Shown in pieces: positions 1 to 64,000 of a stretch of 64,000 nt of DNA; positions within the stretch are counted from its first letter, which is position 1, and each line of letters opens with the position of its first letter. The DNA comes from Rhodoferax sp. (GTDB lineage Bacteria > Pseudomonadota > Gammaproteobacteria > Burkholderiales > Burkholderiaceae_C). The stretch covers positions 12 to 64,011 of the forward strand of contig JANOXL010000242.1 in assembly GCA_031418395.1 (NCBI GenBank), in the 5' to 3' direction. Below the pieces are notes generated by a model. That model worked only from the letters and a program-made list of their open reading frames with translations. It was not told where the DNA came from and made no database searches. The position numbers and the translations under genes were made by a program.

Positions 1-3000
1 AACCCCATCCCGTCGGTGATGCTGTTTGTGTTGCTCACCTTTGCCGGGATTTTGTCCTTTCAGGCCATGAAGGTGCAGAATTTCCCCGACATCGATCTGC
101 CCACCGTCACAGTCACCGCCACTTTACCTGGCGCAGCACCAGCGCAGATGGAGACTGAGGTCGCCCGCAAGATCGAAAACTCGATTGCCACGGTGCAAGG
201 CCTTAAACACATCTACACCAAGGTGCAGGACGGCGCGGTCACGATCACCGCCGAGTTCCGCCTTGAAAAACCCGTGCAGGAAGCCGTAGACGACGTGCGC
301 TCGGCCGTGTCGCGGGTGCGTAGCGAGTTGCCGGGCGACGTGCGTGACCCCATCGTTAGCAAACTCGACATGGCTGGCACCCCGGTGCTGGCCTTCACCA
401 TCGCGTCTAAATCGATGGATGCTGAGGCTTTGTCCTGGTTTGTGGACAATGAAATCGCCAAAACGCTACTGGCGGTGCGTGGCGTGGGTGGTGTCGCCCG
501 CGTTGGCGGTGTCAGCCGGGAAGTGCGGGTAGCACTGGACCCCTTCAAGCTGCAAGCCTTGAACGCTACGGTAGCCGACGTGTCGCGGCAACTTCGCCAA
601 GTGCAGCAAGACAGTGCGGGCGGGCGCACTGACATTGGCGGCAGCGAACAACCGGTGCGCACGCTGGCCACGGTGAAATCCGCAGAAGAACTGGGCAATC
701 TCCATTTGAGCCTGAGTGATGGCCGCAAAATCCGCCTCAACCAGGTCGCCACCATCAGCGACACCGTGGCCGAGCCACGTTCGGCGGCACTGCTCAACGG
801 CAAACCCGTGGTCGGGTTTGAAGTCTCGCGCAGCCGTGGCGAAAGTGAAGTCACGGTCGGCGCGGCCGTGCAGAAAGCGCTGGTCAACTTGAAGGCCTTG
901 CACCCGGATCTGGAACTCACGGAGGCGTTCAACTTTGTCAAACCCGTCGAAGAAGAGTTTGACGGCTCGATGGCCCTGCTCTACGAGGGTGCCGCCCTCG
1001 CGGTGCTGGTGGTGTGGCTTTTCCTGCGCGATTGGCGCGCTACGTTTGTCTCGGCTGTGGCGCTGCCAATGTCGGCCATCCCGGCGTTTATCGGCATGTA
1101 TTTGCTCGGGTTTTCAGTCAACGTCGTGACGCTGCTGGCGCTCTCCCTGGTGATCGGCATTTTGGTGGACGACGCCATCGTGGAGGTGGAGAACATCGTG
1201 CGCCACTTGCGTATGGGCAAATCCCCCTTCCAGGCGGCAATGGAAGCAGCAGACGAAATCGGCCTGGCCGTGATCGCCACCACGTTTACTTTAATTGCCG
1301 TGTTTTTGCCTACGGCTTTCATGAGTGGCGTGGCGGGCAAGTTTTTCAAACAATTCGGCTGGACGGCATCGCTTGCCGTGGGCGCCTCCCTGATCGTCGC
1401 GCGAATGCTCACGCCCATGATGTCCGCTTACATTCTGAAGCCCCTGGTGACCGCCTACAAGGAGCCGGGCTGGCTGAAGATTTATATGAAGATGGCGAGC
1501 TGGTGTGTGCGCCACCGCTTGATCACCGCGATTGCGGCGGCGGCTTTTTTCGTCGGCTCGCTGATGTTGATCCCTCTCTTGCCCACGGGTTTTGTGCCGC
1601 CCGATGACAACTCCCAAACCCAAGTTTATTTGGAGCTGCCGCCTGGCTCGACCCTTAGCCAGACCATGGCCACGGCGGAATCCGCCCGCGTCATGATCAG
1701 CAAGGTCGAACACGTTAAAAGTATCTACACCACGATAGGTGGTGGTAGTGTAGGAACCGACCCCTTTGCGCCCCAAGGTGCCGCCGAGGCGCGCAAGGCC
1801 TCACTCACCATCATCCTCTCAGAACGCGCCGTGCGGCCACGCAAACAGGGAATCGAGGCCAACATACGCAAGGCTTTGGAGCCGCTGCCAGGCGTGCGCA
1901 GCAAAGTTGGCCTAGGGGGATCAGGAGAAAAATACGTCTTGGTACTGACCGGCACTGACCCGCTGGTGTTGAATAGCGCTGCGCAGGCCGTCGAAAAGGA
2001 CTTGCGCACCATTCCTGGCCTGGGCAGCATTGCCTCCACGGCCAGCCTGATCCGGCCTGAAATTGCCGTGCGGCCAAACTTCACAGCTGCAGCAGATTTG
2101 GGTGTGACCACGGCCTCCATCGCTGAAACTCTGCGCATTGCGACAGCCGGCGACTACGACATATCGCTGCCCAAACTCAACCTCGCCCAACGGCAGGTGC
2201 CCATCAGCGTGCGCCTGCAAGACGATGCCCGCAAAGACTTGTCGATCCTGGAGCGGCTGGCCGTGCCAGGCGCGCGTGGGCCGGTCATGCTGGCGCAGGT
2301 CGCCACACTGGAGATGACCGGTGGGCCTGCCGTGATTGACCGCTACGACCGCGCACGCAATGTCAACTTTGAAATCGAACTCTCCGGCCTGCCCTTGGGT
2401 GATGTGACCGAGGCCGTCAAACAATTGCCCGCGATCAAATCCTTGCCGGCCGGCGTGACCGTGGTCGAAGTGGGTGACGCCGAGGTGATGGGCGAACTAT
2501 TTGCCAGCTTCGGGCTGGCCATGCTCACCGGCGTCTTGTGTATTTACATCGTGCTGGTGCTTCTTTTCAAAGATTTCCTGCATCCGGTAACGATTCTGTG
2601 CGCATTGCCGCTGGCGTTGGGCGGCGCGTTTGTCGGGCTTCTGATCGCTGACAAGAGTTTTTCGATGCCGTCCTTGATCGGCTTGATCATGCTGATGGGC
2701 GTGGCCACCAAAAACTCGATTTTGCTGGTGGAATACGCCATCGTCGCCCGACGAGACCACGCTATGACCCGCCTGGAGGCGCTTTTGGACGCCTGCCACA
2801 AACGCGCACGCTCGATCATCATGACCACGCTCGCGATGGGTGCGGGCATGATACCCATCGCCCTCGGATGGGGCGAGGCTGACTCCAGTTTCCGCTCGCC
2901 CATGGCAGTCGCGGTAATTGGCGGCTTGATCACGTCCACGCTGCTCAGTCTGCTGGTCGTGCCCGCCGTGTTCACCTACGTGGACGACCTGGAGCATTTG

Positions 3001-3102
3001 ATCAGACGGCTGTGGGGCAAGCTGCGGGGTAACAAGCCCACGACGCCACACGCCTCGCCCGCGCCTCTAGTTCCCGCCACCGCCGAAACAACCAAGCCGT
3101 AA
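1..3102 (+). CDS. RND-family efflux transporter permease (AcrB/MdtB-like), 5' end cut by window edge
   Basis: 1028-aa ORF whose frame is open from nt 1. Long 12-TM-type protein with two large soluble loops. Motifs GILVDDAIVEVENI and TKNSILLVEYA are typical of RND pumps. Confidence 0.9.
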   Translation, partial: NPIPSVMLFVLLTFAGILSFQAMKVQNFPDIDLPTVTVTATLPGAAPAQMETEVARKIENSIATVQGLKHIYTKVQDGAVTITAEFRLEKPVQEAVDDVRSAVSRVRSELPGDVRDPIVSKLDMAGTPVLAFTIASKSMDAEALSWFVDNEIAKTLLAVRGVGGVARVGGVSREVRVALDPFKLQALNATVADVSRQLRQVQQDSAGGRTDIGGSEQPVRTLATVKSAEELGNLHLSLSDGRKIRLNQVATISDTVAEPRSAALLNGKPVVGFEVSRSRGESEVTVGAAVQKALVNLKALHPDLELTEAFNFVKPVEEEFDGSMALLYEGAALAVLVVWLFLRDWRATFVSAVALPMSAIPAFIGMYLLGFSVNVVTLLALSLVIGILVDDAIVEVENIVRHLRMGKSPFQAAMEAADEIGLAVIATTFTLIAVFLPTAFMSGVAGKFFKQFGWTASLAVGASLIVARMLTPMMSAYILKPLVTAYKEPGWLKIYMKMASWCVRHRLITAIAAAAFFVGSLMLIPLLPTGFVPPDDNSQTQVYLELPPGSTLSQTMATAESARVMISKVEHVKSIYTTIGGGSVGTDPFAPQGAAEARKASLTIILSERAVRPRKQGIEANIRKALEPLPGVRSKVGLGGSGEKYVLVLTGTDPLVLNSAAQAVEKDLRTIPGLGSIASTASLIRPEIAVRPNFTAAADLGVTTASIAETLRIATAGDYDISLPKLNLAQRQVPISVRLQDDARKDLSILERLAVPGARGPVMLAQVATLEMTGGPAVIDRYDRARNVNFEIELSGLPLGDVTEAVKQLPAIKSLPAGVTVVEVGDAEVMGELFASFGLAMLTGVLCIYIVLVLLFKDFLHPVTILCALPLALGGAFVGLLIADKSFSMPSLIGLIMLMGVATKNSILLVEYAIVARRDHAMTRLEALLDACHKRARSIIMTTLAMGAGMIPIALGWGEADSSFRSPMAVAVIGGLITSTLLSLLVVPAVFTYVDDLEHLIRRLWGKLRGNKPTTPHASPAPLVPATAETTKP

Positions 3103-3123
3103 GGCCAGGCTCGCCAGGAAAAT

Positions 3124-3615
3124 CTAAGCCCTGATTTTATTGACCAGCGCGGTGGTGGAATAACCGCTCACAAACGGTATCGCCAGCGCCCTGCCACCAT
3201 AAGCTTCAACGATTTTGGTTTCGGCCAGTTTCGCCATGTCGTAGTCGCCGCCCTTGACCAGCAAGTCGGGTCTCAGCTCGGCGATCAGCGCCAGCGGCGT
3301 GTCGTCGTCAAACCAGGTCACCATGCTGACAGACTGCAAGGCGGCAATGACCACCGCACGGTCCATGGCGTTGTTCAAAGGTCGACCCGGCCCTTTGCCT
3401 AAACGGCGCGCGGAGGCGTCCGAATTGAGGGCGACGACCAGACTGCCGCCTAGGGCGCGTGCCTGCTCCAGATAAACCACATGTCCCCGGTGCAAAACAT
3501 CGAACACACCGTTGGTAAAGACCAGGGGACGCACCAGTGTGCGGGCGCGCACCAAGGCGTCCACACGCAGGCATAACTTGCCCGTCATCGCGGTGTTTAA
3601 GTCTAAATCGTCCAT
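3124..3615 (-). CDS. hldC: D-glycero-beta-D-manno-heptose 1-phosphate adenylyltransferase (RfaE domain-II-like cytidylyltransferase)
   Basis: 163 aa. FTNGVFDVLHRGHVVYLEQAR contains the HxGH nucleotidyltransferase motif. C-terminal VKGGDY...GYSTT resembles RfaE domain II. Confidence 0.75.
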   Translation of the reverse strand: MDDLDLNTAMTGKLCLRVDALVRARTLVRPLVFTNGVFDVLHRGHVVYLEQARALGGSLVVALNSDASARRLGKGPGRPLNNAMDRAVVIAALQSVSMVTWFDDDTPLALIAELRPDLLVKGGDYDMAKLAETKIVEAYGGRALAIPFVSGYSTTALVNKIRA

Positions 3616-3694
3616 GCGCCAATGCTAGCAGGGCACTTATCCAGGCTTGGCTTTTGAATTTGCGTGGAAACCACGTCATCAAATCGCCTTTCGA

Positions 3695-3712
3695 TTGACA
3701 CAAGTCTGTCAC
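3695..3712 (+). promoter_or_regulatory. Pho-box-like direct repeat (TTGACAC-AAGT-CTGTCAC)
   Basis: 7-4-7 arrangement resembling the PhoB box CTGTCAT-N4-CTGTCAT (4/7 and 6/7 matches). Lies about 120 nt upstream of the metallophosphoesterase ORF. Confidence 0.25.
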
Positions 3713-3831
3713 CACGACAAAGGACACTCCGTTGGTTACAGACAAAAAAGCGATATGCAAACTCACTTTGCCAATCCCCTTATGACCCAAAATCCTTTTG
3801 AACGCTCTGACTTCATTGGGAAACGGTTGCA

Positions 3832-4776
3832 GTGGGCGTTTTGCAAGGCATTCGAAGTGGCCCGATGATGCGGGCCGCCTTTCGAGCGGCAGGAGAGTGG
3901 GCGAATGCCCCACACGGCAGGTCGGCGTCCGACTCTGCTGATAATTTGCAGCAAGCAGAGGATGACGCATCGAATCGACGGCGGATACGTGCCATCTTCA
4001 TTTCAGATCTTCACATCGGTACGCCCGGATTTCAGGCAGAGGCGCTGCTTGAGTTTCTGAGACTTCACCCAAGCGACTATCTTTATCTGGTCGGCGATAT
4101 CGTGGATGGCTGGCAACTCAGGCGCAGATGGTTCTGGCCACAATCCCACAACGATGTCATTCAGAAGTTGTTACGCCGCGCCCGCAAGGGTTGCCGCGTT
4201 GTGTTTGTTCCGGGAAATCACGACGAATTCGCCAGGGCGTTTGTCGGGCATCAGTTCGGTGGCATAGACGTCGTCAGCACGGCCGTCCATCAGACTCTGG
4301 ATGGCCGCTCGCTCTGGGTCACACACGGCGACCAGTTTGATGGCGTCGTGCAATGCGCCAAGTGGCTGGCCTACCTGGGTGACAACCTCTATGAGCTGAC
4401 GTTGCGCATCAATCGCCATCTGAACAATTTCCTCGCCCGGGTCGGAATGCCGTATTGGTCTCTATCGGCATTTCTTAAAAACAAGGTCAAACTGGCCTTG
4501 AGTTACGTGCAAGATTTTGAAGTGGCGGTTGCCCGTGAGGCTCAAAGACTCGGGCATGACGGCGTTATTTGTGGCCATATCCACCGCGCAGAAATGCGGG
4601 AAATCAACGGTGTCCTTTATTGCAACGACGGCGATTGGGTGGAAAGCCGTACAGCGCTGGTCGAACATATGGATGGACGTCTTGAGTTGATATTCTGGCG
4701 TCAAGAGGGTCAGGAAAAACCTCTGGAATCGTCAAAAGCGCCATTAGGTCAACCTCCTGTACCTGCCGCTCACTGA
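3832..4776 (+). CDS. LpxH/PlcP-like calcineurin-type metallophosphoesterase (start may be at internal Met 3865/3868)
   Basis: Metallophosphoesterase motif series: FISDLHIG, LVGDIVDGW, VPGNHDEF, GHIH. Confidence 0.8.
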   Translation: MGVLQGIRSGPMMRAAFRAAGEWANAPHGRSASDSADNLQQAEDDASNRRRIRAIFISDLHIGTPGFQAEALLEFLRLHPSDYLYLVGDIVDGWQLRRRWFWPQSHNDVIQKLLRRARKGCRVVFVPGNHDEFARAFVGHQFGGIDVVSTAVHQTLDGRSLWVTHGDQFDGVVQCAKWLAYLGDNLYELTLRINRHLNNFLARVGMPYWSLSAFLKNKVKLALSYVQDFEVAVAREAQRLGHDGVICGHIHRAEMREINGVLYCNDGDWVESRTALVEHMDGRLELIFWRQEGQEKPLESSKAPLGQPPVPAAH

Positions 4777-4786
4777 GCCTTCACTC

Positions 4787-5713
4787 TCAATGGGTTTCCT
4801 GAGGCAAATGCATCAGGCTTTGACCCATACGCACCTGCGCGCCCGCCTGCACTGTCTCGCTCAATTCAAAACCCTCCGGAGCCAGCACGATGATGGTCGA
4901 GCCGTGTTCAAACCAACCCAACTCCTCGCCCTTCGAGACGTTTGCGTTGCAGCGAATTTGATTCGGGCCAGGGTAGCTCAGGTGCAGCAGCACATTCACA
5001 AAGTGCAAGCGAATACTGGCCACGAGAATTGCCGCCACGGGCACCAGAGCAATAGGAAAATTACCCTTACCCAATCGGGCGTGTATAACCGCCCTCTCAT
5101 TTTTACAAAACAGACGCTCTACCCGTTTTAGTGCAATGGGATTCACGTTCCAGGTGTCGCCGTTGATGTAGTTGACTTGCTGGATGCTCAAGTCGTGCGG
5201 CGCGTGAAAGCGGTGGTACATCGCGGACGTCAGTCTCAAGGTGACATAACTACCCCCTTCAAATACCAATGCATCCGGCTGCGAACCCAACAGTTCCCCC
5301 AGTGTGTAGGGGAAACCTTTAGCCTGAAACACAGTACCGTTGTGAATGCGGCCATGCTCGCCAACAATACCGTCACTGGGACTCACCAGAACGCCAGGCC
5401 GAGGGTCAAGCGGTCGGGCGTCTGGTTTCAGTTTGCGCGTAAAGCAAGCGTGGAGGCTGTCAAAAGACGCTTGCTCTGCATCGGCCAAATCCAAGTCCAC
5501 AAATAGTCGCCAGACGAACATCAGAAAGCTGCACAACAGCGGACTGCGAATTTTGCTTAATCGGCCGACGGCAACCGTTAGCGCAATACGTGGAACCCGA
5601 TTGGTAAGCAGGAAGTTCAAGTCTTCGTTCTGGGCAAGCGAGCGAAGTGTTGTCAGAGTTTTTGGAATTTTCATCAACGCGTCACGCTGTTGCCATAAAA
5701 AGGGGAAACTCAA
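4787..5713 (-). CDS. Phosphatidylserine-decarboxylase-family (pyruvoyl) protein
   Basis: 308 aa. C-terminal FEHGSTIIVL matches the G-S-T self-cleavage motif of PSD proenzymes. Hydrophobic N-terminal segment. Confidence 0.7.
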   Translation of the reverse strand: MSFPFLWQQRDALMKIPKTLTTLRSLAQNEDLNFLLTNRVPRIALTVAVGRLSKIRSPLLCSFLMFVWRLFVDLDLADAEQASFDSLHACFTRKLKPDARPLDPRPGVLVSPSDGIVGEHGRIHNGTVFQAKGFPYTLGELLGSQPDALVFEGGSYVTLRLTSAMYHRFHAPHDLSIQQVNYINGDTWNVNPIALKRVERLFCKNERAVIHARLGKGNFPIALVPVAAILVASIRLHFVNVLLHLSYPGPNQIRCNANVSKGEELGWFEHGSTIIVLAPEGFELSETVQAGAQVRMGQSLMHLPQETH

Positions 5714-5727
5714 ACTCGGAGCAATGG

Positions 5728-7419
5728 ATGGCAGACCCCGTGAGCCTGAATATCACAAATTTCACAAACATTGAATTCGCTGTGGCCACCGCTGCTGCGG
5801 TGCTACTGACAGGTTGGATGCTGCGCAAAGGCAAACAGCGGCTTGAGTTGTCGCTCGCAAAACATCCGTCGCTGGCCGGACATTCGCGCTGGGCAAAAAG
5901 AATTGCCCGTCAAATCCCCGGGTACGACTACAACGAGCAAGAATTTTTTGGTTCAGACGCTGCGTCCGCCGATTTGATCGCGCTGCGAAAGACAAACTTC
6001 CACCGGCTGGCAGCAAGTTTTGCAAAGCGTTTTCCGAAGTCAAATGCGATGACCAGTGAGGCACGTGAAGGTCTTTCTGACTTGCAATTCACCGGCGCCT
6101 ACCGGGTTCCGTTTCAATACAGCCGATACCTTCGACAACACATCAGCGTCGGCGCTTTTCTCAAAGCAAGCGAAGGCGTGATGTTGGAGGATCTTGACGG
6201 CAATCGACTGTTTGACTTGGCAGGTTCGTATGGTGTCAACCTGTTTGGTTATGACTTCTACAAAGTCTGTATGGACGAAGGTGCCAACATGGTCCGGGAA
6301 CTCGGGCCGGTACTGGGTGCCTACCACCCTGCGGTGATCTACAACATCAAGCGCCTTAAAGAGATCTCGGGTCAGGACGAGGTGTCGTTCCATATGTCAG
6401 GCACAGAGGCGGTTATGCAAGCTGTCCGATTGGCCCGTTACCACACCCGAAGAAGCCACATCGTTCGTTTCTGTGGGGCCTATCACGGCTGGTGGGACGA
6501 TGTACAGCCCGGCCCAGGCAATCCTGCCAACGTCCGCGACACTTATACGCTTCGCGACATACATGCTCACTCCCTGCATGTTTTGCGGACACGCCGTGAT
6601 ATCGCCTGCGTACTCGTGAACCCGTTGCAGGCGCTGCATCCGAATGCCAGCGCGCCCGGCGATTCCGCTCTGCTCGACAGCAGCCGCCGAGCTGGCTTCG
6701 ACCGCGATGCGTACACCGCATGGCTGCTTGAATTGCGAAAGGTTTGCACAGACAACGGCATCGTGCTGATATTTGATGAGGTTTTTCTCGGGTTCCGATT
6801 GGCTCCCGGGGGGGCGCAGGCTTATTTTGGCGTTAAGGCGGACCTCGTCACCTACGGTAAGACTCTGGGCGGCGGATTGCCGGTAGGCGTCATTTGTGGC
6901 ACTTCTACTTTGATGCGCCGGTTCCGGCCTGACCGACCGGTAGACATCTGTTTTGCGCGGGGAACCTTCAACGCCCACCCGTACGTCATGGGCGCCATGA
7001 ATGCGTTTCTGAAACGTATGCAAACGCCGCATGTATTGGCGCTTTACGAGGGGCTTGACGCGCGCTGGAACCAGCGGGCGGCCCAACTCAATGACACACT
7101 CGCCAAAGAAAACCTGCCGGTACGGGTTGCGAATATGGCGACCGTCTGGACGATCACCTATACGCGCCCCTCCCGCTACAACTGGATGTTTCAGTTTTAT
7201 CTGCGCCTGCATGGTTTGGCCCTGAGCTGGGTGGGCAGCGGGCGAATGATTTTCAGCTTGAACTACACCGACGCTGATTTTGAAGAGGTCGCTCACAGAC
7301 TCTTGGCGGCGGCAAAACAAATGCAGGCAGAAGCCTGGTGGGAGAACCCGTCTGGACAGACAAATCGCCAGATCCGCCGCAGCATCTTTCTCGAAGCGCT
7401 AAAGCACCGCAAGCGATAG
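5728..7419 (+). CDS. Class-III (glutamate-1-semialdehyde aminomutase-like) PLP aminotransferase with about 130-aa N-terminal extension including a TM segment
   Basis: SGTEAVMQAVRLAR, FDEVFLGFR and YGKTLGGGLP (PLP-Lys region). Start moved to MADPV so it does not overlap the divergent PSD-like gene. Confidence 0.75.
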   Translation: MADPVSLNITNFTNIEFAVATAAAVLLTGWMLRKGKQRLELSLAKHPSLAGHSRWAKRIARQIPGYDYNEQEFFGSDAASADLIALRKTNFHRLAASFAKRFPKSNAMTSEAREGLSDLQFTGAYRVPFQYSRYLRQHISVGAFLKASEGVMLEDLDGNRLFDLAGSYGVNLFGYDFYKVCMDEGANMVRELGPVLGAYHPAVIYNIKRLKEISGQDEVSFHMSGTEAVMQAVRLARYHTRRSHIVRFCGAYHGWWDDVQPGPGNPANVRDTYTLRDIHAHSLHVLRTRRDIACVLVNPLQALHPNASAPGDSALLDSSRRAGFDRDAYTAWLLELRKVCTDNGIVLIFDEVFLGFRLAPGGAQAYFGVKADLVTYGKTLGGGLPVGVICGTSTLMRRFRPDRPVDICFARGTFNAHPYVMGAMNAFLKRMQTPHVLALYEGLDARWNQRAAQLNDTLAKENLPVRVANMATVWTITYTRPSRYNWMFQFYLRLHGLALSWVGSGRMIFSLNYTDADFEEVAHRLLAAAKQMQAEAWWENPSGQTNRQIRRSIFLEALKHRKR

Positions 7420-7435
7420 GATTTTGGACAAAGTT

Positions 7436-8044
7436 TCAACTCTGCCGCGCATGTGACATGGGATCCGTGATTTCACCGCGCATCAAATATAGCGGCGCTT
7501 TATAGTAAAGCTTGATATCGTGAAATGGATCGGTAATGATCTTTGTGCCCCAAACCAATGCTGTCATCAGATTCTGTTGAATGCCCAGCTGGACCATACG
7601 AAACAAGAGGCCACCTGCGCCCAAGCCCAACCAGACCATCGCGACGATGCGCACGTATTCCCCAAAGGAGTTGTAGCCCTGGAAAAGGCCAAGCACGGTG
7701 GGGTCAAGCCAGACCAGGATGGGTGAAAACGCCCAAATACTCATAAACACCATTTTGCGGCGCAGGTTGTACCCCACCTTGATGTCTTCCTTGTGGGCAT
7801 GGGTCGCCTGGTTGACATGGTCGTAGTCATGCGGCTCAAAAAAGAAATGCCCGGCTTGGCGCGTGGTCATCGAAACCAGCCAGGCCAACAATGCAGAGAC
7901 CACCGGGTCAATGAAGAGCCAGATGTAGGCCGCGACAAAACAAAGTGCGCTGACAAGATGCAGCGACTGGTTAATCCGGTTGTGGTGGTAATAACGATGA
8001 TCATCCCATCGCTGCGTCTGCAGTTCTTTGAAAAAGTCTTTCAC
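7436..8044 (-). CDS. His-rich integral membrane protein, tentatively Mpo1-like/DUF962
   Basis: Four or five hydrophobic segments. HHNRINQSLH fits the H-x-N-x-x-N-x-x-x-H motif that I recall for DUF962. Second His cluster HFFFEPHDYDH. GTG start at 8044 is preceded by AAAGGA. The ORF track extends to 8284. Confidence 0.5.
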   Translation of the reverse strand: MKDFFKELQTQRWDDHRYYHHNRINQSLHLVSALCFVAAYIWLFIDPVVSALLAWLVSMTTRQAGHFFFEPHDYDHVNQATHAHKEDIKVGYNLRRKMVFMSIWAFSPILVWLDPTVLGLFQGYNSFGEYVRIVAMVWLGLGAGGLLFRMVQLGIQQNLMTALVWGTKIITDPFHDIKLYYKAPLYLMRGEITDPMSHARQS

Positions 8045-8171
8045 GCTAGTTCCTTTTGCTGGACGGTTGGATCTGCACACCGCCCAACCCGTTTGGTCGG
8101 TGTGTCTGGATGGTGACGGGAATTGATGAAAGTTTGGTGACTTTTTAGCGTGTTTTCGATGGGCACCCCTT

Positions 8172-8189
8172 TTGTCATAAAACTGTTGC
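8172..8189 (+). promoter_or_regulatory. Pho-box-like direct repeat (TTGTCAT-AAAA-CTGTTGC)
   Basis: 6/7 and 4/7 matches to CTGTCAT with the canonical 4-nt A-rich spacer. Lies 22 nt upstream of the GT4 ATG. Confidence 0.3.
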
Positions 8190-8211
8190 ATCACACTTTC
8201 ATGATGTCGGC

Positions 8212-9450
8212 ATGAACGAAATGAACTATCCGTTTTTCGAGGTGGGCGAGTTGGATTCAACGAAGCAACCCTGGCGGGTTGCAATGGTCAGCGAAACCTA
8301 TCCGCCCGAAGTCAATGGTGTCGCGCGCACCTTGCAACAGGTGGTGCAAGGCTTGCTGGATCGGGGTCACGACCTTCAACTGGTAAGGCCTCGGCAGGGA
8401 AAAGATGAGCGACCCGCTTCATCGCCAAATTTCAACGAAGTCTTGACGAAAGGATTGACGATTCCCATGTACCGTCACCTTCGAATGGGATTGCCATCCA
8501 AACGCACGCTGATGAAACTTTGGCAGGATAAGAGGCCAGCCCTTGTCCACATTGCCACCGAGGGCCCTCTCGGGTGGTCAGCACTTCGAGCAGCTACCGA
8601 GCTCAGATTGCCCGTCGTTTCCGACTTCCGAACAAATTTTCAGGCTTACGCGCAGTATTACGGTATCAGTTGGCTGCAAGGATCCACGATGGCTTATCTG
8701 CGTAGCTTTCACAACCAATGCAACCAGACGATGGTGCCGACCGAAGCTCTTCTTCAACAACTCTCCGGAAACGGGTTCAAACGACTCAAGGTGGTCGCCC
8801 GCGGTGTCGATACACTGAACTTCGCACCGACCAAACGCAGTCAGGGACTCCGCGAGAAATGGGGCGTTTACGGCGATGACGTCGCGGTTTTGCACGTGGG
8901 TCGACTTGCAGCCGAGAAGAACCTGGGCGTCTTGATCCGGGCCTACGACAAGATTCGCTCAGTGCAGCCCCGTGCGCGTCTGGTTGTGGTGGGCGACGGA
9001 CCTATGCGCGCCGAGCTTCAGGCGCAGTTTCCTCAAGCCTACTTTGCCGGCTTTCAATCAGGCGAAGCGCTGGCAGCTCACTATGCCTCTGGCGACATGT
9101 TTTTGTTTCCCAGTTTGACCGAGACCTATGGCAACGTAACGCCGGAAGCGATGGCCAGTGGTTTGGGCGTCGTTGCCTTTGATGACGCTGCTGCCGGTGA
9201 ATTGATCGAACATCGCAGCAACGGACTGCTTGCACCAAAGACCGACTCTGCTGCATTCGTCACTCTGGCAGCCGAGCTGGCCCGCAACGCCACCCTACGG
9301 CGTCAATACGGTGACCAGGCCCGCTCAACCGTTTTAGCGCACGGATGGAGTGAGATCGTGCGCAATGTTGAAGACGTTTATGCCAACGCCATCAAGCAGA
9401 GTCCTTTCTCCCTCGCCCATGATATTCGGTCGAGGCTGTTGCCGGTTTGA
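8212..9450 (+). CDS. GT4-family (GT-B, group 1) glycosyltransferase
   Basis: N-terminal VAMVSETYPPEVNGVA. C-terminal FLFPSLTETYGNVTPEAMASG contains the E-x7-E motif. Confidence 0.85.
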   Translation: MNEMNYPFFEVGELDSTKQPWRVAMVSETYPPEVNGVARTLQQVVQGLLDRGHDLQLVRPRQGKDERPASSPNFNEVLTKGLTIPMYRHLRMGLPSKRTLMKLWQDKRPALVHIATEGPLGWSALRAATELRLPVVSDFRTNFQAYAQYYGISWLQGSTMAYLRSFHNQCNQTMVPTEALLQQLSGNGFKRLKVVARGVDTLNFAPTKRSQGLREKWGVYGDDVAVLHVGRLAAEKNLGVLIRAYDKIRSVQPRARLVVVGDGPMRAELQAQFPQAYFAGFQSGEALAAHYASGDMFLFPSLTETYGNVTPEAMASGLGVVAFDDAAAGELIEHRSNGLLAPKTDSAAFVTLAAELARNATLRRQYGDQARSTVLAHGWSEIVRNVEDVYANAIKQSPFSLAHDIRSRLLPV

Positions 9451-9689
9451 TTTAAGGAAGCGCGGTTTTATTCATCGGGGTCCATGGCGATTGGGTTGGG
9501 ATGGGCTTCGAAGCTTCAAATTCCACGGAGCAGCGCATCTTTGCATTTGCGAGTTGAAAAGCCCTCAACTTTAGGCCACATCACCGAGGCGTCATTCAAT
9601 TCGGCGTCACACAAGCGCCACAAAACTGACATCGCCCTTTCGCAAAGTCGGATGAAACTTGTCGGCAGTGGTATCAACCGTAGAAAGTT

Positions 9690-11012
9690 ATGAAAATTTC
9701 GGTGATTGGGGCTGGGTACGTTGGCTTGGTAACTGGTGCATGTCTTGCCGAGGTCGGCAATGACGTGACTTGTTTTGACACTGACAGCGCCAAAATCAGC
9801 GCATTGAAGAATGGTGAACTACCCATTTATGAGCCGGGTTTGCAGGAAATCGTGTTGAGAAACACAAAGGCTGGTCGCTTGCATTTCACTGACGACATTG
9901 AAAGCTCTACGCACTTCGGTACGGTGCAGTTCATCGCCGTCAACACACCGCCAGATGATGTCGGCGCGGCCGACCTGCGTCATGTCATGACGGCGGCAAG
10001 AAATATTGGCCAGTATATGAATGATTACAAAGTTGTAGTCAACAAAAGTACCGTTCCCGTTGGCACGGCAAACGCCGTCACCGCCACAATCAACGAGACC
10101 TTAGCCGCCCGTGGTGTCGAAATACCTTTCAACGTCGTTTCGAACCCGGAATTCCTGAAGGAAGGCGCTGCGATTGAAGATTTCATGCGGCCCAATCGCA
10201 TCATTCTGGGTTGTGACGACGAACAGGCCTCGCTCAATATGCGCGCCTTGTACGCACCGTTTCAACGCCATCATGACCGGGTGATCCTGATGGATGTCAA
10301 AAGCGCAGAGTTGACCAAATACGCTGCCAACGCCATGCTGGCAACCCGTATCAGTTTCATGAATGAACTTGCCAATTTGGCTGAAAAACTGGGTGCCGAC
10401 ATTGAAAACGTGCGTCGTGGCATTGGCAGCGACGCACGGATTGGTTACGACTTTCTTTACGCCGGCGCGGGATACGGTGGATCTTGTTTTCCCAAGGATG
10501 TCCGTGCACTGATTCACTTTGCCACGCAAGAGGCAGGCATTGACCTCAAGATTTTGGGTGCAGTCCAAGCCGCCAATACAGCGCAAAAACACGTGTTGGC
10601 CGAAAAAATCAAGTTGCGATTCGGGCCCAATCTGGCTGGCAAACATTTTGCGTTGTGGGGGCTTGCATTCAAAGCCAATACAGACGATATGCGAGAGGCC
10701 TCCAGCCTGACCTTGATTGATGACTTATTGCAAGCTGGTGCGACCGTGACGGCCTATGACCCCGTGGCAATGGAAAAAGCGACGGGGCTTCTGCGAGACA
10801 AAGTCGGCGTGACATTTGCGCAATCCCAAACAGCGGCGCTAGAAAACGCCACAGCGCTGGTGATTGTGACGGAATGGAAGGAATTCAGGAGTCCAAATTT
10901 TGACACCGTCATGTCCCAATTGAAGAGCCCGACGATCTTTGACGGACGCAACCTGTTTGATCCCAAGATGGTTCGAGGCCTGGGATTCGAATACTTCCCG
11001 ATTGGACGATAA
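9690..11012 (+). CDS. ugd: UDP-glucose 6-dehydrogenase
   Basis: [13 protein letters not shown] Rossmann start. Catalytic [10 protein letters not shown]. 440 aa. Confidence 0.93.
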
Positions 11013-11087
11013 CCCCGAAAAATAACCCCGCTTAGCGCTAACGGATCGGCATCACTCCATGCCTTGGCAGGCCACCTGCAAACAGGG

Positions 11088-11957
11088 CTAGGCAGCAACC
11101 TCAGCAACAGGGGTCATCGACAGCCCCGCCTGCTCGCGCCCCAGCTCCTTGCGGTATTTGTTCAAATCCTGCACGGTGCTGAACTCCCGCTCCAACAGCA
11201 GACTCAGGTTGTGCAGGATGCGGTCGACCACCTTGGTTTCCCACAACACGTCAAACTTGATCTGGCCATCGAGCCAGTGCTCCAGCCATTCAGGGTCTGG
11301 CAGGCGACTTTGGACGGTGTCACGCGGAAACAAGGCTTTGTTCACATGCAAGTTGGTCGGGTGCAGGGCCTGCGCCGTGCGCCGTGCGCTGGCCATCAAC
11401 ACGCCGACTTTGGCAAAGGCCATCTTGGCCTCAATGCCGTGCAGTCCGATAGCGCGACGCATGTATTTCAGGTAACAACCACCATGGCGGGCTTCGTCCT
11501 GAGACAAGGTGGTGTAAATCTGCTTGATGACAGGCTCAGTGTGCCACTGGCTGGCGCGACGGTACCAATGGTTGAGGCGGATTTCTCCGCAGAAATGCAT
11601 CATCAGGGTTTCCAGCGGTGGCGCGGGGTCAAACTCAAAACGCACTTCATGCAGCTCGGCCTCGGTGGGCACCAGGTCTGGGCGGAATTTTTTGAGGTAT
11701 TCCATCAACACCAGCGAATGTTTTTGCTCCTCAAAAAACCAGACTGACATGAAGGCGCAAAAATCGCTGTCGTGCCGGTTGTCGCGCAGAAACATCTCGG
11801 TCGCCGGAAGCGCCGCCCACTCCGTGATGGCGTTGAGTTTGATGGTCTGGGCATGCTCCTCGGTCAGCAAGGACGCGTCAAAACTCTCCCAAGGAATATC
11901 CTTGGTCATGTCCCAACGGACAGCTTCGAGTTGTTTGAACAGTTCCGGGTAGAGCAC
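11088..11957 (-). CDS. Ferritin-like diiron-carboxylate protein (acyl-ACP-desaturase-like)
   Basis: Two E-x-x-H ligand motifs in helices (FFEEQKH and SQDEARH). 289 aa soluble protein. Confidence 0.6.
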   Translation of the reverse strand: MLYPELFKQLEAVRWDMTKDIPWESFDASLLTEEHAQTIKLNAITEWAALPATEMFLRDNRHDSDFCAFMSVWFFEEQKHSLVLMEYLKKFRPDLVPTEAELHEVRFEFDPAPPLETLMMHFCGEIRLNHWYRRASQWHTEPVIKQIYTTLSQDEARHGGCYLKYMRRAIGLHGIEAKMAFAKVGVLMASARRTAQALHPTNLHVNKALFPRDTVQSRLPDPEWLEHWLDGQIKFDVLWETKVVDRILHNLSLLLEREFSTVQDLNKYRKELGREQAGLSMTPVAEVAA

Positions 11958-12063
11958 AAAAGTTCCTGTTTGGTCGAAACCATTCTAGGGGGCAGATGTA
12001 TCAACGGCGCTTACAAATGGATGGGGTTTCACCCCCAGTTAGAGACTACGATGGCCAAATAGT

Positions 12064-14202
<2,139 letters not shown>

Positions 14203-14233
14203 GTTCAGAATATTTTGTATTGGCACCCCATTA

Positions 14234-14278
14234 GGTCTCGTAATATATTAATATATAGCTACTAATTTTAAGTAAAAT
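14234..14278 (+). repeat. AT-rich GGTCTCGTA-type intergenic repeat, copy A
   Basis: GGTCTCGTAatatattaatatATAGCTActaatttt. Lies between the purB stop and the yaeQ start. Confidence 0.75.
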
Positions 14279-14299
14279 TTGATTAATAAATATAAATAA

Positions 14300-14860
14300 A
14301 TGGCTTTAAAATCTACTATTTTTAAAGCCAATTTGCAGATTGCCGACATCGACAACGGGTATTACGCCGACCACGCGCTCACGCTGGCGCGACACCCGAG
14401 CGAGACCGACGAACGCATGATGGTGCGGCTGGTGGCGCTGGCTTTGCAGGCGCACAAGCTGCAATCTGTCTGTGCGGGCGACGGCGTCTTGGCCTTTGGC
14501 GCGGGCCTCTCCAGCCCGGATGAACCCGATGTGTCGCTGACCGACTTCACAGGCCTCAAACGCCTGTGGATCGAAGTCGGCCAGCCCGAAGACAAGCCGC
14601 TTTTGAAGGCCTGCGGCAAGGCTGACGTGGTGCTGCTGTATTGCTTCAGCGCCGCCGCCGAGGTCTGGTGGAAAAGCATGGAAAACAAGCTCTCTCGACC
14701 GCAAAATTTGAATGTCTGGCGTGTACCCGCTGCGCAGTCGCAGGCGCTGATTCCGATGGCAGCGCGCAGCATGCAGTTGCAGGCGACGATTCAGGAAGGC
14801 ACGCTCATGCTGGGTGATGGCACGCGCAACGTCGATATTGAGCCGTTGCGCTGGAAGTAA
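14300..14860 (+). CDS. yaeQ: YaeQ-family protein
   Basis: MALKSTIFKANLQIADIDNGYYADHALTLARHPSETDERMMVRL matches the conserved YaeQ N-terminus. Confidence 0.85.
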   Translation: MALKSTIFKANLQIADIDNGYYADHALTLARHPSETDERMMVRLVALALQAHKLQSVCAGDGVLAFGAGLSSPDEPDVSLTDFTGLKRLWIEVGQPEDKPLLKACGKADVVLLYCFSAAAEVWWKSMENKLSRPQNLNVWRVPAAQSQALIPMAARSMQLQATIQEGTLMLGDGTRNVDIEPLRWK

Positions 14861-15069
14861 AGCAGCTGGGAGTCTGAGCGACAGCGAAAGACGATAGCGC
14901 AGGGCGAAAGCGCAAGGCGCCGCTCAAAAACAGATCCTCAGTTTAAGGCCAATGCCGAGCCCATCTGGCCAAAGTCTCCGCAAGGCGTCATCACAACTAT
15001 TAACATGGAAGTTAATAGTTGTGGCGAAATAAGCTTCCGCCGAGCACTTAAGACAAAAATCGGCACTCA

Positions 15070-15112
15070 GGTCTCGTATTATATGGATATATTGCTATTA
15101 TATTTATAGCGT
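15070..15112 (+). repeat. AT-rich GGTCTCGTA-type intergenic repeat, copy B
   Basis: GGTCTCGTAttatatggatatATTGCTAttatatttATAGC. Lies in the convergent gap between yaeQ and the DUF1289 gene. Confidence 0.8.
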
Positions 15113-15129
15113 TACAAACCGCGCCTGGC

Positions 15130-15561
15130 TCAGCCCGAGGCCAGGTTTTGAGCCACACGCTCCGCCGCCCGTTCCGCATATTTGTTGAAGCGCCAGGCTG
15201 TGCCATCCATTGTGATACGTCGCCAGGTTTGGCGTTTTTCAGCTGGGCGCATGGCCGTCCAGTGCTGGACTTCTTCAAAACTGCGGCCGCAGCCCTTGCA
15301 GGTGGCATCGCCCTGGCTGGTCGAACAAATCGCAATACAGGGGGTATCGGGCGTGGTCTCGTACCAGGCCAGCCAGGCTGACAGCGCCGTTTTGGGAAAG
15401 GAAAACTCGTCCGCCTCAGTCTCGTGCAAAAACACCATGGTGGCGTAGACTTCGGCGAGCGCGCGCGTTTCGGGCGCGAGTGAAAAACCGTCGGGGGACG
15501 GTTTTTTGTCGCGCCAATAATTGATAGCCGACTCGATGTCAACGATGTGAATGCCAGCCAT
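15130..15561 (-). CDS. DUF3717/DUF1289-type small Cys-cluster protein
   Basis: MAGIHIVDIESAINYWR N-terminal module followed by CIAICSTSQGDATCKGCGRSFEEV (DUF1289-like Cys motif). Start trimmed to MAGIH. Confidence 0.6.
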   Translation of the reverse strand: MAGIHIVDIESAINYWRDKKPSPDGFSLAPETRALAEVYATMVFLHETEADEFSFPKTALSAWLAWYETTPDTPCIAICSTSQGDATCKGCGRSFEEVQHWTAMRPAEKRQTWRRITMDGTAWRFNKYAERAAERVAQNLASG

Positions 15562-15693
15562 GCGTGAGTTGTACGAAGGACGGGCATCATAACGCGCCGG
15601 GCTTTGGGCAGGCCTCAACCAACTTGCAGCCACCAATATCCCTACAGAACCTAGGTTTTTGTGTTTTAAAGGGCTTGTGCTGTAATTCTTTCA

Positions 15694-15854
15694 CGAAGGG
15701 GAGTAGCTCCCTCTTCTTGCTGCACAGGGAGGCATCCAAAAAGGGTGTCGTGGCGAGAAGTATCAACAGGTCGTCATTACGAAGCAACACAACTAGTAGT
15801 GCTTCCGGTCTGTTGGGCACATATCGCATGACTTCATGTCGAGCCAGACCTTCG
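15694..15854 (+). promoter_or_regulatory. yybP-ykoY (Mn2+) riboswitch aptamer
   Basis: 5' CGAAGGGGAGUAGC and 3' GCCAGACCUUCG close a P1 helix. Both carry the hallmark conserved GGGGAGUAG and AGACCUU segments. An internal GGCACAUAU resembles the conserved UUGACAUA. Located in the 5' leader of a TerC-family gene. Confidence 0.7.
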
Positions 15855-15890
15855 ATTGGAGCCCGTATTGGGCCCAGTCGAGGTGTTTTT
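15848..15890 (+). terminator. Riboswitch expression-platform intrinsic terminator
   Basis: ACCUUCGA ... UCGAGGU stem followed by GUUUUU. The 5' arm overlaps the 3' strand of the riboswitch P1, so the two structures are mutually exclusive. Confidence 0.55.
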
Positions 15891-15982
15891 GGCGGCGCTC
15901 AACCACAGGGTTGCGTTGCATCAAAATTCCCTAGACCGGGTTTTCAGCGGGTTGTACGTCGATACAACTAGGAGGCCTCGTC

Positions 15983-16672
15983 ATGGAATTTTTATCTGCA
16001 CCCTGGTGGACAGCACTGCTAGCCATCATTCTCATTGATCTTGTACTCGCTGGCGACAACGCCATCGTCATCGCGCTGGCGGCGCGCAATCTACCAGACA
16101 AATTAAAGAAAAAAGCGATCATCTGGGGCACCGTGGGTGCCATCGTCGTTCGCGCTGTGATGACACTGGGTGTCGTTTGGCTCCTCAAAATCCCCGGCTT
16201 GATGCTGGTCGGCGGCCTTGGCCTGGTTTGGATTGCTTACAAACTACTCGCTGACGAGGGTGGCGAGACGGAACACGGCCCGGTGCAAACCACCTTCTGG
16301 GGCGCGATGAAAACCATTGTGGTGGCCGACGCCCTCATGGGTGTGGACAACGTGCTGGGTGTCGCCGGCGCCGCCAATGGCTCGATGGATCTGGTCATCA
16401 TTGGCCTCTTGATCAGCGTGCCAATCGTGGTGTACGGCAGTTCTATAGTCTTGAAGCTGGTCGAGCGCTTCCCCGTCATCATCCTAATCGGCGCTGCTGT
16501 GTTGGCATTCCCTGCGGCCAAGATGATCGTCAACGAGCCCCTGCTCGACGCGGTGTTTGACCCGCCGGAGCTTTTGAATACCGTCGCCCGGTGGACGACC
16601 TATGCCGTCGCAGTCGCAGGCGTGTTGGCGGCGGGCCGCTGGGCCACCTCCAAACCGTCAAGTATGGCTTAG
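15983..16672 (+). CDS. TerC-family integral membrane protein (putative Mn/metal exporter)
   Basis: LAGDNAIVIALAAR and a second DNVLGV repeat unit. 229 aa polytopic protein. Confidence 0.85.
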   Translation: MEFLSAPWWTALLAIILIDLVLAGDNAIVIALAARNLPDKLKKKAIIWGTVGAIVVRAVMTLGVVWLLKIPGLMLVGGLGLVWIAYKLLADEGGETEHGPVQTTFWGAMKTIVVADALMGVDNVLGVAGAANGSMDLVIIGLLISVPIVVYGSSIVLKLVERFPVIILIGAAVLAFPAAKMIVNEPLLDAVFDPPELLNTVARWTTYAVAVAGVLAAGRWATSKPSSMA

Positions 16673-16790
16673 TACCCGGTGTGGATCGGTTGGCGTCAAA
16701 CTCATGCCGATCCACGCTGATTCACAAGCCCCCCACAAGTTTTTTCTGGTCCCGTTCCTAAAATCTCACTTAACTTCAAAGGAAATCATC

Positions 16791-17249
16791 ATGGACAAAA
16801 TCATTGTTTACATCAACGACGCCGCTTCCGCTTTGGAAAAAATGGCGCCCATGAACAGTCAAACCGAACCGGGTGGAGCGTCTACCCAGTGGATTTTGGT
16901 CGCCTGCCCACCTCGCTTGACCCGTCATGCCAGCAAATGGCTGACTTTCAAGGCGCGCGAAAGTTGGCGCGCCCATTGGTGCACTGAGCTGTTCGCCAAA
17001 GTGACGCCTTCGCTCAAGGTCGGTGGCAATTCTGTGCAGACAATAGTTGCCCAAACACCCCTGGTGGAGATGACGGCGAGCCTTTTGCGTCAACACGGCC
17101 CGGCCCGTGTGATGGACGCGCGCCTGGCCTTGGTGGGGCAGGACTTGGCACCGGTTACGGCGAACCAGCCTGTGGCCAAAGGCAGCCGCTGGACGGTTCC
17201 TGGCGCCCTGGTAGGCTTGGGCACCGTGATGGCGCTGGCCAGCGAATAA
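16791..17249 (+). CDS. Hypothetical protein
   Basis: ATG at 16791 preceded by AAAGGAAA. 152 aa, no recognisable motif, hydrophobic C-terminal tail. Confidence 0.5.
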   Translation: MDKIIVYINDAASALEKMAPMNSQTEPGGASTQWILVACPPRLTRHASKWLTFKARESWRAHWCTELFAKVTPSLKVGGNSVQTIVAQTPLVEMTASLLRQHGPARVMDARLALVGQDLAPVTANQPVAKGSRWTVPGALVGLGTVMALASE

Positions 17250-17307
17250 CAGTGGAATAAGGGCAGTTTGAGGATCAGCGCCACGGTCGCGGCGATAATC
17301 TGCGCCC

Positions 17308-17661
17308 ATGAAACTCATTCTCAAATGGTTGTTAAGCGCCTGCGCCCTGCTGGCAGTTGCCCACTTTTACAGTGGCGTGGAGGTCAAAACTTTCACCGCC
17401 GCGTTGATTGCGGCCTTTGTCATCGCGCTGTTCAACACGTTTTTGCGCCCGCTGCTGATTGTGTTGACCCTGCCGGTGACAGTGGTGACCCTGGGCTTGT
17501 TTATGTTTGTGATCAACGCCCTCATGTTTTGGGCCGCCGCTGGCGTGCTCGACGGCTTTCATGTCAAGGGTTTCGCAGCGGCCCTGGTGGGTTCGCTGCT
17601 CTATTCCCTGGCGGGCATGCTCATTGAGTCAGCGCTCGAGCGCCTGTTCGCGAAGAAGTAG
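17308..17661 (+). CDS. DUF360 / phage-holin-family-4-like membrane protein
   Basis: 117 aa, four TM segments. NTFLRPLLIVLTLPVTVVTLGLFMFVINALMFW is typical of PF04020-type proteins. Confidence 0.75.
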   Translation: MKLILKWLLSACALLAVAHFYSGVEVKTFTAALIAAFVIALFNTFLRPLLIVLTLPVTVVTLGLFMFVINALMFWAAAGVLDGFHVKGFAAALVGSLLYSLAGMLIESALERLFAKK

Positions 17662-19221
17662 CGCCACCTGGCGCGCCCGGCTGTCGATGATGGAAGCCTC
17701 AATGTGATCTGCCACGCCCTGGCGCGCAAGTTCGCGCGCCACTTCCTGGGCCGCCTTGAACCGATCTGTTGCAGCGGCGTAGTCCAAGACAGCGACCTGG
17801 GCTTCCGCATCGGACCGGATAGCGCGTAATCGTTGGCCCAAGGCCGTCTGCGCAGCCGAGAGAAGTTGCCAGGCGTGGGCATCGCGCGGATGATTGGCCA
17901 CCCAAGTTTGCAATGTGTCGGCAGCGTCTTTGGGCCGGCCCGCGCGAAGTGCTATCGTTGCGCCCAGAATCAACTCCGGGCGCCCGGCTTTCGGGCCTTT
18001 CACCAGCGGACTTTTAAGTACAGCGTCATTCGCCGCTAGCGCTGCTGCTGCTTTTGAGCCATTGCCGTCGGTCAAGGCTATTTCTGCTGCAAGCAAGTAG
18101 GCGAGCCTCGCGGCAAACGCATCATTGGCGGTTAACGCCGTCAGTTTCGAGAGGTGCGGCGCACTGGCCGCGAAATCGCGTAATTTCATCGCGGCCAAGG
18201 CAGCGCCATACACAGTGCCGGTCTGGCGATAACGCATTTCAGGCGTGAGCACTGCGGCGGATGGCTCAGGGACACCCGCTGCCAGAGCCGCCCAGGCACG
18301 CAGGGCATCGACGCCAGAATTCGACAACACCTGCGCCCGCGCGCTGACCATGGCGTGCTCCAGGCTACCGATGGCCGAGACGACAGGCACATTGGCCGGC
18401 GGAATCCGCCCCTGCATGTCGGCGATGCGCTCCGTGGTGAGTGGATGGCTGCGCAAATAGGGAAACGCGGCGCTGTCGCTCAAACGACTGGATTGCTGCA
18501 ACTTCTCAAACATCGATACAAAACCGCGCCCGTCAAAGCCCGCCTGCGTCATGATGCCAAAACCCATCCGGTCGGCTTCGCGCTCCATATCGCGCGAAAA
18601 ATTGAGCTGTGATTGCTGCGCCGCCGCCTGACTGCCGACGATGAGCGCATTGGCGGCGTCGGCACTTTTGGACGCTGCCAGCACCCCCAAAATCATCGCG
18701 CCAATGGCCCATGGCGACTGCGCGTTTTGCTTCGAGATAATCCGCGAAATATGCCGCTGCGTGACGTGGCTGAGCTCATGGCCCAGCACCGAGGCCAGTT
18801 CATCCCGATTGCTCACCACCGCCATCAGGCCCAAATGCAGCCCAAAATAACCGCCCGGCAGTGCAAAGGCGTTGACCGAGCGGTCTTTGCCCAGCATGAT
18901 TTCAAAGGCAAAGCGCTCGTCGAGTTCAGGCGCCAAATCTCCGCGCAAGCGCGCCGCCGCCAACAGCGGCTGCCAGATCGCGTTGACATATTCCAGCAAG
19001 ATCGGGTCATCAATGTAGTCCGGGTCGCGGTAGATTTCCCGTGCGATCCGCTCGCCCATGCGCCGCTCGGCGCTGCTGGTCAGCTCACTGTTGTCGCCGA
19101 GATTGGGAAGCGATGAATTAGACGATTGTGCGTACGTATTTGATGATATTATAGTCAAAAATACTACAAATATAAAAGCAATACTAGCTCTAACTACGAG
19201 ACCTGAAAGCCAAGTATTCAT
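17629..19221 (-). CDS. M48-family periplasmic metalloprotease with C-terminal TPR region (BepA-like)
   Basis: Zinc motif HELSHV. The mature N-terminus LPNLGDNSELTSSAERRMGERI resembles BepA. Ala-rich TPR-like C-terminus. The signal peptide is encoded by repeat copy C. Confidence 0.85.
   Translation of the reverse strand: MNTWLSGLVVRASIAFIFVVFLTIISSNTYAQSSNSSLPNLGDNSELTSSAERRMGERIAREIYRDPDYIDDPILLEYVNAIWQPLLAAARLRGDLAPELDERFAFEIMLGKDRSVNAFALPGGYFGLHLGLMAVVSNRDELASVLGHELSHVTQRHISRIISKQNAQSPWAIGAMILGVLAASKSADAANALIVGSQAAAQQSQLNFSRDMEREADRMGFGIMTQAGFDGRGFVSMFEKLQQSSRLSDSAAFPYLRSHPLTTERIADMQGRIPPANVPVVSAIGSLEHAMVSARAQVLSNSGVDALRAWAALAAGVPEPSAAVLTPEMRYRQTGTVYGAALAAMKLRDFAASAPHLSKLTALTANDAFAARLAYLLAAEIALTDGNGSKAAAALAANDAVLKSPLVKGPKAGRPELILGATIALRAGRPKDAADTLQTWVANHPRDAHAWQLLSAAQTALGQRLRAIRSDAEAQVAVLDYAAATDRFKAAQEVARELARQGVADHIEASIIDSRARQVALLLREQALER
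19162..19203 (-). repeat. AT-rich GGTCTCGTA-type repeat, copy C (inside the 5' end of the M48 protease ORF)
   Basis: Minus strand reads GGTCTCGTAgttagagctagtATTGCTtttatatttGTAGTA. Near-identical 3' block to copies B and G. Confidence 0.75.
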
Positions 19222-19234
19222 TGAAATTGATTAA

Positions 19235-20008
19235 TTAGAAAGAATCCAATGGCATGAAGGTCTTGATTTCGGCGGTGACGGGATCCAAAAACACCGTCCA
19301 ATACGATTTACGCCCGAGCATGGGCAAGTAAACCATGCTTGGCCCGACGGCGCCAAACGGGGACAATACCTGGTCGATTTCTGCGGCACGATTTGGAAAC
19401 CGCGTCTTGAGCGCAGCGACGGGTGTGGCTTCTTTAAGCACATCGGGGATTGCCAATTCGTAAGGCTGCCAAAGGTCTGCACGGACCGGTAGCGCCAGGC
19501 CACGGAGCGCCGCAAGAGTCGCCTCTGCCTTTTCGTTTGAATCCTTAAACGGCCGAAGCGAGACAGTCGTCGGGCCAAACAGTGGCATGGCCTTGAGGCC
19601 GGGCGCGGCCTCTTTGAGAAGCTCGGAGGGAACGTCGATGGCGTGGGCCACACCAAAACGGGAATATTCAAACACCAAGTGAACCGGTCGTGCTGCAAAG
19701 ACTGTCCACATGCCGTAAGCCAATGCGCCCAGCTGCAAAGCCGCCACGACGATTAAATCAAAACGCAATTTATTCCTGCCTTTGCCCGGATTGAATATGG
19801 CCAATGTGATCAGAGGCCCCAAAATCACATCCACCGACACCAGCAAAACAAATAACTCGCGTCCACCCGAGATTTCGCGGTAGGGGTAGGGATACCAGAC
19901 AAAAAACACTAAGGTCGCTGCCATTGCTGCAACGAGCAGACTTAAGCCAAGATGGATGCCACTGGCCCGAACGCGCGTGGCCCAAAATGCAGATGAGGTC
20001 AATGCCAT
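19235..20008 (-). CDS. Membrane protein, tentatively TfpX/TfpZ-type type IV pilin accessory protein
   Basis: Four N-terminal TM segments plus an approximately 140-aa soluble domain. Family assignment is from memory of FimB/TfpZ-like architecture and the pilin-locus context. Confidence 0.45.
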   Translation of the reverse strand: MALTSSAFWATRVRASGIHLGLSLLVAAMAATLVFFVWYPYPYREISGGRELFVLLVSVDVILGPLITLAIFNPGKGRNKLRFDLIVVAALQLGALAYGMWTVFAARPVHLVFEYSRFGVAHAIDVPSELLKEAAPGLKAMPLFGPTTVSLRPFKDSNEKAEATLAALRGLALPVRADLWQPYELAIPDVLKEATPVAALKTRFPNRAAEIDQVLSPFGAVGPSMVYLPMLGRKSYWTVFLDPVTAEIKTFMPLDSF

Positions 20009-20112
20009 GGTCGTATGATGCAGGGGTTTTATTCGGGTTCAAAAACGATACCGTCAAGCGACGGTAAAGATTGTCACACTGCGCTGTATCAAATTCAATT
20101 TATAGACTTCAA

Positions 20113-20604
20113 ATGAGCGCCCTTACACATTTTGACGCACGAGGCCAAGCCCATATGGTGGACGTTGGTGCCAAAGCCAATACCCATCGGATTGCCATTG
20201 CGCTAGGGTACATTGCCATGCTGCCAGAAACACTGGCCATTATCGAATCTGGCAGCGCCAAAAAGGGCGATGTATTGGGCATTGCGCGTATCGCAGGCAT
20301 TCAAGCTGCCAAGAAGACCAGTGACTTAATTCCGCTTTGCCACCCGTTGGCGCTTACACGGGTCGCTATAGAATTTAAAGCAGCTCACAAAAACCTCACA
20401 GGAGACAACTCCATTATTTGCCAGGCAACAGTGGAAACCAATGGCCCCACGGGAGTGGAGATGGAGGCGCTAACCGCCGTCAGTGTTGCGTTGCTCACTA
20501 TTTACGACATGTGCAAAGCAGTGGATCGCGGAATGATGATTTCAAGCGTCAAACTCCTGGAGAAACACGGCGGCAAGTCAGGTTCTTTTGTGTCTGCGGC
20601 CTAA
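20113..20604 (+). CDS. moaC: Cyclic pyranopterin monophosphate synthase
   Basis: [29 protein letters not shown] and [24 protein letters not shown] are conserved MoaC blocks. Confidence 0.92.
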
Positions 20605-20661
20605 TGGCCGTCACAGTGTTTGACCGCGCACTTAAAACCCAAAAAACTTACCCTTTGCATA

Positions 20662-22206
20662 TCATTTTCCGTAGGCAGCTTGGTAACGAAGCCGGAAGAA
20701 TTTTGCTTCGTCGACCCTTCCCAGCATTTCCGAAGTGGTAATTAGCCTTTCGACCACTCGTGCTTCAGGGGAGAAATGTAACAACGCGTGGGCCTGGGCA
20801 TTGAAATAGGCGGCATTTACGGGCGTCAATTGCGCGGTGGTCAACTCGGCAAACCGAAACTGGTTCTGGAAAAACCAGGTGTTACGTATTTTTTCAAGGG
20901 TGTTCGTTTTGTAGGCTTGAGCCCTTTGAGATGGCGGCAAGTAGATTTGGCTAACCTTGTAATAGTCCCAAGCGACGGCTGCCAAAGCCATCATCAATAC
21001 AATCGCTGAGGCTCGAATCACATGTGTCAATCGCATCCCACCCAGCAGAAGGGTGCTACCGACGCGAGGTTCGCCTGCCATTTTGTTGGGCGCAGAGACC
21101 TTGGTCTCTTGCGATGTCGTGAACAAAATCATGAGACACATCACAGTGGCGATCTGAAATGGTCCATACCAAAGCGGGTACTCGACCAAGCTGTGTAACC
21201 CAATCATCGCCAGGACACCCCACGCAAGCTGACGCTGAGGATGATTCTCGCGCCAGGGATGCAAGCGCTTCAGTACCCACAGAACCCCGCCGCAAAAAAG
21301 AAGTGATACCGGTATTCCAAGCTCCACCGCGAGATGCAGCGGCAAATTGTGCGCATTGTCCAAAATTTCACAAAATCTTGGGCCGTCATATAGCGTTATG
21401 AAGTGTGCGTAGTCCAGTTCACCCCATCCCCAACCAAACCAAGGTTTCAAGAGCACTAAGTGCAGTACGTTTTGCCACAAAACAATACGGCTAGAGCAAT
21501 TGTGCTCAGTGTCGGCCAAACGCCCAAAAATGCCCCCAAACGCCCCGTCTCGACTAACCAACACTGGCAAAAGAACGCTAGCTACCACGTAGGTCAACCA
21601 AGCGGTAGTCACCACTTGCACAACGGAGCGGTCGCGCCAGTTGCGCCAAGCCAGCATCAGGCCGCCGACTAAAAGTAGCTGTACAAGCCCGGTTCGGGAA
21701 GATGACGCCGCGTTGCCTAAGCCGAGTGTCCCGGCTGACGCCAACCCTCCCCAAAACCACATCATTCTCTGTTGATCATCTAAATTGTCGCGAGAAAATT
21801 TCGGGTTAGCCTTTGCCCTTGCCAGCCAAATTATTGCAACCAGGCCGATCATGGTCAGCGTTGCAAATTGATTGCGTTGGCGCAGATTGGCAAAAGCTTC
21901 ACCAATTTGGGTCGTATTGATGAACCCCGCCGCGAGCTTGCTATATCCGAAAAACTGGATTAGAGCGATTCCACAACTGGCAAGTGCAGCCAACCACCAG
22001 GCAGTGGCAAGCGTTTCAACAGCTCTAGTTTTAGTGGATTCCAAGCTTTGAAAGCTGAAACTACACACAAAAAGTAGGCCAGCGAAACACATCCAGCTAA
22101 CCAAAAGGGGCGTAGCAGCCGGAGCAGGGCCGGTCGCAGCAGGATTTAGCCACGGCAGAGTCAGCAATACTAGTGCAGCGCCCGCAATCATTTGGCACCG
22201 ACGCAC
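20662..22206 (-). CDS. O-antigen-ligase/PglL-family polytopic membrane protein (candidate protein O-oligosaccharyltransferase), paralog 2
   Basis: 514 aa, more than 10 TM segments. Wzy_C-like loop (NAHNLPLHLAVELGIP). Soluble C-terminal domain. Adjacent to pilA. Confidence 0.7.
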   Translation of the reverse strand: MRRCQMIAGAALVLLTLPWLNPAATGPAPAATPLLVSWMCFAGLLFVCSFSFQSLESTKTRAVETLATAWWLAALASCGIALIQFFGYSKLAAGFINTTQIGEAFANLRQRNQFATLTMIGLVAIIWLARAKANPKFSRDNLDDQQRMMWFWGGLASAGTLGLGNAASSSRTGLVQLLLVGGLMLAWRNWRDRSVVQVVTTAWLTYVVASVLLPVLVSRDGAFGGIFGRLADTEHNCSSRIVLWQNVLHLVLLKPWFGWGWGELDYAHFITLYDGPRFCEILDNAHNLPLHLAVELGIPVSLLFCGGVLWVLKRLHPWRENHPQRQLAWGVLAMIGLHSLVEYPLWYGPFQIATVMCLMILFTTSQETKVSAPNKMAGEPRVGSTLLLGGMRLTHVIRASAIVLMMALAAVAWDYYKVSQIYLPPSQRAQAYKTNTLEKIRNTWFFQNQFRFAELTTAQLTPVNAAYFNAQAHALLHFSPEARVVERLITTSEMLGRVDEAKFFRLRYQAAYGK

Positions 22207-22236
22207 TTTGCTTCAGTCAACTTTGGGGCAATTGAT

Positions 22237-23931
22237 TCACGGCGCTTTTGCTGGCCATGGCACGATTGCCATCTGCGGACTAGTGATCGCCGCCTTTTGC
22301 CAACGCAGTGCCATAGACCCGCAAAGTTTTTCATTGGTAACCGAGCACATGACCTCAAGCCAGACTGCTGCTTCTTTAGGCTGCCCACTCATCGCCAAAT
22401 TCGCCGCGAGTTTGTAGAACGAAAGGACACTAGGAATTGCAATTACCAAACCGCGCATCCAATTCAACTCTTCTTCTGTTACGTCTTTGCTTGGCCTGTT
22501 CCGGGCCAAGACAATGACATCCCGCAATTGAGTCAAGACGACAACATCAGGCGCGGTTTTTGGATAGTTACTGGGAATTCCCCGGTCTTCAAAGCGCAAA
22601 CCATAGAAGCTATTTTCCGCCTTGAAATAGTCACTGATCGTGACAGTCATTGCCAACCCCGCAGACACCAGAACTGCACCATTGACCCAGCTTTTCACCA
22701 AAAAAGCCGGCCTAAAGCCGAGACTAGTGTTGAGCACGCCCAACAGAAGGCCCGCGGGAAGCAATAAGTGAGCGTAATGCAAGGGAAATTCCAGCATCGA
22801 ATGGACGCCAAGAATCAACATTGCAGCCATTATGGCGAATTGGTCAAACTGAATTGCCAATTTTCCGGCCTGCCAAATCCACCAACCCAAAAATCCAACA
22901 ATCGCCAGCCCAATCGGATAACCATTCCAAAGAATCAAGTCCAGCACCATATTGTGAGACTGCGCAAATATTCCTCCTGCTGGTGGGTAACTCGCAACCA
23001 ACATAAAGTGGGCTTGCGAAATTTGCCCCCAGCCAAACCCGAACCAGGGCTGACGTGACGCGGCCTCCAGAAACATGATCCAAGCTGTTGTTCGTGCAGG
23101 GTCGTTTAGTCCTCTAAATTGAGAGGGAAGGTCGTCCGGGAAGAACAAAATCAGGTCGATATACGGTATTGTGATTGAGACGATCACGAAGTAAGCGGCT
23201 AATCCCAACGCTACTTTCAGGAAATGCGGGCTGTACAACTTATTCCGCAGCAAAATTAGCCCTGTCGCCAACAAGAATATATTGAGCCAAGCCGTTCGTG
23301 ACCCCGTCAAGGCGACTCCAAACAAGACAATGGCAGCCAGCGCGGCTGCCACCCATGCCGTAAGATTTTGACGAAAATGTGCCCATGCAGTCCCGATAAC
23401 ACCGAGCAACAAGAGTGACCCAAGTACGTTCGGTTGGGTAAGATTTGCATAATACCGATTTGGTAAAGTGCTGCTCAATATCCAAATGGTGTCGGATCTA
23501 AACCCTAACCACTGGAAGATCTGTAAACCCGTTGACACAACTGCAGCACAAGTAAATGCCATAAAAACAAAATCTGCACACTGGCCTGGAGAATCAAGTT
23601 CCCATTTGGCGCCGACCTGAATGGCAAGTGCAAACCCGAGCAAATACAGGCTGTGCATCCAGACCATACCAAACTGAGTTGATTGTCCGCACAAAAACTG
23701 CACTATTGGAATGGCGCTCAGGCCAAAAATCAGTAAGGCCAACCAATGCAGAGGATGCGGCGCAGTTTGCCTCAGTAGGACTCGTGCCGAAACCAGCAAC
23801 AGAACACATGCCACCCAAGCTTCTTTATGAAAAGACAACCAAGGTGGGGAATTGTTGGGCAATAACCAGCCCAACGACAAGATCACAGCCCCCAGCATTA
23901 GCCACAACGGTGTAAATACCTTGATCTGCAT
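22237..23931 (-). CDS. O-antigen-ligase/PglL-family polytopic membrane protein (candidate pilin O-glycosyltransferase), paralog 1
   Basis: 564 aa. N-terminal LGWLLPNNSPPWLSFHKE and loop AQSHNMVLDLILWNGYPIG are typical of the PglL/PilO class. Immediately downstream of pilA. Confidence 0.7.
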   Translation of the reverse strand: MQIKVFTPLWLMLGAVILSLGWLLPNNSPPWLSFHKEAWVACVLLLVSARVLLRQTAPHPLHWLALLIFGLSAIPIVQFLCGQSTQFGMVWMHSLYLLGFALAIQVGAKWELDSPGQCADFVFMAFTCAAVVSTGLQIFQWLGFRSDTIWILSSTLPNRYYANLTQPNVLGSLLLLGVIGTAWAHFRQNLTAWVAAALAAIVLFGVALTGSRTAWLNIFLLATGLILLRNKLYSPHFLKVALGLAAYFVIVSITIPYIDLILFFPDDLPSQFRGLNDPARTTAWIMFLEAASRQPWFGFGWGQISQAHFMLVASYPPAGGIFAQSHNMVLDLILWNGYPIGLAIVGFLGWWIWQAGKLAIQFDQFAIMAAMLILGVHSMLEFPLHYAHLLLPAGLLLGVLNTSLGFRPAFLVKSWVNGAVLVSAGLAMTVTISDYFKAENSFYGLRFEDRGIPSNYPKTAPDVVVLTQLRDVIVLARNRPSKDVTEEELNWMRGLVIAIPSVLSFYKLAANLAMSGQPKEAAVWLEVMCSVTNEKLCGSMALRWQKAAITSPQMAIVPWPAKAP

Positions 23932-23957
23932 TCTTTCAACCTCTTTGACTTCAACTC

Positions 23958-23986
23958 AAAAAAAAAGGGAGCCAAGCTCCCTTTTT
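23958..23986 (-). terminator. Intrinsic terminator after pilA (bidirectional form)
   Basis: A9-GGGAGC-caa-GCTCCC-T5. On the minus strand the stem is followed by a T9 run. Confidence 0.8.
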
Positions 23987-24002
23987 CGTCATGGTGAATT
24001 GC

Positions 24003-24413
24003 TTATTTGCAGGAAGAAGGCGCCCATTTGGGGTTAACCGAACCCACACATGTCCAACCCGAAATACCGTTTCCAGAAATCGTGGGGGTCAAGGTAACAA
24101 TGAAGTCATTGGCAGCAAGAATAAGTCCGTTAACAGTGACAATTCCAGTCGTCGCGCCCACAGTCAAAGCTGTTGCACGTGAAGTCGGAACAAAACCGGT
24201 CGCACAAGTGTCAAGCGAATTTGCGCCATTTGTCGACACCGCCTCAGTCACACAAGTGCGCGCACCGCTGGCGGCCAAAATTACCTCAGAGGCCTTGGCG
24301 CGGTTGGTGTAATCCTGATAGGCTGGCAAAGCAACTGCAGCCAAAATACCAATGATCGCCACAACGATCATCAACTCGATAAGGGTGAAACCCTTTTGCA
24401 TAGAACGCTTCAT
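24003..24413 (-). CDS. pilA: Type IV major pilin
   Basis: Prepilin leader MKRSMQKG / [28 protein letters not shown]-terminal Cys pair. Confidence 0.93.
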
Positions 24414-24456
24414 TAAAAACTCCTTGGTGAAAAAAGAAAGACTGACAACTTAATAT

Positions 24457-24472
24457 AGCAATCACCGTGCCA
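24457..24472 (-). promoter_or_regulatory. Sigma-54 (-24/-12) promoter of pilA
   Basis: Minus strand reads TGGCACggtgaTTGCT, a perfect TGGCAC-N5-TTGCW, about 45 nt upstream of the pilA ATG. A TTGCAAATTGCAA repeat lies further upstream at about 24538-24552. Confidence 0.7.
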
Positions 24473-24584
24473 GCCGAAAATCAACGGTTTTTGCGCAAAT
24501 GGTCTTCGCCAGTCACCAATTTTTTCTACTTTTATTGCAAATTGCAAAAATCGATCTCTGAAAAGTCAATCGCCGACATTTTTG

Positions 24585-27005
24585 TCACTTAATACAAACT
24601 TGTCTGACCATTTTGAGGTCCGTCAGCCCCATCATGATCTTCTCCATCCCGTCCATTTTCAGCGTCCGCATACCGCCTTCAACAGCTGCCACAAAAATTT
24701 CCGCTACGCGTGCGCGCTCCTGGATGAGTTTCTTGACATCGTCATCTGCAATTAACAATTCGTGCAAACCCACACGCCCTTTGTAACCTGTCTTGCCGCA
24801 CTTGTCACAACCGACCGAGCGGTAAAACTTGAGTTGTCCGTCGTTGCCGTACAACTCGACCCAGCTGTCGATCAGTTTTTGCACTTCTCCGTCGTAATCC
24901 GCCTTCCAAGCCTTGGAGTGGCGCAGCTCTTCTGCATATTCTGAAACAAACTTTTTAAGCTCTGAACCGTTCGGGGCGTAGGATTCTTTGCAATCACAGA
25001 GCTTTTTGGCCAAGCGTTGCGCCAAAATGCCCAAAAGTGCATCTGCGAAGTTGAACGGATCCATACCCATGTCCAAAAGACGGGTAATGGACTCAGGGGC
25101 AGAGTTAGTGTGTAGCGTGGAGAAAACCAGGTGGCCCGTCAGTGATGCCTCAACACCCATCGATACGGTTTCCTTGTCACGCGACTCACCTACCATGATG
25201 ATGTCTGGGTCAGCCCGAAGAAAAGCGCGCATAACCAACGCGAAGTCAATTCCCGCTTTTCTGTTGATCTGAACCTGGCGCAGTCCCTTTTGCGTGATCT
25301 CTACCGGGTCTTCAGCAGTCCAGATCTTGGTGTCGGGCTTATTCAAATGCTTGAGGATGGAGTGCAGTGTGGTGGTTTTACCGGAGCCAGTCGGCCCGCA
25401 TACATAAAACAACCCGTAAGGTTTTTCAACCGTTCTGATCACCCGATCTTTGTTGTGGGGCGTGAGACCCAGCTTTTCCAGCGGGATCGGCTCGCCAGCA
25501 GCCAGGATACGCATGACAACATCTTCTACGCCCCCTGCCGAAGGGATCGTTGCCACCCGCAATTCAATATCAAGCGGGCCGTATTTTTTGAACTTGATTT
25601 TGCCGTCTTGTGGCTTACGGCGCTCGGAAATATCGAGATCACACATGATCTTCAGGCGGGTCACCATCGCCTGACGGAAATGCGCTGGCACTTCAATATA
25701 CGGCAGAAGGCTGCCATCGATACGGAATCGGATGCCCGTCTTGAACTTGCCAGGCATCGGCTCAATGTGAATGTCAGAAACCTTTTGGTTGTAGGCGTCA
25801 ATGATGACTTTATTGACAAATTTGACAAGCTCATTGTCTGCGGCCGCTGACTCCAGAGAGTCTTCACCGCTGCCGTCGTCGATCGGGCCGCCGTCCATAT
25901 CTGCCAGAAGGTCGTCGATCGAACCACCTTCAGCGCCGGCGCCGAAAATTTGATCGAGGGTTTCCTGGAACTCGGTCTGAGTTGTGACACGGTAACTGAA
26001 TTTATGGAATTTTGAAAACACCTGTGGCACGATGCGCGAGCCCCGAACCGCCTCGGGGTCAACACACATGACTATCAAGCCTTCTGGCGAGTCTTCAAGT
26101 GGAAACCAGCCTTGTCCCTGGACGAAATCGCGTTTCAGCGCGCCATGAATATGCTCTGATCGAATTCGACCCGCATTAAACGGCTCGTACGGCACACCAA
26201 AGAACTTTGCCAAAGATGGTCCGATTTGGGCCGGTTTGACTTTAAATTGCGACATCAAGACGTGTTCAACACTATGGCCTTCGGCCCGGGCGTCTTCGAC
26301 ACATTGCTGCAGCTCGGCTTTTGAAATGACGCCATCTGCAATCAAGCCATCGAATTTCGTCGCGACTTTGCGCTGGCTATCTTCGGCCTTTCGCACTCGC
26401 TGGCGGATGGCCGTGCCAAGTGTTTTACAAAGCTGGGAAACACCTTCAACTTCCAATTCGCTAAAAGGCTGGTTGCTCTTGTTATTGATGACCTGGAGCA
26501 CGCCATGCAAGGTTTCACCTTCCAGGACAGGTGCCACCAGCATTTCGCGGGTCCGATATCCAGAGCGTTTGTCAACTTCTTTGAGAAATGTCAATGCCGG
26601 ATGGATTTGTTTGAGCGCCTCTTCGTCGTACACGTCCGCCAAATTAATGAGGGAGCGACTAAAAGCACAATATCCGGCCAAACTCTGAGGTGAAATCGGC
26701 AGTTTCAGGTCGCGGCTGCTATTGAGGCCGGTCTTGATCTTGGAAATAATGGCAGTTCCGTCATCGTTGACCGCATACAAGGTCAATCGATCTGCATTGA
26801 ACAGTTTGCAAATATCCTGGCTTGCGTCCAGCATGATCTGGTCAAGATTGTCGGTCTCGTGGATTCGCGCCGTTACCTGTTGAAGCTGGCGGTAAAACAA
26901 GGCTTCGAAAGTTGTTCCCCGCTTTTCAGCGGGCAGCTTTTGGGAGTCAACAAAGGCCTGATCCCTCGGTTTGCCCACGACAGGCGGTTTCAACACAGCA
27001 CTCAT
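24585..27005 (-). CDS. GspE/PilB-family secretion/pilus ATPase with N-terminal GAF domain
   Basis: 806 aa. The first ~200 aa look GAF-like (DICKLFNADRLTLYAV...GVLQVINNK). A T2SSE_N-like domain follows, then Walker A GPTGSGKTT and the tetracysteine CDKCGKTGYKGR motif of PilB/GspE ATPases. Confidence 0.85.
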   Translation of the reverse strand: MSAVLKPPVVGKPRDQAFVDSQKLPAEKRGTTFEALFYRQLQQVTARIHETDNLDQIMLDASQDICKLFNADRLTLYAVNDDGTAIISKIKTGLNSSRDLKLPISPQSLAGYCAFSRSLINLADVYDEEALKQIHPALTFLKEVDKRSGYRTREMLVAPVLEGETLHGVLQVINNKSNQPFSELEVEGVSQLCKTLGTAIRQRVRKAEDSQRKVATKFDGLIADGVISKAELQQCVEDARAEGHSVEHVLMSQFKVKPAQIGPSLAKFFGVPYEPFNAGRIRSEHIHGALKRDFVQGQGWFPLEDSPEGLIVMCVDPEAVRGSRIVPQVFSKFHKFSYRVTTQTEFQETLDQIFGAGAEGGSIDDLLADMDGGPIDDGSGEDSLESAAADNELVKFVNKVIIDAYNQKVSDIHIEPMPGKFKTGIRFRIDGSLLPYIEVPAHFRQAMVTRLKIMCDLDISERRKPQDGKIKFKKYGPLDIELRVATIPSAGGVEDVVMRILAAGEPIPLEKLGLTPHNKDRVIRTVEKPYGLFYVCGPTGSGKTTTLHSILKHLNKPDTKIWTAEDPVEITQKGLRQVQINRKAGIDFALVMRAFLRADPDIIMVGESRDKETVSMGVEASLTGHLVFSTLHTNSAPESITRLLDMGMDPFNFADALLGILAQRLAKKLCDCKESYAPNGSELKKFVSEYAEELRHSKAWKADYDGEVQKLIDSWVELYGNDGQLKFYRSVGCDKCGKTGYKGRVGLHELLIADDDVKKLIQERARVAEIFVAAVEGGMRTLKMDGMEKIMMGLTDLKMVRQVCIK

Positions 27006-27793
27006 AAGTCGAACTCCTGACCCGCCCGCAACCAGCGGATGTCATGACTCACATTAGGCCCGTTCACCGCAGTTTCATCAAACTTCTGAATTTCAGCCAT
27101 GATGAGGGCCGTCTCAGCTGGCTTGGTATGCGTAATATAGATGGGGTACTTTTTCTCACGGTGGATATTGTCCAACTCGTCGGCCAAAACGCCCGGTGAA
27201 AGATGCAGACTCAATTTGGCGAGGTCTTTTTCGCGGTTGCTAAACGCGGTTTCAATCACCAGCATGGCGACATTCAGCTCATTGACACGCTTCCAAAACG
27301 CTGGGTTACGTTCAGTATCGCCCGTGAATACCCAACACCCGGTGCCAGCTGTTACAGCATATCCTACTGCGGGAACGGTGTGAATCGCGGGCAAAACTTC
27401 GATCAACTTACCCTGCAACTGAAGGGCTTGACCAGCCTGAATTTCATGAAATGAAATAAAAGGTGCTTCTGGCGTCGGAATTCGACTGAAGTCAGGCCAA
27501 ATAACGTCGTTGAAAATATGCGCTCTTAATGCTGCAATAGTCCCTGCAAGCGCATAAATTCGAAGAGGTGCTGTCCGCCGGGCAGCAACAGCATCCACCA
27601 TTAACGGCAACGCAGCTACGTGATCAAGATGGGAATGCGTCAAAAAGACTGTGTCGATCCCCCGCATTTCATCAAGTGTCAAATCACCTACACCCGTGCC
27701 GGCATCAATCAAAACATCGCCATCAATTAAAAAAGACGTGGTTCGGCAATCCTTGGCGATGGCACCAGAGCAGCCCAACACTCGTACTTTCAT
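27002..27793 (-). CDS. Class-II 3',5'-cyclic-nucleotide phosphodiesterase (MBL fold)
   Basis: HSHLDHVAALP matches the class-II PDE signature HxHLDH. The stop overlaps the ATPase start (ATGA). Confidence 0.8.
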   Translation of the reverse strand: MKVRVLGCSGAIAKDCRTTSFLIDGDVLIDAGTGVGDLTLDEMRGIDTVFLTHSHLDHVAALPLMVDAVAARRTAPLRIYALAGTIAALRAHIFNDVIWPDFSRIPTPEAPFISFHEIQAGQALQLQGKLIEVLPAIHTVPAVGYAVTAGTGCWVFTGDTERNPAFWKRVNELNVAMLVIETAFSNREKDLAKLSLHLSPGVLADELDNIHREKKYPIYITHTKPAETALIMAEIQKFDETAVNGPNVSHDIRWLRAGQEFDL

Positions 27794-27802
27794 GACGTGC
27801 CT

Positions 27803-30055
27803 TTATTTGGTTTCAAAGTTAGTCGCTCCGTCCCACTCTGGATCGAATGGAAGCATCCTCATGGAGGCTACTCGTTCGGAATACAGTTGGTAAAGGTATT
27901 TTTTTGCATTTGCGCGGGTCAAATTGATTAAAAGTACATCCGATTGGTCCCAGTCCTGAGTTCGATAGGCTTTCAAGAATGTGCCCCAAGTCTTCAACTC
28001 TGAGGTGACACCGTCACCAAGCTCGCCAGCCTGCCCCACAGGGTAGTAGATTGCTACGGCTTGGTCTTTCCCCTTAACCCGGACTTTGTCCAGCTCCTGC
28101 CAGGCAAATTCTGGGGCCAGTTTACGTGTGGACTCACTTACAACTATATCGACACCATAGGACTTTGACAATCCTTCCAGTCTTGAACCCAAGTTAACCG
28201 CATCACCAATCACCGTATAGCTGCGACGGATGTTGGAGCCCATATCTCCAACACACATGCTGCCAGTGTTGAGACCAATCCCGATGCCAATCTCCGGGAT
28301 GCCCTTGGCACGATGTTCCCGATTGATGTCGTGTATGGCATTCGCCATCTCTATGGCGGCCTTGATGGCAAGCTGGGCATGTTCAGCGGTTTCCACCGGT
28401 GCGCCCCAAAATGCCATGACACAGTCGCCCATATATTTGTCGATCGTGCCGCGATTGGCTCGAATATGTCCGGTCAAGCGGCTGAAAACATCATTAAGCA
28501 GCGCTTGAAGCTGGACGGGCTCCATTTTTTCCGACATTTTTGTAAACCCCCGCATGTCGCAAAACATGACGGTCAACTCTTTATTGCTGGCCTTCATGGT
28601 GTAGCTGTCGGGGTCTTTTACCATCTCGTCAACCAACTCGGGAGGAACGTAAGTACCAAACAAATTAGCCAACTCACGTTTTGAGCGGCTTTCTACGAAA
28701 TAGCCGTAGCTCATGTTCAACGCAAAAGCCGCCGTTGCCATCGCCAGCGCACCGGCAAGGGGCAAAACCAAACCAAAGGATTGGTACATCCAGAAGTTGA
28801 GCACAAAAAGCAAGGCCAATACACCCGTGCTGAGCATCACCGCCCGGGAGGCACTCAGTATCGGCAGTGCAATGGCCAAGGCTAGCCCCGACACAACCAG
28901 CATGACAACGTCATATCCGACCGCGTAATCAGGTTTGACAAGAACCTTGCCATCGAGCAGCCCCGAAATCACGTTGGCATGGGTTTCCACTCCCGGATAG
29001 GTCTCTCCCACCGGCGTCACCCGTAAATCCACAAGCCCAGGTGCCGTAGTGCCCAGTAACACAATTTTGTTTTTAAGCGTTCCTGCCGGAATGCGTTTGG
29101 CCAACACGTCGGCCGCTGAAAGGTACTTGAAGGCTCCACCCGTTGGACCACCCGCTCCCCGAAACGGAACTAATGCGGAGACTCTGTCGTCTACCGGTAT
29201 GGCGTACGTCTTCTTTTCGTCAAGCCTCAACAAAATGCTTTCCAGCCCTTGGTAGTTTTTGTTGAGGAACCGGTCGCGCGGGAACCCTGGCGAGATCGTC
29301 GGCATGCCAATCAGCATCCGAAACATGGCCAGGGGTAAAGACTCGTAGTACTGCCCTTTGTATTCTCCGATCAAAGGCAAAGACCGGACAACACCATCAG
29401 TTTCAGTGATCGAGTTGAAAAACCCAGCCATCGGGGCGGCTTTGGCAATTTGGTCAATATTTGACCCAAACCCGTTCCATGAAGTAAAGCGGATGGGTTT
29501 GCCTTGTAAAGCTTCTCGTGGCATGACGGGTGCCGGTAGGGTGCCCGAGGATCGGCCGTCTCGGTCACTTGTCAGGTAATACCCTAGAACAACGGGTCGA
29601 TTTTCAAGCGCCTTGGCAAAAGCCGCATCGTAATCAAGCTCCGTTTGCAAAGTTTGCACGCGCTCGACAAATCCGGCCTGCCCTTTCAACTCATTTTTTG
29701 CCAAATCGTTTAGGCGCTTCAGACCTGAGCTGTCATCAGCTTCGGCAAACACAACGTCAAAGCCAAGGAGCGCTATTTTTTGGGAGTCGAACAACTCCCG
29801 CGTGAGTTCAGCCAGCCGATTGCGCCCCCATGGCCAGCGCCCGACCTCGGCCAGACTTTTTTCATCGATATCCACGATGACGATGCGGTCGTCCAATGTC
29901 CTGGGCATTGTCGCCCGTAGCCGTGCATCGTAAATGATGTCATCCAAACGCTGGATAAATCCAAAATTGATAACACCCGTCGAATTCAGCAACGCAATCA
30001 GTAATGGCAACAACGTTACCAATATCCGGGGCCAATGCTTTAGCAAAGATGCCAT
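27803..30055 (-). CDS. CHASE2-domain class-III adenylate/guanylate cyclase
   Basis: N-terminal TM plus a large periplasmic CHASE2-type region (VIVDIDEKSL...GRWPW), three TM segments, and a C-terminal cyclase domain (MFCDMRGFT, IDKYMGD, VNLGSRLE). Confidence 0.88.
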   Translation of the reverse strand: MASLLKHWPRILVTLLPLLIALLNSTGVINFGFIQRLDDIIYDARLRATMPRTLDDRIVIVDIDEKSLAEVGRWPWGRNRLAELTRELFDSQKIALLGFDVVFAEADDSSGLKRLNDLAKNELKGQAGFVERVQTLQTELDYDAAFAKALENRPVVLGYYLTSDRDGRSSGTLPAPVMPREALQGKPIRFTSWNGFGSNIDQIAKAAPMAGFFNSITETDGVVRSLPLIGEYKGQYYESLPLAMFRMLIGMPTISPGFPRDRFLNKNYQGLESILLRLDEKKTYAIPVDDRVSALVPFRGAGGPTGGAFKYLSAADVLAKRIPAGTLKNKIVLLGTTAPGLVDLRVTPVGETYPGVETHANVISGLLDGKVLVKPDYAVGYDVVMLVVSGLALAIALPILSASRAVMLSTGVLALLFVLNFWMYQSFGLVLPLAGALAMATAAFALNMSYGYFVESRSKRELANLFGTYVPPELVDEMVKDPDSYTMKASNKELTVMFCDMRGFTKMSEKMEPVQLQALLNDVFSRLTGHIRANRGTIDKYMGDCVMAFWGAPVETAEHAQLAIKAAIEMANAIHDINREHRAKGIPEIGIGIGLNTGSMCVGDMGSNIRRSYTVIGDAVNLGSRLEGLSKSYGVDIVVSESTRKLAPEFAWQELDKVRVKGKDQAVAIYYPVGQAGELGDGVTSELKTWGTFLKAYRTQDWDQSDVLLINLTRANAKKYLYQLYSERVASMRMLPFDPEWDGATNFETK

Positions 30056-30110
30056 GAAATTCCCGAAGTTAAGTAACCTGGTGGCCCCGACAAGCTGCCG
30101 GCTCGGGTGG

Positions 30111-30785
30111 TCAGTTCAATATGAATTGCATTTGAGTGCCCGCGAGCTCGATCAAATCGCCATTCTTGAGGGCGACGGGATCAACTCCGATCGGCGCCCC
30201 ATTCAACGAAGGGTTCCCGGCACCTTCAACATGATGAACGACAAAGCCGTGGCTGCGTTTTGTAATCGCCGCGACTGCAACACCCGGTTTGCCAATGGTT
30301 GTCACGACTTTAGTCAATGGCACTTCCCGACCTGAAGCCGCGCCTGACAGCACCTTAATAGCCGCTCGGGCCGAAGAAGCACCAAAGCTTGAGTCCGGGC
30401 CTCTCGCCGCCGCCGGCGCTGCCGACTGATGGGCCGCAGCCAAGGCTGCTGCCTGGCTCGGGCGCACCATCTGGGTCTTCTCAAAACCTTGGTCTGCGCT
30501 TTCGTTGACAAATTTGATTTTGTATTTGCCAACTTCAACGACATCTCCGTTTTGCAACAGTTGCTTCTTCACCGCCTTGCCATTGACATAACTTCCGTTG
30601 GTGCTGTTAAGGTCTTCAAGATGCACCTCGTTGCCCGCCATTTGCAAAACTGCGTGCTCCCCGCTGACGGCAAGGTTGTCAATGACGATGTCGTTATACG
30701 GACGCCGACCCAGTGACGTCCGATCTTTCGTCAACTGGACTTCCTTGATCACAACCCCGTCTATCGATACGATCATTTTCGGCAT
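30111..30785 (-). CDS. Protein with two FHA domains
   Basis: N-terminal FHA (SLGRRPYNDIVIDNLAVSGEHAVL...NSTNGSYVNG) and a second degenerate FHA-like C-terminal module, joined by an Ala/Ser-rich linker. Confidence 0.8.
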   Translation of the reverse strand: MPKMIVSIDGVVIKEVQLTKDRTSLGRRPYNDIVIDNLAVSGEHAVLQMAGNEVHLEDLNSTNGSYVNGKAVKKQLLQNGDVVEVGKYKIKFVNESADQGFEKTQMVRPSQAAALAAAHQSAAPAAARGPDSSFGASSARAAIKVLSGAASGREVPLTKVVTTIGKPGVAVAAITKRSHGFVVHHVEGAGNPSLNGAPIGVDPVALKNGDLIELAGTQMQFILN

Positions 30786-30833
30786 GACCGACTCCTGTTC
30801 CTGAAATTTGTAATTCGAAAAATTAAACTGAAA

Positions 30834-31619
30834 CTATTTTCTCAACAATCGGGAAATCAAACCCCGTTTTTCGCTGCCTGCCGCTGCGTGCGCCAACAAC
30901 ACCGAGATGTTATCGCGCCCACCGTGTTCATTCGCCAGTGAAACGAGCTGTTCGGTTTTTTGATCCATCGATTGCTCACCCTCGAGAATACCCGCAATTT
31001 CCGCGTCTTCGACCATGTCTGACAGTCCGTCTGAGCACATCAGGTAGATATCACCAACCTCAACATCATATTCGTTGAGCTCAAGCAACACCGTATCGTC
31101 AACGCCAAGCGCTCGAGTGACCAAGTTTTTGTAGGAGGACGTGGCGGCTTGCTCAACAGTCAAAAGTCCAGCGTCGATCTGCTCTTGCAAGAGTGAATGA
31201 TCTCGCGTGATCTGCAAAAACTCGCTGCCCCGAAGGCGGTAACAACGGGAATCGCCAATGTGTCCGAGCATCAGCTTATCACCCTGAAAAACACCCACAA
31301 CCAGCGTTGTTCCCATGCCTGAATATTGCGCATTGGAGCTTGCCGCGTTGTAAATGGAGCGGTTTGCATTTTCTACGCAAATCTCAAGTGCCCGCCGGAT
31401 TTCCTTGGTCTTGGCATGTTTGCCGGCTTCTGTCAACCACCGTGTCATTTCAGACTTAATGAAAGCAGTCGCCATACCGCTGGCGATTTCGCCAGCGTTG
31501 TAACCGCCCATGCCGTCGGCCAAAACGGCCAAGTGCGTCGAGTCGTCATGGGCAACCGAGTCTTCGTTGTTTTCCCTGGCGCGCCCAGGATCAGTTTTCG
31601 TGAAAAACGTATAGATCAT
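30834..31619 (-). CDS. PP2C-family Ser/Thr phosphatase
   Basis: RENNEDS, LADGMGG and MCSDGLSD metal-binding motifs. Confidence 0.9.
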   Translation of the reverse strand: MIYTFFTKTDPGRARENNEDSVAHDDSTHLAVLADGMGGYNAGEIASGMATAFIKSEMTRWLTEAGKHAKTKEIRRALEICVENANRSIYNAASSNAQYSGMGTTLVVGVFQGDKLMLGHIGDSRCYRLRGSEFLQITRDHSLLQEQIDAGLLTVEQAATSSYKNLVTRALGVDDTVLLELNEYDVEVGDIYLMCSDGLSDMVEDAEIAGILEGEQSMDQKTEQLVSLANEHGGRDNISVLLAHAAAGSEKRGLISRLLRK

Positions 31620-31667
31620 TGTTTGTTTTGCTTTTTCACCAATTCTTAAGCGATCAGTGTTTCCAAC

Positions 31668-34466
31668 TTAAATTTCAATGTCGCTAGACCCGGGCCGCGG
31701 GGGAGGCGTAGGCGTAGGCGTATGTACTATGGTTTTTTCAAACCCGACTTGCGGCTGCGAATCACCCGTCGCAGTGCGCGTGTGAACCGCTGTTTTTTCA
31801 AAGTCAGGCACTGACGAAGCTTTGTTGCCTGAGTTAAAGGCCACAGTTTTTTCGTTCGCCATCGACGTCGTCGGCAACGGGGAGGGGCGGGTCGCCGTGG
31901 TCGATTTGGCGAAGTCAGCGCCGCCTGGAATATTTGCCATCACTGCCCGCAGGTCCGACGCGAACTGGTCGCCGTCTTGATAACGTGTTTCAGGGCGTTT
32001 GCTCAATGACAAAGCCACAACATTCGCCAACTCCTCCGGCAAGTCAGCTCGAACAATCCGAATATCTGAGGCCTCTTCGTTGGCAATTTTGTACATCAGC
32101 TCAGCCATGGAGTCGCCGCGGAATGGCAATACCCCGGCAAGCATCTGGTACAACATCACGCCAAGTGAATAAAGATCCGAGCGCCCATCGACCTTTTTGC
32201 CCGCCAATTGCTCGGGCGACATGAAACTGGGCGTGCCCAATACCAGGCCCGTTTTGGTTTTGCTGGAATCCGTGATGCGTGCAATGCCGAAGTCAGTCAC
32301 CTTGACAGTATCGGAATCCAACTCGTACATGATGTTCGCGGGCTTGATGTCGCGATGTACTACGTTCTGCTTGTGGGCATAGGCAAGTGCTTCGGCCACT
32401 CTGGCAACGATCGACAAAACCCGGGGAACCGCCAACAAGTGTCCGTCTTTGCAAGCGTCTACCAGATCTTTGCCTTTAAGGAACTCCATGGCAATGTAGG
32501 CCAGGTCATGCTCCTCACCCGCGTCAAAAATCGTGACGATGTTCTGGTGCTGTAGCCTACCCGCTGTCTCGGCCTCGCGGAAGAAGCGCTCCCGCGCATC
32601 GACCAGCTCTTCACCGTCAAACTCCTGGCTCAAGGCCATGGTTTTTATGGCCACGACACGCCCGATTTTGGGGTCCTTGCCCAGATAAACCACACCCATG
32701 GCACCTTTGCCCAATTCTTTTTCGACCTGATAGCGGCCCAACATCGGCTTTTCAACAGCGCCACCATCCAGCAGCATGGTGCCGCCCGGGTGCGCGCCAC
32801 CACCACCCAGGATCACCGTCTCCGACAGGTTTTTCGCACGCGCCAGCTTGGTTTTGATATCTTTGTAATTCGGGTTAAAAGCCGCCATGTGTTCATACAC
32901 AGATTCGGCTTTGTTGAATTGGCGCTTGCGTTCAAAGTCCAGGGCCAGGCTGTACAAATTCCCCATGACGGCCTCTGCCATCGGCACACGGCGGAACCGG
33001 TCAAACGCCGCATCCAATTGGCCCTGGCCCTGCAACGCCAGCCCCATCATGCGGCTGGTTTCGGCAGATTCTTCGTCTGACTTGATCTTCCCCGCCTCCG
33101 TCATCAAGAAGCGCTTGGTGGTCAAGGCCAAATGCCCCAAAACCAGCAGGGCCGCCGGGAACACCAGTTTTAACCAAGTCGCCGCGCCCGCCAACAAGCC
33201 AAACTCGGCCCCCAACAAAAGCACAAACATGGTCAGGGTCACGATAGCGGCTGCGCTCGCCGACAAACGTGGCAAAGCCACAATGATGTAAGCCGCCACG
33301 ATCAAAAATGCCGCAAGCATGGCCCACACACCCCAACCGGGTTGGACGATGAAATGCTCACTCAAAATGCTGGAAGTGATGTGGGCAATTGTTTCGGCAG
33401 GCGACAGGCCTGGGTTGCCTGGCACCGGGAAGATGGTGCCTACCCCCGCCGCCGTAGCGCCAATCACGACAATTTTGTCGGCGTATTTGCTGGCCGGAAT
33501 TTTGCCGTTGAGCACGTCAAAAAATGAGTCCGTTGCAAACGCGGGCCGCCCATCCTTGCCTTTATAAAACTGCGGCAGCATCATGGCGGACTCATCGGTT
33601 TTAACGCGCAGTTTGCCGATTTGAACCGATTCCCCGGCATTGAGCTTGACATCGCCGGGCGCCAAATTCAGGCTCTTGATTGAGGCCAACAAGGCCATCG
33701 ACGGTATTGCTTTGCCATAATAGTTCACCAGCATCGGCTCTTGGCGCACTGCACCATCCACATCCTGAAACTGGTTTAAATGCCCAATTCCTGCCGCAGC
33801 GGTGCCAATACCTTCAATGGGTTGCTGCCCTTTGATGGCCGGTAAAGAGAATCCTCCGTTTTCGTCGATGGCGCTCTTCAGCACGTAAGCGGGCAGCGGG
33901 TTGTCGGGTCGTCCTTGGGGCTCACCAATCGAAAATACCGACGGAATCAGCACGTTGCCGGCTTTTTTCATGCTGTCGGCCAAGATGGCATCCGAATCCA
34001 GCGCCAACTCCGCCTCGCTGATAATTTTTTCCAGCCGATCGTTCGTAGAAGCCTGCGCGGCACTTTCATTGGACGGCGGCGCGCCGGCCGGCTTGGTCAA
34101 GACGCGGCGCATCTGGCGGATGAAGTCCAGCCCCCTATCTACCTGCGGCTCAAAGAAGAAAACGGTGTGAACGATGGTTTTGGTTTTGGCCGCAGCCAGT
34201 TGGTCGATCAACTTGGCGTGGACGTCCCGCGGCCAGGGCCAGCGGCCAATATTGGCAATACTCTGATCGTCAATGGCGATCACCGCGATGCGGTCTGACG
34301 GCTGGCGGTTGCTGCTGGTGCTGGCAAAGTCATAAAACCGTCGCTCCAACGTGCCAAAAAAGTCTGTGGTGTAGTTGAACAGTACCACGGCCAGCACCAC
34401 CAACAGGCCGACAAACCAGTCGGCCCGCCAAAACGGTCCTTTGCCCGAAAATGATATTTTTGCCAC
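31668..34466 (-). CDS. CHASE2-domain Ser/Thr protein kinase (sensor N-terminal, TPR-like linker, Hanks kinase C-terminal, Thr-rich tail)
   Basis: CHASE2-type N-terminus (IAVIAIDDQSIANIGRWPWPR), TM segments, and kinase motifs VAIK, HRDIKPANI, DFGIA and GTPSFMSPEQ. Confidence 0.88.
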   Translation of the reverse strand: MAKISFSGKGPFWRADWFVGLLVVLAVVLFNYTTDFFGTLERRFYDFASTSSNRQPSDRIAVIAIDDQSIANIGRWPWPRDVHAKLIDQLAAAKTKTIVHTVFFFEPQVDRGLDFIRQMRRVLTKPAGAPPSNESAAQASTNDRLEKIISEAELALDSDAILADSMKKAGNVLIPSVFSIGEPQGRPDNPLPAYVLKSAIDENGGFSLPAIKGQQPIEGIGTAAAGIGHLNQFQDVDGAVRQEPMLVNYYGKAIPSMALLASIKSLNLAPGDVKLNAGESVQIGKLRVKTDESAMMLPQFYKGKDGRPAFATDSFFDVLNGKIPASKYADKIVVIGATAAGVGTIFPVPGNPGLSPAETIAHITSSILSEHFIVQPGWGVWAMLAAFLIVAAYIIVALPRLSASAAAIVTLTMFVLLLGAEFGLLAGAATWLKLVFPAALLVLGHLALTTKRFLMTEAGKIKSDEESAETSRMMGLALQGQGQLDAAFDRFRRVPMAEAVMGNLYSLALDFERKRQFNKAESVYEHMAAFNPNYKDIKTKLARAKNLSETVILGGGGAHPGGTMLLDGGAVEKPMLGRYQVEKELGKGAMGVVYLGKDPKIGRVVAIKTMALSQEFDGEELVDARERFFREAETAGRLQHQNIVTIFDAGEEHDLAYIAMEFLKGKDLVDACKDGHLLAVPRVLSIVARVAEALAYAHKQNVVHRDIKPANIMYELDSDTVKVTDFGIARITDSSKTKTGLVLGTPSFMSPEQLAGKKVDGRSDLYSLGVMLYQMLAGVLPFRGDSMAELMYKIANEEASDIRIVRADLPEELANVVALSLSKRPETRYQDGDQFASDLRAVMANIPGGADFAKSTTATRPSPLPTTSMANEKTVAFNSGNKASSVPDFEKTAVHTRTATGDSQPQVGFEKTIVHTPTPTPPPRPGSSDIEI

Positions 34467-34665
34467 GTCTTGCCTATTCTGTAATCACCGCCCTACCCGG
34501 AGTCGGCAAAAAACACCCGTCGGCCAAGCCAACGGGCGCACCGCAGACTTGCGACGTTAGCAGACCACGCTCCAACCGACAAGGGACTTGTGCGCATCCG
34601 CTTGTCGTTTTTTTGCCATTGGGCTGGAAGCAATAGGCTGAAACGCCGCCTTGGTGCGTGTTCGC

Positions 34666-35370
34666 TCAGGCGCTGTTGGCTTTGGTTTTGGCGCGTTTAG
34701 CGAGCGCCTTGCCCGCTACCACAACAAACACCGCGCACGCGATTTTCAAGCCATACGCCAGCGTTTTGCTATCGCCAAAAATGTGCGCCAAGCCTGGGTC
34801 GTGTGAAATGGCGTCGCCCGCAACCCAGCCAATCAAGGCCGCGCCCAGCACAATAATGACGGGGAAGCGCTCCATCAACTGAATCATGATTTTGGAGCCA
34901 AAAATCACCATCGGAATACTGATCGCCAGGCCCATCACCAAAAGCGCGTAGTTGATAACCCCGTCAATCTTCGCGGCCAAGGCAACGGCAATGACGTTAT
35001 CCAAACTCATGACCAAGTCGGCGATCAGGATGGTGCGGATGGCAGCCCCGAAACTCACCGTTTTGACTTCGCCGTCATGACCGCCTTCATCCTCGTCCAT
35101 CAACAGTTGCACGCCAATCCAAAGCAACAGCAAGCCACCCACCAATTGCACATATTCCCATTGCAGCAAATAGGCTGCGATGAAGGTCAAAACGATACGC
35201 AACACCACGGCGCCAGCCGAGCCCCACAAAATTGCATGTTTTTGTTGCACCGGCGGCAAAGAGCGCGCCGCCAGCGCGATAACGACCGCGTTGTCACCCG
35301 ATAGGATGATGTTGATCCAGATGATTTGCCCCAAGGCCAACCAAAAAACGGGGGTTAGAAGGATTTCCAT
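34666..35370 (-). CDS. TerC-family integral membrane protein, second paralog (no riboswitch seen)
   Basis: LSGDNAVVIALAAR and LDNVIAVALAA repeat units. 234 aa. Confidence 0.85.
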   Translation of the reverse strand: MEILLTPVFWLALGQIIWINIILSGDNAVVIALAARSLPPVQQKHAILWGSAGAVVLRIVLTFIAAYLLQWEYVQLVGGLLLLWIGVQLLMDEDEGGHDGEVKTVSFGAAIRTILIADLVMSLDNVIAVALAAKIDGVINYALLVMGLAISIPMVIFGSKIMIQLMERFPVIIVLGAALIGWVAGDAISHDPGLAHIFGDSKTLAYGLKIACAVFVVVAGKALAKRAKTKANSA

Positions 35371-35563
35371 AGCGGTCTCCGGGCAGTCTTTTGTTATATT
35401 TCGCTACAATAATAGTAGCGTTTTACGCTTTAAACCCGGGGCTTGCAGCTTGTTTTTTCTTAAATCAAGGCGCAAATCTCGGACTCGCAGTGTAACTGCG
35501 GCCCAGGTGCGTCTGATTAAGTGATTTTGCGTACCGCCCGTTGGACGGCACAGCGCCTGATGT

Positions 35564-36457
35564 TCAGATCAGCGCTTTGAGCAGCTTCGCCATTTCCGAC
35601 GGGTTGCGGGTCACTTTGAAGCCGCACTCCTCCATCACGGCCAGTTTGGCGTCTGCCGTGTCCGCGCCGCCGCTGATCAAGGCCCCGGCATGGCCCATGC
35701 GTTTGCCTGCAGGCGCTGTTACACCAGCGATAAAGCCCACGATGGGTTTCTTCATGTTGGCCTTGCACCAGCGGGCCGCGTCGGCCTCGTCAGGGCCACC
35801 GATTTCACCGATCATGATGACGGCGTCGGTGTCCGGGTCGTCATTGAAAGCCTTCATGACGTCGATGTGTTTGAGGCCATTGATCGGGTCGCCGCCAATG
35901 CCGACTGCGCTCGATTGGCCCAGACCGATGTCTGTCAACTGTGCGACCGCTTCATAAGTCAAGGTGCCAGAGCGGCTGACCACACCAATGCGGCCCTTGC
36001 GGTGGATGTGGCCGGGCATGATGCCGATTTTGATTTCGTCTGGCGTGATGAGCCCTGGGCAATTCGGCCCCAAAAGCAGGGTTTTTTTGCCGCCCGCGGC
36101 TTCTTTGGCGCGCATTTTGTTGCGAATCTCCAGCATGTCGCGCACGGGAATACCTTCGGTGATACAGATTGCCAAGTCCAGGTCAGCTTCTACGGCCTCC
36201 CATATCGCGGCAGCCGCACCGGCTGGCGGCACATAAATCACGCTGACCGTAGCGCCAGTTTGCGACGCTGCTTCTTTGACCGTGGCGAAGATTGGGATGT
36301 CAAAAATCCGCTCGCCTGATTTTTTGGGGTTCACGCCCGCGACGAAGCAATTCTTCCCGTTGGCGTATTCCTGGCATTTTTCAGTGTGGAACTGGCCGGT
36401 CTTGCCGGTAATGCCTTGGGTGATGACGCGTGTGTTTTTATTGATGTAGATGGACAT
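35564..36457 (-). CDS. sucD: Succinate--CoA ligase subunit alpha
   Basis: VITQGITGKTG, SRSGTLTYE and active-site GHAGA. Confidence 0.95.
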   Translation of the reverse strand: MSIYINKNTRVITQGITGKTGQFHTEKCQEYANGKNCFVAGVNPKKSGERIFDIPIFATVKEAASQTGATVSVIYVPPAGAAAAIWEAVEADLDLAICITEGIPVRDMLEIRNKMRAKEAAGGKKTLLLGPNCPGLITPDEIKIGIMPGHIHRKGRIGVVSRSGTLTYEAVAQLTDIGLGQSSAVGIGGDPINGLKHIDVMKAFNDDPDTDAVIMIGEIGGPDEADAARWCKANMKKPIVGFIAGVTAPAGKRMGHAGALISGGADTADAKLAVMEECGFKVTRNPSEMAKLLKALI

Positions 36458-36493
36458 GGCGATGTTCCTGCGGTGTTCCGGCGGTGACCCTGG

Positions 36494-37657
36494 TTAAGCA
36501 GCGATGGACGCCACGACTTTTTTCGCCGCATCGGCCATGGTGTCGGCGCTGATGATGGGCAGGCCTGACTCGGCCAGCATTTTATTGCCCAGCTCTTCAT
36601 TGGTGCCCTTCATACGCACCACCAGTGGCACACTCAAATTGGTGGCTTTACAAGCGGTGATGATGCCGGTGGCAATCGTGTCGCATTTCATGATGCCGCC
36701 GAAGATATTGACCAAAATGGCCTTGACCTTCTTGTTTTTCAGCATGATCTTGAAGGCTTCAGTGACTTTTTCTGGCGTTGCGCCACCGCCCACGTCCAGG
36801 AAGTTGGCTGGTTCCGCGCCGAAGAGCTTGATGGTGTCCATCGTCGCCATGGCCAGGCCTGCGCCGTTGACCAGGCAGCCGATATTGCCGTCCAGGCTGA
36901 TGTAGGCCAGGTCAAACTTGCTGGCTTCGATCTCGGCCGGATCTTCTTCGTCCAGATCACGCAGGGCCACAATTTCCGGATGGCGGAACAGCGCGTTGGC
37001 GTCGAAATTGAATTTGGCGTCCAGCGCCTTGATGCCACCGCCGCCTTCGAGAATCAGGGGGTTGATCTCGACCAGCGAGGCGTCGGTCTCCATATAGACC
37101 TTGTACAGTTTTTGCAACACGTCCACGCACTGCGCGGTGGAGGCCGCAGGCACGCCAATCGCGTCGGCCAGCTTTTTGCCTTGCGCTGCTGTCAGGCCCA
37201 AGGCCGGGTCGACGATTTCGGTGATGATTTTCTCGGGGGTGTCGTGCGCCACGCCTTCGATGTCCATGCCGCCTTCGGACGACACGATAAACGCCACCCG
37301 CTGCGTGGCGCGGTCGGTCACCGCTGAGACGTAGTACTCTTTTTTGATGTCGGCGCCGTCTTCGATCAACAAACGCCGTACTTTTTGCCCTAAAGGCCCG
37401 GTTTGGTGCGTCACAAGCTGCATGCCAAGGGTTTCACCGGCGAGCTTTTTGACCTCGTCAATCGAACGCGCCAGTTTCACGCCGCCGCCTTTGCCGCGCC
37501 CGCCCGCATGGATTTGCGCCTTGACGACCCACACGGGACCGCCGAGTTTTTGCGCCGCTTCGACAGCCTCTTGCACGGTGAACGCCGCAATGCCACGTGG
37601 CACCGGTATGGCGAATTGGCGCAAGATGTCCTTGCCTTGGTATTCGTGAATTTTCAT
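36494..37657 (-). CDS. sucC: Succinate--CoA ligase (ADP-forming) subunit beta
   Basis: [15 protein letters not shown] start and ATP-grasp blocks. 387 aa after trimming the 15-codon extension in the ORF track. Confidence 0.95.
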
Positions 37658-37830
37658 GAGGTTCTTCTCAGATTGACTAAGAGTGCCCAATGGGGCGACC
37701 ACTGATGGGCTGACAAACCAGTATCAAACCCATGCAAAATCGTCATTGAACAACGCAGCGCTGAAATGTATCATGTTGCGATGCACCATCTTTGAGTGCC
37801 ATTTGCCCGGAAAGTACCAGAAAGCGCGCC

Positions 37831-38769
37831 ATGCCCAAGATATTTATTGACGGAGAAGCCGGCACCACGGGATTGCAGATCCGCGAGCGCTTGGTGAAGT
37901 TGCCCGCCATCGAGGTGGTCTCGATAGCCCCCGAGTTGCGCAAAGACGCGGCGGCGAAACGCGCCCTGATGGCGCAGGTCGATTTGGTGGTGCTGTGTTT
38001 GCACGATGACGCGGCAATTGCGTCGGTGGCGATGATTGACGATATGGCCAAAACCAGTGGTCATGGTGACGGCATGGGCGGCCCCAAGGTCATCGACGCC
38101 TCCAGCGCCCACCGTGTTGCGCCCGGCTGGATTTACGGTTTTCCGGAAATTTCAGCAGCCCAGACCCAGGCCATCCGCAACGCGCGCCGCGTGGCCAACC
38201 CCGGCTGCTACCCCACGGGCGGCATTGCGCTGGTGCGCCCGCTGGTCGATGCCGGACTGCTGCCGGCGGACTATCCGGTGGTCATGCAGGGGTTTTCAGG
38301 CTACTCAGGTGGCGGCAGGCCCATGATCGAAACCTACGAAGTTACCAAAACCGCGCCACCTTTGGACGTCTACGGCCTGGGTCTGAACCACAAACATGTG
38401 CCGGAGTTTCACCAGTATTCAGGCCTCAAACGGCGCCCGATCTTTGTCGCCGCCGTCGGGAACTTTTACAACGGCATGATCGACCAGATTGGCCTCAATT
38501 TCGACCTGATGAAGGGTGTTTCGAGCGTCAAACAGCTTGACGAGGCGCTACGCGCGCATTACGCGGGCAGCGAGTGGGTCAAGGTGGTCGCCGCAAACGC
38601 CAATGGGCGCATGGAGGCTGAAGCCCTCAACGGCACCAACGCCTTGGAACTGAGCGTTTACGGCAACGATAGCCTGGGCCAAGCCGTGCTGGTCGCCAAA
38701 TACGACAACCTGGGCAAAGGCGCCAGTGGGGCTGCCGTACAGAACATGAAGTTAATGCTGGGGCTTTAA
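37831..38769 (+). CDS. argC: N-acetyl-gamma-glutamyl-phosphate reductase (type 2)
   Basis: [21 protein letters not shown] and catalytic NPGCYPTG. 312 aa. Confidence 0.9.
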
Positions 38770-38863
38770 GCTTGGCTCTGGCCAGCCTCATGTGGCTGCG
38801 CCCGACGTCCGGTGGCACAAGTTCCCCTGGAATTCCCGCGAATATTCAGCTAGTCAGCTGAAG

Positions 38864-38906
38864 TTGCTATATTTATTATAGCTTTATCGTCAATAAGTAC
38901 GAGACC
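38864..38906 (-). repeat. AT-rich GGTCTCGTA-type intergenic repeat, copy D
   Basis: Minus strand reads GGTCTCGTActtattgacgataaAGCTAtaataaatATAGC. Lies in the convergent gap between argC and recX. Confidence 0.8.
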
Positions 38907-39124
38907 CAGGACCTTAATTTTATCTAAACCAGAGTTTCAGCGTCTTTCTTAAGGCAGATAAACCCCAATTTGGGTATGATTGACGTCCCGAGTTCAAAAT
39001 CAAACGCCTTGAACCGCTTCCAAGTCACCCCCGGGGCGCACCCACGGCAGGAGTGCCCGGGCGGCCAGAAGCCAGCGCGGCGCAATGAGGCGTAACGAGG
39101 TTGACACTCGAATTCCAAATGGCG

Positions 39125-39586
39125 TCAGTCGGCATCCTGCGGCTGGCCCTGCATCACCTTACGGATCACGTCCCCGCCAAATCCGCGTGTGGCCAGAAAT
39201 CGCATTTGTCTGCCGCGTGCAGAAGCGTCGGTGGCAAGCTCGCCAAACTTCTTTTGCCACAGGGCGCGGGCGCGCTCGAGCTCGGTCGACTGCAGCGCGG
39301 CCACGGCGTCCAGGACGACTTCGCGGCCCACGCCTTTGTTTTGCAGCTCTTGCTTGATGCGCGCGGCGCCGAGTTTGGCGGAACGGCGGTTCACCACCGA
39401 CTCGACTACGCGCGCCTCGCTGATGAAGCCTTTTCCCTCTAATTCGTCCAGAGTTTTGGCCAATTCGCCGGGCGCCTCTTCAAACTCGGCCAGCCTGCGC
39501 TCCAACTCGTGGCGGGAATGTTCGCGCCCACTCAAAAGCCGCAGCGCGCGGCCTTTGAGGGAAAGGTGGGAGAGTGAAAATTTCAC
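39125..39586 (-). CDS. recX: Recombination regulator RecX
   Basis: GTG start. LRLLSGREHSRHELERRL and RecX repeats. Position downstream of recA. Confidence 0.88.
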   Translation of the reverse strand: MKFSLSHLSLKGRALRLLSGREHSRHELERRLAEFEEAPGELAKTLDELEGKGFISEARVVESVVNRRSAKLGAARIKQELQNKGVGREVVLDAVAALQSTELERARALWQKKFGELATDASARGRQMRFLATRGFGGDVIRKVMQGQPQDAD

Positions 39587-39687
39587 GCCGCGGTCACGTT
39601 TTTGGTTTCGGCAATGGCCTTCAATTGCTGTGTTTTCAAATTCTAAAGCAATTTAAACAAACTTTATGCTTATTATTTAAGTGATTT

Positions 39688-39729
39688 TTACAATTATTTA
39701 ATAGCTAAATATTGAATATTAATGAGACC
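39688..39729 (-). repeat. AT-rich GGTCTC-type intergenic repeat, copy E (diverged)
   Basis: Minus strand reads attaGGTCTCATTaatattcaatatTTAGCTAttaaataattgtaa, colinear with copy A. Lies between recA and recX. Confidence 0.65.
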
Positions 39730-39756
39730 TAATATTCTAATTTTATTCATAAACAA

Positions 39757-40848
<1,092 letters not shown>

Positions 40849-40939
40849 GGAAATCTCCTTGTGAATCAGTGGGTTACGAGCTAAAAATATTGACGAAATG
40901 AGGTATTGGGTGTCGGCAATCAGTCTGCTGTTATCAACA

Positions 40940-40959
40940 GGCTGGATGCTTGAACAGTA
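40940..40959 (-). promoter_or_regulatory. Putative LexA (SOS) box upstream of recA
   Basis: Minus strand TACTGTTCAAGCATCCAGCC compared with the E. coli recA box TACTGTATGAGCATACAGTA. It is CTGT-N8-CCAG, one core mismatch. Confidence 0.45.
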
Positions 40960-41023
40960 GTTTAACGTGCGTTGTTGAAATTAGTAAACAGTTTTTTTAG
41001 TCAGTTTGGTTTACTATTTATGA

Positions 41024-41524
41024 ATGCCGTTGAAGATCGATTCACCACCCGCTGTGCCAGCCGACGCAGACGACCGCTGGCGCCACAGCCACCTGGGCTA
41101 CTTGATGGGCCGCGCTTTGCTGCGTTTTGACGCACGTGTGCTGGCGCTCATGGCGCAAGACGTGAATGTGCCGCTGGCACTGGCCAATCTGGCCGCGCGC
41201 CATCAGGTCGGCGCGGCGCACATCCACATCACGCGCCACCTGGCCTTGGGCGGCTCGCGCCTCACGGATCTGGCCCAGGCTGCGGGTATGAGCAAACAGG
41301 CGATGGGCAAATTGGTGGACCAGTGCGAGGCCTGGGCGCTGGTCACACGCACGCCTGACGTGCGTGACGCCCGCGCCAAGTGGGTCAGCTTCACGCCGCT
41401 GGGGCGCGCCTGGTTGAAGGCCTTCGAAACAGCCGTGGCCCAGACCGAGGCCGAGTTGCAGCAGGCCGTGGGCGCACAGGTCGCCACGGTCATCTCCATC
41501 GGGCTGGAAGCCTACGCAGCCTAG
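41024..41524 (+). CDS. MarR-family transcriptional regulator
   Basis: 166 aa. Winged-helix region LTDLAQAAGMSKQAMGKLVDQCE...DARAKWVSFT. Confidence 0.75.
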   Translation: MPLKIDSPPAVPADADDRWRHSHLGYLMGRALLRFDARVLALMAQDVNVPLALANLAARHQVGAAHIHITRHLALGGSRLTDLAQAAGMSKQAMGKLVDQCEAWALVTRTPDVRDARAKWVSFTPLGRAWLKAFETAVAQTEAELQQAVGAQVATVISIGLEAYAA

Positions 41525-41552
41525 AATCGAACACAAGCAGCCAGGAGACACG

Positions 41553-42227
41553 ATGCGCGTATTGATTGCAGAAGACGACCAGGTCCTGGCGGACGGCCTG
41601 ATCCGTGCCTTGCGCAGCAGCGGCGCGGCAGTGGATCAGGTGGCCGATGGCTCGCAGGCCGATGCGGCGCTGATGACCAACACCGAGTTTGACCTTTTGA
41701 TCCTCGACCTGGGCCTGCCCAAGATGCACGGCCTGGAGGTGCTCAAACGCCTGCGCGCCCGCGGCTCCGTCTTGCCTGTGCTGATTTTGACAGCGGCTGA
41801 CTCGGTGGAGGAGCGCGTCAAAGGCCTCGATCTGGGCGCCGACGACTACATGGCCAAACCCTTCAGCCTGCAAGAGCTCGAAGCCCGTGCGCGCGCATTA
41901 ATGCGCCGAGGCGCGGGTGCCACCCACAACATCATCAAACACGGCCCGCTGACCTACGACCAAGCTGGCCGCGTGGCCACCATCGACGGCAAGATGGTCG
42001 ATCTCTCGGCGCGTGAGTTGGGCCTGTTGGAGGTGCTGCTGCAACGCACCGGCCGCCTGGTGAGCAAAGACCAGCTGGTCGAGCGCCTGTGTGAGTGGGG
42101 CGACGAGGTCAGCAACAATGCGATTGAGGTCTACATCCATCGCTTGCGCAAAAAGATTGAAAAAGGCCCGGTGCGCATCGCTACCGTGCGCGGTCTGGGC
42201 TACTGCCTGGAGAAAATCCCGGAGTAG
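41553..42227 (+). CDS. OmpR/PhoB-type response regulator
   Basis: MRVLIAEDD, phospho-acceptor LLILDLGLP, and a C-terminal winged-helix (IEVYIHRLRKKI, TVRGLGY). Confidence 0.92.
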   Translation: MRVLIAEDDQVLADGLIRALRSSGAAVDQVADGSQADAALMTNTEFDLLILDLGLPKMHGLEVLKRLRARGSVLPVLILTAADSVEERVKGLDLGADDYMAKPFSLQELEARARALMRRGAGATHNIIKHGPLTYDQAGRVATIDGKMVDLSARELGLLEVLLQRTGRLVSKDQLVERLCEWGDEVSNNAIEVYIHRLRKKIEKGPVRIATVRGLGYCLEKIPE

Positions 42228-42230
42228 GAT

Positions 42231-42482
42231 GCGGCCCCCACGCTTCCTCACTGCGTGTAGGCGCTGCCCCCCGAGGGGGCCGCATTTTGCCTTGGGGCGG
42301 CCCGGCGGCAAAACCTCCCCAAACAATTGGACTTGGTTCCTTATTTGACCCGCCTCCTTCAATCTTGTGCCAACGCACCCCGAATTGTGAATAGTCGCAA
42401 GTTTTTGCGCTGGGCCGCCCCAAGCAAAAATGCGGCCCCCTCGGGGGGCAGGAAGCCACACGCAGTGGGCGACCGTGGGGGC
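42231..42482. repeat. MITE-like element: about 72-nt imperfect terminal inverted repeats around an approximately 108-nt core
   Basis: Left arm 42231-42303 (GCCCCCACG...TGCCCCCCGAGGGGGCCGCATTTTGCCTTGGGGCGGCCC). Right arm 42412-42482 is its near reverse complement. Each arm holds its own GCCCCCC-GA-GGGGGC palindrome. Confidence 0.75.
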
Positions 42483-42489
42483 AAGTGCC

Positions 42490-43953
42490 ATGGCACTTAA
42501 TCTCTTCAAACGCGAGCAGCGTTCACTGTTTGGCGAAATTCTGGATTGGATGCTGACGCCGCTCTTGCTCTTGTGGCCGGTCAGCCTGGTCTTGACCTGG
42601 GTCGTCGCACAAGGCATCGCCGGCAAGCCGTTTGATCGCGCGCTGGAGTACAACGCCAGCGCGCTGGCGCAACTGGTTACCGTGCAAAGCGGGCGCATGC
42701 AGTTCAACTTGCCGCAGCCCGCGCGCGAACTGCTGCGGGCCGACGATACCGACACCATTTATTACCAGGTGTTGGGACTGCGGGGCGAATTTGTCAGTGG
42801 CGAGCGCGACTTGCCGCTGCCACCCGAGGGCGAGACCATCGTGCCTGGCGACGTACGTCTGCGTGACGATTCGCTCAAGGGCACGGATATCAAAGTCGCC
42901 TACACCTGGGTCAAGCCCGACCCGGCCAACCCGCGCCTGGCGCTGGTGCAAGTCGCCGAGACGCTGGAAAAACGCTCGGTGTTGGCCACCGAAATTATCA
43001 AAGGGGTGATGCTGCCGCAGTTTGTCATCCTGCCGCTGGCCGTGCTCTTGATCTGGCTGGCGCTGGCGCAGGCGATCAAACCGCTGCAACAACTGGAGGC
43101 GCGCATCCGTGCGCGCCGCCCGGATGACATGAGCCCGCTGGACATCGAGGAGGTGCCGCTGGAGATCGCGCCGATGGCCTCCAGCGTGAATGATTTGCTG
43201 ATGCGCCTCAAAGACTCGATCACCACGCAAAAACGATTCCTTGCTGACGCCGCCCACCAGCTCAAAACCCCGCTGGCGGGTTTGCGCATGCAGGCCGAGC
43301 TGGCGCTGCGCGAGGGCGCGAATACCGAGCAGTTGAAGCTCTCTTTGCGGCAAATTGGGCGTAGCAGCATCCGCGCCACCCACACCGTGAATCAGTTGCT
43401 GGCCCTGGCACGCGCCGAAGGTAGCGGTACCGCGATGACGCGCCAAAGCTGCGATTTGGTCAAGCTCACCACCGAGGTGATTCAGGACAGCGTGCCGCAT
43501 GCGCTGGACAAACATATCGATCTCGGATTCGAAGGTGTGGCGGCAGGCGCCCCCGGCGTGCAGGTCGACGGCAACCCGACCTTGCTCAAGGAGATGCTGC
43601 GTAACCTGATCGACAACGCCATCGCTTACACGCCGTCGAGCCGGGAGAAACCAGGGGTGATCACCGTGCGGGTACTGGTCGATGCGGTGGCGCAGACGAC
43701 TTCACTGCAAGTGGACGATTCCGGGCCCGGCATTGCGCTGGCGGAGCGCGAGTTGGTGTTTGAACCGTTTTATCGCGCTTTGGGTAACGACGCGGATGGC
43801 TCGGGTCTGGGGCTGCCCATCGTTCGTGAGATTGCCGGCCACCACCTGGCCGACGTCACGGTGGGCGAGGTGTGGCCAGGGCAGGTGCCGCCCGGCGCCC
43901 GGTTCACCGTGCGGTTTCGTTGGAGCGGCGTCAGCCTTGAGCCGTCGGGTTAG
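42490..43953 (+). CDS. Sensor histidine kinase (TctE/2CSK_N-like periplasmic sensor)
   Basis: H-box FLADAAHQLKTPL, N-box LIDNAIAYT, G-box DSGPGI...GSGLGL. Start placed at MALNLFK, so the IR-derived 5' extension is excluded. Confidence 0.88.
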   Translation: MALNLFKREQRSLFGEILDWMLTPLLLLWPVSLVLTWVVAQGIAGKPFDRALEYNASALAQLVTVQSGRMQFNLPQPARELLRADDTDTIYYQVLGLRGEFVSGERDLPLPPEGETIVPGDVRLRDDSLKGTDIKVAYTWVKPDPANPRLALVQVAETLEKRSVLATEIIKGVMLPQFVILPLAVLLIWLALAQAIKPLQQLEARIRARRPDDMSPLDIEEVPLEIAPMASSVNDLLMRLKDSITTQKRFLADAAHQLKTPLAGLRMQAELALREGANTEQLKLSLRQIGRSSIRATHTVNQLLALARAEGSGTAMTRQSCDLVKLTTEVIQDSVPHALDKHIDLGFEGVAAGAPGVQVDGNPTLLKEMLRNLIDNAIAYTPSSREKPGVITVRVLVDAVAQTTSLQVDDSGPGIALAERELVFEPFYRALGNDADGSGLGLPIVREIAGHHLADVTVGEVWPGQVPPGARFTVRFRWSGVSLEPSG

Positions 43954-44074
43954 GCTGAATCGCGCTGGCTTGAACTGCGCCACGACGCAGGTCTGAAACA
44001 TTCGTGAAGTGGGCGCACAGACCCGCCTGGATCGCCTGGAGTGCTGGAAGGGCTGGAAGAAATTGACGATCGAC

Positions 44075-44725
44075 TTACCGACAAGCGCGCAAGGGTTTGC
44101 CGCCCAAGAGCGGCTTCAAGTCTTCCACTTTCGGGCGCAGGGCATCGTCCACAGCGGCCAGTTTCAGTATCCAGGATTTCACGTCTTCCCGCTCCTGCAC
44201 CACTTTTGCGGTGCGCACACCGCGTTTACTCAAGGTTGCCAGAGTGGCTTCAGCAGCGTCTTTGGACGGGAAACCACCCAATGACAAACCGGGCTCCAAA
44301 GCGGCGTTGTTGAGCGGTTCAAACTTCAGGTTCAGTTGCGAAAGTTCAGAGCGTTTGGCCGCCAGCGCCTGGGCGTTGGGGTATTTGCCCATGTAAACGA
44401 TCCAGCGACCTGGCTCGGTGGCGGCATCGAGCTCCCAGGTACCTGCGGGCAGGTTGGATTCGAGGATGCGACGCAGTGCCTGACTTTGGTTTTCGTCAAA
44501 ACCACTTGCCGTCAGGCACTCGGGTGCTCGCGCGGGTGTGGCGTCGGCGCGCGGCGCCTCGTCAGCCCGCAAAACACGGATGCCTTCAGGCTTGATCTGC
44601 TGCGCCAGGCGTTGTGGTTCAGCCACTTCCACTGGGGCGTAACCATAGGCCTTGAGCATGCCTTGTGACCAGGCGAAATAAACGCCATTGGCCAACACGA
44701 GCAATAAAACCAGAAATCTCAGCAT
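44075..44725 (-). CDS. SPOR-domain membrane-anchored protein
   Basis: N-terminal anchor MLRFLVLLLVLANGVYFAW. C-terminal SPOR-like GGFPSKDAAEATLATLSKRGVRTAKVV. Confidence 0.65.
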   Translation of the reverse strand: MLRFLVLLLVLANGVYFAWSQGMLKAYGYAPVEVAEPQRLAQQIKPEGIRVLRADEAPRADATPARAPECLTASGFDENQSQALRRILESNLPAGTWELDAATEPGRWIVYMGKYPNAQALAAKRSELSQLNLKFEPLNNAALEPGLSLGGFPSKDAAEATLATLSKRGVRTAKVVQEREDVKSWILKLAAVDDALRPKVEDLKPLLGGKPLRACR

Positions 44726-44727
44726 GA

Positions 44728-45642
44728 TTAGTTTTGACGGGGCAGGGCGGGTGGGCAGGCGGCGCCTTGCGGGCGCACGCTGACTTCGGAACTGCTGATT
44801 TTTACCACGCATTGCGCCGTTTCCACCCGCAATGCGCCATTTTCGTCAACACCCAGCGCCGTGCCGCTTTGGCCATCGCTTAGCGTAACTGCTACGCCCA
44901 TCAAGGCATCCAACGCATTAAAGCCGCCTTGCAAGGCCGCAAAACCTGCTTTTTCAAATGTTTTCACCGTGGCCACCAAAGGCGGCAAGACGCGCTGCAG
45001 GGCGTCTGCGGCATCCAGTAGTGGGTCTAGTTCGGCCAGCCAGGCGGGTGGTGTAGCCAGCCCATCCGCTGTGCGCGGTGCGATATTGATGCCGATACCG
45101 ATCACGGCAAACCGCCCCGGCCCGCCGGCGCCTTCCAGGCCACCTGCAGGGCTGCCCGAATGGCCATCGGTGTAGGCCGTGTTGGGCGCGATGGTTTCAA
45201 TCAAAATGCCGCCGAGTTTGCGTTGTGCCAGCCACAGGTCATTGGGCCATTTCAGGCGCACATCGGCATGTAAGTGTCGCGCCACCGCCAAACCCACTGC
45301 GAGTGACAGGCCTGACCAACTCACCGGCGACAACATGAGCCCCAGTGAGAACATTAGCGTCGAAGGCTCATTCGGTCTGCCGTCGTCCAGCCAAGTGCGG
45401 CCCAGACGCCCGCGCCCAGCGGTTTGATGCTCGGCGACAAGCAGGATCGGATCAAGCTGGCCTGATCTGGCGCGGCGCATCAGCTCGGAGTTGGTCGAGT
45501 CGATTTGCGGGAGGATTTCGACGGTAAACCCAGGCAAGTCAGGCGCCACTTGTTCCCAAATCGCCTCAGCAACCCATTTCACGTCAATTACCGCCCGCGT
45601 TTGGGCGCCAGCAAAGTGCCCCGGCAATTCCTGGCGCCGCAC
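44728..45642 (-). CDS. birA: Biotin--[acetyl-CoA-carboxylase] ligase (start uncertain; GTG at 45582 would avoid overlap with the SET gene)
   Basis: QIDSTNSEL and TAGRGRLGRTW (GRGRxGRxW) biotin-ligase motif. No N-terminal HTH evident. Confidence 0.85.
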   Translation of the reverse strand: MRRQELPGHFAGAQTRAVIDVKWVAEAIWEQVAPDLPGFTVEILPQIDSTNSELMRRARSGQLDPILLVAEHQTAGRGRLGRTWLDDGRPNEPSTLMFSLGLMLSPVSWSGLSLAVGLAVARHLHADVRLKWPNDLWLAQRKLGGILIETIAPNTAYTDGHSGSPAGGLEGAGGPGRFAVIGIGINIAPRTADGLATPPAWLAELDPLLDAADALQRVLPPLVATVKTFEKAGFAALQGGFNALDALMGVAVTLSDGQSGTALGVDENGALRVETAQCVVKISSSEVSVRPQGAACPPALPRQN

Positions 45643-46076
45643 CAGCAGGGGTATTCGGCCTTGAGTTTGGGCGTGTAACGCTCGTCGATGATCAGACCAT
45701 AGTCGTAATTCAACTCTTCGCCGGCCTTGATGTTGCGCAGCGCCTTGATGAAGACGCGGCCACCTTCTTCATCGGCTTCGCAGTTTGGATTGCAGGCGTG
45801 GTTGATCCAGCGTGAGGAGTTGCCGCCAAACAGCGCGTCGATGACATGTTTTTCATCGATGTGAAAATAAAAAGTGTGGTTGGGGTCTTTTGGGTCGTGC
45901 GGGTGGCGCGCCTGCGCGGCCTTCCAGGTGACGATTTCGCCCACATATTCGATGATGGTTTCGCCTTCGGCAATGTCTTGGATGGCAAACACGCCTTTGC
46001 CATGCACACCAGAGCGGCGGGTTTGGATGCGGCGGTTGTCACCGGGCGCGGGTTTCTTGCTCAATTTCTGGGTCAC
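45588..46076 (-). CDS. SET-domain protein (putative protein-lysine N-methyltransferase)
   Basis: GKGVFA, RWINHACNPNC, ELNYDY and a post-SET-like CWCGARNCRG. Confidence 0.88.
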   Translation of the reverse strand: MTQKLSKKPAPGDNRRIQTRRSGVHGKGVFAIQDIAEGETIIEYVGEIVTWKAAQARHPHDPKDPNHTFYFHIDEKHVIDALFGGNSSRWINHACNPNCEADEEGGRVFIKALRNIKAGEELNYDYGLIIDERYTPKLKAEYPCWCGARNCRGTLLAPKRGR

Positions 46077-46314
46077 AAAAGAATCCTGAATAAATGCTGC
46101 TGAAAATATTGGGGCAAGCGCGAGTGGGGCGAAAAGGGCCCGTTGGGGCCTGTTAGGGCGTATGGGGGCAGAAATTGGGGCAGATTAGAAGGGATTTGCC
46201 GTCGCGCCGAAAAATTTGTTATTGTGAATCGTATGCGTGTGCGCCTGCGTGTGCGTGTGCGCACGCGAGAGGCTGGATTGTAGTCATGGCATTTTTGGAT
46301 ACTGAATTCGAATT

Positions 46315-49293
46315 ATGAAAACACTGGTAATTGCTGAAAAACCATCGGTCGCGCAGGACATCGTGCGTTCGCTCACGCCCACAGCGGGCAAGTTCGAAAA
46401 ACACGACGAGCATTTTGAGAACGACACCTACATCGTGACCAGCGCCGTCGGCCATTTGGTGGAGATCGCTGCGCCGGAAGAGTTTGACGTGAAACGCGGC
46501 AAGTGGAGCTTTGCCCATCTGCCGGTGATCCCGCCCCACTTTGACTTGAAGCCGCACGACAAAACCAAGACGCGCCTGAACGCCATCGTCAAGCAAGCCA
46601 AACGCAAAGACGTGGACGCTTTTGTCAACGCCTGCGACGCCGGGCGCGAAGGGGAACTGATCTTCCGCTTGATCCAGCAGTACAGCAAGGTGAAACTGCC
46701 TGTGAGCCGCCTGTGGTTGCAGTCAATGACGCCGCAGGCGATCCGTGACGGGTTTGCCAATCTGCGCACCGACAAACAAATGTTGCCGCTGGCCGACGCC
46801 GCGCGTTGCCGCTCTGAGGCCGACTGGCTGGTTGGCATCAACGGCACCCGGGCCATGACGGCCTTTAACTCGCGCGACGGTGGCTTCTTTTTGACCACCG
46901 TGGGCCGGGTGCAAACGCCAACGCTCTCTGTCGTGGTGGAGCGCGAGGAACAAATCCGAAAATTCATCAGCCGCGACTACTGGGAGATTCACGCCACCTT
47001 TGCAGCCCAAGCGGGCCAGTACCCGGCCAAGTGGTTCGACCCGAAGTGGAGCAAGGCGGCTGCCAATGCAGCGGCCGGCAATACCGATGAGCCGGACGCG
47101 GAGCTGAAAGCTGATCGTTTATGGTCCGCTCGTGATGCGCAAAAAATCGCTGACGCCGTGCGCGGCCAAAGTGCGACGGTCACTGAAGAAAGCAAACCGA
47201 CCTCACAAGCCTCACCTGCCCTGTTTGACTTGACCAGTTTGCAGCGCGAAGCCAACGGCAAGTTTGGTTACTCTGCCAAGACCACCCTCTCCATCGCGCA
47301 AAGCCTGTATGAGCGCCACAAGGCCCTGACCTACCCGCGGACTGACTCGCGCGCCTTGCCGGAAGACTACGTGCCGGTGGTCAAAGACACGTTAGGGATG
47401 TTGGCCAAAAGCGCCATGAAACACCTCGCGCCCTTTGCCGCGCAGGCGGTGAAAGGCAACTACGTCAAACCGTCCAAGCGTATTTTTGACAACAGCAAGG
47501 TCAGCGACCACTTCGCCATCATCCCCACGCTGCAAGAACCCAGCGGGCTATCAGAAGCAGAGCAGAAAGTTTATGACCTGGTGGTGCGGCGCTTCATGGC
47601 GGTGTTTTTCCCGAGCGCTGAATATGAGGTGACGACTCGTGTTTCTGTCGCGGCGGGTCACAGTTTCAAAACCGAAGGCAAGGTGCTCGTGAAACCCGGC
47701 TGGCTGGCCATTTACGGCAAAGAAGCCGCCGATGAAGTGGCCGACGCCAAAGACGGCGACAAAGGCCAAAGCCTGGTGCCGGTCGCGCCCGGTGAAAAGG
47801 TCAAAACCGAAGAAGCCGAGGCGAAGGGCCTCAAAACCCGGCCACCCGCCAGGTATTCCGAAGCCACGCTTTTGGGCGCCATGGAAAACGCCGGCAAAAC
47901 CGTGGAAGACGACGACTTGCGCGCCGCCATGCACGAGAAGGGCCTGGGCACGCCGGCCACGCGCTCCAGCATCATCGAGGGTCTGATTGCCGAGAAATAC
48001 ATGCTGCGCGAAGGTCGCGAACTGATCCCGACCGCCAAGGCCTTCCAACTGATGACGCTGCTTCGCGGCCTGGGTGTGGAAGAGTTGTCCAAAGCCGAAC
48101 TCACCGGCGAATGGGAATACAAGCTCAATCAGATGGAGCACGGCCAGTTGAGCCGCGAGACCTTCATGGCCGAGATCGCCGCCATGACCGAACGCATGGT
48201 CAAAAAGGCCAAGGAATACGACCGCGACACCATTCCTGGTGATTACGCGACCCTGGCCGCGCCGTGCCCCAACTGCGGCGGCATCGTGAAGGAAAACTAC
48301 CGCCGCTACACCTGCACCGGCAAAAGCGGCGCTGAAGACGGCTGCGGCTTTTCGTTTGGCAAAACCCCCGCGGGCCGCACCTTTGAAGTAGCCGAGGTCG
48401 AGCAGTTCCTGCGCGACAAAAAAATCGGCCCACTCGATGGTTTTCGCTCCAAAGCGGGTTGGCCCTTCACCGCCGAAATGGTCATCAAATACGACGACGA
48501 GGCCAAAAACTTCAAACTCGAATTCGACTTTGGCGACGACAAAAAGGGCGAAGAGTCGGGCGAGATCATCGATTTTTCGACCCAGGAAACGCTGGGCAAA
48601 TGCCCCAAATGTGGCACCACCACCGGTGGCCACGTGTTCGAGCACGGCAAGAACTACGTGTGCGACAAGTCAGTGCCCACACTCGCGCAACCTATTCCCA
48701 GTTGCGACTTCAAGACCGGTCAAGTCATTCTGCAGCAACCTGTGGTGCGGGAACAGATGGTCAAGCTGTTGACCACCGGCAAGACCGACCTGCTGGACAA
48801 GTTCGTCTCCATGCGTACGCGCCGTGGTTTCAAGGCCATGCTGGCCTGGGACGCCGAAGCCGGAAAAGTGAACTTCGAGTTCGCGCCGAGCAAATTCCCG
48901 CCGCGCAAACCCGCCGCGGGTGCCGCAGCGCGGCCCGCTGGCAGTGCGGCCAAAACTGCGGTCGCAGCGAAAAGCACCAAAGCCGCCAAAACGCCGACTA
49001 AAAAAGCTGCAGTCACCAAAACGGCCGCACCGCGCAAAGCGGCGGTGAAAAAGGCCTCCACCGCGACCGGTCTACAGCCCAGCGCCGCTTTAGCCGCCGT
49101 GATCGGCCCCGAAGCTGTGGCCCGGCCGCAGGTGATCAAAAAACTGTGGGATTACATCAAGGCCAACGGCCTGCAAGACGCCGCCAACAAACGCAACGTC
49201 AACGCCGACGCCAAACTGCTGGCCGTGTTTGGCAAACCGCAAGTCACGATGTTTGAGCTGGCCGGGATTGTGGGCAAACACCTCAGCGTTTGA
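46315..49293 (+). CDS. topB: DNA topoisomerase III with C-terminal Zn-ribbon repeats, Lys/Ala-rich tail and SWIB/MDM2 domain
   Basis: TOPRIM start MKTLVIAEKPSVA. Catalytic-Tyr block LTYPRTDSR. CPNCGG and CPKCG zinc ribbons. Tail AKSTKAAKTPTKKAAVTKTAAPRKAAVKK (about 48895-49071). Terminal 73 aa VIKKLWDYIKANGLQD...FELAGIVGKHL are SWIB-like (49072-49290). Confidence 0.88.
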   Translation: MKTLVIAEKPSVAQDIVRSLTPTAGKFEKHDEHFENDTYIVTSAVGHLVEIAAPEEFDVKRGKWSFAHLPVIPPHFDLKPHDKTKTRLNAIVKQAKRKDVDAFVNACDAGREGELIFRLIQQYSKVKLPVSRLWLQSMTPQAIRDGFANLRTDKQMLPLADAARCRSEADWLVGINGTRAMTAFNSRDGGFFLTTVGRVQTPTLSVVVEREEQIRKFISRDYWEIHATFAAQAGQYPAKWFDPKWSKAAANAAAGNTDEPDAELKADRLWSARDAQKIADAVRGQSATVTEESKPTSQASPALFDLTSLQREANGKFGYSAKTTLSIAQSLYERHKALTYPRTDSRALPEDYVPVVKDTLGMLAKSAMKHLAPFAAQAVKGNYVKPSKRIFDNSKVSDHFAIIPTLQEPSGLSEAEQKVYDLVVRRFMAVFFPSAEYEVTTRVSVAAGHSFKTEGKVLVKPGWLAIYGKEAADEVADAKDGDKGQSLVPVAPGEKVKTEEAEAKGLKTRPPARYSEATLLGAMENAGKTVEDDDLRAAMHEKGLGTPATRSSIIEGLIAEKYMLREGRELIPTAKAFQLMTLLRGLGVEELSKAELTGEWEYKLNQMEHGQLSRETFMAEIAAMTERMVKKAKEYDRDTIPGDYATLAAPCPNCGGIVKENYRRYTCTGKSGAEDGCGFSFGKTPAGRTFEVAEVEQFLRDKKIGPLDGFRSKAGWPFTAEMVIKYDDEAKNFKLEFDFGDDKKGEESGEIIDFSTQETLGKCPKCGTTTGGHVFEHGKNYVCDKSVPTLAQPIPSCDFKTGQVILQQPVVREQMVKLLTTGKTDLLDKFVSMRTRRGFKAMLAWDAEAGKVNFEFAPSKFPPRKPAAGAAARPAGSAAKTAVAAKSTKAAKTPTKKAAVTKTAAPRKAAVKKASTATGLQPSAALAAVIGPEAVARPQVIKKLWDYIKANGLQDAANKRNVNADAKLLAVFGKPQVTMFELAGIVGKHLSV

Positions 49294-49348
49294 CACGCTG
49301 CAATGCGGCCACAAAGCTTGCGTGACCGGCAATAAACCGCCGGGGCCT

Positions 49349-50497
49349 TTAGCGCATGAACTTCCCGTCCCGTCCAATGATGGTCAGGTCGGTGAAGGTG
49401 GAGCCTTGGTGGCTTTTCGCGCTGTAGTTGATGGTAAATCCGCCAAAGTTGACGTCACGCATCGTCTCAAGGCCGGCAATCAGGCCTTCGCGGGTGGGCA
49501 CACGGCCCGCGCGGCGCAGGCCCTCGACGAGCACGCGGGCGGTCAGGTAACCCTCAAAACTTGAGAAGTCAAATTCCTTTTGACCGGCTTCCGTCATCCG
49601 CTGCTGATAGTCCCTCACCACCGCGCTGTTACCGGAGTAGGGAAACGGCACCACCTGCGAGATCACCACGCCACGGCCGGCTTCACCCAGCTCATCGGCC
49701 AAGGCGCGGGAGCCGACGAAACTCACGTTGAAAAACTGCCCGCCGTAACCCTTGCCACGCGCCTGTTTGATGAAGGCCGCGCAGGACTTGTAGGCGCTGA
49801 TTTGCACCACCGCCTCAGGCTGCACTTTGAGGATTTCTTCGAGCGACTTGCTCACGTCCACACTGTTGCGCTCCACCGTGGCCGTGGCGACCGGTTTGAG
49901 CTGGCGCTTGGTCAAGGCGCGTGTGACCGCCTCCAGGCCCGCCTTGCCGTAGGCGTCGTTCTGGTAGAACACGGCGATCTTTTTCAGCCCCAGCGTGCTC
50001 AGGTGTTCGACGATACGCTCACCTTCGTCAAAGTAGCTGGCGCGCACATGGAAGATGTAGCGGTTGAAGGGGTCACGCAATGCGTTTGCGCCGGTGAACA
50101 TGCCGATCAAGGGCACTTTTTCTTCGGTCAGAATGGGCAGGGCGGCCAGGCCTGTGGGGGTGCCCACCGACCCGGCCAGGGCGAACACCTTGTCTTCATT
50201 GATCAACGCTTTGACGGCGGCGGCGGCTTTTTCAGGTTCGTAGCCGTCATCACGCGTCACCAGTTTGATGACCCGCCCGCCCACGCCGCCTTGCGCGTTG
50301 ACGGCCTTGAAATAGCTCTGCATGCCGACCTGCATGCGCAGCCCCAGTTGCGCGGCCGGGCCGGTGGTGGCGGCGAATTGGCCGATGAGGATTTCCCCTT
50401 CAGTGATACCGTTTTCAGCCTGCGCAGGCGCGGCCGCCAGCGTCAAACCGATCAGCAACGAAACAAGTTTGGTAAACAGCGTCATACAGCTCCCCAC
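49349..50497 (-). CDS. ABC transporter periplasmic substrate-binding protein (LivK/branched-chain amino-acid type)
   Basis: Signal peptide followed by ENGITEGEILIGQFAATTGPAAQLG. Type-I PBP layout. Confidence 0.8.
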   Translation of the reverse strand: MGSCMTLFTKLVSLLIGLTLAAAPAQAENGITEGEILIGQFAATTGPAAQLGLRMQVGMQSYFKAVNAQGGVGGRVIKLVTRDDGYEPEKAAAAVKALINEDKVFALAGSVGTPTGLAALPILTEEKVPLIGMFTGANALRDPFNRYIFHVRASYFDEGERIVEHLSTLGLKKIAVFYQNDAYGKAGLEAVTRALTKRQLKPVATATVERNSVDVSKSLEEILKVQPEAVVQISAYKSCAAFIKQARGKGYGGQFFNVSFVGSRALADELGEAGRGVVISQVVPFPYSGNSAVVRDYQQRMTEAGQKEFDFSSFEGYLTARVLVEGLRRAGRVPTREGLIAGLETMRDVNFGGFTINYSAKSHQGSTFTDLTIIGRDGKFMR

Positions 50498-50878
50498 AGG
50501 AAATTTACATTCGAAAACAGAGTATGACGATAAAGCGGGGGCTTGAAAAGTGGGTTGACCATGCTGGGCCGCCGATAGGCACGTTTGACCGACTAAATGT
50601 GCAGGCAGCTATTGTTTTGATACCAGATTTGTTGCTTTGGCGCGCCAATTCCCGGGCGCTGGGCGGGCCTGGCCAGTGCACATGGCGCGTCTTGCCCTTT
50701 GCCGCTGGCCCTTTGCTTTGGGCCCTTTGTTTCTTGAATTTTTTCCAACCCATGCCCTGCGCTTGCATTGGGCTCCACCTGTTTGCATGGGGCGATGGGC
50801 TTTGCGGAAAACTGCAACAATAGCAGCGGTCTTGCGGCCCCTCATTTCTAAATTACATACTTCAAACCAGGAGTTCCC

Positions 50879-51538
50879 ATGTCTTTGAAACTCTACTTCT
50901 CTCCGGGCGCCTGTTCCTTTGTGCCCCACGCCCTGCTGGACATGGCCGGGGCCAACTTTGAGCCGCAGATCGTCAAACTCGCCGCCGGCGAACAAAAAAC
51001 GCCCGAGTATCTGGCGATCAACCCGCGCGGCCAGGTGCCGGTGCTGGTGATTGACGGCTACCCGCTCACGCAAGTCGTCGCGATCGTGAACTACATCAAC
51101 GACACGTTTCCACAAGCCAATCTATTGCCGAAAGAGCCGATGGCCAAAGCCCGCGCGCTAAGCACCCTTGCATGGATGAATAACACCGCCCACACCACGT
51201 TCACGCATGTGTTTCGACCTGGCAACTTCGCGGCGTCTGAGGCGTCCGTCGCCGACGTGAAGGCCTTCAACATCGCCAAATACGGGGTCATCCTGGCGGA
51301 GCTGGACGCCATGGCGGCTAAGGCCGACCCCTGGCTCGCGGGCAGCCACCCCGGCCCACTGGATTTGTATGCCGTGGTGTTGCTGCGCTGGGGTAGCTTC
51401 GGCGCCGCAATAGACCCTTTGACCCTGCCCAATTTGTGGGCCCTGGCGCAAAAAGTGGCAGCCCTGCCCGCCGTGGCCCGAACGATTGAGCGCGAGCGGA
51501 TCAAGTTGAATATGTACACACCGCCCGTTCCTGCCTGA
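50879..51538 (+). CDS. Glutathione S-transferase (beta-class-like)
   Basis: MSLKLYFSPGACSFVPH, INPRGQVPVL. Confidence 0.8.
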   Translation: MSLKLYFSPGACSFVPHALLDMAGANFEPQIVKLAAGEQKTPEYLAINPRGQVPVLVIDGYPLTQVVAIVNYINDTFPQANLLPKEPMAKARALSTLAWMNNTAHTTFTHVFRPGNFAASEASVADVKAFNIAKYGVILAELDAMAAKADPWLAGSHPGPLDLYAVVLLRWGSFGAAIDPLTLPNLWALAQKVAALPAVARTIERERIKLNMYTPPVPA

Positions 51539-51744
51539 GTGTGTCGTTGCCGTAGATAAGGCGGTGCAACAGGCGCTTGTTACGAAGTTGGGCCGCCGCC
51601 GGTTGTCGAGGAACTTTACACTCATCTCATGCAAGCTCGTGAAAACTCATGTAAGTGCTTGAAAAATAACAGTATTCATTTGTGGCGCGTTTATTGCTTT
51701 TAGAGAATTGTTCTCGCACACAATTGTTTACAAGGATGATCAAC

Positions 51745-52374
51745 ATGAAACACATTCGCGCAACGCTTCTAGCTTCCCTGGCGCTGGTTGCTGGTGTCGC
51801 ACAAGCCACCCCTACCTTCTTGCCCGTTGGCGCCCAAGCCAACGTCTCTCTCGCCACCGTCACCGGTGGTGGCTGGACTCAGTGTTATGCAGGCACCATG
51901 AGCCAGTTCATCGGCAACAACGCTGAAAACGTGCTCAGCGCGTGCGCCGGCGACTACCTGATGATGGCGGGCCGCCAAACTGGCTCCAACACCTTCCTCG
52001 CTCTGGCCGCCGCTCTGCGCTCGGACACCATTGTGGACACTGGCAACAATAGCAGCACCCACACTGCCAACGGTGCCGAGTGGTGGTATTCCAACGACTG
52101 GTCATGGGGCTTCACGGCTTTGGGCGACACGGTACAAAATAACGAGTGTGACGTCGGCAACAGCCCCCTGAGCATGTGCCTGCACACCGTCAATGGTGCG
52201 GGCGGTTACCGTATCAACAACATCACGGGGCTCAATAGCAGCACAGCCTATGAGAAAGTGTTCTTCGTGGCTGATAGTGGTCCGGTCAACCCCATTCCCG
52301 AGCCAGGCTCCTTGGCTTTGTTGGGTCTAGGTTTAGTCGGCTTGGTGGCGGCACGCAAACGCGCTGCCAAATAA
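51745..52374 (+). CDS. PEP-CTERM-sorting-domain secreted protein
   Basis: Signal peptide MKHIRATLLASLALVAGVAQA. C-terminal PEPGSLALLGLGLVGLVAARKR is the PEP motif followed by a TM segment and a basic tail. Confidence 0.8.
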   Translation: MKHIRATLLASLALVAGVAQATPTFLPVGAQANVSLATVTGGGWTQCYAGTMSQFIGNNAENVLSACAGDYLMMAGRQTGSNTFLALAAALRSDTIVDTGNNSSTHTANGAEWWYSNDWSWGFTALGDTVQNNECDVGNSPLSMCLHTVNGAGGYRINNITGLNSSTAYEKVFFVADSGPVNPIPEPGSLALLGLGLVGLVAARKRAAK

Positions 52375-52462
52375 ACGACGGGGCGCTGAAACCACGCGAC
52401 CCCTCAACGACAAGGCCAGAAGCGACACAGCCCAAAGGCCAAGTCGCCATTATCAGCCGCTC

Positions 52463-52493
52463 AAAAAAGCGCTCCACCGGAGCGCTTTTTTTT
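52463..52493 (+). terminator. Intrinsic terminator (bidirectional form)
   Basis: A6-GCGCTCC-acc-GGAGCGC-T8. Confidence 0.85.
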
Positions 52494-52529
52494 ACTTATT
52501 TATCCACAGCTTCATGCGGTAACCAGGTT

Positions 52530-52572
52530 TGCTATTATTTATATAGCTAATTATGATTATTCCACGAGACCC
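52530..52572 (-). repeat. AT-rich GGTCTCGTA-type intergenic repeat, copy F
   Basis: Minus strand reads GGGTCTCGTGgaataatcataattAGCTAtataaataATAGCA. Lies in the convergent gap between the PEP-CTERM gene and fdsA. Confidence 0.8.
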
Positions 52573-52655
52573 AGAGGTCGAAAAGGCGAATATTTCAGAA
52601 TTTAGGCCCGGGACTCAGCCATAATTAACATGGGTATTAATTATGATTTTGTCCA

Positions 52656-55490
52656 TCATTTCCGCAAAATCTGCCCACCGCCATAACTGCTCGCCGCCTG
52701 CACCGCGCCGCCCAGCGTGGCTTTGATCGCGCAGTATTTGAACTCGGGGATTTTGGCGAAGGGGTCGAGCGCGGCGTTGGTCAGTTTGTTGATCGCCGCC
52801 TCGTAATAACAGAAGGGCACGAAGATGGCGCCCTGCGGCGAGCTGTCGTCGGCGCGGGCATACAAGGCGACTTCGCCCCGGCGCGAGGCGATGGTGATCA
52901 CGTCACCGGGCTGGCCGCCCAGGGCCGCCAAATCGAGAGGATGCACCAGGGCGACCGGGTCAGGCTCGATGGCGTCCAGCACGCTGGCGCGGCGCGTCAT
53001 GCTGCCGGTGTGCCAATGTTCGAGTTGGCGGCCAGTGATCAGCACCATGGGGTACTCGGCGTCGGGCCGCTCGTTGGCGGGAATGATGTCTGCGGGCACA
53101 AACTTGGCACGGCCACCCTCACGCGGGAAGTCCACATCAAACACCACCGACTGGCCGGGGTCGCCCTCGGCTTTGCACGGGTAGGTGACGGCGTGTTCGC
53201 GCTGCAAGCGCTCCCAGGTGATGCCGCCGATATTGGGCATGGTGTGGCGCATTTCGTCAAACACCTCGGCCACGGCCTTGAGTTCATCGCCCTGGCCGTA
53301 GTTCCAGTCAAGGCCCACGCGATTGGCGATTTGCTGGATGATCCACAAGTCTTGCCGCGCATCACCCGCCGGCTGGATGGCCTGGCGGCCCATTTGCACC
53401 AGGCGGTCGGTGTTGGTGAAGCTGCCGTTTTTCTCGGGGAAGGCGCTGGCGGGCAGGATCACGTCGGCCAAATAGGCCGTTTCGGTGAGGAAAATGTCTT
53501 GCACCACCAGGTGTTCCAGGTGCGCCAGCGCGTGGCGCGCGTGGTTGGCGTCGGGGTCACTCATGGCCGGGTTTTCGCCCATCACATACAGGCCCTTGAC
53601 GCTGCCAGCGTCGATGGCGTGCATGACTTCGACCACGGTCAGGCCAGGCTGGTCGTCCAGCGAACCGGCGGGCACGCCCCAAGCTTTCTCAAACGTGGCG
53701 CGCGTGGCCGCGTTGCTGACATGTTGGTAGTCAGGGAACATCATCGGGATCAAACCGGCGTCTGACGCGCCCTGGACGTTGTTTTGGCCGCGCAGGGGGT
53801 GCAGGCCGGTGCCGGGGCGGCCGATCTGGCCAGTCATGAGGGAGAGCGCGATCAGGCAACGGGCGTTGTCGGTGCCGTGGACGTGTTGGCTTACGCCCAT
53901 GCCCCACAAAATCATCGAGGCTTTGGAGGTGGCGTAGAGGCGCGCCACCTCGCGGATGGTGTCGGCATCGATGCCGCAAATCGGGGCCATTTTCTCGGGG
54001 CTGTAGGCGGCGACGTTGGCTTTGAGCTCGTCATAACCGATGGTGCGACTTTCGATGAAAGCGGCGTCGACCAGGTTTTCTTCAACGATGACGTGCATCA
54101 TTGCGTTGAGCAAAGGCACGTCGGTGTCGGGCTTGAACTGCAAATAGCGGTGTGCCAGGCGGGCCAGATCCGATTTGCGCGGGTCCAGCACGACGAGCTG
54201 GGTGCCATTGTTGACGGCGTTTTTGATCCAGCTGGCGGCCACCGGGTGGTTCACCGTGGGGTTCGCACCGATGATGATGACGACCTCGGCTTTGGTGACA
54301 TCCATTACCGGGTTGGAGACGGCGCCGGAGCCGATGCCCTCTAACAGCGCGACCACGGACGACGCGTGGCACAGGCGTGTGCAGTGGTCAACGTTGTTGC
54401 TGCCAAACCCGGTGCGCACCAGTTTCTGAAACAGGTAGGCTTCTTCGTTGCTGCCTTTGGCTGAACCAAAACCAACCAGCGATTTTTTGCCGAACTGGTC
54501 GCGCAACTGCTTGAATTTGCCGCCAGCGAGCGCCAGCGCTTCGTCCCAGGTGGCTTCACGAAAGACGTCCATCACACGGTCGGGGTCCATCACCATGTCA
54601 CCGCGTTTGGGTGCATCAGCACGGCGAATCAGCGGCTTGGTCAGGCGCTGCGGGTGGTGCGCGTAATCAAAGCCGTAACGCCCTTTGACACACAGGCGGC
54701 CTTGATTGGCGGGGCCATCGCGGCCTTCGACAAACAGGATTTTGTCGTCTTTGACGTTGTAGGTGAGTTGGCAGCCAACGCCGCAATAGGGGCAGACGGA
54801 TTCGACTTGTTTGTCGGGGACGGCCAGGGCCGCATCACGTGCCGGCATCAAGGCACCTGTGGGGCAAGCCTGCACACATTCGCCGCAGGCGACGCAGGTG
54901 GACGCGCCCATGGCGTCATCCATGTCAAACACGATCTTCGCTTGGTCGCCCCGGAACGCCAGGCCGATCACATCATTGACCTGTTCATCGCGGCAGGCAC
55001 GCAGGCAGCGTGTGCACTGGATACAGGCGTCCAGATTAACGGCGATTGCCGGGTGGCTCAGGTCTTGGCGCACCTGCGCGCGGGCTTCAAAACGCGGCTT
55101 GCCCAGGCCAAGCTTGGCCGACCATTGATCGACCTCGTTATGGCGTGTGTAATTCGTCTCAGGCATGTCGGACTGCAACAGTTCGAGCACGAGTTTTTGC
55201 GATGCCACGGCGCGCGCGCTATTCGTGCTGACTTTCATGCCTGCCGTGGGCGCGCGGCAGCAGGACGGTGCCAAAACACGTTCGCCATTGATTTCAACCA
55301 TGCAGGAGCGGCAATTGCCGACCGCCTCCAGGCCCTCTTTGAAACACAGGTGCGGAATCTCGATACCTTCGCGTTTGGCAATGGTGAGGATCGTTTCATC
55401 AGCGCGGGCGGTGATGGCCTGGCCGTTCAGCTCGAAACTGACGGTGGGCGCGTTAAGTGCGGCGAGTTCTTTGCGGGTAACGGCATTCAT
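52656..55490 (-). CDS. fdsA: NAD-linked formate dehydrogenase alpha (molybdopterin/Fe-S) subunit
   Basis: N-terminal 2Fe-2S and 4Fe-4S Cys clusters (CFKEGLEAVGNCRSC, CIQCTRCLRAC, CVACGECVQACP), then CPYCGVGC and a molybdopterin oxidoreductase core. Start at MNAVTRK, overlapping the fdsB stop (ATGA). Confidence 0.9.
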   Translation of the reverse strand: MNAVTRKELAALNAPTVSFELNGQAITARADETILTIAKREGIEIPHLCFKEGLEAVGNCRSCMVEINGERVLAPSCCRAPTAGMKVSTNSARAVASQKLVLELLQSDMPETNYTRHNEVDQWSAKLGLGKPRFEARAQVRQDLSHPAIAVNLDACIQCTRCLRACRDEQVNDVIGLAFRGDQAKIVFDMDDAMGASTCVACGECVQACPTGALMPARDAALAVPDKQVESVCPYCGVGCQLTYNVKDDKILFVEGRDGPANQGRLCVKGRYGFDYAHHPQRLTKPLIRRADAPKRGDMVMDPDRVMDVFREATWDEALALAGGKFKQLRDQFGKKSLVGFGSAKGSNEEAYLFQKLVRTGFGSNNVDHCTRLCHASSVVALLEGIGSGAVSNPVMDVTKAEVVIIIGANPTVNHPVAASWIKNAVNNGTQLVVLDPRKSDLARLAHRYLQFKPDTDVPLLNAMMHVIVEENLVDAAFIESRTIGYDELKANVAAYSPEKMAPICGIDADTIREVARLYATSKASMILWGMGVSQHVHGTDNARCLIALSLMTGQIGRPGTGLHPLRGQNNVQGASDAGLIPMMFPDYQHVSNAATRATFEKAWGVPAGSLDDQPGLTVVEVMHAIDAGSVKGLYVMGENPAMSDPDANHARHALAHLEHLVVQDIFLTETAYLADVILPASAFPEKNGSFTNTDRLVQMGRQAIQPAGDARQDLWIIQQIANRVGLDWNYGQGDELKAVAEVFDEMRHTMPNIGGITWERLQREHAVTYPCKAEGDPGQSVVFDVDFPREGGRAKFVPADIIPANERPDAEYPMVLITGRQLEHWHTGSMTRRASVLDAIEPDPVALVHPLDLAALGGQPGDVITIASRRGEVALYARADDSSPQGAIFVPFCYYEAAINKLTNAALDPFAKIPEFKYCAIKATLGGAVQAASSYGGGQILRK

Positions 55491-57190
55491 GCGAGTTCTT
55501 CCGGAAAATATTTGATGACGCAATCCACCGGGTTGGGCGCGGCTTGCCCCAGGCCACAAATCGACGCGTCGCGCATCACTTGCGAGAGATCCGCCAAAAG
55601 CGGCAAGTCCCACTTCGGTTGACTGATCAGATGCGCGGCTTTGGCGGTGCCAACGCGGCACGGTGTGCATTGACCGCAGGACTCATGCTGAAAGAAGTTC
55701 ATCATATTGCGCGCCGCCTGTGAGGCCGTGTCTTGGTCAGACAACACGATCACCGCCGCCGAACCGATGAAACAACCGTAGGGCTGCAGGGTGTCGAAGT
55801 CCAGCGGAATCTGGTTCATGCTGGCCGGCAAAATGCCGCCCGAGGCGCCGCCGGGTAAATAGCCGTAGAACTTTTGACCGTCCAGCATGCCACCGCAATA
55901 TTCGTCGATGAGTTCCTGAATCGTGATGCCGGCCGGGGCGAGTTTCACGCCCGGATTTTTCACACGGCCTGAGACTGAGAACGAACGCAGACCTTTACGC
56001 CCGTTGCGCCCTTGGGCGGTAAACCAGGCCGCGCCTTTTTCCAGGATGTCGCGCACCCAATAAAGCGTTTCGAAGTTGTGCTCCAACGTCGGGCGGCCGA
56101 ACAGGCCGACCTGCGCCACATAAGGCGGGCGCAGGCGCGGCATGCCGCGTTTGCCTTCGATGGACTCGATCATGGCGGACTCTTCGCCGCAAATGTAGGC
56201 CCCCGCACCCCGGCGCAGTTCAATGTGCGGCATATGGGGCATGGGCGGTTTGGCCTGGATCTTGGCGAGCTCTGCTTCGAGCAAGTTGCGGCACCCGTGG
56301 TACTCGTCACGCAAATAAACGTAGATTTTGTCAATGCCCACGGCCCACGCTGCGATCAACATACCTTCGATAAAACGGTGCGGGTCGCGCTCCAGGTAGA
56401 CGCGGTCTTTGAAGGTGCCGGGTTCGCCCTCGTCAATATTGATGGCCATCAGACGGGGGCCTTTTTCGGCCTTGACGATGCGCCACTTGCGCCCCGTGGG
56501 GAAACCCGCGCCGCCCAGGCCGCGCAGGCTGGAATCTTCCATGGTTTTTAGAACAGATTCGACACCACGCTCGCCGCTGGTACAGCTTTTGAGCAGGGTA
56601 TATCCGCCGCTGGCTTCATAGGCCGCCAGATCGGTGTAGGCTTCTGGCTGATGTTGCACCGCTTTGGCTTGCGCATTGGCCACGACGGCATCCAACGTCG
56701 CATGGGGCACGGGGTTTTGCCCCACCACCGCGGCTGGTGCTTGTTCACACCGGCCAATACACGGCGCGGCGATCACCCGCACCTCGCGGCCCAACAAGCC
56801 TGGCAATTTAGCCAGCAGATCTTGCGCGCCAGCCATCTCACACGAGAGCCCATCACACACGCGCACGGTCAGGGGTGCAGGCGCGGCTTCACCTTCTTTG
56901 ACGACGTCGAAGTGGTGATAAAACGTGGCGACCTCATACACCGAGGTTTGCGGCAGGCGCATTTCCTGCGCCAGCGCCGCCAGATGGGCGGCTGACAAAT
57001 GGCCGTACCGATCCTGGATTTTGTGCAGATGTTCGATCAGCAGATCGTTTTGGCGGGAACTGTTTCCCAACAAGGCTTGCACCTGGGCCAAGGCCTGCGG
57101 CTCGACGCGACGTCCTTTGGGGGCTTGGCGCTTGCGCTCGCGCACGTCAGCCGCGTTGGCCAACACAATGGGAATAACGGGATGGTTCAT
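55487..57190 (-). CDS. fdsB: Formate dehydrogenase beta subunit (fused NuoE-like 2Fe-2S and NuoF-like NAD/FMN module)
   Basis: YEVATFYHHF and CDGLSC...CIGRCEQAP (NuoE-like). GGAGFPTGRKW and ESCGQCTPCR (NuoF-like). Confidence 0.88.
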   Translation of the reverse strand: MNHPVIPIVLANAADVRERKRQAPKGRRVEPQALAQVQALLGNSSRQNDLLIEHLHKIQDRYGHLSAAHLAALAQEMRLPQTSVYEVATFYHHFDVVKEGEAAPAPLTVRVCDGLSCEMAGAQDLLAKLPGLLGREVRVIAAPCIGRCEQAPAAVVGQNPVPHATLDAVVANAQAKAVQHQPEAYTDLAAYEASGGYTLLKSCTSGERGVESVLKTMEDSSLRGLGGAGFPTGRKWRIVKAEKGPRLMAINIDEGEPGTFKDRVYLERDPHRFIEGMLIAAWAVGIDKIYVYLRDEYHGCRNLLEAELAKIQAKPPMPHMPHIELRRGAGAYICGEESAMIESIEGKRGMPRLRPPYVAQVGLFGRPTLEHNFETLYWVRDILEKGAAWFTAQGRNGRKGLRSFSVSGRVKNPGVKLAPAGITIQELIDEYCGGMLDGQKFYGYLPGGASGGILPASMNQIPLDFDTLQPYGCFIGSAAVIVLSDQDTASQAARNMMNFFQHESCGQCTPCRVGTAKAAHLISQPKWDLPLLADLSQVMRDASICGLGQAAPNPVDCVIKYFPEELA

Positions 57191-57208
57191 GTCGAACTTA
57201 GATGGGAC

Positions 57209-58456
57209 TTAGATAACTTTTTCGGCGCGAAGCTCAGCGATGTAGGCCGCGTCAAAGCCCAATTGGCTCAGCACCTCGTCGGTGTGTTCCCCCAGCAGAG
57301 GCGAGCGGGTCACCTCGGTGGGGCTGTCGGAGAGTTTGATGGGGTTACCCACCGTGAGGTATTTGCCGCGCGTGGGGTGATCAACCTCCACCACAGTGCC
57401 GGTGGCGCGCAGTGAAGGTTCTTCAGCGATCTCTTTCATCGAGAGAATCGGGCCGCAGGGAATGTCGTATTGATTGAGGATGTCCATGGCCTCAAACTTG
57501 GTCTTGGTTTTGGTCCATTCCTCGATGCGCGCGAAGATCATCTTCAAGTGAGGCAACCTGGCCTGGGGCGTGGCGTAGTGCGGGTTGGTGATCCAGTCTT
57601 CCTCGTCAATCACCTTGCATATGGCCGGCCACACGCCCGCCTGCGTGATGAAGTAAATGTAAGCATTCGGGTCTTTTTGCCAGCCCTTGCACTTGAGGAT
57701 GGAGCCTGGCTGGCCGCCCCCTGAGGAGTTGCCTGCGCGCGGCACAGCCTCGCCAAATTCGATCTCGGGAAACTGCGGGTACTCTTGCAGCACGCCAGTG
57801 CGCTCCAAGCGCTGCTGGTCACGCAGCTTGACACGGCACAAATTGAGCACCGCGTCCTGCATGGGCGCCAGCACTTTTTGTCCGCGATTCGTCGTGTTGC
57901 GCTGGTAGAGTGCCGCCACAATGCCCAGCGCCAGATGCAGGCCGGTGCCGCTGTCGCCAATCTGCGCGCCGGTGACCATCGGCAAGCCGTCGTCCAGACC
58001 GGTCGTGGACGCCGCACCGCCCGCACATTGGGCTACGTTTTCGTAAACCTTGCATAGCTCGTAGGGGCCCGGGCCGAAGCCCTTGACCGAGGCCACCACC
58101 ATGCGCGGGTTGATCGCCTGGATGTGCTCCCAGGTGATGCCCATGCGGTCTAACGCGCCGGGCGCGAAGTTTTCGACCATCACGTCGCATTGTTTGATCA
58201 GGGCGTCCAGCACCTCGCGACCTTTGGGTTTTTTGGTGTCCAGCGTGATGGAGCGTTTGTTGTGGTTCAACATCGTGAAATACAGGCTATCGACGCCGGG
58301 GATGTCGCGCAGTTGTCCGCGTGTTGCATCGCCCACGCCGGCGCGTTCCACTTTGATCACGTCCGCACCCAGCCAGGCCAGCAACTGTGTGCAGGTGGGA
58401 CCGGACTGCACATGCGTGAAGTCCAGAATCTTCACGCCGTCCAGGGCTTTGCTCAC
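57209..58456 (-). CDS. Formyl-CoA:oxalate CoA-transferase paralog (YfdW-like, 415 aa)
   Basis: [50 protein letters not shown]. Family III CoA-transferase. Confidence 0.88.
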
Positions 58457-58458
58457 GC

Positions 58459-58914
58459 CTATTCCCCTTGTGCAGGTGTTGGCGGTTCTGCCCGCCTGGT
58501 TTCGGCCTCGTTCAGGCGTTTACGCAGCTCGCGTTCTTCTTTGAAGCGTGCCGTTTCGTCACGAACTACCGCTGCAATGCCGCTCACCGAACCATCGGGT
58601 GCATGCAGCAACGACACCGTGAACGCAATCGACAAACTACGCCCGTCCTTGTGTGCCGCAGGCACCTTGAGCAGGTCATGGCCGTATTTGGTCACGCCCG
58701 TTTTCATGGTCTGGTGGTAACCGTCCCAATGGCGCTGCTGCTGACGCTCTGGAATGATCATGTCCAGCGACTGGCCCAGCGCCTCGCCCTCGGTAAAACC
58801 AAACATGCGCTCACAGGCGGGGTTCCACAGCGTGATCAGGCCGCTGGCGTCACACACCATCACGGCATCGCTGATTGCCGTGACCAGTGCTTTCATATCC
58901 ACAGCGGTTTGCAT
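58459..58914 (-). CDS. Stand-alone PAS-domain protein
   Basis: 151 aa. [38 protein letters not shown] ... IAAVVRDET is PAS fold. No output domain. Confidence 0.75.
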
Positions 58915-58926
58915 GGTGGGCCTTTC

Positions 58927-58987
58927 ATTCCATTTCTAAATCATTCGTGCAGGTCGTTGGGCTACACAAACGATTTAGAAATGGAAT
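58927..58987. repeat. Long inverted repeat (16-bp perfect arms, extendable to about 23 bp) just upstream of the PAS gene
   Basis: ATTCCATTTCTAAATC (58927-58942) and GATTTAGAAATGGAAT (58972-58987). On the minus strand the 3' arm abuts the GAAAGG Shine-Dalgarno sequence of the PAS ORF. Confidence 0.7.
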
Positions 58988-59005
58988 TTATTGTCAAACT
59001 CTCAT

Positions 59006-59039
59006 ACAAAGACGGCGCTCAAAAGTGAACGCCGTCTTT
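59006..59039 (-). terminator. GC-rich stem-loop after frc (no clear U-tract)
   Basis: CAAAGACGGCG-12 nt-CGCCGTCTTTG, an 11-bp perfect stem about 60 nt after the frc stop. Confidence 0.45.
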
Positions 59040-59100
59040 GCCGCTCCCAGGCCACGCTCAGGTGAAGCTCAAGCCAGGATCCATTGTCAAAGCCGTGGTG

Positions 59101-60372
59101 TCAAACAGCGCCGACTTTGTGCATGTCGGCAATCTGACCGGCAGAATAGCCCAACTCGGCCAACACGGAATCGGTGTGTTCGCCCAGCAAAGGCGAGGCG
59201 GTTACTTCCGGCTTGGTGTCGGAGAACTTGATCGGGCTGCCCACGGTAAAGTAGCTGCCGCGCACTTTGTGCGGCACTTCGACGATAGAGCCGCTGGCGC
59301 GCAGCGACTTGTCGTGCAGCAGTTCTTTCATCGACAACACCGGAGCGCAAGGAATGTCGAATTTGCGGAAGATGTCGACCGCTTCGAACTTGGTTTTGTC
59401 CGAGATGAATTTTTCGATGGTGGCGAAGATGTCCATGATGTGCGGCTGGCGACCACGCGGCGTGTTGTACGCCGGGTCGTCCTTCCACTCGGGCTTGCCC
59501 AGCGCGTCGCAAATCGGACCCCAGGCGTGGCCCTGGATGGTGAAATAGATGTAGGCGTTGGGGTCGGTCTCCCAGCCCTTGCACTTCAAGATCCAGCCTG
59601 GCTGGCCACCGCCACCGGCGTTGGCACCGCGCGGCACCACACCGTCTTTGAAGGCGTCCATCTCGTGCGGGTACTGGGGATACTCTTCCAGGTAGCCGAT
59701 TTTGTCCAGGCGCAACTGGTCGCGCATCTTCACGCGGCACAAATTCAGCACCGAGTCTTGCATCGACACGGCGACTTTTTGGCCCTTGCCGGTCTTTTGT
59801 TTGCCGATGTAGGCTGTCAGGATGCCGATGGCCAGGTGCATGCCGGTATTGCTGTCGCCCAAAGCGGCGGACGAAATCGTCGGGCCCGAGTTCTCACCTT
59901 TCCAGTAACCGGTGGTGGAGGCTGCGCCGCCTGCGCACTGCGCCACGTTTTCGTAAACCTTCAGGTCTTCGTTGTGGTGGCCGTCGCTGAATCCTTTGAC
60001 CGAGGCCAGGATCATCGCGGGGTTAAGCGACTGGATGTGCTCCCAGGTGAAACCCATGCGGTCAAGTGCGCCGGGGCCGAAGTTCTCGACCATCACGTCG
60101 CACTCCTTGATCAACTTCTCCAGCACAGCCTTGCCTTCTGCTTTTTTGGTGTCGAGCGTCAGCGAACGTTTGTTGCTGTTGAGCATCGTGAAATACAGCG
60201 CATCGGCATCGGGGATGTCACGCAATTGGCTGCGGGTGACGTCGCCGGAGCCAGGGCGCTCGACCTTGATCACGTCGGCGCCGAACCAGGCCAGCATCTG
60301 GGTGCAGGCGGGGCCGGCTTGCACGTGGGTAAAGTCGATGATCTTGATTCCATCAAGGGGTTTGGTTGACAT
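59101..60372 (-). CDS. frc: Formyl-CoA transferase (Frc-type, 423 aa)
   Basis: [67 protein letters not shown] and [22 protein letters not shown] closely track Oxalobacter Frc as I recall it. Confidence 0.9.
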
Positions 60373-60458
60373 CTTGTTTTCTCCTTAGGGATGACGCGGG
60401 TTGATCTTTAGAGGGGGTTGATTGCGTTTTGCACTTCACCCCACAGTTTATTTCGAGT

Positions 60459-62192
60459 TTATTTTTTCTTCGCCGCGCTTTGCGGATTCAAGCTCGTGAT
60501 GCGACCGCTTTCAGTGCCTGCGGTCTCGTCAATGATGGCGTTGATGAGGGTCGGCTTGCCCGATGCAACCGCTTCTGACAAGGCTTTCTCCAGCTCGGCA
60601 GGGGTAGTTGCCGCTACACCCACGCCACCAAAGGCCTGCATCATAAGCTCATACCGCGCGTTCTTGACGAACACTGTCGGCGCCACATCGGCGCCACCGC
60701 CCAGGTTCACATCCGTGCCGCGGTAGATGCCATTGTTGTTGAACACAATCACACAAACGGGCAGGTTGTAGCGGCAAATCGTCTCGACCTCCATGCCGCT
60801 GAAACCAAAGGCGCTGTCGCCTTCGATGGCGATGACCGGTTTGCCGGTGACCACGGCAGCCGCCACGGCGAAGCCCATACCGATGCCCATAATGCCCCAG
60901 GTGCCGACATCCAGGCGTTTGCGTGGCTCGTACATATCAACGATGCTGCGGGCGAAGTCCAGCGTGTTGGCGCCTTCGTTGACGACGATCGCGTCAGGCC
61001 GCGCCTTGACAGCGTTGCGAATGACGTTCAGTGCGCTGTGGTAGTTCATCGGCGAGGGGTTCAGCGCCAGGGTCTCGGCCATTTTGGCCAGGTTCTTGAT
61101 GCGCCGCTCGGAGACTGCGCCGGTCCAGTCCGCCGGAGGTTTGGCCCAATTGCTGCCCATGCCCGCCAGCAAGGCGGCGACGCAAGAGCCGATATCACCC
61201 ACCACAGGTGCGGCGATCGGCACATTGCTGTCCATCTCGGTGGGGGAAATATCGATCTGGATGAATTGGCGGCTGGCGGCTTTGTCACCACCCCAGGTTT
61301 TGCCTTTGCCGTGCGAGAGCAGCCAGTTCAGGCGCGCGCCGACCAGCATGACCACGTCGGCCTCGGCCAGTACGTAAGAGCGTGCAGCAGACGCGGATTG
61401 CTCATGGGTGTCGGGCAAGAGGCCTTTGGCCATGGACATCGGCAAATACGGGATGCCGCTTTTCTCGACCAACGCGCGGATGTCGGCGTCGGCCTGGGCG
61501 TAGGCGGCGCCTTTGCCCAGCAGAATCAAGGGGCGCTTGGCGGTCTTGAGCAAATCCAGCGCGCGTTGCACAGCGTCTGGCGCAGGAATTTGGCGCGGCG
61601 CGGCATCGACCACTTTAATCAATGACTTGCGGCCTTCTTCAGCACCCATCACCTGAGAGAACAATTTAGCGGGCAAATCCAGGTACACGCCGCCTGGGCG
61701 ACCCGACAAGGCCGAGCGAATCGCCCGCGCGATACCGACACCGATGTCCTGCGCGTGCAAGACGCGAAACGCGGCTTTGCAATGCGGCCGGGCAATGGCC
61801 AATTGGTCCATTTCTTCGTAGTCACCCTGCTGCAAATCGACGATCTCGCGCTCGCTGGAGCCGCTGATCAAAATCATCGGGAAGCAGTTGGTGGTGGCAT
61901 TGGCCAGCGCGGTCAGCCCGTTCAAAAAACCAGGCGCCGATACGGTGAGGCAAATGCCGGGCTTTTGGGTCAGAAAACCCGCTGCCGCTGCGGCGTTGCC
62001 TGCGTGTTGCTCATGGCGAAACGAGATCACGCGCATGCCCTGGCCCTGCATTTTGCGGGTCAAGTCGGTGATCGGGATGCCCGGCAGACCGTAGACGGTG
62101 TCGATGCCGTTGAGTTTCAGGGCGTCGATCACCAGGTGAAAACCGTCGGTCTGGGGGGCGTTGGAGGTATCTGGGGTGGTGTCAGTGGTCAT
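60459..62192 (-). CDS. oxc: Oxalyl-CoA decarboxylase (ThDP-dependent)
   Basis: [26 protein letters not shown]. ThDP motif [31 protein letters not shown]. Start set at MTTDT (577 aa). Confidence 0.9.
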
Positions 62193-62262
62193 GGTGAATT
62201 TCCGACGCGGCAAGGGACTGCGCACAGTGGCGTTATCATAGGAATCGATTCGGACATCCCCC

Positions 62263-62276
62263 TTGACCCCGGTCAA
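62263..62276. promoter_or_regulatory. FNR/CRP-family-type palindrome TTGAC-CCCG-GTCAA
   Basis: Perfect 5-4-5 palindrome, one base per half-site from the FNR consensus TTGAT-N4-ATCAA. Centred in the divergent oxc/crp-family intergenic region. Confidence 0.5.
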
Positions 62277-62340
62277 TTTTCATTGAATCAAATGCTGAGT
62301 CTTACGCATTAGAAGCTGCTTGTCGCGCTGCAAAGCCCCT

Positions 62341-62949
62341 ATGTCCACCGTTGAATCCCACGCCGAACGCAACGTCATCCGGGTGCAACTCACCCAAAAC
62401 CTGGTATTGAAGGACCTGACCGACGACGAACGCGCGGCGCTGGAGCGCCTGCTTACGGTGGTCGATTGCGGCAAGGGCGACTCGCTCTTGCATCAGGGCG
62501 TGACCGACATGGAGCAGTATTTCGTGCTCGACGGCGTGCTCAAACGGGTCGTTGCCAACCCGCAGGGCAAAGAGATGATTTTGCGTTTTGCCGACGCGCG
62601 CGATATGGAGACGAGTTACGCTGCCTGGCGCCTGGGCACGCCCACGCCGTACAGCATCGTGGCGGTCACCAAAACACGGGTAGCCAAACTACCACTGCCG
62701 CAGTGGGTGGCGTTTATGGAGCAACACCCGTCGATCAAAGCGTCGTTTGAATATGCCGTGATGCGCCTGATGAGCGAGATCATGGCGCACACCATCACGC
62801 TGCATCTCCTGGACGCGTCAGGGCGCGTGAACCGTTTTATGCGCAAACACCCGGAGTTGGCCGAGCGGATTCCCAAAAAAGAGCTGGCAGCTTATTTGAA
62901 TTTGTCGGCTGAAACATTGAGCCGACTCAAGCAGCGCGGGAAGATTTGA
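62341..62949 (+). CDS. Crp/Fnr-family transcriptional regulator
   Basis: cNMP-binding-like beta-roll (LLHQGVTDMEQYFVLDGVLKRVV) and a C-terminal HTH (KKELAAYLNLSAETLSRLKQRG). No N-terminal FNR Cys cluster. Confidence 0.8.
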   Translation: MSTVESHAERNVIRVQLTQNLVLKDLTDDERAALERLLTVVDCGKGDSLLHQGVTDMEQYFVLDGVLKRVVANPQGKEMILRFADARDMETSYAAWRLGTPTPYSIVAVTKTRVAKLPLPQWVAFMEQHPSIKASFEYAVMRLMSEIMAHTITLHLLDASGRVNRFMRKHPELAERIPKKELAAYLNLSAETLSRLKQRGKI

Positions 62950-63024
62950 GGCTCTTACTGAGGCCTCAAATTGCTTGTTTATTTCGAATTTTAGACAATA
63001 AATTGAGTGATTTAATTGCATTAT

Positions 63025-63067
63025 TACTACCAAATAGTATAGCAATAACGCCATTAAATACGAGACT
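63025..63067 (-). repeat. AT-rich GGTCTCGTA-type intergenic repeat, copy G
   Basis: Minus strand reads GAGTCTCGTAtttaatggcgttATTGCTAtactatttgGTAGTA. Lies in the convergent gap between the crp-family gene and tctA. Confidence 0.8.
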
Positions 63068-63232
63068 CAATGGCGAACTGGATTAGATAAAAATAAATTG
63101 AAATCAATATTTCAATTTATGTCCCATCATTTCACCGAGCCACTGCAGTGACTGGCAGCCGTGAGGCGCTGCCGTTGATGCTCACAATCAGCTGCCATCA
63201 AAGGCGACCATCCACCATCGACCACCGCCCCC

Positions 63233-64000
63233 TCAATCCACCGGCTGATCAACATTAATCAGCTTCGGCTTCGCTGGGCGAAGTTTGGCCAGCACCTTGG
63301 AGATCAGCGGCCACACCAACAACAAGATGGCCAGCGAGGAGATGGTGCCCACCAGCGGGTTCGACCACAAAATTGACAACTCACCTTGCGAGACCAACAT
63401 GGCCTGGCGGAACGAGTCCTCTGCTTTGTCGCCCAGCACCAGCGCCAGCACCAGCGGGGCCAAGGGGTAGTCGAGTTTCTTGAACAGGTAACCGATCATG
63501 CCAAACAGCATCATGAACCAGATGTCCAACATGGCGCTGTGTACGGTGTACGCGCCGATGGCGCAGATCACCACAATCACTGGCGCGATGATGGCAAAGG
63601 GGATGCGCAGGATCGACGCGAACAAAGGCACCGTCGTCAAGACCACAATCAAGCCCACCAGGTTGCCCAGGTACATACTCGCGATCAGCCCCCAGACAAA
63701 GTCTTTTTGCTCCACAAACAGGAGCGGGCCGGGCTGCAAACCCCAAATCAACAAACCACCCAGCAGCACCGCTGCGGTGGGGGAGCCGGGGATGCCCAAG
63801 GCCAACATGGGCAACAAGGCAGCGGTGCCCGCGGCGTGTGCGGCCGTCTCGGGAGCGACCACACCTTCCATCTCGCCGTTGCCAAAGTTGGCGCCGTTTT
63901 TCGACATTTTCTTGGCCAGACCGTAACTCATGAACGATGCCGGCGTGGCACCGCCGGGGGTAATGCCCATCCAGATGCCGACCAGCGAGCTCCGCACTGA
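63233..64000 (-). CDS. Tripartite tricarboxylate transporter permease TctA-family protein, C-terminal part (gene continues past window end)
   Basis: Polytopic sequence with APETAAHAAGTAALLPMLALGIPGS, typical of TctA. The ORF is open at the window edge. Confidence 0.8.
   Translation of the reverse strand, partial: SVRSSLVGIWMGITPGGATPASFMSYGLAKKMSKNGANFGNGEMEGVVAPETAAHAAGTAALLPMLALGIPGSPTAAVLLGGLLIWGLQPGPLLFVEQKDFVWGLIASMYLGNLVGLIVVLTTVPLFASILRIPFAIIAPVIVVICAIGAYTVHSAMLDIWFMMLFGMIGYLFKKLDYPLAPLVLALVLGDKAEDSFRQAMLVSQGELSILWSNPLVGTISSLAILLLVWPLISKVLAKLRPAKPKLINVDQPVD

What the first reader, a model, noticed from the sequence alone, without database searches (positions are those of the whole stretch)
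3695..11012. PlcP-like phosphoesterase, GT4 glycosyltransferase and Ugd: a candidate phosphate-sparing glycolipid (MGDG/GADG-type) remodelling cluster
Seen. The cluster holds three genes: an LpxH/PlcP-like metallophosphoesterase (3832-4776), a GT4 enzyme with the E-x7-E motif (8212-9450), and UDP-glucose 6-dehydrogenase immediately after it (9690-11012). Both the phosphoesterase and the GT4 gene are preceded by Pho-box-like 7-4-7 direct repeats (3695-3712 and 8172-8189).

Established knowledge, recalled and not searched. In Sinorhizobium and in SAR11/roseobacters a metallophosphoesterase phospholipase C (PlcP) releases diacylglycerol under P limitation. An adjacent GT4 enzyme (Agt) then makes glucosyl- and glucuronosyl-diacylglycerol. 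The latter needs UDP-glucuronate, the Ugd product.

Inference. This cluster may do the same in a betaproteobacterium. Alternatives are an LpxH paralog and a glycosyltransferase acting on lipid A/LPS or exopolysaccharide.
Basis: partly seen in the sequence, partly recalled or inferred. Interest (0 to 1): 0.7.

Follow-up and report, generated by a model that had tools for sequence, protein, structure and literature searches.

The report
Phosphate-starvation glycolipid remodelling gene cluster
This is a set of genes that most likely lets a freshwater/soil betaproteobacterium swap phosphate-containing membrane lipids for a sugar-acid lipid when phosphate is scarce, a known strategy, but here it carries three extra conserved genes of unknown role that may add a new step.

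Summary
All evidence is computational.

- **Phosphoesterase (3868-4776).** It is 52.6% identical to the validated P. aeruginosa PlcP (PA3219). It fails both LpxH models (35-39 bits, cut-offs 190/134).
- **GT4 (8212-9450).** It is an orthologue of Agt2 (PA0842), the validated UDP-glucuronate-dependent glucuronosyl-diacylglycerol (GADG) synthase. Identity is 47.9%, and the split from Agt1-type enzymes has 100/100 bootstrap support.
- **Ugd** follows the GT4 gene.
- **Pho boxes.** A Pho-box matrix was trained only on canonical olsB-plcP promoters of relatives. Its four best hits in the 64-kb window lie upstream of plcP, the aminotransferase, agt2 and ugd.

- a phosphatidylserine-decarboxylase paralogue;
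- a membrane-anchored aminotransferase, nearest to beta-ketoacyl aminotransferase domains;
- a small His-rich DUF962-like membrane protein.

Two or more of these three genes lie within 10 kb of plcP in 15 other loci. The trio also recurs in Sphingomonadales, there with a methyltransferase. I found no paper on it.

**Verdict:** this is a known PlcP-Agt pathway in a new variant. The trio may tailor GADG through the keto-GADG reported in Burkholderia.

The parts
3673..3712 (+). Pho-box-like array upstream of plcP. It has four units with 11-bp phasing: ACGTCAT-caaa-TCGCCTT-tcga-TTGACAC-aagt-CTGTCAC. A conserved -10-like ACACTC follows about 11 nt later.
   Evidence: The array is conserved in three lineages (alignment A1). 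The 3-unit matrix score is 17.7, fourth best in the window. It has the same layout as the phoX promoter of L003.
3868..4776 (+). plcP: an LpxH-like metallophosphoesterase, predicted to be an intracellular phospholipase C that releases diacylglycerol. The ORF opens at 3832; the likely start is ATG 3865 or 3868.
   Evidence: It is 52.6% identical to PA3219 with E 2e-94, and 74% identical to the Rhodoferax gene in an olsB-plcP-agt1-ppk operon. The DxH, GD, GNHD, HGD and GHxH motifs are all kept. LpxH models score 35-39 bits, below the cut-offs. The best fold match is the LpxH-lipid X complex 5k8k.
4787..5674 (-). Phosphatidylserine-decarboxylase paralogue, a pyruvoyl proenzyme with its catalytic residues intact. 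It is convergent with plcP, with a 10-bp gap.
   Evidence: Pfam PS_Dcarbxylase E 1e-57, and TIGR00163 at 164 bits against a cut-off of 112. The SPSDG, YHRFHAP and HGST motifs are invariant (A4). L033 also carries a second, E. coli-type Psd that is 31% identical.
5668..5696 (+). Pho-box array in the 53-bp psd/aminotransferase divergent region (TTTTCAT-caac-GCGTCAC-gctg-TTGCCAT). It overlaps the psd start codon and is followed by CATAAAAA and a GGAG ribosome-binding site.
   Evidence: It is the best 3-unit matrix hit in the whole window at 23.8. It is conserved in L006, L005, L059 and L088 (A2). Analogous hits occur in Sphingomonas L094 and L096.
5728..7419 (+). Membrane-anchored class-III aminotransferase. 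It has an N-terminal TM helix followed by RKGKQR, and the YGKTLGGGLP lysine motif.
   Evidence: Pfam Aminotran_3. The best solved relative is the MycA aminotransferase domain 6kfm at E 2e-44, ahead of GSA aminomutases at 1e-35. The nearest non-orthologous hits in plasmids are NRPS/PKS aminotransferase domains.
7436..8044 (-). DUF962/Mpo1-like small membrane protein of 202 aa, helical and rich in invariant His, Asp and Glu. It is a putative metal-dependent oxidase. It starts at GTG with an AAGGA ribosome-binding site.
   Evidence: Pfam Mpo1-like scores 23.3 bits against a gathering score of 24. A source names one homologue DUF962. H16, H20, H21, H29, H66 and H175 are invariant (A3). The AF2 model has pLDDT 85 and no PDB fold match. 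The family is small, with 101 representatives at E<=1e-30.
8126..8143 (-). Pho-box-like pair (AAGTCAC-caaa-CTTTCAT) upstream of the DUF962-like gene, in the divergent DUF/agt2 region.
   Evidence: The 2-unit matrix score is 14.6, among the top 4 in the window. The element TGAAAGTTTGGTGAC is conserved in L005 and L006. A hit of 21.5 lies upstream of the DUF gene in L006.
8172..8213 (+). agt2 promoter region.
   Evidence: The site is identical in L006 and near-identical in L005, with the same 6-nt spacing to the ATG. The 3-unit matrix score is 17.8, third in the window. Hits lie upstream of the GT4 orthologue in 6 other loci.
8212..9450 (+). agt2: a GT4 glycosyltransferase and orthologue of P. 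aeruginosa Agt2 (PA0842). It is predicted to be a UDP-glucuronate:diacylglycerol glucuronosyltransferase, that is, a GADG synthase.
   Evidence: It is 47.9% identical to PA0842 with E 2e-119, against 32.6% to Agt1 PA3218. The Agt2/Agt1 split has 100/100 bootstrap support. Its NCBIfam hit profile matches that of PA0842. The E-x7-E motif is ETYGNVTPE.
9604..9632 (+). Pho-box array upstream of ugd (GCGTCAC-acaa-GCGCCAC-aaaa-CTGACAT).
   Evidence: It is the second best 3-unit matrix hit in the window at 19.9. Hits lie upstream of ugd in 6 other module loci.
9690..11012 (+). ugd: UDP-glucose 6-dehydrogenase, which supplies UDP-glucuronate.
   Evidence: It has three UDPG_MGDP_dh domains and scores 440 bits on TIGR03026 against a cut-off of 190. 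It lies next to the Agt2-type GT4 in L006, L064, L075, L077, L079, L080, L084, L085 and L088.

Best explanation
The region 3673-11012 is a PhoB-controlled membrane-lipid renovation island in a Comamonadaceae-like betaproteobacterium.

Core pathway (confidence about 0.8):
- Under phosphate starvation PhoB activates separate promoters for plcP, the aminotransferase, the DUF962-like gene, agt2 and ugd. This is inferred from the Pho-box arrays.
- PlcP is a cytoplasmic LpxH-like metallophosphoesterase. It cleaves the phospho-head group from glycerophospholipids and leaves diacylglycerol. This is inferred from orthology to PA3219 and SMc00171-type enzymes.
- Ugd oxidises UDP-glucose to UDP-glucuronate.
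- The Agt2-type GT4 transfers glucuronate to diacylglycerol. The product is anionic, phosphorus-free GADG, which replaces phosphatidylglycerol and cardiolipin. This is inferred from orthology to PA0842.

Trio (confidence about 0.3):
- The three intervening genes belong to the same regulon and act on membrane lipid head groups.
- My preferred mechanism is that the His-rich DUF962-like protein oxidises GADG to keto-GADG. That lipid has been seen in phosphate-starved B. cenocepacia.
- The membrane-anchored aminotransferase, which resembles beta-ketoacyl aminotransferases, would then convert keto-GADG to an amino-deoxy-glucuronosyl lipid. This would be a zwitterionic stand-in for phosphatidylethanolamine.
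- The role of the Psd paralogue is unresolved.
For: PlcP:
- 52.6% identical to PA3219 and about 50% to a Sinorhizobium orthologue, with all catalytic motifs kept.
- 74% identical to genes in olsB-like/plcP/agt1/ppk/sixA operons that lie beside phoX, phoD or ppx.
- Sub-threshold on LpxH models, as PA3219 is. The best fold match is LpxH-lipid X.
- The 80 genome loci all come from different assemblies, so no second copy per genome appears at this similarity.

Agt2 and Ugd:
- 47.9% identity to PA0842 and a 100/100 bootstrap split from Agt1-type enzymes.
- PA0842 makes GADG and was assayed with UDP-glucuronate (PMC8528852). The identity of that gene was checked through its neighbours cerN-plcH-plcR.
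- Ugd lies next to the Agt2-type GT4 in 9 other loci, in either orientation.

Pho control:
- A matrix trained only on 62 foreign olsB-plcP promoters places the top four window hits upstream of plcP, the aminotransferase, agt2 and ugd. Those promoters are themselves enriched for Pho boxes: 19 of 62 have 3 or fewer mismatches against 0.2 expected.
- The result replicates in 15 other loci.
- The same matrix picks the PA0842 promoter, for which PMC8528852 reports a Pho box, as the only site in that locus reaching the scan threshold.
- Motifs are conserved in the orthologous intergenic regions.
- There are no sigma-70 consensus promoters above chance, as expected for activator-dependent promoters.

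Trio:
- Two or more trio genes lie within 10 kb of plcP in 15 other loci, in varied arrangements.
- The same psd(-)/AT(+)/DUF(-) layout occurs in three Sphingomonadales genomes, with a co-transcribed UbiE-like methyltransferase.
- PPK2 lies immediately downstream of psd on the same strand, with a 4-bp overlap in L049.
- The aminotransferase is nearest to the MycA aminotransferase domain.
- KGADG is reported in B. cenocepacia with no enzyme named in that preprint.
Against: - No experiment stands behind any step in this organism.
- plcP and agt2 are not an operon here. They are 3.4 kb apart with genes on alternating strands.
- The same matrix did not find the published PA3219 Pho box.
- The donor specificity of the GT4 is inferred from 48% identity and from Ugd adjacency only.
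- Trio and GADG: Agt2-Ugd occurs without the trio (L079, P. aeruginosa, Ralstonia).
- The trio also occurs without Agt2 nearby (L030, L050, Sphingomonadales), so a direct substrate link to GADG is not required.
- A pyruvoyl decarboxylase needs an alpha-amino acid, and no aminated pyranosyl uronate provides one.
- The DUF scores just below Pfam's Mpo1 threshold and has no fold match.
Confidence: 0.75

Rival explanations
1. The phosphoesterase is an LpxH paralogue working on lipid A precursors. The GT4 and Ugd decorate lipid A, LPS or an exopolysaccharide, for example through uronic-acid or aminoarabinose chemistry.
For: - Automatic annotation calls the whole family UDP-2,3-diacylglucosamine diphosphatase.
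- LpxH is the best solved fold match.
- An LPS heptose gene (HldE domain II) lies divergently upstream.
- Ugd also feeds LPS pathways in many bacteria (general knowledge).
Against: - LpxH models score 35-39 bits against cut-offs of 134 and 190, the same behaviour as validated PlcP PA3219. E. coli LpxH scores 364-389.
- phmmer finds no LpxH chain in the PDB.
- The hldE-like neighbour is not conserved in orthologous modules.
- The GT4 is orthologous to a diacylglycerol glucuronosyltransferase. Its best family models are lipid-glycosylating enzymes, not LPS or EPS transferases.
- There is no ArnA/ArnB/ArnT-type gene in the cluster.
Confidence: 0.04
2. The genes are true PlcP, Agt2 and Ugd orthologues, but the motif arrays are not PhoB sites. 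The cluster would then answer to another signal, or be constitutive, and the link to phosphate sparing would be only by analogy.
For: - The sites are degenerate against the E. coli consensus, which gives no hit at 3 or fewer mismatches.
- The agt2 site has a weak second unit.
- No phoB, phoR or pst gene lies in the window to anchor the regulon.
- The matrix missed the published PA3219 box.
Against: - The matrix was trained on foreign promoters of operons that also hold ppk and sixA and lie beside phoX, phoD or ppx.
- The top four of about 128,000 positions fall in the right intergenic regions and on the right strand.
- The result replicates in 15 loci.
- The matrix picks the Pho-box promoter that PMC8528852 reports for PA0842.
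- The 11-bp phasing and the roughly 10-nt gap to a -10-like element match the architecture of PhoB-dependent promoters.
Confidence: 0.1
3. This rival concerns the trio only. The Psd paralogue, aminotransferase and DUF962-like protein do not touch GADG. There are two versions.
- (a) A head-group conversion route that turns a lipid-bound alpha-hydroxy acid into an alpha-keto acid, then an alpha-amino acid (serine-type), then an amine. This would be a lipid-linked copy of the phosphoserine pathway followed by decarboxylation.
- (b) A route that dismantles aminophospholipids, from PS to PE to an aldehyde, during phosphate stress.
For: - The Psd paralogue keeps all catalytic residues of a serine-lipid decarboxylase.
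- The trio is separable from Agt2-Ugd (L030, L050, Sphingomonadales).
- Class-III transaminases handle terminal amines and aldehydes, and some handle alpha-keto acids; D-phenylglycine aminotransferase is among the hits.
- Mpo1 enzymes act on 2-hydroxy acids (Pfam description).
- The methyltransferase in Sphingomonadales fits an amine product.
Against: - No enzyme that would attach a glycerate or serine head group is conserved nearby.
- A phospholipid-based product would not save phosphorus, yet the genes carry Pho-box arrays and travel with plcP, ppk2, agt2 and ugd.
- No such lipid is reported in these taxa.
Confidence: 0.25

Closest known systems
Pseudomonas aeruginosa PlcP (PA3219), Agt1 (PA3218) and Agt2 (PA0842) lipid renovation pathway (Jones et al. 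2021, PMC8528852)
   Same: - The phosphoesterase family is the same (52.6% identity).
- The Agt2-type GADG synthase is the same (47.9% identity, same clade at 100/100).
- There are Pho-box promoters, with agt2 transcribed on its own from its own Pho box.
- The expected product is GADG made from UDP-glucuronate.
   Different: - In P. aeruginosa plcP is operonic with agt1, and agt2 sits elsewhere next to plcH and plcR. No ugd lies beside it in the 6 kb on either side.
- Here plcP lacks agt1 and olsB, and agt2 is clustered with ugd and with plcP.
- Three extra Pho-boxed genes lie between them.
- P. aeruginosa has only a short, bona fide Mpo1-like gene (PA3216) two genes from plcP-agt1.
Burkholderia cenocepacia plcP-agt-dagK operon BCAL2364-2366 (bioRxiv 10.1101/2023.05.30.542800)
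   Same: - It is betaproteobacterial, PlcP-dependent and induced by Pi depletion.
- It yields MGDG, GADG and ketoglucuronosyl-DAG.
   Different: - It is a three-gene operon with a diacylglycerol kinase.
- No psd, aminotransferase, DUF or ugd is described with it.
Canonical Comamonadaceae operon olsB-like/plcP/agt1-like/ppk/sixA
   Same: - plcP is orthologous (68-78% identity).
- Pho boxes lie upstream.
- It occurs in the same bacterial family.
   Different: - The window has none of olsB-like, agt1-like, ppk or sixA anywhere in its 64 kb.
- Its plcP has moved next to the trio-agt2-ugd module.
Sinorhizobium meliloti PlcP (SMc00171), Agrobacterium Agt (Atu2297) and SAR11 PlcP-Agt (PMC4796936)
   Same: - The logic is the same: an intracellular PLC gives diacylglycerol, and a GT4 makes glycosyl- or glucuronosyl-DAG under Pho control.
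- A Sinorhizobium orthologue is about 50% identical to the window PlcP.
   Different: - Those systems use one promiscuous Agt that makes both MGDG and GADG.
- The six plcP neighbourhood types described for marine bacteria do not include psd, an aminotransferase or a DUF962 gene.
ArnA/ArnB chemistry, recalled from general knowledge (UDP-glucuronate to a 4-keto sugar to 4-amino-4-deoxy-arabinose), and the MycA aminotransferase domain (6kfm)
   Same: - They offer a chemical analogy for the proposed trio steps: oxidation of a glucuronosyl unit to a keto form, then transamination.
- The MycA domain aminates a carbonyl beta to a carboxyl derivative, which is what 4-keto-glucuronate is.
   Different: - The enzyme families differ: there is no SDR/formyltransferase ArnA and no DegT-type ArnB.
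- The substrate would be a membrane glycolipid, not a nucleotide sugar or an acyl-carrier thioester.
- The aminotransferase here is free-standing and membrane-anchored.

Membership tests
PlcP (LpxH-like intracellular phospholipase C) | Calcineurin-type metallophosphoesterase motifs (DxH, GD, GNHD/E, H, GHxH) | tested here: met
   D47/H49, G76-D77, G116-N117-H-D119, H153-G-D155 and G236-H237-x-H239 are invariant with PA3219, Rhodoferax, Sinorhizobium and E. coli LpxH (A6). Pfam Metallophos hit.
PlcP (LpxH-like intracellular phospholipase C) | Closer to experimentally validated PlcP than to LpxH | tested here: met
   52.6% identical to PA3219 with E 2e-94, against 24% to E. coli LpxH. PA3219 itself is only 46-47% identical to the S. 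meliloti and Phaeobacter PlcPs (PMC8528852). The motifs GDIVDGWxLRRxWYWPQ and YWSLSAxLKxKVK are shared with PlcPs and absent from LpxH.
PlcP (LpxH-like intracellular phospholipase C) | Genomic linkage to a surrogate-lipid synthase (agt, btaAB or olsB) | tested here: met
   agt2 lies 3.4 kb downstream in the window. Orthologues at 68-78% identity sit in the order olsB-like, plcP, agt1-like, and in L001 the coordinates abut or overlap by 4 bp.
PlcP (LpxH-like intracellular phospholipase C) | Pho-box promoter and induction by Pi starvation | tested here: inconclusive
   A conserved four-unit array at 3673-3712 scores 17.7 on the matrix. Induction itself cannot be tested with these tools.
PlcP (LpxH-like intracellular phospholipase C) | Hydrolyses glycerophospholipids to diacylglycerol | not testable with these tools
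   This needs an enzyme assay or mutant lipidomics.
LpxH (UDP-2,3-diacylglucosamine diphosphatase) | Reaches the curated cut-off of the equivalog models TIGR01854 or NF003743 | tested here: not met
   The scores are 35.3 and 39.0 bits against cut-offs of 190.35 and 134. The control, E. coli LpxH, scores 388.9 and 364.3. There are no PDB sequence hits at E<=0.01.
Agt2-type glucuronosyl-diacylglycerol synthase (PA0842) | GT4 (GT-B) two-domain architecture with the E-x7-E motif | tested here: met
   Glyco_transf_4 and Glycos_transf_1 hits. The motif is ETYGNVTPE in the translation.
Agt2-type glucuronosyl-diacylglycerol synthase (PA0842) | Orthology to PA0842 rather than to Agt1 (PA3218) | tested here: met
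   47.9% against 32.6% identity. The NJ split between Agt2-type and Agt1-type has 100/100 bootstrap support. The NCBIfam hit profile matches that of PA0842. The PA0842 locus was identified through cerN-plcH-plcR.
Agt2-type glucuronosyl-diacylglycerol synthase (PA0842) | Uses UDP-glucuronate and diacylglycerol and forms GADG | not testable with these tools
   The only indirect evidence is that ugd lies beside this GT4 type in the window and 9 other loci, in either orientation.
UDP-glucose 6-dehydrogenase (Ugd) | Three-domain nucleotide-sugar dehydrogenase above the curated cut-off | tested here: met
   TIGR03026 scores 439.9 bits against a cut-off of 189.8. The species-specific equivalogs TuaD and AglM are below their cut-offs. 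Three Pfam domains are present.
Phosphatidylserine decarboxylase (pyruvoyl, PF02666) | Family model above the cut-off, with the Asp/His/Ser (GST) self-cleavage and catalytic motifs | tested here: met
   TIGR00163 scores 163.7 against 111.75. SPSDG, YHRFHAP and EHGST are invariant in four orthologues. Whether it acts on PS or is the housekeeping enzyme was not settled; L033 carries a second, E. coli-type Psd.
Mpo1/DUF962 (Fe(II) 2-hydroxy-acid dioxygenase family, PF06127) | Reaches Pfam's gathering score | tested here: not met
   The score is 23.3 bits against a gathering score of 24, over residues 13-70 only. A few homologues carry a precomputed PF06127 hit. It is 30% identical over 60 aa to the bona fide Mpo1-like PA3216. 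I treat it as a related small family, not as a member.
Beta-ketoacyl aminotransferase (AMT) domains of lipopeptide synthetases (MycA type) | Embedded in an NRPS/PKS module and acting on an ACP-bound beta-ketoacyl chain | tested here: not met
   The protein is free-standing, with an N-terminal TM helix and no carrier or condensation domains. The resemblance is by sequence only: 6kfm at E 2e-44 and about 32% identity to Ralstonia NRPS/PKS aminotransferase domains.

The most novel reading that the evidence does not exclude
The Psd paralogue, the membrane-anchored aminotransferase and the DUF962-like protein would form an undescribed, PhoB-controlled pathway that tailors glucuronosyl lipids.

- The DUF962-like metalloprotein would oxidise GADG to the keto-GADG seen in B. 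cenocepacia. It may also explain the unassigned glycolipid of P. aeruginosa, which is 2 Da lighter than GADG.
- The aminotransferase would convert keto-GADG to an amino-deoxy-glucuronosyl diacylglycerol. This would be a zwitterionic, phosphorus-free mimic of phosphatidylethanolamine.
- In the most daring version the Psd paralogue supplies phosphatidylethanolamine as the lipid amino donor. The amine would then be handed from the phospholipid being scrapped to the glycolipid replacing it.
- In Sphingomonadales the same trio, with a methyltransferase, would act on glucuronosyl-ceramide.
Probability: 0.25. Interest if true: 0.75.

Novelty: new variant of a known kind. Interest (0 to 1): 0.5.

Why it matters
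The PlcP-Agt route is the main known way in which heterotrophic bacteria cut their phosphorus quota. It also changes sensitivity to polymyxin, phage and predators (PMC8528852, PMC9457565).

This window adds little to the core pathway. It does show that abundant freshwater and soil Comamonadaceae carry it, including Limnohabitans, Rhodoferax, Polaromonas, Acidovorax and Hydrogenophaga. It also shows that the Agt1 and Agt2 division seen in P. aeruginosa holds in this family.

What could matter is the trio. It is conserved, carries Pho boxes and is absent from the literature I searched. It sits between the enzyme that makes diacylglycerol and the enzyme that makes GADG.

Two observations remain open. 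No enzyme is named for the keto-GADG reported in Burkholderia, and P. aeruginosa has an unassigned glycolipid. The trio provides named candidate genes and cultured hosts to test both. It may also reveal an amine-bearing glycolipid that balances the charge of anionic GADG.

Tried and rejected
- **E. coli Pho-box consensus scan.** CTGTCATN4CTGTCAT with up to 3 mismatches gave 0 hits against 4 expected, so it was useless for these degenerate sites. I replaced it with a clade-trained matrix.
- **PDB sequence search with the phosphoesterase.** No hit.
- **Fold search with the DUF model.** Nothing below E = 1.
- **Reference sequences from the genome collection.** The single scan returned only close Comamonadaceae and Nitrosomonas relatives. 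I found P. aeruginosa references instead, in chromosomal fragments filed as plasmids in PLSDB. No B. cenocepacia, S. meliloti 1021 or Agrobacterium reference could be fetched.
- **Literature searches for the trio.** Terms covered psd, aminotransferase, PlcP, DUF962, Mpo1, phosphate, amino-glycolipid and KGADG. They found no description.
- **Sigma-70 promoter and terminator scan.** Nothing above chance.
- **First GT4 tree script.** It timed out and was rerun with a faster method.
- **Source organism.** The listing of cluster members gave no name for it.
- **Psd as a decarboxylase of an aminated pyranosyl uronate.** Considered and rejected, because the chemistry does not fit a pyruvoyl enzyme.
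- **The trio Psd as the housekeeping Psd.** Considered and rejected, because L033 has a second, E. coli-type copy.
- **The ferritin-like gene 11088-11957 as part of the module.** Considered and rejected. No homologue was found in any of the 88 related loci searched by tblastn, and it has no Pho-box hit.

Full report
**What is in the region.**
Six ORFs on alternating strands fill 3.8-11 kb:
- a metallophosphoesterase, ORF 3832-4776(+);
- a phosphatidylserine-decarboxylase homologue, 4787-5674(-);
- a class-III aminotransferase with an N-terminal membrane helix, 5728-7419(+);
- a 202-aa helical membrane protein, 7436-8044(-);
- a GT4 glycosyltransferase, 8212-9450(+);
- UDP-glucose 6-dehydrogenase, 9690-11012(+).

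The flanks are an RND pump and a stand-alone HldE domain II gene upstream. Downstream lie a ferritin-like gene, a GST and purB. The best relatives are Comamonadaceae such as Rhodoferax, Acidovorax, Limnohabitans and Hydrogenophaga. The module has 52-57% G+C, against 58-61% in the flanks.

**The phosphoesterase is a PlcP, not an LpxH.**
- The curated LpxH models score it at 35-39 bits against cut-offs of 190 and 134. In the same search E. coli LpxH scores 364-389. The experimentally validated P. aeruginosa PlcP (PA3219) scores 45-55, so it fails them too.
- I found PA3219 and its neighbour Agt1 on a chromosomal fragment filed as a plasmid. The window protein is 52.6% identical to PA3219 (E 2e-94). 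That is more than PA3219 shares with the S. meliloti and Phaeobacter PlcPs, at 46-47% (PMC8528852).
- All metal-binding motifs are kept. Several motifs are shared with PlcPs but not with LpxH.
- An AlphaFold model (pLDDT 73) has the phosphoesterase core with a long helical insertion. It matches the LpxH-lipid X complex best.
- In relatives the 68-78% identical orthologue lies in an operon of olsB-like, plcP, agt1-like, ppk and sixA, beside phoX, phoD or ppx.
- All 80 genome loci come from different assemblies. The window gene is therefore the organism's plcP orthologue in a new neighbourhood, not an extra paralogue.

**The GT4 is Agt2-type.**
- P. aeruginosa has two such enzymes. Agt1 (PA3218) makes glucosyl-DAG. 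Agt2 (PA0842) makes glucuronosyl-DAG and was assayed with UDP-glucuronate (PMC8528852).
- I identified PA0842 on another mis-filed record by its neighbours cerN, plcH and plcR.
- The window GT4 is 47.9% identical to Agt2 over 378 residues and 32.6% to Agt1. The GT4 that follows plcP in the canonical Comamonadaceae operon shows the reverse pattern, at 47.3% to Agt1 and 34% to Agt2.
- A 36-sequence NJ tree separates the two types in 100 of 100 bootstraps.
- Ugd lies next to the Agt2-type gene in the window and in nine other loci, co-directional or convergent. That is what one expects if UDP-glucuronate is its donor.
- No agt1-like, olsB-like or ppk gene exists anywhere in the 64 kb.

**Pho boxes.**
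The canonical olsB-plcP promoters of 62 relatives, however, are strongly enriched for such boxes. Nineteen have 3 or fewer mismatches, against 0.2 in shuffles.
- I built an 11-bp unit matrix from those promoters only, with consensus TTGTCATGAAA. I then scanned the whole window on both strands for three phased units.
- The four best positions are 5668-5696 (23.8, upstream of the aminotransferase), 9604-9632 (19.9, ugd), 8185-8213 (17.8, agt2) and 3673-3701 (17.7, plcP). All are on the strand of the gene that follows.
- The best hit outside the cluster scores 14.1, and the best hit in shuffled windows averages 14.3.
- A two-unit hit on the minus strand (8126-8143) faces the DUF gene.
- In 15 other loci that carry the module, hits of 16 or more fall upstream of agt2 (6), ugd (6), plcP (5), olsB (5) and the aminotransferase (4).
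- In the P. aeruginosa locus only one site reaches the scan threshold, directly upstream of PA0842. The published work reports a Pho box there and four-fold induction.
- The motifs are conserved in otherwise diverged intergenic regions.
It is followed by a conserved nATnAT element exactly six bases before the ATG in three lineages.
- I conclude that PhoB control is well supported in silico but untested.

- They are not filler. Two or more of them lie within 10 kb of plcP in 15 other loci, in several arrangements. In ten of those loci they sit with the Agt2-type GT4.
- The same psd(-)/aminotransferase(+)/DUF(-) layout occurs in Sphingomonas and Croceibacterium. There a UbiE-like methyltransferase is co-transcribed with the DUF gene, the flanks differ, and no plcP or agt lies nearby.
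- In some Comamonadaceae, ppk2 lies immediately downstream of psd on the same strand, with a 4-bp overlap in L049.
- Psd homologue: it passes the curated model and keeps the Asp/His/Gly-Ser-Thr machinery. One locus also has a second, E. coli-type Psd, so this one is an accessory copy.
- Aminotransferase: its nearest solved relative is the domain of mycosubtilin synthase that aminates a beta-ketoacyl chain (E 2e-44). That is ahead of the glutamate-semialdehyde aminomutases. Its nearest non-orthologous hits in plasmids are NRPS/PKS aminotransferase domains. Its helix followed by RKGKQR places the catalytic domain on the cytoplasmic face (read from the sequence).
- DUF: it has many invariant His, Asp and Glu residues. 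It scores just under Pfam's Mpo1/DUF962 threshold. It folds confidently but matches no solved structure. It belongs to a small family, with 101 of 1.84 billion representatives at E<=1e-30.
- Four literature searches found nothing on this trio. The six plcP neighbourhood types described for marine bacteria do not include it.

**Mechanism.**
- The core is shown by orthology and inferred for function. PhoB switches on plcP, ugd and agt2. PlcP strips phospho-head groups to give diacylglycerol. Ugd makes UDP-glucuronate. Agt2 makes anionic glucuronosyl-DAG.
- For the trio I commit, at about 0.3, to head-group tailoring of that glycolipid.
- The lead comes from the literature. Phosphate-starved B. 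cenocepacia makes a ketoglucuronosyl-DAG alongside MGDG and GADG (neutral loss 191). P. aeruginosa has an unassigned glycolipid 2 Da lighter than GADG. No enzyme is named for either in the papers read.
- A metal-dependent membrane oxidase transcribed divergently from agt2, plus a transaminase related to enzymes that aminate a carbonyl beta to a carboxyl group, would fit a path from GADG to keto-GADG to amino-GADG.
- Glucuronosyl-ceramide is the hallmark lipid of Sphingomonadales (own knowledge). That could explain why the trio is found there too.
- Weak points: the Psd paralogue has no obvious substrate in this scheme, and the trio and Agt2-Ugd can each occur without the other.
- The main rival for the trio is a lipid-linked route from an alpha-hydroxy acid through an alpha-keto acid and a serine-type head group to an amine, or a route that dismantles aminophospholipids.

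**Comparison and verdict.**
- The PlcP-Agt pathway is established in alpha-, gamma- and betaproteobacteria (PMC4796936, PMC8528852, bioRxiv 10.1101/2023.05.30.542800).
- The variant features are three: plcP detached from olsB, agt1 and ppk; physical linkage of agt2 with ugd; and the embedded trio with its Pho boxes.
- Interest is moderate overall. It would be high if the trio proves to make a new amine-bearing glycolipid.

Noticed in passing
window 3755-3868: A 37-codon upstream ORF ends in a TGA that overlaps the plcP start (ATGATG at 3865-3870). It lies in about 110 nt that the orthologous promoters of L004/L005 and L006/L007 lack. It may be a leader peptide or a remnant.
   Followed up: partly
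window 8199-8214; L005 ~4888-4902; L006 ~11003-11020: The agt2 ATG lies exactly 6 nt after a conserved nATnAT element in three lineages, and there is no Shine-Dalgarno sequence. The agt2 mRNA may be leaderless.
   Followed up: partly
window 4001-11000 versus its flanks: The module has 52-57% G+C, against 58-61% on either side. Its flanking genes differ between genomes (window, L004, L006, L059, L084). This suggests the module moves as an island.
   Followed up: partly
L049 16663-17595(-); L064 1803-2783(-): A polyphosphate kinase 2 gene lies immediately downstream of the Psd paralogue on the same strand, with a 4-bp overlap in L049. It has its own Pho-box hit. This is another phosphate-metabolism link for the trio.
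   Followed up: partly
L089 9465-9782(-) (P. aeruginosa PA3216): A bona fide Mpo1-like/DUF962 gene (143 bits) lies two genes downstream of plcP-agt1 in P. aeruginosa. That organism also makes an unassigned glycolipid 2 Da lighter than GADG.
   Followed up: no
L027 15237-16502(-); L054 2229-3479(-); L068; L085: An MFS transporter gene of about 420 aa recurs beside the module in four loci. It may move a lipid or a head group.
   Followed up: no
L089, L090, L092 (PLSDB records NZ_CP042268.1, NZ_CP104127.1, NZ_CP131792.1): Records filed as plasmids carry ordinary chromosomal regions. Examples are the P. aeruginosa regions PA3216-PA3227 and PA0842-PA0845, and a 3.5-Mb Sinorhizobium replicon. They were useful here as references, but they are a data-quality caveat.
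   Followed up: no
window 20662-23931(-), 24585-27005(-), 27803-34466(-): The window holds two tandem Wzy_C/PglL-like ligase paralogues and a PilB-like ATPase with a GAF domain. A signalling block follows: CHASE2-cyclase, FHA, PP2C and a CHASE2-Ser/Thr kinase. A similar FHA-cyclase and kinase pair directly flanks the module in L006.
   Followed up: no
window 3124-3615(-): This is a stand-alone HldE domain II gene (heptose-1-phosphate adenylyltransferase). It only just passes its model cut-off (182.8 against 181.5 bits). It is divergent from plcP and is not conserved next to the module elsewhere.
   Followed up: no
window 11088-11957(-): This 289-aa protein has a weak match to acyl-ACP desaturase (di-iron) and no NCBIfam match. 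It lies downstream of a GST gene on the same strand. tblastn found no homologue in the 88 related loci and it has no Pho-box hit, so I do not count it as part of the module.
   Followed up: partly

Follow-up and report, generated by a model that had tools for sequence, protein, structure and literature searches.

AT-rich repeats at gene junctions of Rhodoferax sp.: a probable dialect of a dispersed repeat family of the Comamonadaceae

The 64,000-nt stretch of Rhodoferax sp. DNA analysed in this study (referred to below as the window) contains short AT-rich repeats located near gene ends, which raises the question of whether they constitute a new gene-end signal or belong to a known kind of dispersed element. 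A previous sequence-only reading described seven copies (A to G) of a 42-bp unit, confined to the 3′ ends of genes, and proposed three candidate roles: a 3′-UTR or small RNA module, a protein-binding site, or a small non-autonomous mobile element.

Repeat copies in the window and their architecture

The seven sites were re-searched by pattern. The sequence GGTCTCGTA (≤1 mismatch) matched exactly these sites, which were also recovered, with no others, by the composite pattern GTCTC-N18-GCT. This pattern occurs 7 times in the window, compared with 1.37 expected matches, and 0 of 100 shuffles yielded at least 7 matches. The repeats exceed chance and constitute a genuine repeat family. The spacing between the boxes is constant in all seven copies, and the terminal palindromes (GCTAT-N7-ATAGC in B, D and F; TACTA-N5-TAGTA in G) are as originally described. 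Six of the reported starts were exact, the exception being copy F, whose box 1 begins at 52571 instead of 52572. The reported number of copies was too low: an eighth was matched by nhmmer using a profile of GC-rich copies (E = 1e-3), with GCTAC/GTAGC representing a C-G variant of the terminal hairpin. The proposed 42-bp unit was also incorrect, as the units of B, D and F span about 115-120 nt.

A profile built from 24 copies, all derived from other genomes and with no window seed, provided a non-circular test of membership (Table 1). Copy G was unmatched by this profile in a search up to E = 10, and reached E = 4.5e-5 once G itself was among the profile seeds; despite the profile miss, it keeps an 8-mer and ATTGCTA at the correct spacing. 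G is the weakest family member in the window.

Table 1. Copies of the repeat in the window, with E values against the non-circular profile
Copy	Position (strand)	Form	Components	Gene context	E value
A	14220..14275 (+)	short	pre-box TTGGCAccccatta; box 1 GGTCTCGTA 14234-14242; box 2 ATAGCTA 14255-14261; degenerate box 3 AAGTAA 14270-14275	purB>yaeQ tandem gap, co-oriented	5e-6
B	14992..15112 (+)	full	palindrome with 13-bp stem 14992-15023; 46-nt linker; box 1 15070-15078; ATTGCTA; hairpin GCTAT-N7-ATAGC 15094-15110	convergent gap, yaeQ vs DUF3717/DUF1289 gene	5e-15
C	19162..19213 (-)	short	TTGGCTttca; box 1 19195-19203; ATTGCTT; GTAGTA	M48/BepA-like protease ORF 17629-19221 (-), 5′ coding end	7.7e-3
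eighth	35400..35477 (-)	intermediate GC	tttaagaaaaaacaagctgcaagccccgggtttaaagcgtaaaac; GCTAC-tattatt-GTAGC	tandem gap upstream of TerC-family gene, co-oriented	
D	38865..38977 (-)	full	type-2 palindrome ATACCCAAATTGGGGT 38962-38977; linker; box 1 38898-38906; right terminus AAAGCTAT-N7-ATAGCA 38865-38882	convergent gap, argC / recX	2e-13
E	39688..39743 (-)	short, decayed	box 1 GGTCTCATT 39721-39729; TTAGCTA; TTGTAA	recA>recX tandem gap, co-oriented	5.5e-3
F	52530..52645 (-)	full	type-1 palindrome CATAATTAAT-ACCC-ATGTTAATTATG 52620-52645; linker; right module GACC-tctg-GGTCTCGTG; box 1 52563-52571; terminus TTAGCTAT-N7-ATAGCA 52530-52547	convergent gap, PEP-CTERM protein gene vs formate dehydrogenase alpha	3e-14
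G	63025..63067 (-)	short	AGTCTCGTA 63059-63067; ATTGCTA 63040-63046; GGTAGTA 63025-63031	convergent gap, CRP-like gene vs tctA	

The full unit (B, D and F) is composed of (i) a left module, an AT-rich palindrome of 6-13 bp, which is either type 1 (TTAACA-TGGG/CCCA-TGTTAA) or type 2 (TACCCA-AAT-TGGGTA), (ii) a linker of almost free sequence, which places box 1 at a distance of 69-70 nt from the palindrome, and (iii) a right module, GGCC-N4-GGTCTCGTR, N12, WWWGCTAT-N7-ATAGCA. Box 1 was found 59-71 nt past every left palindrome. The linker can hardly be aligned, even when orthologous copies are compared, and shows no covariation; the end modules and their spacing are conserved. Short or decayed versions make up the rest of the originally reported copies (A, C, E and G); A lacks the upstream palindrome.

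The stems of the window copies are AT-rich (5-13 bp) and are followed by no T-run. Since a GC-rich stem-loop with a U-tract is missing, the repeats are not intrinsic terminators, as had been concluded from the sequence alone; a terminator scan of 12-21 kb detected none at A, B or C.

Gene context, spread and decay

Gene context was called with a crude gene caller. Of the gaps in the window, 11 are divergent, 12 are convergent and 26 are tandem; they contain 0, 4 and 4 copies, respectively, and all 8 copies are located downstream of a co-oriented stop codon (28-32 nt past it for A, C and E). Metagenome-assembled genomes (MAGs) of related Rhodoferax supplied about 25 more copies, which lie in convergent gaps (10), tandem gaps in the co-oriented (8) or antisense (4) direction, and divergent gaps (3). 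The avoidance of divergent gaps thus holds for the window (0 of 11) but not for the related MAGs, and the antisense and divergent copies contradict the proposed confinement to co-oriented gene 3′ ends. These copies identify co-orientation as a small-sample effect and do not support the weight originally attached to it. A mild excess in convergent gaps is the sole positional bias left.

The copy assigned to a tfpZ>M48 tandem gap (C) is in fact coding sequence of the M48 protease gene: its translation constitutes the signal peptide MNTWLSGLVVRASIAFIFVVFLTIISSNTYA/QSS. In orthologues of this gene from other genera, the GC-rich form of the repeat occupies the same place and reading frame. Other in-frame genic copies were found in moaC, in an acyl-CoA-synthetase-like gene and in the YgiQ linker, where some orthologues carry the copy and others do not.

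Profile and pattern scans of sister genomes yielded further copies, so the family extends beyond the window, in which its density is 8 copies per 64 kb. A pattern that catches just 3 of the 8 window copies matched at least 39 loci; among these matches, at least 25 come from six "Rhodoferax sp." MAGs, and at least 15 from one MAG. At the locus of copy E, the near-identical genomes L001 and L002 retain a more canonical sequence, cGGCAtttaGGTCTCGTT, which indicates that conserved bases were lost from the window copy. Comparison of near-identical strains at copies D and E revealed that such decay is ongoing.

The GC-rich homologue and DUF1010/gcuE cassettes

Many Comamonadaceae contain a homologous, GC-richer repeat, TTCAAGCC..GGCCTC-hairpin-CAGCTAT-N7-ATAG, whose profile also matches AT-rich copies, window copy F with E = 7e-6 and others with values as low as 2e-7. 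This canonical form often occupies the same gene junctions as the AT-rich one, with variable presence and absence. GC-rich homologues are located in the purB-yaeQ gap (the site of copy A) in other genera, and a homologue follows the yaeQ stop (the site of copy B) in at least 13 metagenome loci. Altogether, family members share three junctions across genera (purB-yaeQ, the yaeQ 3′ end and tfpZ-M48), YaeQ identity between these genera being only 72-82%. All copies of the Rhodoferax clade carry GGTCTCGTR, whereas in sister genera its place is taken by GCCCCCGTA or a GC hairpin; this difference extends to orthologous junctions.

The canonical form was also found within an ORF-less integron cassette, gcuE ('orfE'), for which the Pfam annotation is DUF1010 (PF06231). 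Positions 1 to ~18 of the 66-position profile correspond to the translated canonical repeat (TTTCAAGCCTTTTTGGCCTCCAGCGCTTG..CAAGCGCT..CAGCTAT), and the cassette ORFs score 94-114 bits against this profile. The DNA identity to a chromosomal copy is 80-90% over 55-62 nt. The named DUF1010 matches are mostly from Comamonadaceae, and an Ottowia array contains at least 26 gcuE/DUF1010 cassettes adjoining dispersed copies. The impression that the repeat has no described relative is therefore only partly correct: no Rfam family is matched at the gathering threshold (0 matches in the window and in 12 loci with GC-rich copies; only noise, E about 7-9, around copy B), but the GC-rich homologue is on record as the supposed protein DUF1010/gcuE.

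The window copies are not themselves such cassettes. gcuE is a ~262-bp ORF-less cassette with additional sequence and its own attC, whereas the window copies are AT-rich, have no attC and share with it only the ~65-nt repeat. The M48 ORF including copy C, the sole window translation scanned, gave no DUF1010 match.

Nature of the repeat and comparison with known elements

With a probability of roughly 60%, the repeats represent an AT-rich, lineage-specific "dialect" of a family of small dispersed repeats, similar in kind to REP, ERIC and RPE elements, that extends across the Comamonadaceae. They are best read as a well-known kind of mostly non-coding, "junk-like" element and not as a new gene-end signal. 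This reading is supported by the many copies, which are restricted to one clade and occur in full, short and decayed modular versions, by their occurrence in both orientations, in all gap types and in frame within genes, and by the GC-rich homologue, the decay between strains and the presence of the canonical form on mobile DNA (an integron cassette). The conserved ends and spacing with a free linker count against it, as they also fit a functional two-site protein target. In addition, retention at the same three junctions across genera means that a purely selfish element would need hot spots, gene conversion or selection.

A possible, if unlikely, alternative is that the repeats are sites marking gene ends, maintained by the host for a DNA-binding protein (nucleoid-associated, insulator-like or a domesticated recombinase); the GCTAT-N7-ATAGC dyad, box 1 and the left palindrome would be read on one helix face, and co-evolution with this protein would account for the change of sequence throughout the lineage. 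Conservation of the terminal dyad across genera extends to its bases and is not merely one of pairing, the loop of the left palindrome is found either way round, as expected if the site is a symmetric duplex, and the replacement by GGTCTCGTR is clade-wide, orthologous junctions included. The distance from the palindrome to box 1 is 69-70 nt or, shortened by one helical turn, 59-60 nt, with a free linker in between, although the shorter class comprises just two related copies. Loss of conserved bases in near-identical strains, the missing left module of short copies and the copies in coding regions and integron cassettes argue against such sites, and no candidate protein was identified. It is quite unlikely that the element, instead of being junk, serves as a phase-locked target with two sites for a DNA-binding or recombination protein that is specific to the clade and has co-evolved with its sites. 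Such a role, if real, would account for the change from GCCCCCGTA or the GC hairpin to GGTCTCGTR throughout the lineage, for the same-junction retention across Comamonadaceae genera, and for the seeding by the same module of gcuE/DUF1010 cassettes, which have now spread in clinical class 1 integrons.

A co-transcribed 3′-UTR module, acting in mRNA 3′ stabilization, weak termination or the generation of 3′-derived small RNAs, is very doubtful. The co-oriented stop codons preceding all window copies fit this role, but antisense tandem and divergent-gap copies exist. Folding beats shuffles for copy B (z = -4.3) and for a canonical copy (L104; z = -4.6); however, equally good folding was obtained for B on its reverse strand (z = -4.4), and folding of D and F is not significant on either strand. 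In the canonical form, the middle hairpin shows covariation, with pairing in 94.5% of cells and compensatory changes in 4 of 10 pairs, a level reached by 0 of 500 shuffles. On the forward strand, G.U accounts for most of the non-Watson-Crick pairs of this hairpin, and the GGCC/GGTC pre-box pairing requires G.U. Yet the AT-rich dialect has lost this GC hairpin and has no U-tract, RNAalifold recovers just the invariant 5-bp hairpin, the G.U and A.C counts of the terminal hairpin are without strand bias, and linker covariation and Rfam matches are lacking, as described above. Sites of site-specific recombination (attC-like, dif/IMEX-like or the attachment site of an integrative element) are extremely improbable. 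The type-1 palindrome contains TTAAC...GTTAA, which bears a superficial likeness to the R''/R' cores of attC or to XerD arms, but only 4-6 nt separate these arms, and L boxes, a 6-bp central region and the R''-L''...L'-R' architecture (RYYYAAC ... GTTRRRY) are all absent. The canonical form does occur in integron cassettes, but upstream of and separate from the true attC (GTCTAAC...GTTAGCC), and the neighbours of the window copies are housekeeping genes (purB, recA, argC, fdh); neither an integrase nor a cassette array is present there. The rejection of attC and dif identities agrees with the sequence-only reading.

Among the three roles originally proposed, a small non-autonomous mobile element is the best fit. 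Mobility itself is something that we infer, since neither a transposase nor terminal inverted repeats nor a target-site duplication was found. For a dispersed repeat, spread and within-genome likeness would arise at the DNA level, through a trans-acting activity and/or gene conversion recognizing the conserved end modules; the copies then decay. Copies persist between convergent genes, past stop codons and occasionally in frame in tolerant coding regions, probably because harm at such sites would be minimal; any transcript effects, e.g. 3′ stem-loops, would be a by-product.

The beta-proteobacterial repeat element (BRE), which is ~90 bp long and occurs in Bordetella and Comamonadaceae, is partly located within ORFs (Hot et al. 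2011, PMC3110155). BRE-like DNA is also present in the purB-yaeQ gap of several metagenome loci as a separate occupant. Its sequence (TTTTTTTGGCCGCGGGCCGCCCAAGGCAAAAAAGCCCCC...) is unrelated, 69% GC and often tandem, and the published BRE sequences resemble neither dialect; this identity was rejected.

With the RAYT-associated REP/BIME elements of gamma-proteobacteria the repeats share short length, high copy number, a mostly extragenic location, small palindromes, a mosaic of alternative modules, clade or species "dialects", both orientations and enrichment in convergent gaps. A palindromic core is present, as the GCTAT-N7-ATAGC dyad is kept across dialects and the canonical form contains a covarying 10-bp hairpin. 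REP/BIME elements are GC-rich, form alternating clusters and carry a GTAG-type 5′ tetranucleotide, whereas the window repeats are AT-rich and single: no GT[AG]G tetranucleotide precedes the palindrome in alignments of 24-40 copies (GTAG was seen solely as a 3′-arm variant, in C and G), no copy has an inverted neighbour, and no RAYT (Y1 transposase) gene was seen in the window or fetched loci. The left palindrome and the right ATAGCA are unrelated and do not form MITE-type terminal inverted repeats, no shared target-site duplication was seen when the flanks of 22 full copies were compared with one another, and no autonomous IS with the same ends was found in 45 kb-scale loci or two viral-collection scans.

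ERIC and Correia elements are long imperfect palindromes with terminal inverted repeats, and the Rhodoferax unit is neither; these elements and the Rickettsia palindromic elements (RPE) show no sequence similarity to it and come from a different bacterial family. The repeats nevertheless resemble RPE, ERIC/IRU and Correia elements in being 100-150 nt long, non-autonomous, intergenic and without a gene of their own, and resemble RPE also in their in-frame copies within protein genes (here the M48 signal peptide, moaC and the YgiQ linker).

The repeat family and its AT-rich and GC-rich forms

The seven AT-rich repeats (copies A-G) that the sequence-only reading described in the window constitute a real family, whose description is corrected and extended here. 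The patterns GGTCTCGTA (up to one mismatch) and GTCTC-N18-GCT match exactly at the seven sites; the latter gives 7 matches in the window against 1.37 expected, a number reached in none of 100 shuffles. The original description of the fixed AGC-to-ACGAGAC spacing and of the terminal palindromes holds, and the seven sites stand, the start of copy F being one base off (52571). A non-circular profile, seeded with 24 copies that all originate from genomes other than that of the window, recovered copies A-F; copy G, which gave no match up to E = 10, retains an 8-mer and ATTGCTA at the correct spacing. With a profile of GC-rich copies, E-values were 7e-6 for copy F and as low as 2e-7 for other AT-rich copies; the same profile revealed an eighth copy that the original count of seven had missed.

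Coordinates of repeat copies and associated features (E-values refer to the non-circular profile)
Feature	Sequence	Position	Strand	E-value
Copy A	window	14220-14275	+	5e-6
Copy B	window	14992-15112	+	5e-15
Copy C	window	19162-19213	-	7.7e-3
Eighth copy	window	35400-35477	-	
Copy D	window	38865-38977	-	2e-13
Copy E	window	39688-39743	-	5.5e-3
Copy F	window	52530-52645	-	3e-14
Copy G	window	63025-63067	-	
BepA/M48-type protease ORF	window	17629-19221	-	
TfpX/TfpZ accessory gene	window	19235-20008		
PglL/Wzy_C-type O-oligosaccharyl ligase genes (two)	window	20662-22206, 22237-23931		
Type IV pilin gene	window	24003-24413		
Orthologous copy	L007	1413-1563		
Orthologous copy (L029b)	L029	6400-6640		
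AT-rich copy in ygiQ	L016	2330-2450	reverse	
AT-rich copy in acyl-CoA-synthetase-like gene	L034	about 1130-1225	reverse	
Element-like DNA in moaC	L045	6752-6768	reverse	
Element-like DNA in moaC	L049	5001-5066	reverse	
Element-like DNA in moaC	L084	7800-7866	reverse	
Element-like DNA in moaC	L086	11654-11720	reverse	
Element-like DNA in moaC	L104	11770-11834	reverse	
gcuE cassette with canonical repeat	L122	3930-4200		
gcuE cassette with canonical repeat	L123	2930-3200		
gcuE cassettes with canonical repeat	L124	9686-19800		

Searching one genome per species with the pattern GGTCTCGT-N16-GCTA-N8-ATAGC gave at least 39 loci among the matches listed, 25 of them from six "Rhodoferax sp." MAGs (15 from a single MAG). 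Both GCA_031373715.1 and an ENA assembly have a recA gene identical to the one in the window.

Besides this AT-rich dialect of the window's clade, GC-rich forms are present in other Comamonadaceae. In a comparison set of 80 metagenome loci whose YaeQ is 72-82% identical, a GC-richer homologue directly follows the yaeQ stop codon in at least 13 (the place of copy B); 8-9 loci have one between purB and yaeQ (the place of copy A), and several have one at the tfpZ-M48 junction (the place of copy C). In many other loci of this set the same three junctions are without the element. The loci closest to the window carry a short form (GGGC-TCTA-GCCCCCGTA...GCAGCTAT-N7-ATAGC), with which the AT-rich dialect aligns base for base. 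There is also a hairpin (canonical) form (TTCAAGCC-N5-GGCCTC-CAGCGCTTG-N5-CAAGCGCTG-GCAGCTAT-N7-ATAG), whose stem covaries: among 11 hand-picked sequences, 94.5% of cells are paired and 4 of the 10 pairs show compensatory changes, a result equalled in 0 of 500 shuffles. Canonical copies L084, L086 and L103 differ from L104 and L123 at the first stem position (CTAG/CCAG opposite CTGG), which we take to be the change expected from very-short-patch repair on CTAG.

In eight loci (L051, L055, L056, L068, L094, L095, L097 and L102) the purB-yaeQ gap is filled by a different repeat, which corresponds, in reverse orientation, to the published beta-proteobacterial repeat element (BRE) of Bordetella and Comamonadaceae (Hot et al. 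2011, PMC3110155). This gap is a landing place common to different small repeats.

Anatomy and turnover of the full unit

An alignment of about 40 copies placed the start of homology approximately 70 nt 5' of box 1 (the GGTCTCGTR core), well outside the unit of about 42 bp originally described. This upstream limit is a short AT-flanked palindrome, either of type 1 (TTAACA-TGGG-TGTTAA, whose loop occurs in both orientations) or of type 2 (TACCCA-AAT-TGGGTA); one copy has the variant GAACC-cac-GGTTC. Covariation of the outer stem bases extends to as much as 13 bp, as in copy B. The palindrome is followed by (i) an A-tract, (ii) a GC-richer patch, (iii) TTnAAG, (iv) GGCC-N4-GGTCTCGTR, (v) 12 AT-rich bases and (vi) WWWGCTAT-N7-ATAGCA. 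Throughout the fetched loci all of these palindromes stand 59-71 nt from box 1 (69-71 nt in most loci, 59-60 nt in L007 and L033), and no further one was found elsewhere in the window, away from the repeat copies. Copies B, D and F represent the full unit; short or degenerate versions are found in A, C, E and G.

Changes between close strains emerged from a comparison with near-identical genomes, which share 95-96% identity with the window over 1.3-1.4 kb around copies D and E. In L001 and L002 copy E retains the conserved GGC and CGT, both lost from the copy in the window, and copy D of L001 carries four clustered changes in the region of box 1 and the preceding GGCC-N4 (pre-box). In the orthologous copies of L007 and L029b the end modules are near-identical and the flanks about 90-100% identical, with a linker (the segment between palindrome and box 1) that is almost unalignable and differs in length by 10 nt. 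This suggests either exchange between copies or unusually fast change of the segment.

Gene context, coding copies and the gcuE cassette

By our own gene calls, copies occupy none of the 11 divergent gaps of the window, 4 of its 12 convergent gaps and 4 of its 26 tandem gaps, in agreement with the sequence-only reading. The rules that it drew from these numbers did not survive a larger sample, for which a codon-usage gene caller was trained on the fetched loci (crude, but with high scores in the decisive cases). Three intergenic copies occur in divergent gaps (L039, L029a and L009), and the co-orientation seen in 3/3 tandem gaps proved to be a small-sample effect, 8 tandem copies being co-oriented and 4 antisense (L010, L017, L026 and L036b), which is not significant. 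There is thus no orientation rule. Ten copies lie in convergent gaps, a modest excess (p of approximately 0.03-0.05, chi-square by hand) given a background in which 32 gaps are convergent, 31 divergent and 94 tandem, and promoter regions are mildly avoided. Pattern matches in L035 (ABC ATPase) and L041 (MutL motif AINSIADCAISTRP) are chance matches in native coding sequence, as, probably, are those of L011 and L027 within ORFs.

Copy C, previously placed in an intergenic gap, lies within the M48 protease ORF and is translated as its signal peptide, MNTWLSGLVVRASIAFIFVVFLTIISSNTYA|QSSNSSLPNLGD. Orthologues from other genera (L049, L063, L045, L084, L086 and L104) carry a GC-rich element in the same frame, e.g. 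LGKKRRLALASQALVASLLIAIGVASPLPAHA|Q; those without element-like DNA have unrelated signal peptides. Automatic start-codon choice can remove the repeat-encoded peptide, as our own gene caller did (start at 19059). The neighboring segment 19235-24413 (GC about 50%, compared with 57-60% elsewhere) looks like a variable pilin-glycosylation locus. Translated element-like DNA is also present in moaC of several Comamonadaceae. In-frame insertions of AT-rich copies are present in the variable linker of the radical-SAM protein YgiQ (AINNIANNVDSTRP...NPNWVS), a segment shared by close homologues and absent from others, including P0033 and P0068, and in an acyl-CoA-synthetase-like gene (KAINSVANNLNNTRPTTS).

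A blastn search of plasmids with a canonical chromosomal copy returned 87 records (80-90% identity), nearly all annotated "DUF1010 domain-containing protein" and located in class 1 integrons, which include clinical ones; AT-rich copy F gave no match in the plasmid collection. In the two plasmid records read, the element occupies the 5' half of an ORF-less cassette of approximately 270 bp with its own attC, namely gcuE. In pKPN5 its neighbors are aadB on one side and, on the other, a YciI-like cassette with cmlA5 beyond it; in the second record it is situated between aacA4 and blaOXA-10. The conceptual translation of the cassette scores 94-114 bits against PF06231; DUF1010, very likely a false small ORF created by the repeat, is probably no genuine protein family. 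Most homologues named DUF1010, GcuE15, OrfE-like or Orf81 belong to Comamonadaceae (Diaphorobacter, Ottowia, Acidovorax, Comamonas, Alicycliphilus, Hydrogenophaga and Rhodoferax), and a chromosomal locus of Ottowia oryzae holds an array of at least 26 gcuE cassettes with dispersed element copies nearby. The presence of a chromosomal Comamonadaceae repeat inside gcuE points to this bacterial family as the source of the cassette. Viral contigs gave one chance match for the AT-rich pattern and two matches for the canonical one. The literature found under DUF1010 and gcuE mentions these only as an ORF or cassette of unknown nature, and searches with these names and with sequence strings found no description of the repeat itself.

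Nature of the repeat

Several identities were considered and rejected. No Rfam family was detected in the window, around copy B (E up to 10) or in 12 loci with GC-rich copies, and no tRNA or tmRNA genes were found. Inspection by eye of both strands showed that sigma-70, sigma-54 and ECF promoter hexamers are not conserved or are wrongly spaced, and the single match of a promoter scanner, at copy A, is not common to the other copies. Judged by eye against consensus sequences, IHF, Fis, parS and dif/XerD arms do not fit, and the OxyR/LysR-type T-N11-A box fits the dyad only trivially. The repeat fails the defining tests of attC, dif, an intrinsic terminator and every Rfam family.

Action at the RNA level is improbable, since antisense and divergent-gap copies exist and a strand-specific structural signal is absent. 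For the AT-rich dialect, RNAalifold returned only an ascertainment-biased 5-bp hairpin, linker-to-pre-box pairing was not significant (permutation; best p = 0.03 among 12 tests) and the two strands fold alike. A somewhat better, though still doubtful, case can be made for a protein-binding site with a function of its own: a purely selfish model does not explain why end modules and helical spacing are conserved around a free linker, why the dialect shifted across the whole lineage, or why the repeat recurs at the same gene junctions.

The family is of practical use in annotation and in tracing the origin of the gcuE cassette, its copies creating false small ORFs, distorting start-codon calls and inserting peptides into proteins. 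Extrapolation from approximately one copy per 8 kb would give several hundred per genome. With its dialect shift and conserved spacing, the repeat is a tractable system for asking what keeps small repeats that lack a transposase uniform in a genome.

The repeat is not a new class of gene-end signal. It differs from MITEs in having no TIRs and from classical REPs in having neither the GTAG foot nor BIME clusters, and the published BRE sequences of Bordetella are unrelated. Probably it spreads, or is kept uniform, at the level of DNA, through a trans-acting activity, gene conversion or both. It has the features of the small dispersed repeats to which REP, ERIC and RPE belong, here in an AT-rich dialect specific to the clade, as argued by its many copies in modular full, short and decayed forms, in both orientations and with mild avoidance of promoter regions, by in-frame coding copies, presence/absence between genera and decay between strains, and by a similarity within the clade that exceeds the similarity between orthologous sites.

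Follow-up and report, generated by a model that had tools for sequence, protein, structure and literature searches.

It is known that c-di-GMP switches the motors of type IV pili and type II secretion, acting through either an MshEN domain or FimX-PilZ. To our knowledge, cAMP affects pili only transcriptionally, via Vfr. In the Pil-Chp/CyaB/CpdA/Vfr circuit of Pseudomonas aeruginosa, cAMP works at this transcriptional level, the phosphodiesterase (PDE) CpdA belongs to class III, and the cyclase carries a MASE2 sensor. In the H1 type VI secretion system (T6SS), the Hanks kinase PpkA, a membrane protein whose sensor is extracytoplasmic, the PP2C phosphatase PppA, and the FHA adaptor Fha1 are encoded beside the machine that they control post-translationally. 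In MshE-type motors, c-di-GMP is read by the motor's own N-terminal MshEN domain (PMC5013675).

We analyzed a stretch of 64,000 nucleotides (the window) from Rhodoferax sp. in which both kinds of signaling genes adjoin a motor ATPase and a pilin gene. A literature search on GAF-fused PilB/GspE or MshEN ATPases, on FHA/PP2C-PilB associations, and on links between CHASE2 cyclases and type IV pili found no study, and the preliminary description of the locus had likewise known of no characterized example with this exact wiring.

Gene content of the operon and the adjoining pilin locus

An ORF check placed six ORFs on the minus strand (Table 1). From 5' to 3', they encode a CHASE2 kinase, a PP2C phosphatase, an FHA protein, a CHASE2 cyclase, a class II PDE, and a GAF-MshEN-ATPase, with pilA next. 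Successive intergenic gaps measure 48, 48, 55, and 9 nt, and the PDE stop and ATPase start share a 4-nt ATGA overlap. Pfam searches on all six proteins recovered the named domains. The six-gene operon of the preliminary description therefore holds as to strand, order, and domains. It had given a gap range of 10 to 56 nt, which the lengths above correct. The terminator between TerC and the kinase gene is the operon's 5' boundary.

Table 1. Features of the locus, with positions given in window coordinates
Feature	Position	Strand	Evidence
Intrinsic terminator of upstream TerC gene	34513..34539	-	12-bp stem, 8 GC pairs, T run
CHASE2-sensor Hanks-type Ser/Thr kinase (932 aa, GTG start)	31668..34466	-	Pfam CHASE2 1.3e-50, Pkinase 3.5e-54
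Kinase CHASE2 domain	about 33294-34397	-	Pfam
Kinase catalytic domain	about 31980-32732	-	Pfam
Two FEKT motifs, kinase C-terminal tail	31785-31802 and 31725-31742	-	sequence
PP2C Ser/Thr phosphatase, Stp1/IreP type (261 aa)	30834..31619	-	Pfam PP2C_2; NCBIfam NF033484, 250.5 bits (cut-off 230)
FHA adaptor protein (224 aa)	30111..30785	-	Pfam FHA 5.6e-22
Canonical FHA domain	30528-30719	-	
FEKT motif in FHA protein linker	30468-30485	-	
Degenerate FHA-like C-terminal domain	about 30114-30362	-	
Predicted class III adenylate cyclase with CHASE2 sensor (750 aa)	27803..30055	-	Pfam CHASE2 3.1e-52, Guanylate_cyc 3.3e-26
Cyclase CHASE2 domain	about 28919-29995	-	Pfam
Cyclase catalytic domain	about 28058-28588	-	Pfam
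Predicted class II cNMP phosphodiesterase, metallo-beta-lactamase fold (263 aa)	27002..27793	-	Pfam Lactamase_B_2, PDEase_II
GAF + MshEN-like + PilB/GspE-type ATPase (806 aa)	24585..27005	-	Pfam, PDB matches, AF2, Foldseek
GAF domain of ATPase (residues 53-200)	26406-26849	-	Pfam GAF, 41.6 bits (cut-off 22.4)
MshEN-like domain of ATPase	about 25935-26360	-	Pfam MshEN, residues 269-357, 26.4 bits (cut-off 23.1)
T2SSE domain of ATPase (residues 389-800)	24606-25841	-	Pfam T2SSE, 369 bits
Sigma-54 type -24/-12 element upstream of pilA, TGGCACGGTGATTGCT (TGGCAC-N5-TTGCT)	24457..24472	-	pattern
Type IVa major pilin pilA (136 aa)	24003..24413	-	Pfam N_methyl, Pilin
Terminator after pilA	23961-23987	-	terminator search
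Two PglL/O-antigen-ligase-like genes	20662..23931 (22237-23931, 20662-22206)	-	Pfam Wzy_C, Wzy_C_2, PglL_A

As previously proposed, pilA lies directly downstream with its own sigma-54 promoter, a conclusion that draws on the pilin Pfam matches and the -24/-12 element. Of 54 relatives, only 4 fit a strict sigma-54 pattern; 52 have TGGCAY-N5-YTGC, a form derived by sequence inspection, in the corresponding position. Among relatives with enough flanking sequence, the pilin gene directly follows the ATPase gene in 45 of 59. The two PglL-like genes are syntenic in relatives and probably serve O-glycosylation of the pilin. Consistent with the earlier reading, no pilC, pilD, or pilMNOPQ, and also no pilT, was found among the annotated ORFs of the 64-kb window, which are the subset of its ORFs that was scanned.

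The cyclase carries the residues that define class III: the metal-binding Asp pair, the K/T specificity pair, and the transition-state Asn and Arg are conserved. Among 49 orthologues, conservation of its motifs FCDMRGFT, IDKYMGD, and YTVIGDAVNLGSRLE is 95% or higher, and its best PDB relatives are all adenylate cyclases, including CyaB of P. aeruginosa (3r5g, 2.3e-31). By its residues, the protein belongs to the class III adenylate cyclases of K/T type. The K/T pair points to ATP, and not to pyrimidine nucleotides, as the substrate, in keeping with what had been proposed from the Lys of IDKYMGD and the Thr.

The PDE is a predicted class II enzyme by fold, motif, and profile. Its PDEase_II match scores 47.6 bits (cut-off, 23.7) and spans profile positions 82 to 145 only, its motif reads THSHLDH (HxHxDH type), and its best PDB match is yeast PDE1 (4ojv, 7.3e-9), which bears out the earlier class II assignment as class II-like. 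Orthologues of this PDE carry the PF23023 domain, Anti-Pycsar_Apyc1. Translational coupling to the ATPase had also been proposed, and in 60 of 67 loci the two genes still overlap by ATGA. In Pseudoduganella and one other lineage, PDE and ATPase occur as a pair from which the kinase set is missing.

N-terminal domains of the motor ATPase

The ATPase has the features that define the T2SSE superfamily, namely Walker A, an Asp box, Walker B, a His box, and a Zn site. The motifs GPTGSGKTT, DPDIIMVGESRD, and GHLVFSTLHTN can be read in its sequence, with Walker A/B and the His box intact. The Zn-binding tetracysteine (C670, C672, C733, and C736) is invariant in the family, and its first pair forms a CxC in the window ATPase. 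PDB sequence matches to PilF, PilB, and GspE reach about 1e-100, of which PilB and PilF are best and extend into the MshEN region. Measured by the NCBIfam equivalog cut-offs, the protein nevertheless falls short for PilB (TIGR02538, 461.8 versus 675.65) as well as for GspE (TIGR02533, 424.4 versus 630.25), and it represents a distinct subfamily within the superfamily.

Between the GAF and ATPase domains lies an MshEN-like domain that the preliminary description had overlooked. We looked for the c-di-GMP motif of MshEN as two tandem 24-residue copies of RLGxx(L/V/I)(L/V/I)xxG(L/V/I)(L/V/I)xxxxLxxxLxxQ. In a strict or relaxed form, and with the pattern applied without a known MshE/PilF positive control, it had no match in the window ATPase, in 15 diverse family members, or in 479 family proteins. 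In a register checked against the PilF GSPII alignment, the window protein has TKF where RLG is expected and A239 where Q is expected. Judging from these sequences, the motif has been lost across the GAF-MshEN-T2SSE family, which comprises at least 197 clusters at 50% identity.

The ATPase's N-terminal domain has a predicted GAF fold, as had been proposed from inspection and as Pfam, structure prediction, and structural comparison agree. AF2 on residues 1 to 361 from the single sequence was unusable (pLDDT 42); built instead on a 58-row alignment, the model gave a pLDDT of 93.2 for the GAF domain. Foldseek matched it with a probability of 1.00 to many GAF structures, including Lcd1-cAMP, PDE2/5/6/10, and CyaB2, but also PtsP and phytochrome GAFs, and so does not separate cNMP-binding GAFs from others. 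By sequence, the solved structures nearest to it are GAFs that bind cNMPs, with CyaB2 GAF-B the best PDB match (E = 7e-20).

Residues that contact cAMP in CyaB2 are largely kept. R73, T75, I90, and D145 align with R291, T293, I308, and D356 of CyaB2, while the position of N359 is S148 in the window ATPase and Ser or Thr in GAF-ATPases. All 80 orthologues have R73, T75, and D145, and position 90 is I or V (V in 50%). In the wider family, D145 is invariant, R73 occurs in 90% of sequences or more, T75 is mostly retained, and position 90 is hydrophobic or aromatic. The NKFDE motif is partly canonical in the window ATPase (N174, K176, F181, E185, and V186, with DE replaced by EV). This pattern is consistent with cAMP binding and with the cNMP-type pocket envisaged earlier; residue similarity is no proof of it.

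Conservation, gene loss, and a recurrent threonine motif

Relatives were collected by a locus scan with a 4-sequence alignment, in which the best 80 loci were all from Comamonadaceae; more distant contexts come from single look-ups. In all relatives, the locus occupies a fixed housekeeping position (TerC, sucCD, recA side) and not a mobile island. The same order of genes was found again among Comamonadaceae and in one Rhodocyclaceae MAG, which reads kinase, PP2C, FHA, CHASE2 cyclase, PDE, an extra cNMP_binding+Rhodanese protein, and GAF ATPase. A profile search with N-termini from outside Comamonadaceae returned mostly fragments and stand-alone GAF-MshEN proteins, and Ser/Thr kinase genes also adjoin the latter.

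Cyclase, PDE, and kinase have been lost repeatedly. All five upstream genes are intact in 31 of 59 anchored Comamonadaceae loci. There is no trace of the cyclase in 23 and only a remnant in 4 more (27 of 59 without an intact cyclase), the PDE is absent from 14, and the kinase is absent from 11. PP2C, found in every anchored relative, forms an invariant core with the FHA protein and the ATPase in the 59 loci. With the other three genes so often missing while this core persists, the module is not self-contained, contrary to the preliminary description. The GAF pocket is 100% conserved also in loci without a local cyclase; where an intact cyclase is lacking, the ligand would have to come from elsewhere in the genome or not be cAMP.

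The kinase carries GxGxxG, VAIK, HRD, DFG, and SPE motifs and ends in -SDIEI. In the FHA protein, the first domain has the LGRR, SGEH, and STNG motifs that define FHA. The C-terminal half falls under the Pfam threshold (E = 0.16), and an hhalign comparison with the N-terminal half gave a probability of 86.7%, with the pThr-binding R/S/H loop deleted. Since it lacks this loop, domain 2 falls outside the FHA definition. The "double FHA" protein described earlier therefore has one canonical domain and a degenerate second one that is FHA-like by profile-profile comparison only.

A FEKT-type motif is shared by the two proteins. It occurs 89 times in 45 of 57 kinase tails, compared with 0.57 expected by shuffling (maximum of 3 in 500 shuffles), and 62 of 72 FHA proteins have it at a constant place in the linker. 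On the ATPase, no phospho-acceptor was identified; T32, in a conserved N-terminal motif, was the candidate examined, and we rejected it as a phosphosite because it is uncorrelated with kinase presence. We also rejected membership in the T6SS threonine-phosphorylation pathway, for which VI_FHA (TagH) scores 38.9 against a cut-off of 120.25 and no T6SS genes occur among the annotated window ORFs, so that the resemblance is one of analogy.

Proposed mechanism, alternative explanations, and known systems

The gene content, the coupling, and the pocket residues fit the cyclic-nucleotide gating with a kinase/phosphatase/FHA layer that the preliminary description had put forward, stripped of self-containment and of a second functional FHA domain. 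We give an even chance to a reading in which the locus is a pilus-locus control cassette present in several betaproteobacterial lineages, built around a PilB-family motor whose MshEN motif decayed, which gained a cAMP-type GAF, and which is controlled by cAMP and phospho-Thr. The membrane CHASE2 cyclase would produce cAMP on an extracytoplasmic cue, the GAF domain would bind it and change how active the ATPase hexamer is or how it assembles, and the translationally coupled class II PDE would reset the signal near the motor. The ligand and the sign of this regulation are what we infer, as are the phospho-targets and the machine that follow. In a second layer, the CHASE2 kinase may phosphorylate the FEKT-type Thr of its own tail and that of the FHA protein linker; the FHA protein would read these marks and act on the ATPase, and PP2C would reverse them. 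The pilus served by the motor is most likely the type IVa one built from the neighboring pilin, which has its own sigma-54 transcription and is probably glycosylated. The arrangement suggests that pilus assembly may be switched directly at the motor by cAMP. A bolder version, which we consider possible but doubtful, is that cAMP, and not c-di-GMP, directly gates the whole GAF-MshEN-T2SSE family, and that the betaproteobacterial CHASE2 cyclase and CHASE2 kinase (through FEKT/FHA) converge on the motor, which would then be a two-input coincidence gate for pilus extension that works post-translationally.

Instead of being a cAMP receptor, the GAF domain could bind another small molecule or serve dimerization or scaffolding, with cyclase and PDE acting through CRP-like regulators or the cNMP_binding+Rhodanese protein and affecting pilus genes indirectly. 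This would fit the many relatives in which cyclase and PDE are dispensable and the GAF is unchanged, the Desulfobacterota GAF-ATPases, which have no cNMP enzymes nearby, and the separate CAP-type cNMP-binding protein in the Rhodocyclaceae operon, as well as the PtsP and phytochrome matches and the imperfect NKFDE motif. We nonetheless regard it as unlikely, if worth serious attention: the adenine-contacting Arg and Thr of CyaB2, and the Asp, are kept and invariant in the 80 orthologues, the best sequence relatives are cNMP-binding GAFs, and the PDE-ATPase coupling, which also recurs in other families, would be hard to explain unless the ATPase were the cNMP target.

The pilin's position directly downstream in 45 of 59 relatives, the intact Walker A/B, His box, and Zn-binding cysteines, and the best solved relatives being PilB and PilF, matched into the MshEN region, likewise render it rather improbable that the ATPase is an accessory paralogue for another fibre or pseudopilus (secretion, DNA uptake) or a regulatory non-motor subunit, the main PilB lying elsewhere with pilC and pilD. 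What speaks for such a role is that the protein scores under both equivalog cut-offs, that pilC, pilD, and pilMNOPQ are absent among the annotated window ORFs and the called genes of the tabulated relative loci, and that Burkholderiales usually carry a separate pilBCD cluster. Three PilB paralogues with one type IV pilus machinery are reported in Ramlibacter (PMC3164672), so the window ATPase may be accessory and not the main motor. Very remote, by comparison, is a role in phage defense or envelope stress along Pycsar or CBASS lines, with a cyclase signal, an Apyc1-like PDE, a Ser/Thr kinase, and pili as the phage receptors. PADLOC PycC profiles match the cyclase domain (104 bits), PD-T4-6 profiles match the kinase, and the PDE orthologues fall in Anti-Pycsar_Apyc1, but the PADLOC matches, including that to PycC, are generic and at family level. 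The K/T pair that points to ATP and not to a pyrimidine substrate, the absence of a Pycsar-type effector, and the fixed syntenic chromosomal position, which is no mobile island, speak against membership in Pycsar.

If the cAMP-gated motor is real, pilus dynamics would gain a second-messenger input that is both fast and local, with cyclase and PDE encoded in the motor's own operon. CHASE2, a sensor that is poorly understood, would acquire a defined output, and control by threonine phosphorylation in the manner of the T6SS would reach pili through the FHA/PP2C/kinase layer. Relatives that retain all five upstream genes, or that have lost the cyclase, the PDE, or the kinase, form a natural series ready for comparison, and the FEKT motif and the R73/T75/D145 pocket are precise mutational targets.

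With MshE of Vibrio cholerae, PilB, and PilF of Thermus thermophilus, the ATPase shares its superfamily and an N-terminal MshEN-type domain, and also, as predicted here, the logic by which a nucleotide second messenger is sensed by the motor's own N-terminal domain; it differs in lacking the RLG...Q motifs and in the added GAF with cAMP-type contacts. That GAF shares its fold with the GAFs of CyaB2, PDE2A, PDE5/6, and PDE10A, which are its best sequence matches, and keeps the equivalents of Arg291, Thr293, Ile308, and Asp356 together with an NK...F...(D/E) motif, but it is single instead of tandem and fused to a secretion ATPase instead of a cyclase or PDE. The P. aeruginosa circuit offers a comparable cAMP-pilus link, a CyaB-related catalytic domain, and a dedicated PDE as reset (predicted here), whereas this locus combines, in a single operon, a predicted receptor on the ATPase itself, a class II PDE of metallo-beta-lactamase fold, and CHASE2 as the cyclase sensor. 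OdhI is the best NCBIfam match of the FHA domain, at a score of 60 that is below the cut-off of 200. Like GarA/OdhI, the FHA protein is small, and a flexible segment next to its own FHA domain bears a conserved Thr motif; here, however, the motif follows that domain instead of preceding it, a degenerate FHA-like domain is added, and the genomic context differs. Finally, as in the H1 T6SS pathway, a kinase/PP2C/FHA set adjoins the genes of its predicted target machine, but T6SS genes are missing here, the sensor is CHASE2, and the predicted target is a PilB-type ATPase or pilus.

Organization of the operon and its surroundings

An open reading frame check confirmed all six minus-strand genes of the operon as laid out in the preliminary description (see the table below). 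Successive intergenic gaps, in operon order, measure 48, 48, 55, and 9 nt, after which the stop codon of the phosphodiesterase (PDE) gene and the start codon of the ATPase gene share an ATGA overlap. The neighboring pilA was indeed preceded by a sigma-54 promoter of its own. The open reading frames annotated elsewhere in the 64-kb window are housekeeping genes, and no further pilus-machine gene is among them. By its homologues, the source organism belongs with Rhodoferax-like Comamonadaceae. The G+C content falls to about 0.50 in the stretch that holds the PDE and ATPase genes, pilA, and a pair of PglL-like genes, versus 0.56 to 0.63 elsewhere; the most variable stretch of the locus among relatives consists of the downstream pilin and glycosylation genes. 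Farther away, the window encodes a DNA topoisomerase I with a fused C-terminal SWIB/MDM2 domain and, in another region, a set of genes that looks like an oxalate/formate catabolism cluster.

Positions of features in the window and, where a handle (L0xx) denotes a locus of a relative, in that locus
Feature	Position	Strand	Description
Kinase		minus	932 aa; Pfam CHASE2, Pkinase
Phosphatase		minus	261 aa; Pfam PP2C
FHA protein		minus	224 aa; Pfam FHA
Cyclase		minus	750 aa; Pfam CHASE2, Guanylate_cyc
PDE		minus	263 aa; Pfam Lactamase_B_2/PDEase_II; motif HSHLDH
ATPase		minus	806 aa; Pfam GAF 53-200, MshEN 269-357, T2SSE 389-800
Strong terminator	34513-34539		End of upstream TerC gene
Terminator	23961-23987		3' of pilA
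pilA	24003-24413
Sigma-54 promoter	24457-24472		Perfect TGGCAC-N5-TTGCT
Low-G+C region	20000-28000
Kinase C terminus	31671-31685		-D(I/V/L)EI
ATPase motif before GAF	26892-26954		Residues 18-38
ATPase C670-C672	24990-24998		First Zn-site Cys pair
Topoisomerase I	46315-49293	plus	Pfam Topoisom_bac, Toprim_Crpt, SWIB
Putative catabolic cluster	52656-62276	minus	Formate-dehydrogenase-like pair (molybdopterin subunit, Nuo51-type subunit); beside it, formyl-CoA-transferase-like gene (CoA_transf_3) and oxalyl-CoA-decarboxylase-like TPP enzyme
cNMP_binding+Rhodanese gene	L092 5737-6807; L085 8623-9699
GAF+HD-GYP gene	L086 12259-13902; L089 11992-13635		Directly 3' of GAF ATPase
Stand-alone GAF-MshEN and kinase genes	L087 8997-11182; L093 1234-3463

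Domains of the ATPase and its signaling partners

That the N terminus of the ATPase is a GAF domain was borne out by the Pfam match and by structure prediction. An AlphaFold model built with a 58-sequence alignment had a pLDDT of 93 over residues 30 to 357, and Foldseek matched it with probability 1.00 to the GAF domains of an HD-GYP enzyme, cAMP-bound Lcd1, PDE2/5/6/10, and CyaB2. Because PtsP and phytochrome GAFs were also among the matches, the fold by itself does not identify the ligand, on which the sequence is more informative. Among PDB sequences, the cAMP-binding GAF-B of CyaB2 ranked first (7e-20), with the HD-GYP GAF and PDE2A GAF-B next, and the CyaB2 segment NADRSTL aligned to NADRLTL of the window's ATPase. 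In CyaB2, adenine is reported to be contacted by Arg291 (N1) and Thr293 (N6/N7), with Ile308 stacking and Asp356 contributing (PMC4411481); their alignment counterparts are R73, T75, I90, and D145. Among 80 Comamonadaceae orthologues, R73, T75, and D145 were 100% conserved and position 90 was I or V. Across 15 diverse family members, D145 was invariant, R73 occurred in at least 90%, and the NKFDE motif took the variant form N-(K/R)-x5-F-x3-(D/E). All Comamonadaceae orthologues also carry a conserved F..SQKLPxEKRGxTFEALFY before the GAF domain, and T32 of this motif shows no tracking with kinase presence.

The c-di-GMP receptor motif comprises two copies of RLGxx(L/V/I)(L/V/I)xxG(L/V/I)(L/V/I)xxxxLxxxLxxQ (PMC5013675). 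In register with PilF, the first motif copy in the window's ATPase has TKF in place of RLG and A239 in place of Q, and the second has SVE, F254, and F268. Neither the strict motif nor its authors' relaxed form occurred in any of 15 family members or 479 compared proteins, using a pattern run without a known MshE or PilF positive control. Across the family, GAF input thus seems to have replaced c-di-GMP input. The first cysteine pair of the ATPase's Zn site is CxC in the window's protein and in Giesbergeria P0128, and CxxC in the other aligned family members.

Judged by sequence, the kinase, phosphatase, cyclase, and PDE look active and seem to have the specificities foreseen for them. In the kinase, the motifs GxGxxG, VAIK, HRD, DFG, and SPE are present; the phosphatase scores above the curated Stp1/IreP cut-off; and the PDE exceeds the Pfam class II threshold, with yeast PDE1 as its top solved relative and an Apyc1 family annotation on its orthologues. 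The proposal that Lys in IDKYMGD and Thr in YTVIGD point to ATP as the cyclase substrate was supported: the nearest solved structures of the catalytic domain are all adenylate cyclases, P. aeruginosa CyaB among them, and across 49 orthologues the conservation of this pair, the metal-binding Asp residues, and the Asn and Arg is at least 95%. At only 28% identity, the CHASE2 domains of the kinase and cyclase are old paralogues rather than products of a recent duplication.

The "double-FHA" label was only partly sustained. Domain 1 retains Arg, Ser, His, and Asn; the highly conserved C-terminal half is FHA-like by hhalign (86.7%, E 4e-6), with the loop bearing the pThr-binding residues deleted. 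A FEKTx(V/M)-type motif occurs twice in the fast-evolving tail of the window's kinase and once in the FHA-protein linker. Among the distinct kinase tails, 45 of 57 contained it (89 copies, versus a mean of 0.57 and a maximum of 3 in 500 shuffles), and 62 of 72 FHA proteins carried it at one and the same position. Where the locus encodes a kinase, the FHA protein kept the motif in 40 of 45 cases, versus 8 of 13 where it does not, a contrast that is only suggestive because the loci are phylogenetically related. We infer that the FEKT-type threonines are candidate phospho-acceptors and FHA docking sites. The kinase tails vary greatly in length and sequence, and most end in SDIEI, PDIEI, TDIEI, or the like, which may be a C-terminal docking motif.

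Conservation and gene loss among relatives

A pattern search of one genome per species returned 380 loci encoding a relative, the best 80 of which were all from Comamonadaceae (Rhodoferax, Curvibacter, Ramlibacter, Hylemonella, and Caenimonas). Window proteins placed by tblastn gave the syntenic order TerC, operon, pilA, and PglL-like genes. Gene content was tabulated for the 59 loci anchored by TerC. All five genes upstream of the ATPase were intact at 31 loci, while others lacked the cyclase (6), cyclase and PDE (6), kinase and cyclase (3), or kinase, cyclase, and PDE (8). The remaining five (L049, L070, L078, L083, and L062) carried truncated cyclase and/or kinase remnants. Because these remnants persist between intact neighbors, they are direct evidence that the differences are losses, ongoing in the operon. 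PP2C, FHA, and ATPase genes were present at all 59 loci, and none had a cyclase without a PDE. The PDE/ATPase ATGA overlap was found at 60 of 67 loci and the sigma-54 -24/-12 element 5' of pilA at 52 of 54.

The six-gene order, whose conservation the preliminary description had proposed to check, recurred in Comamonadaceae loci and in a Rhodocyclaceae MAG (L092). In the latter, a cNMP_binding+Rhodanese gene separates the PDE from the ATPase, whose start it overlaps; a related frameshifted contig (L085) has such a gene in the same place. In Pseudoduganella lutea, the PDE, which overlaps the ATPase, is the only one of the upstream genes present. In a further lineage, the PDE and ATPase are joined by a GAF-HD-GYP protein, pilins, and PglL. 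The GAF+HD-GYP gene (c-di-GMP phosphodiesterase type), followed at one locus (L086) by two pilin genes, hints at cAMP/c-di-GMP crosstalk. A search with the GAF-MshEN N terminus yielded 197 clusters (50% clustering) below 1e-30. Stand-alone GAF-MshEN proteins of 364 to 393 aa, without an ATPase domain, adjoin or overlap a Ser/Thr kinase gene, and one such cluster holds 118 sequences. The Desulfobacterota GAF-ATPases are orphans.

A proposed cAMP-gated motor and its alternatives

The best-supported reading is of a PilB-family motor that cAMP is predicted to gate through the GAF domain, with the signal set by a dedicated cyclase and coupled PDE and with the motor also the presumed target of a kinase/PP2C/FHA layer. 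The fiber on which the ATPase works is probably that of the neighboring sigma-54 pilin, and it is unlikely that the locus is a defense system. The GAF ligand may be something other than cAMP, considering how many relatives lack a local cyclase and that the Desulfobacterota members are orphans. The ATPase could also be an accessory paralogue rather than the principal pilus motor: it falls under the equivalog cut-offs for both PilB and GspE, and three PilB paralogues have been reported for Ramlibacter (PMC3164672).

Neither a GAF-fused PilB/GspE ATPase nor the six-gene operon turned up in any paper of the literature searched. The arrangement is well conserved; it leads to specific predictions and is amenable to experiment. 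Its component parts are all of known kinds, and second-messenger gating of such motors is already known for c-di-GMP.
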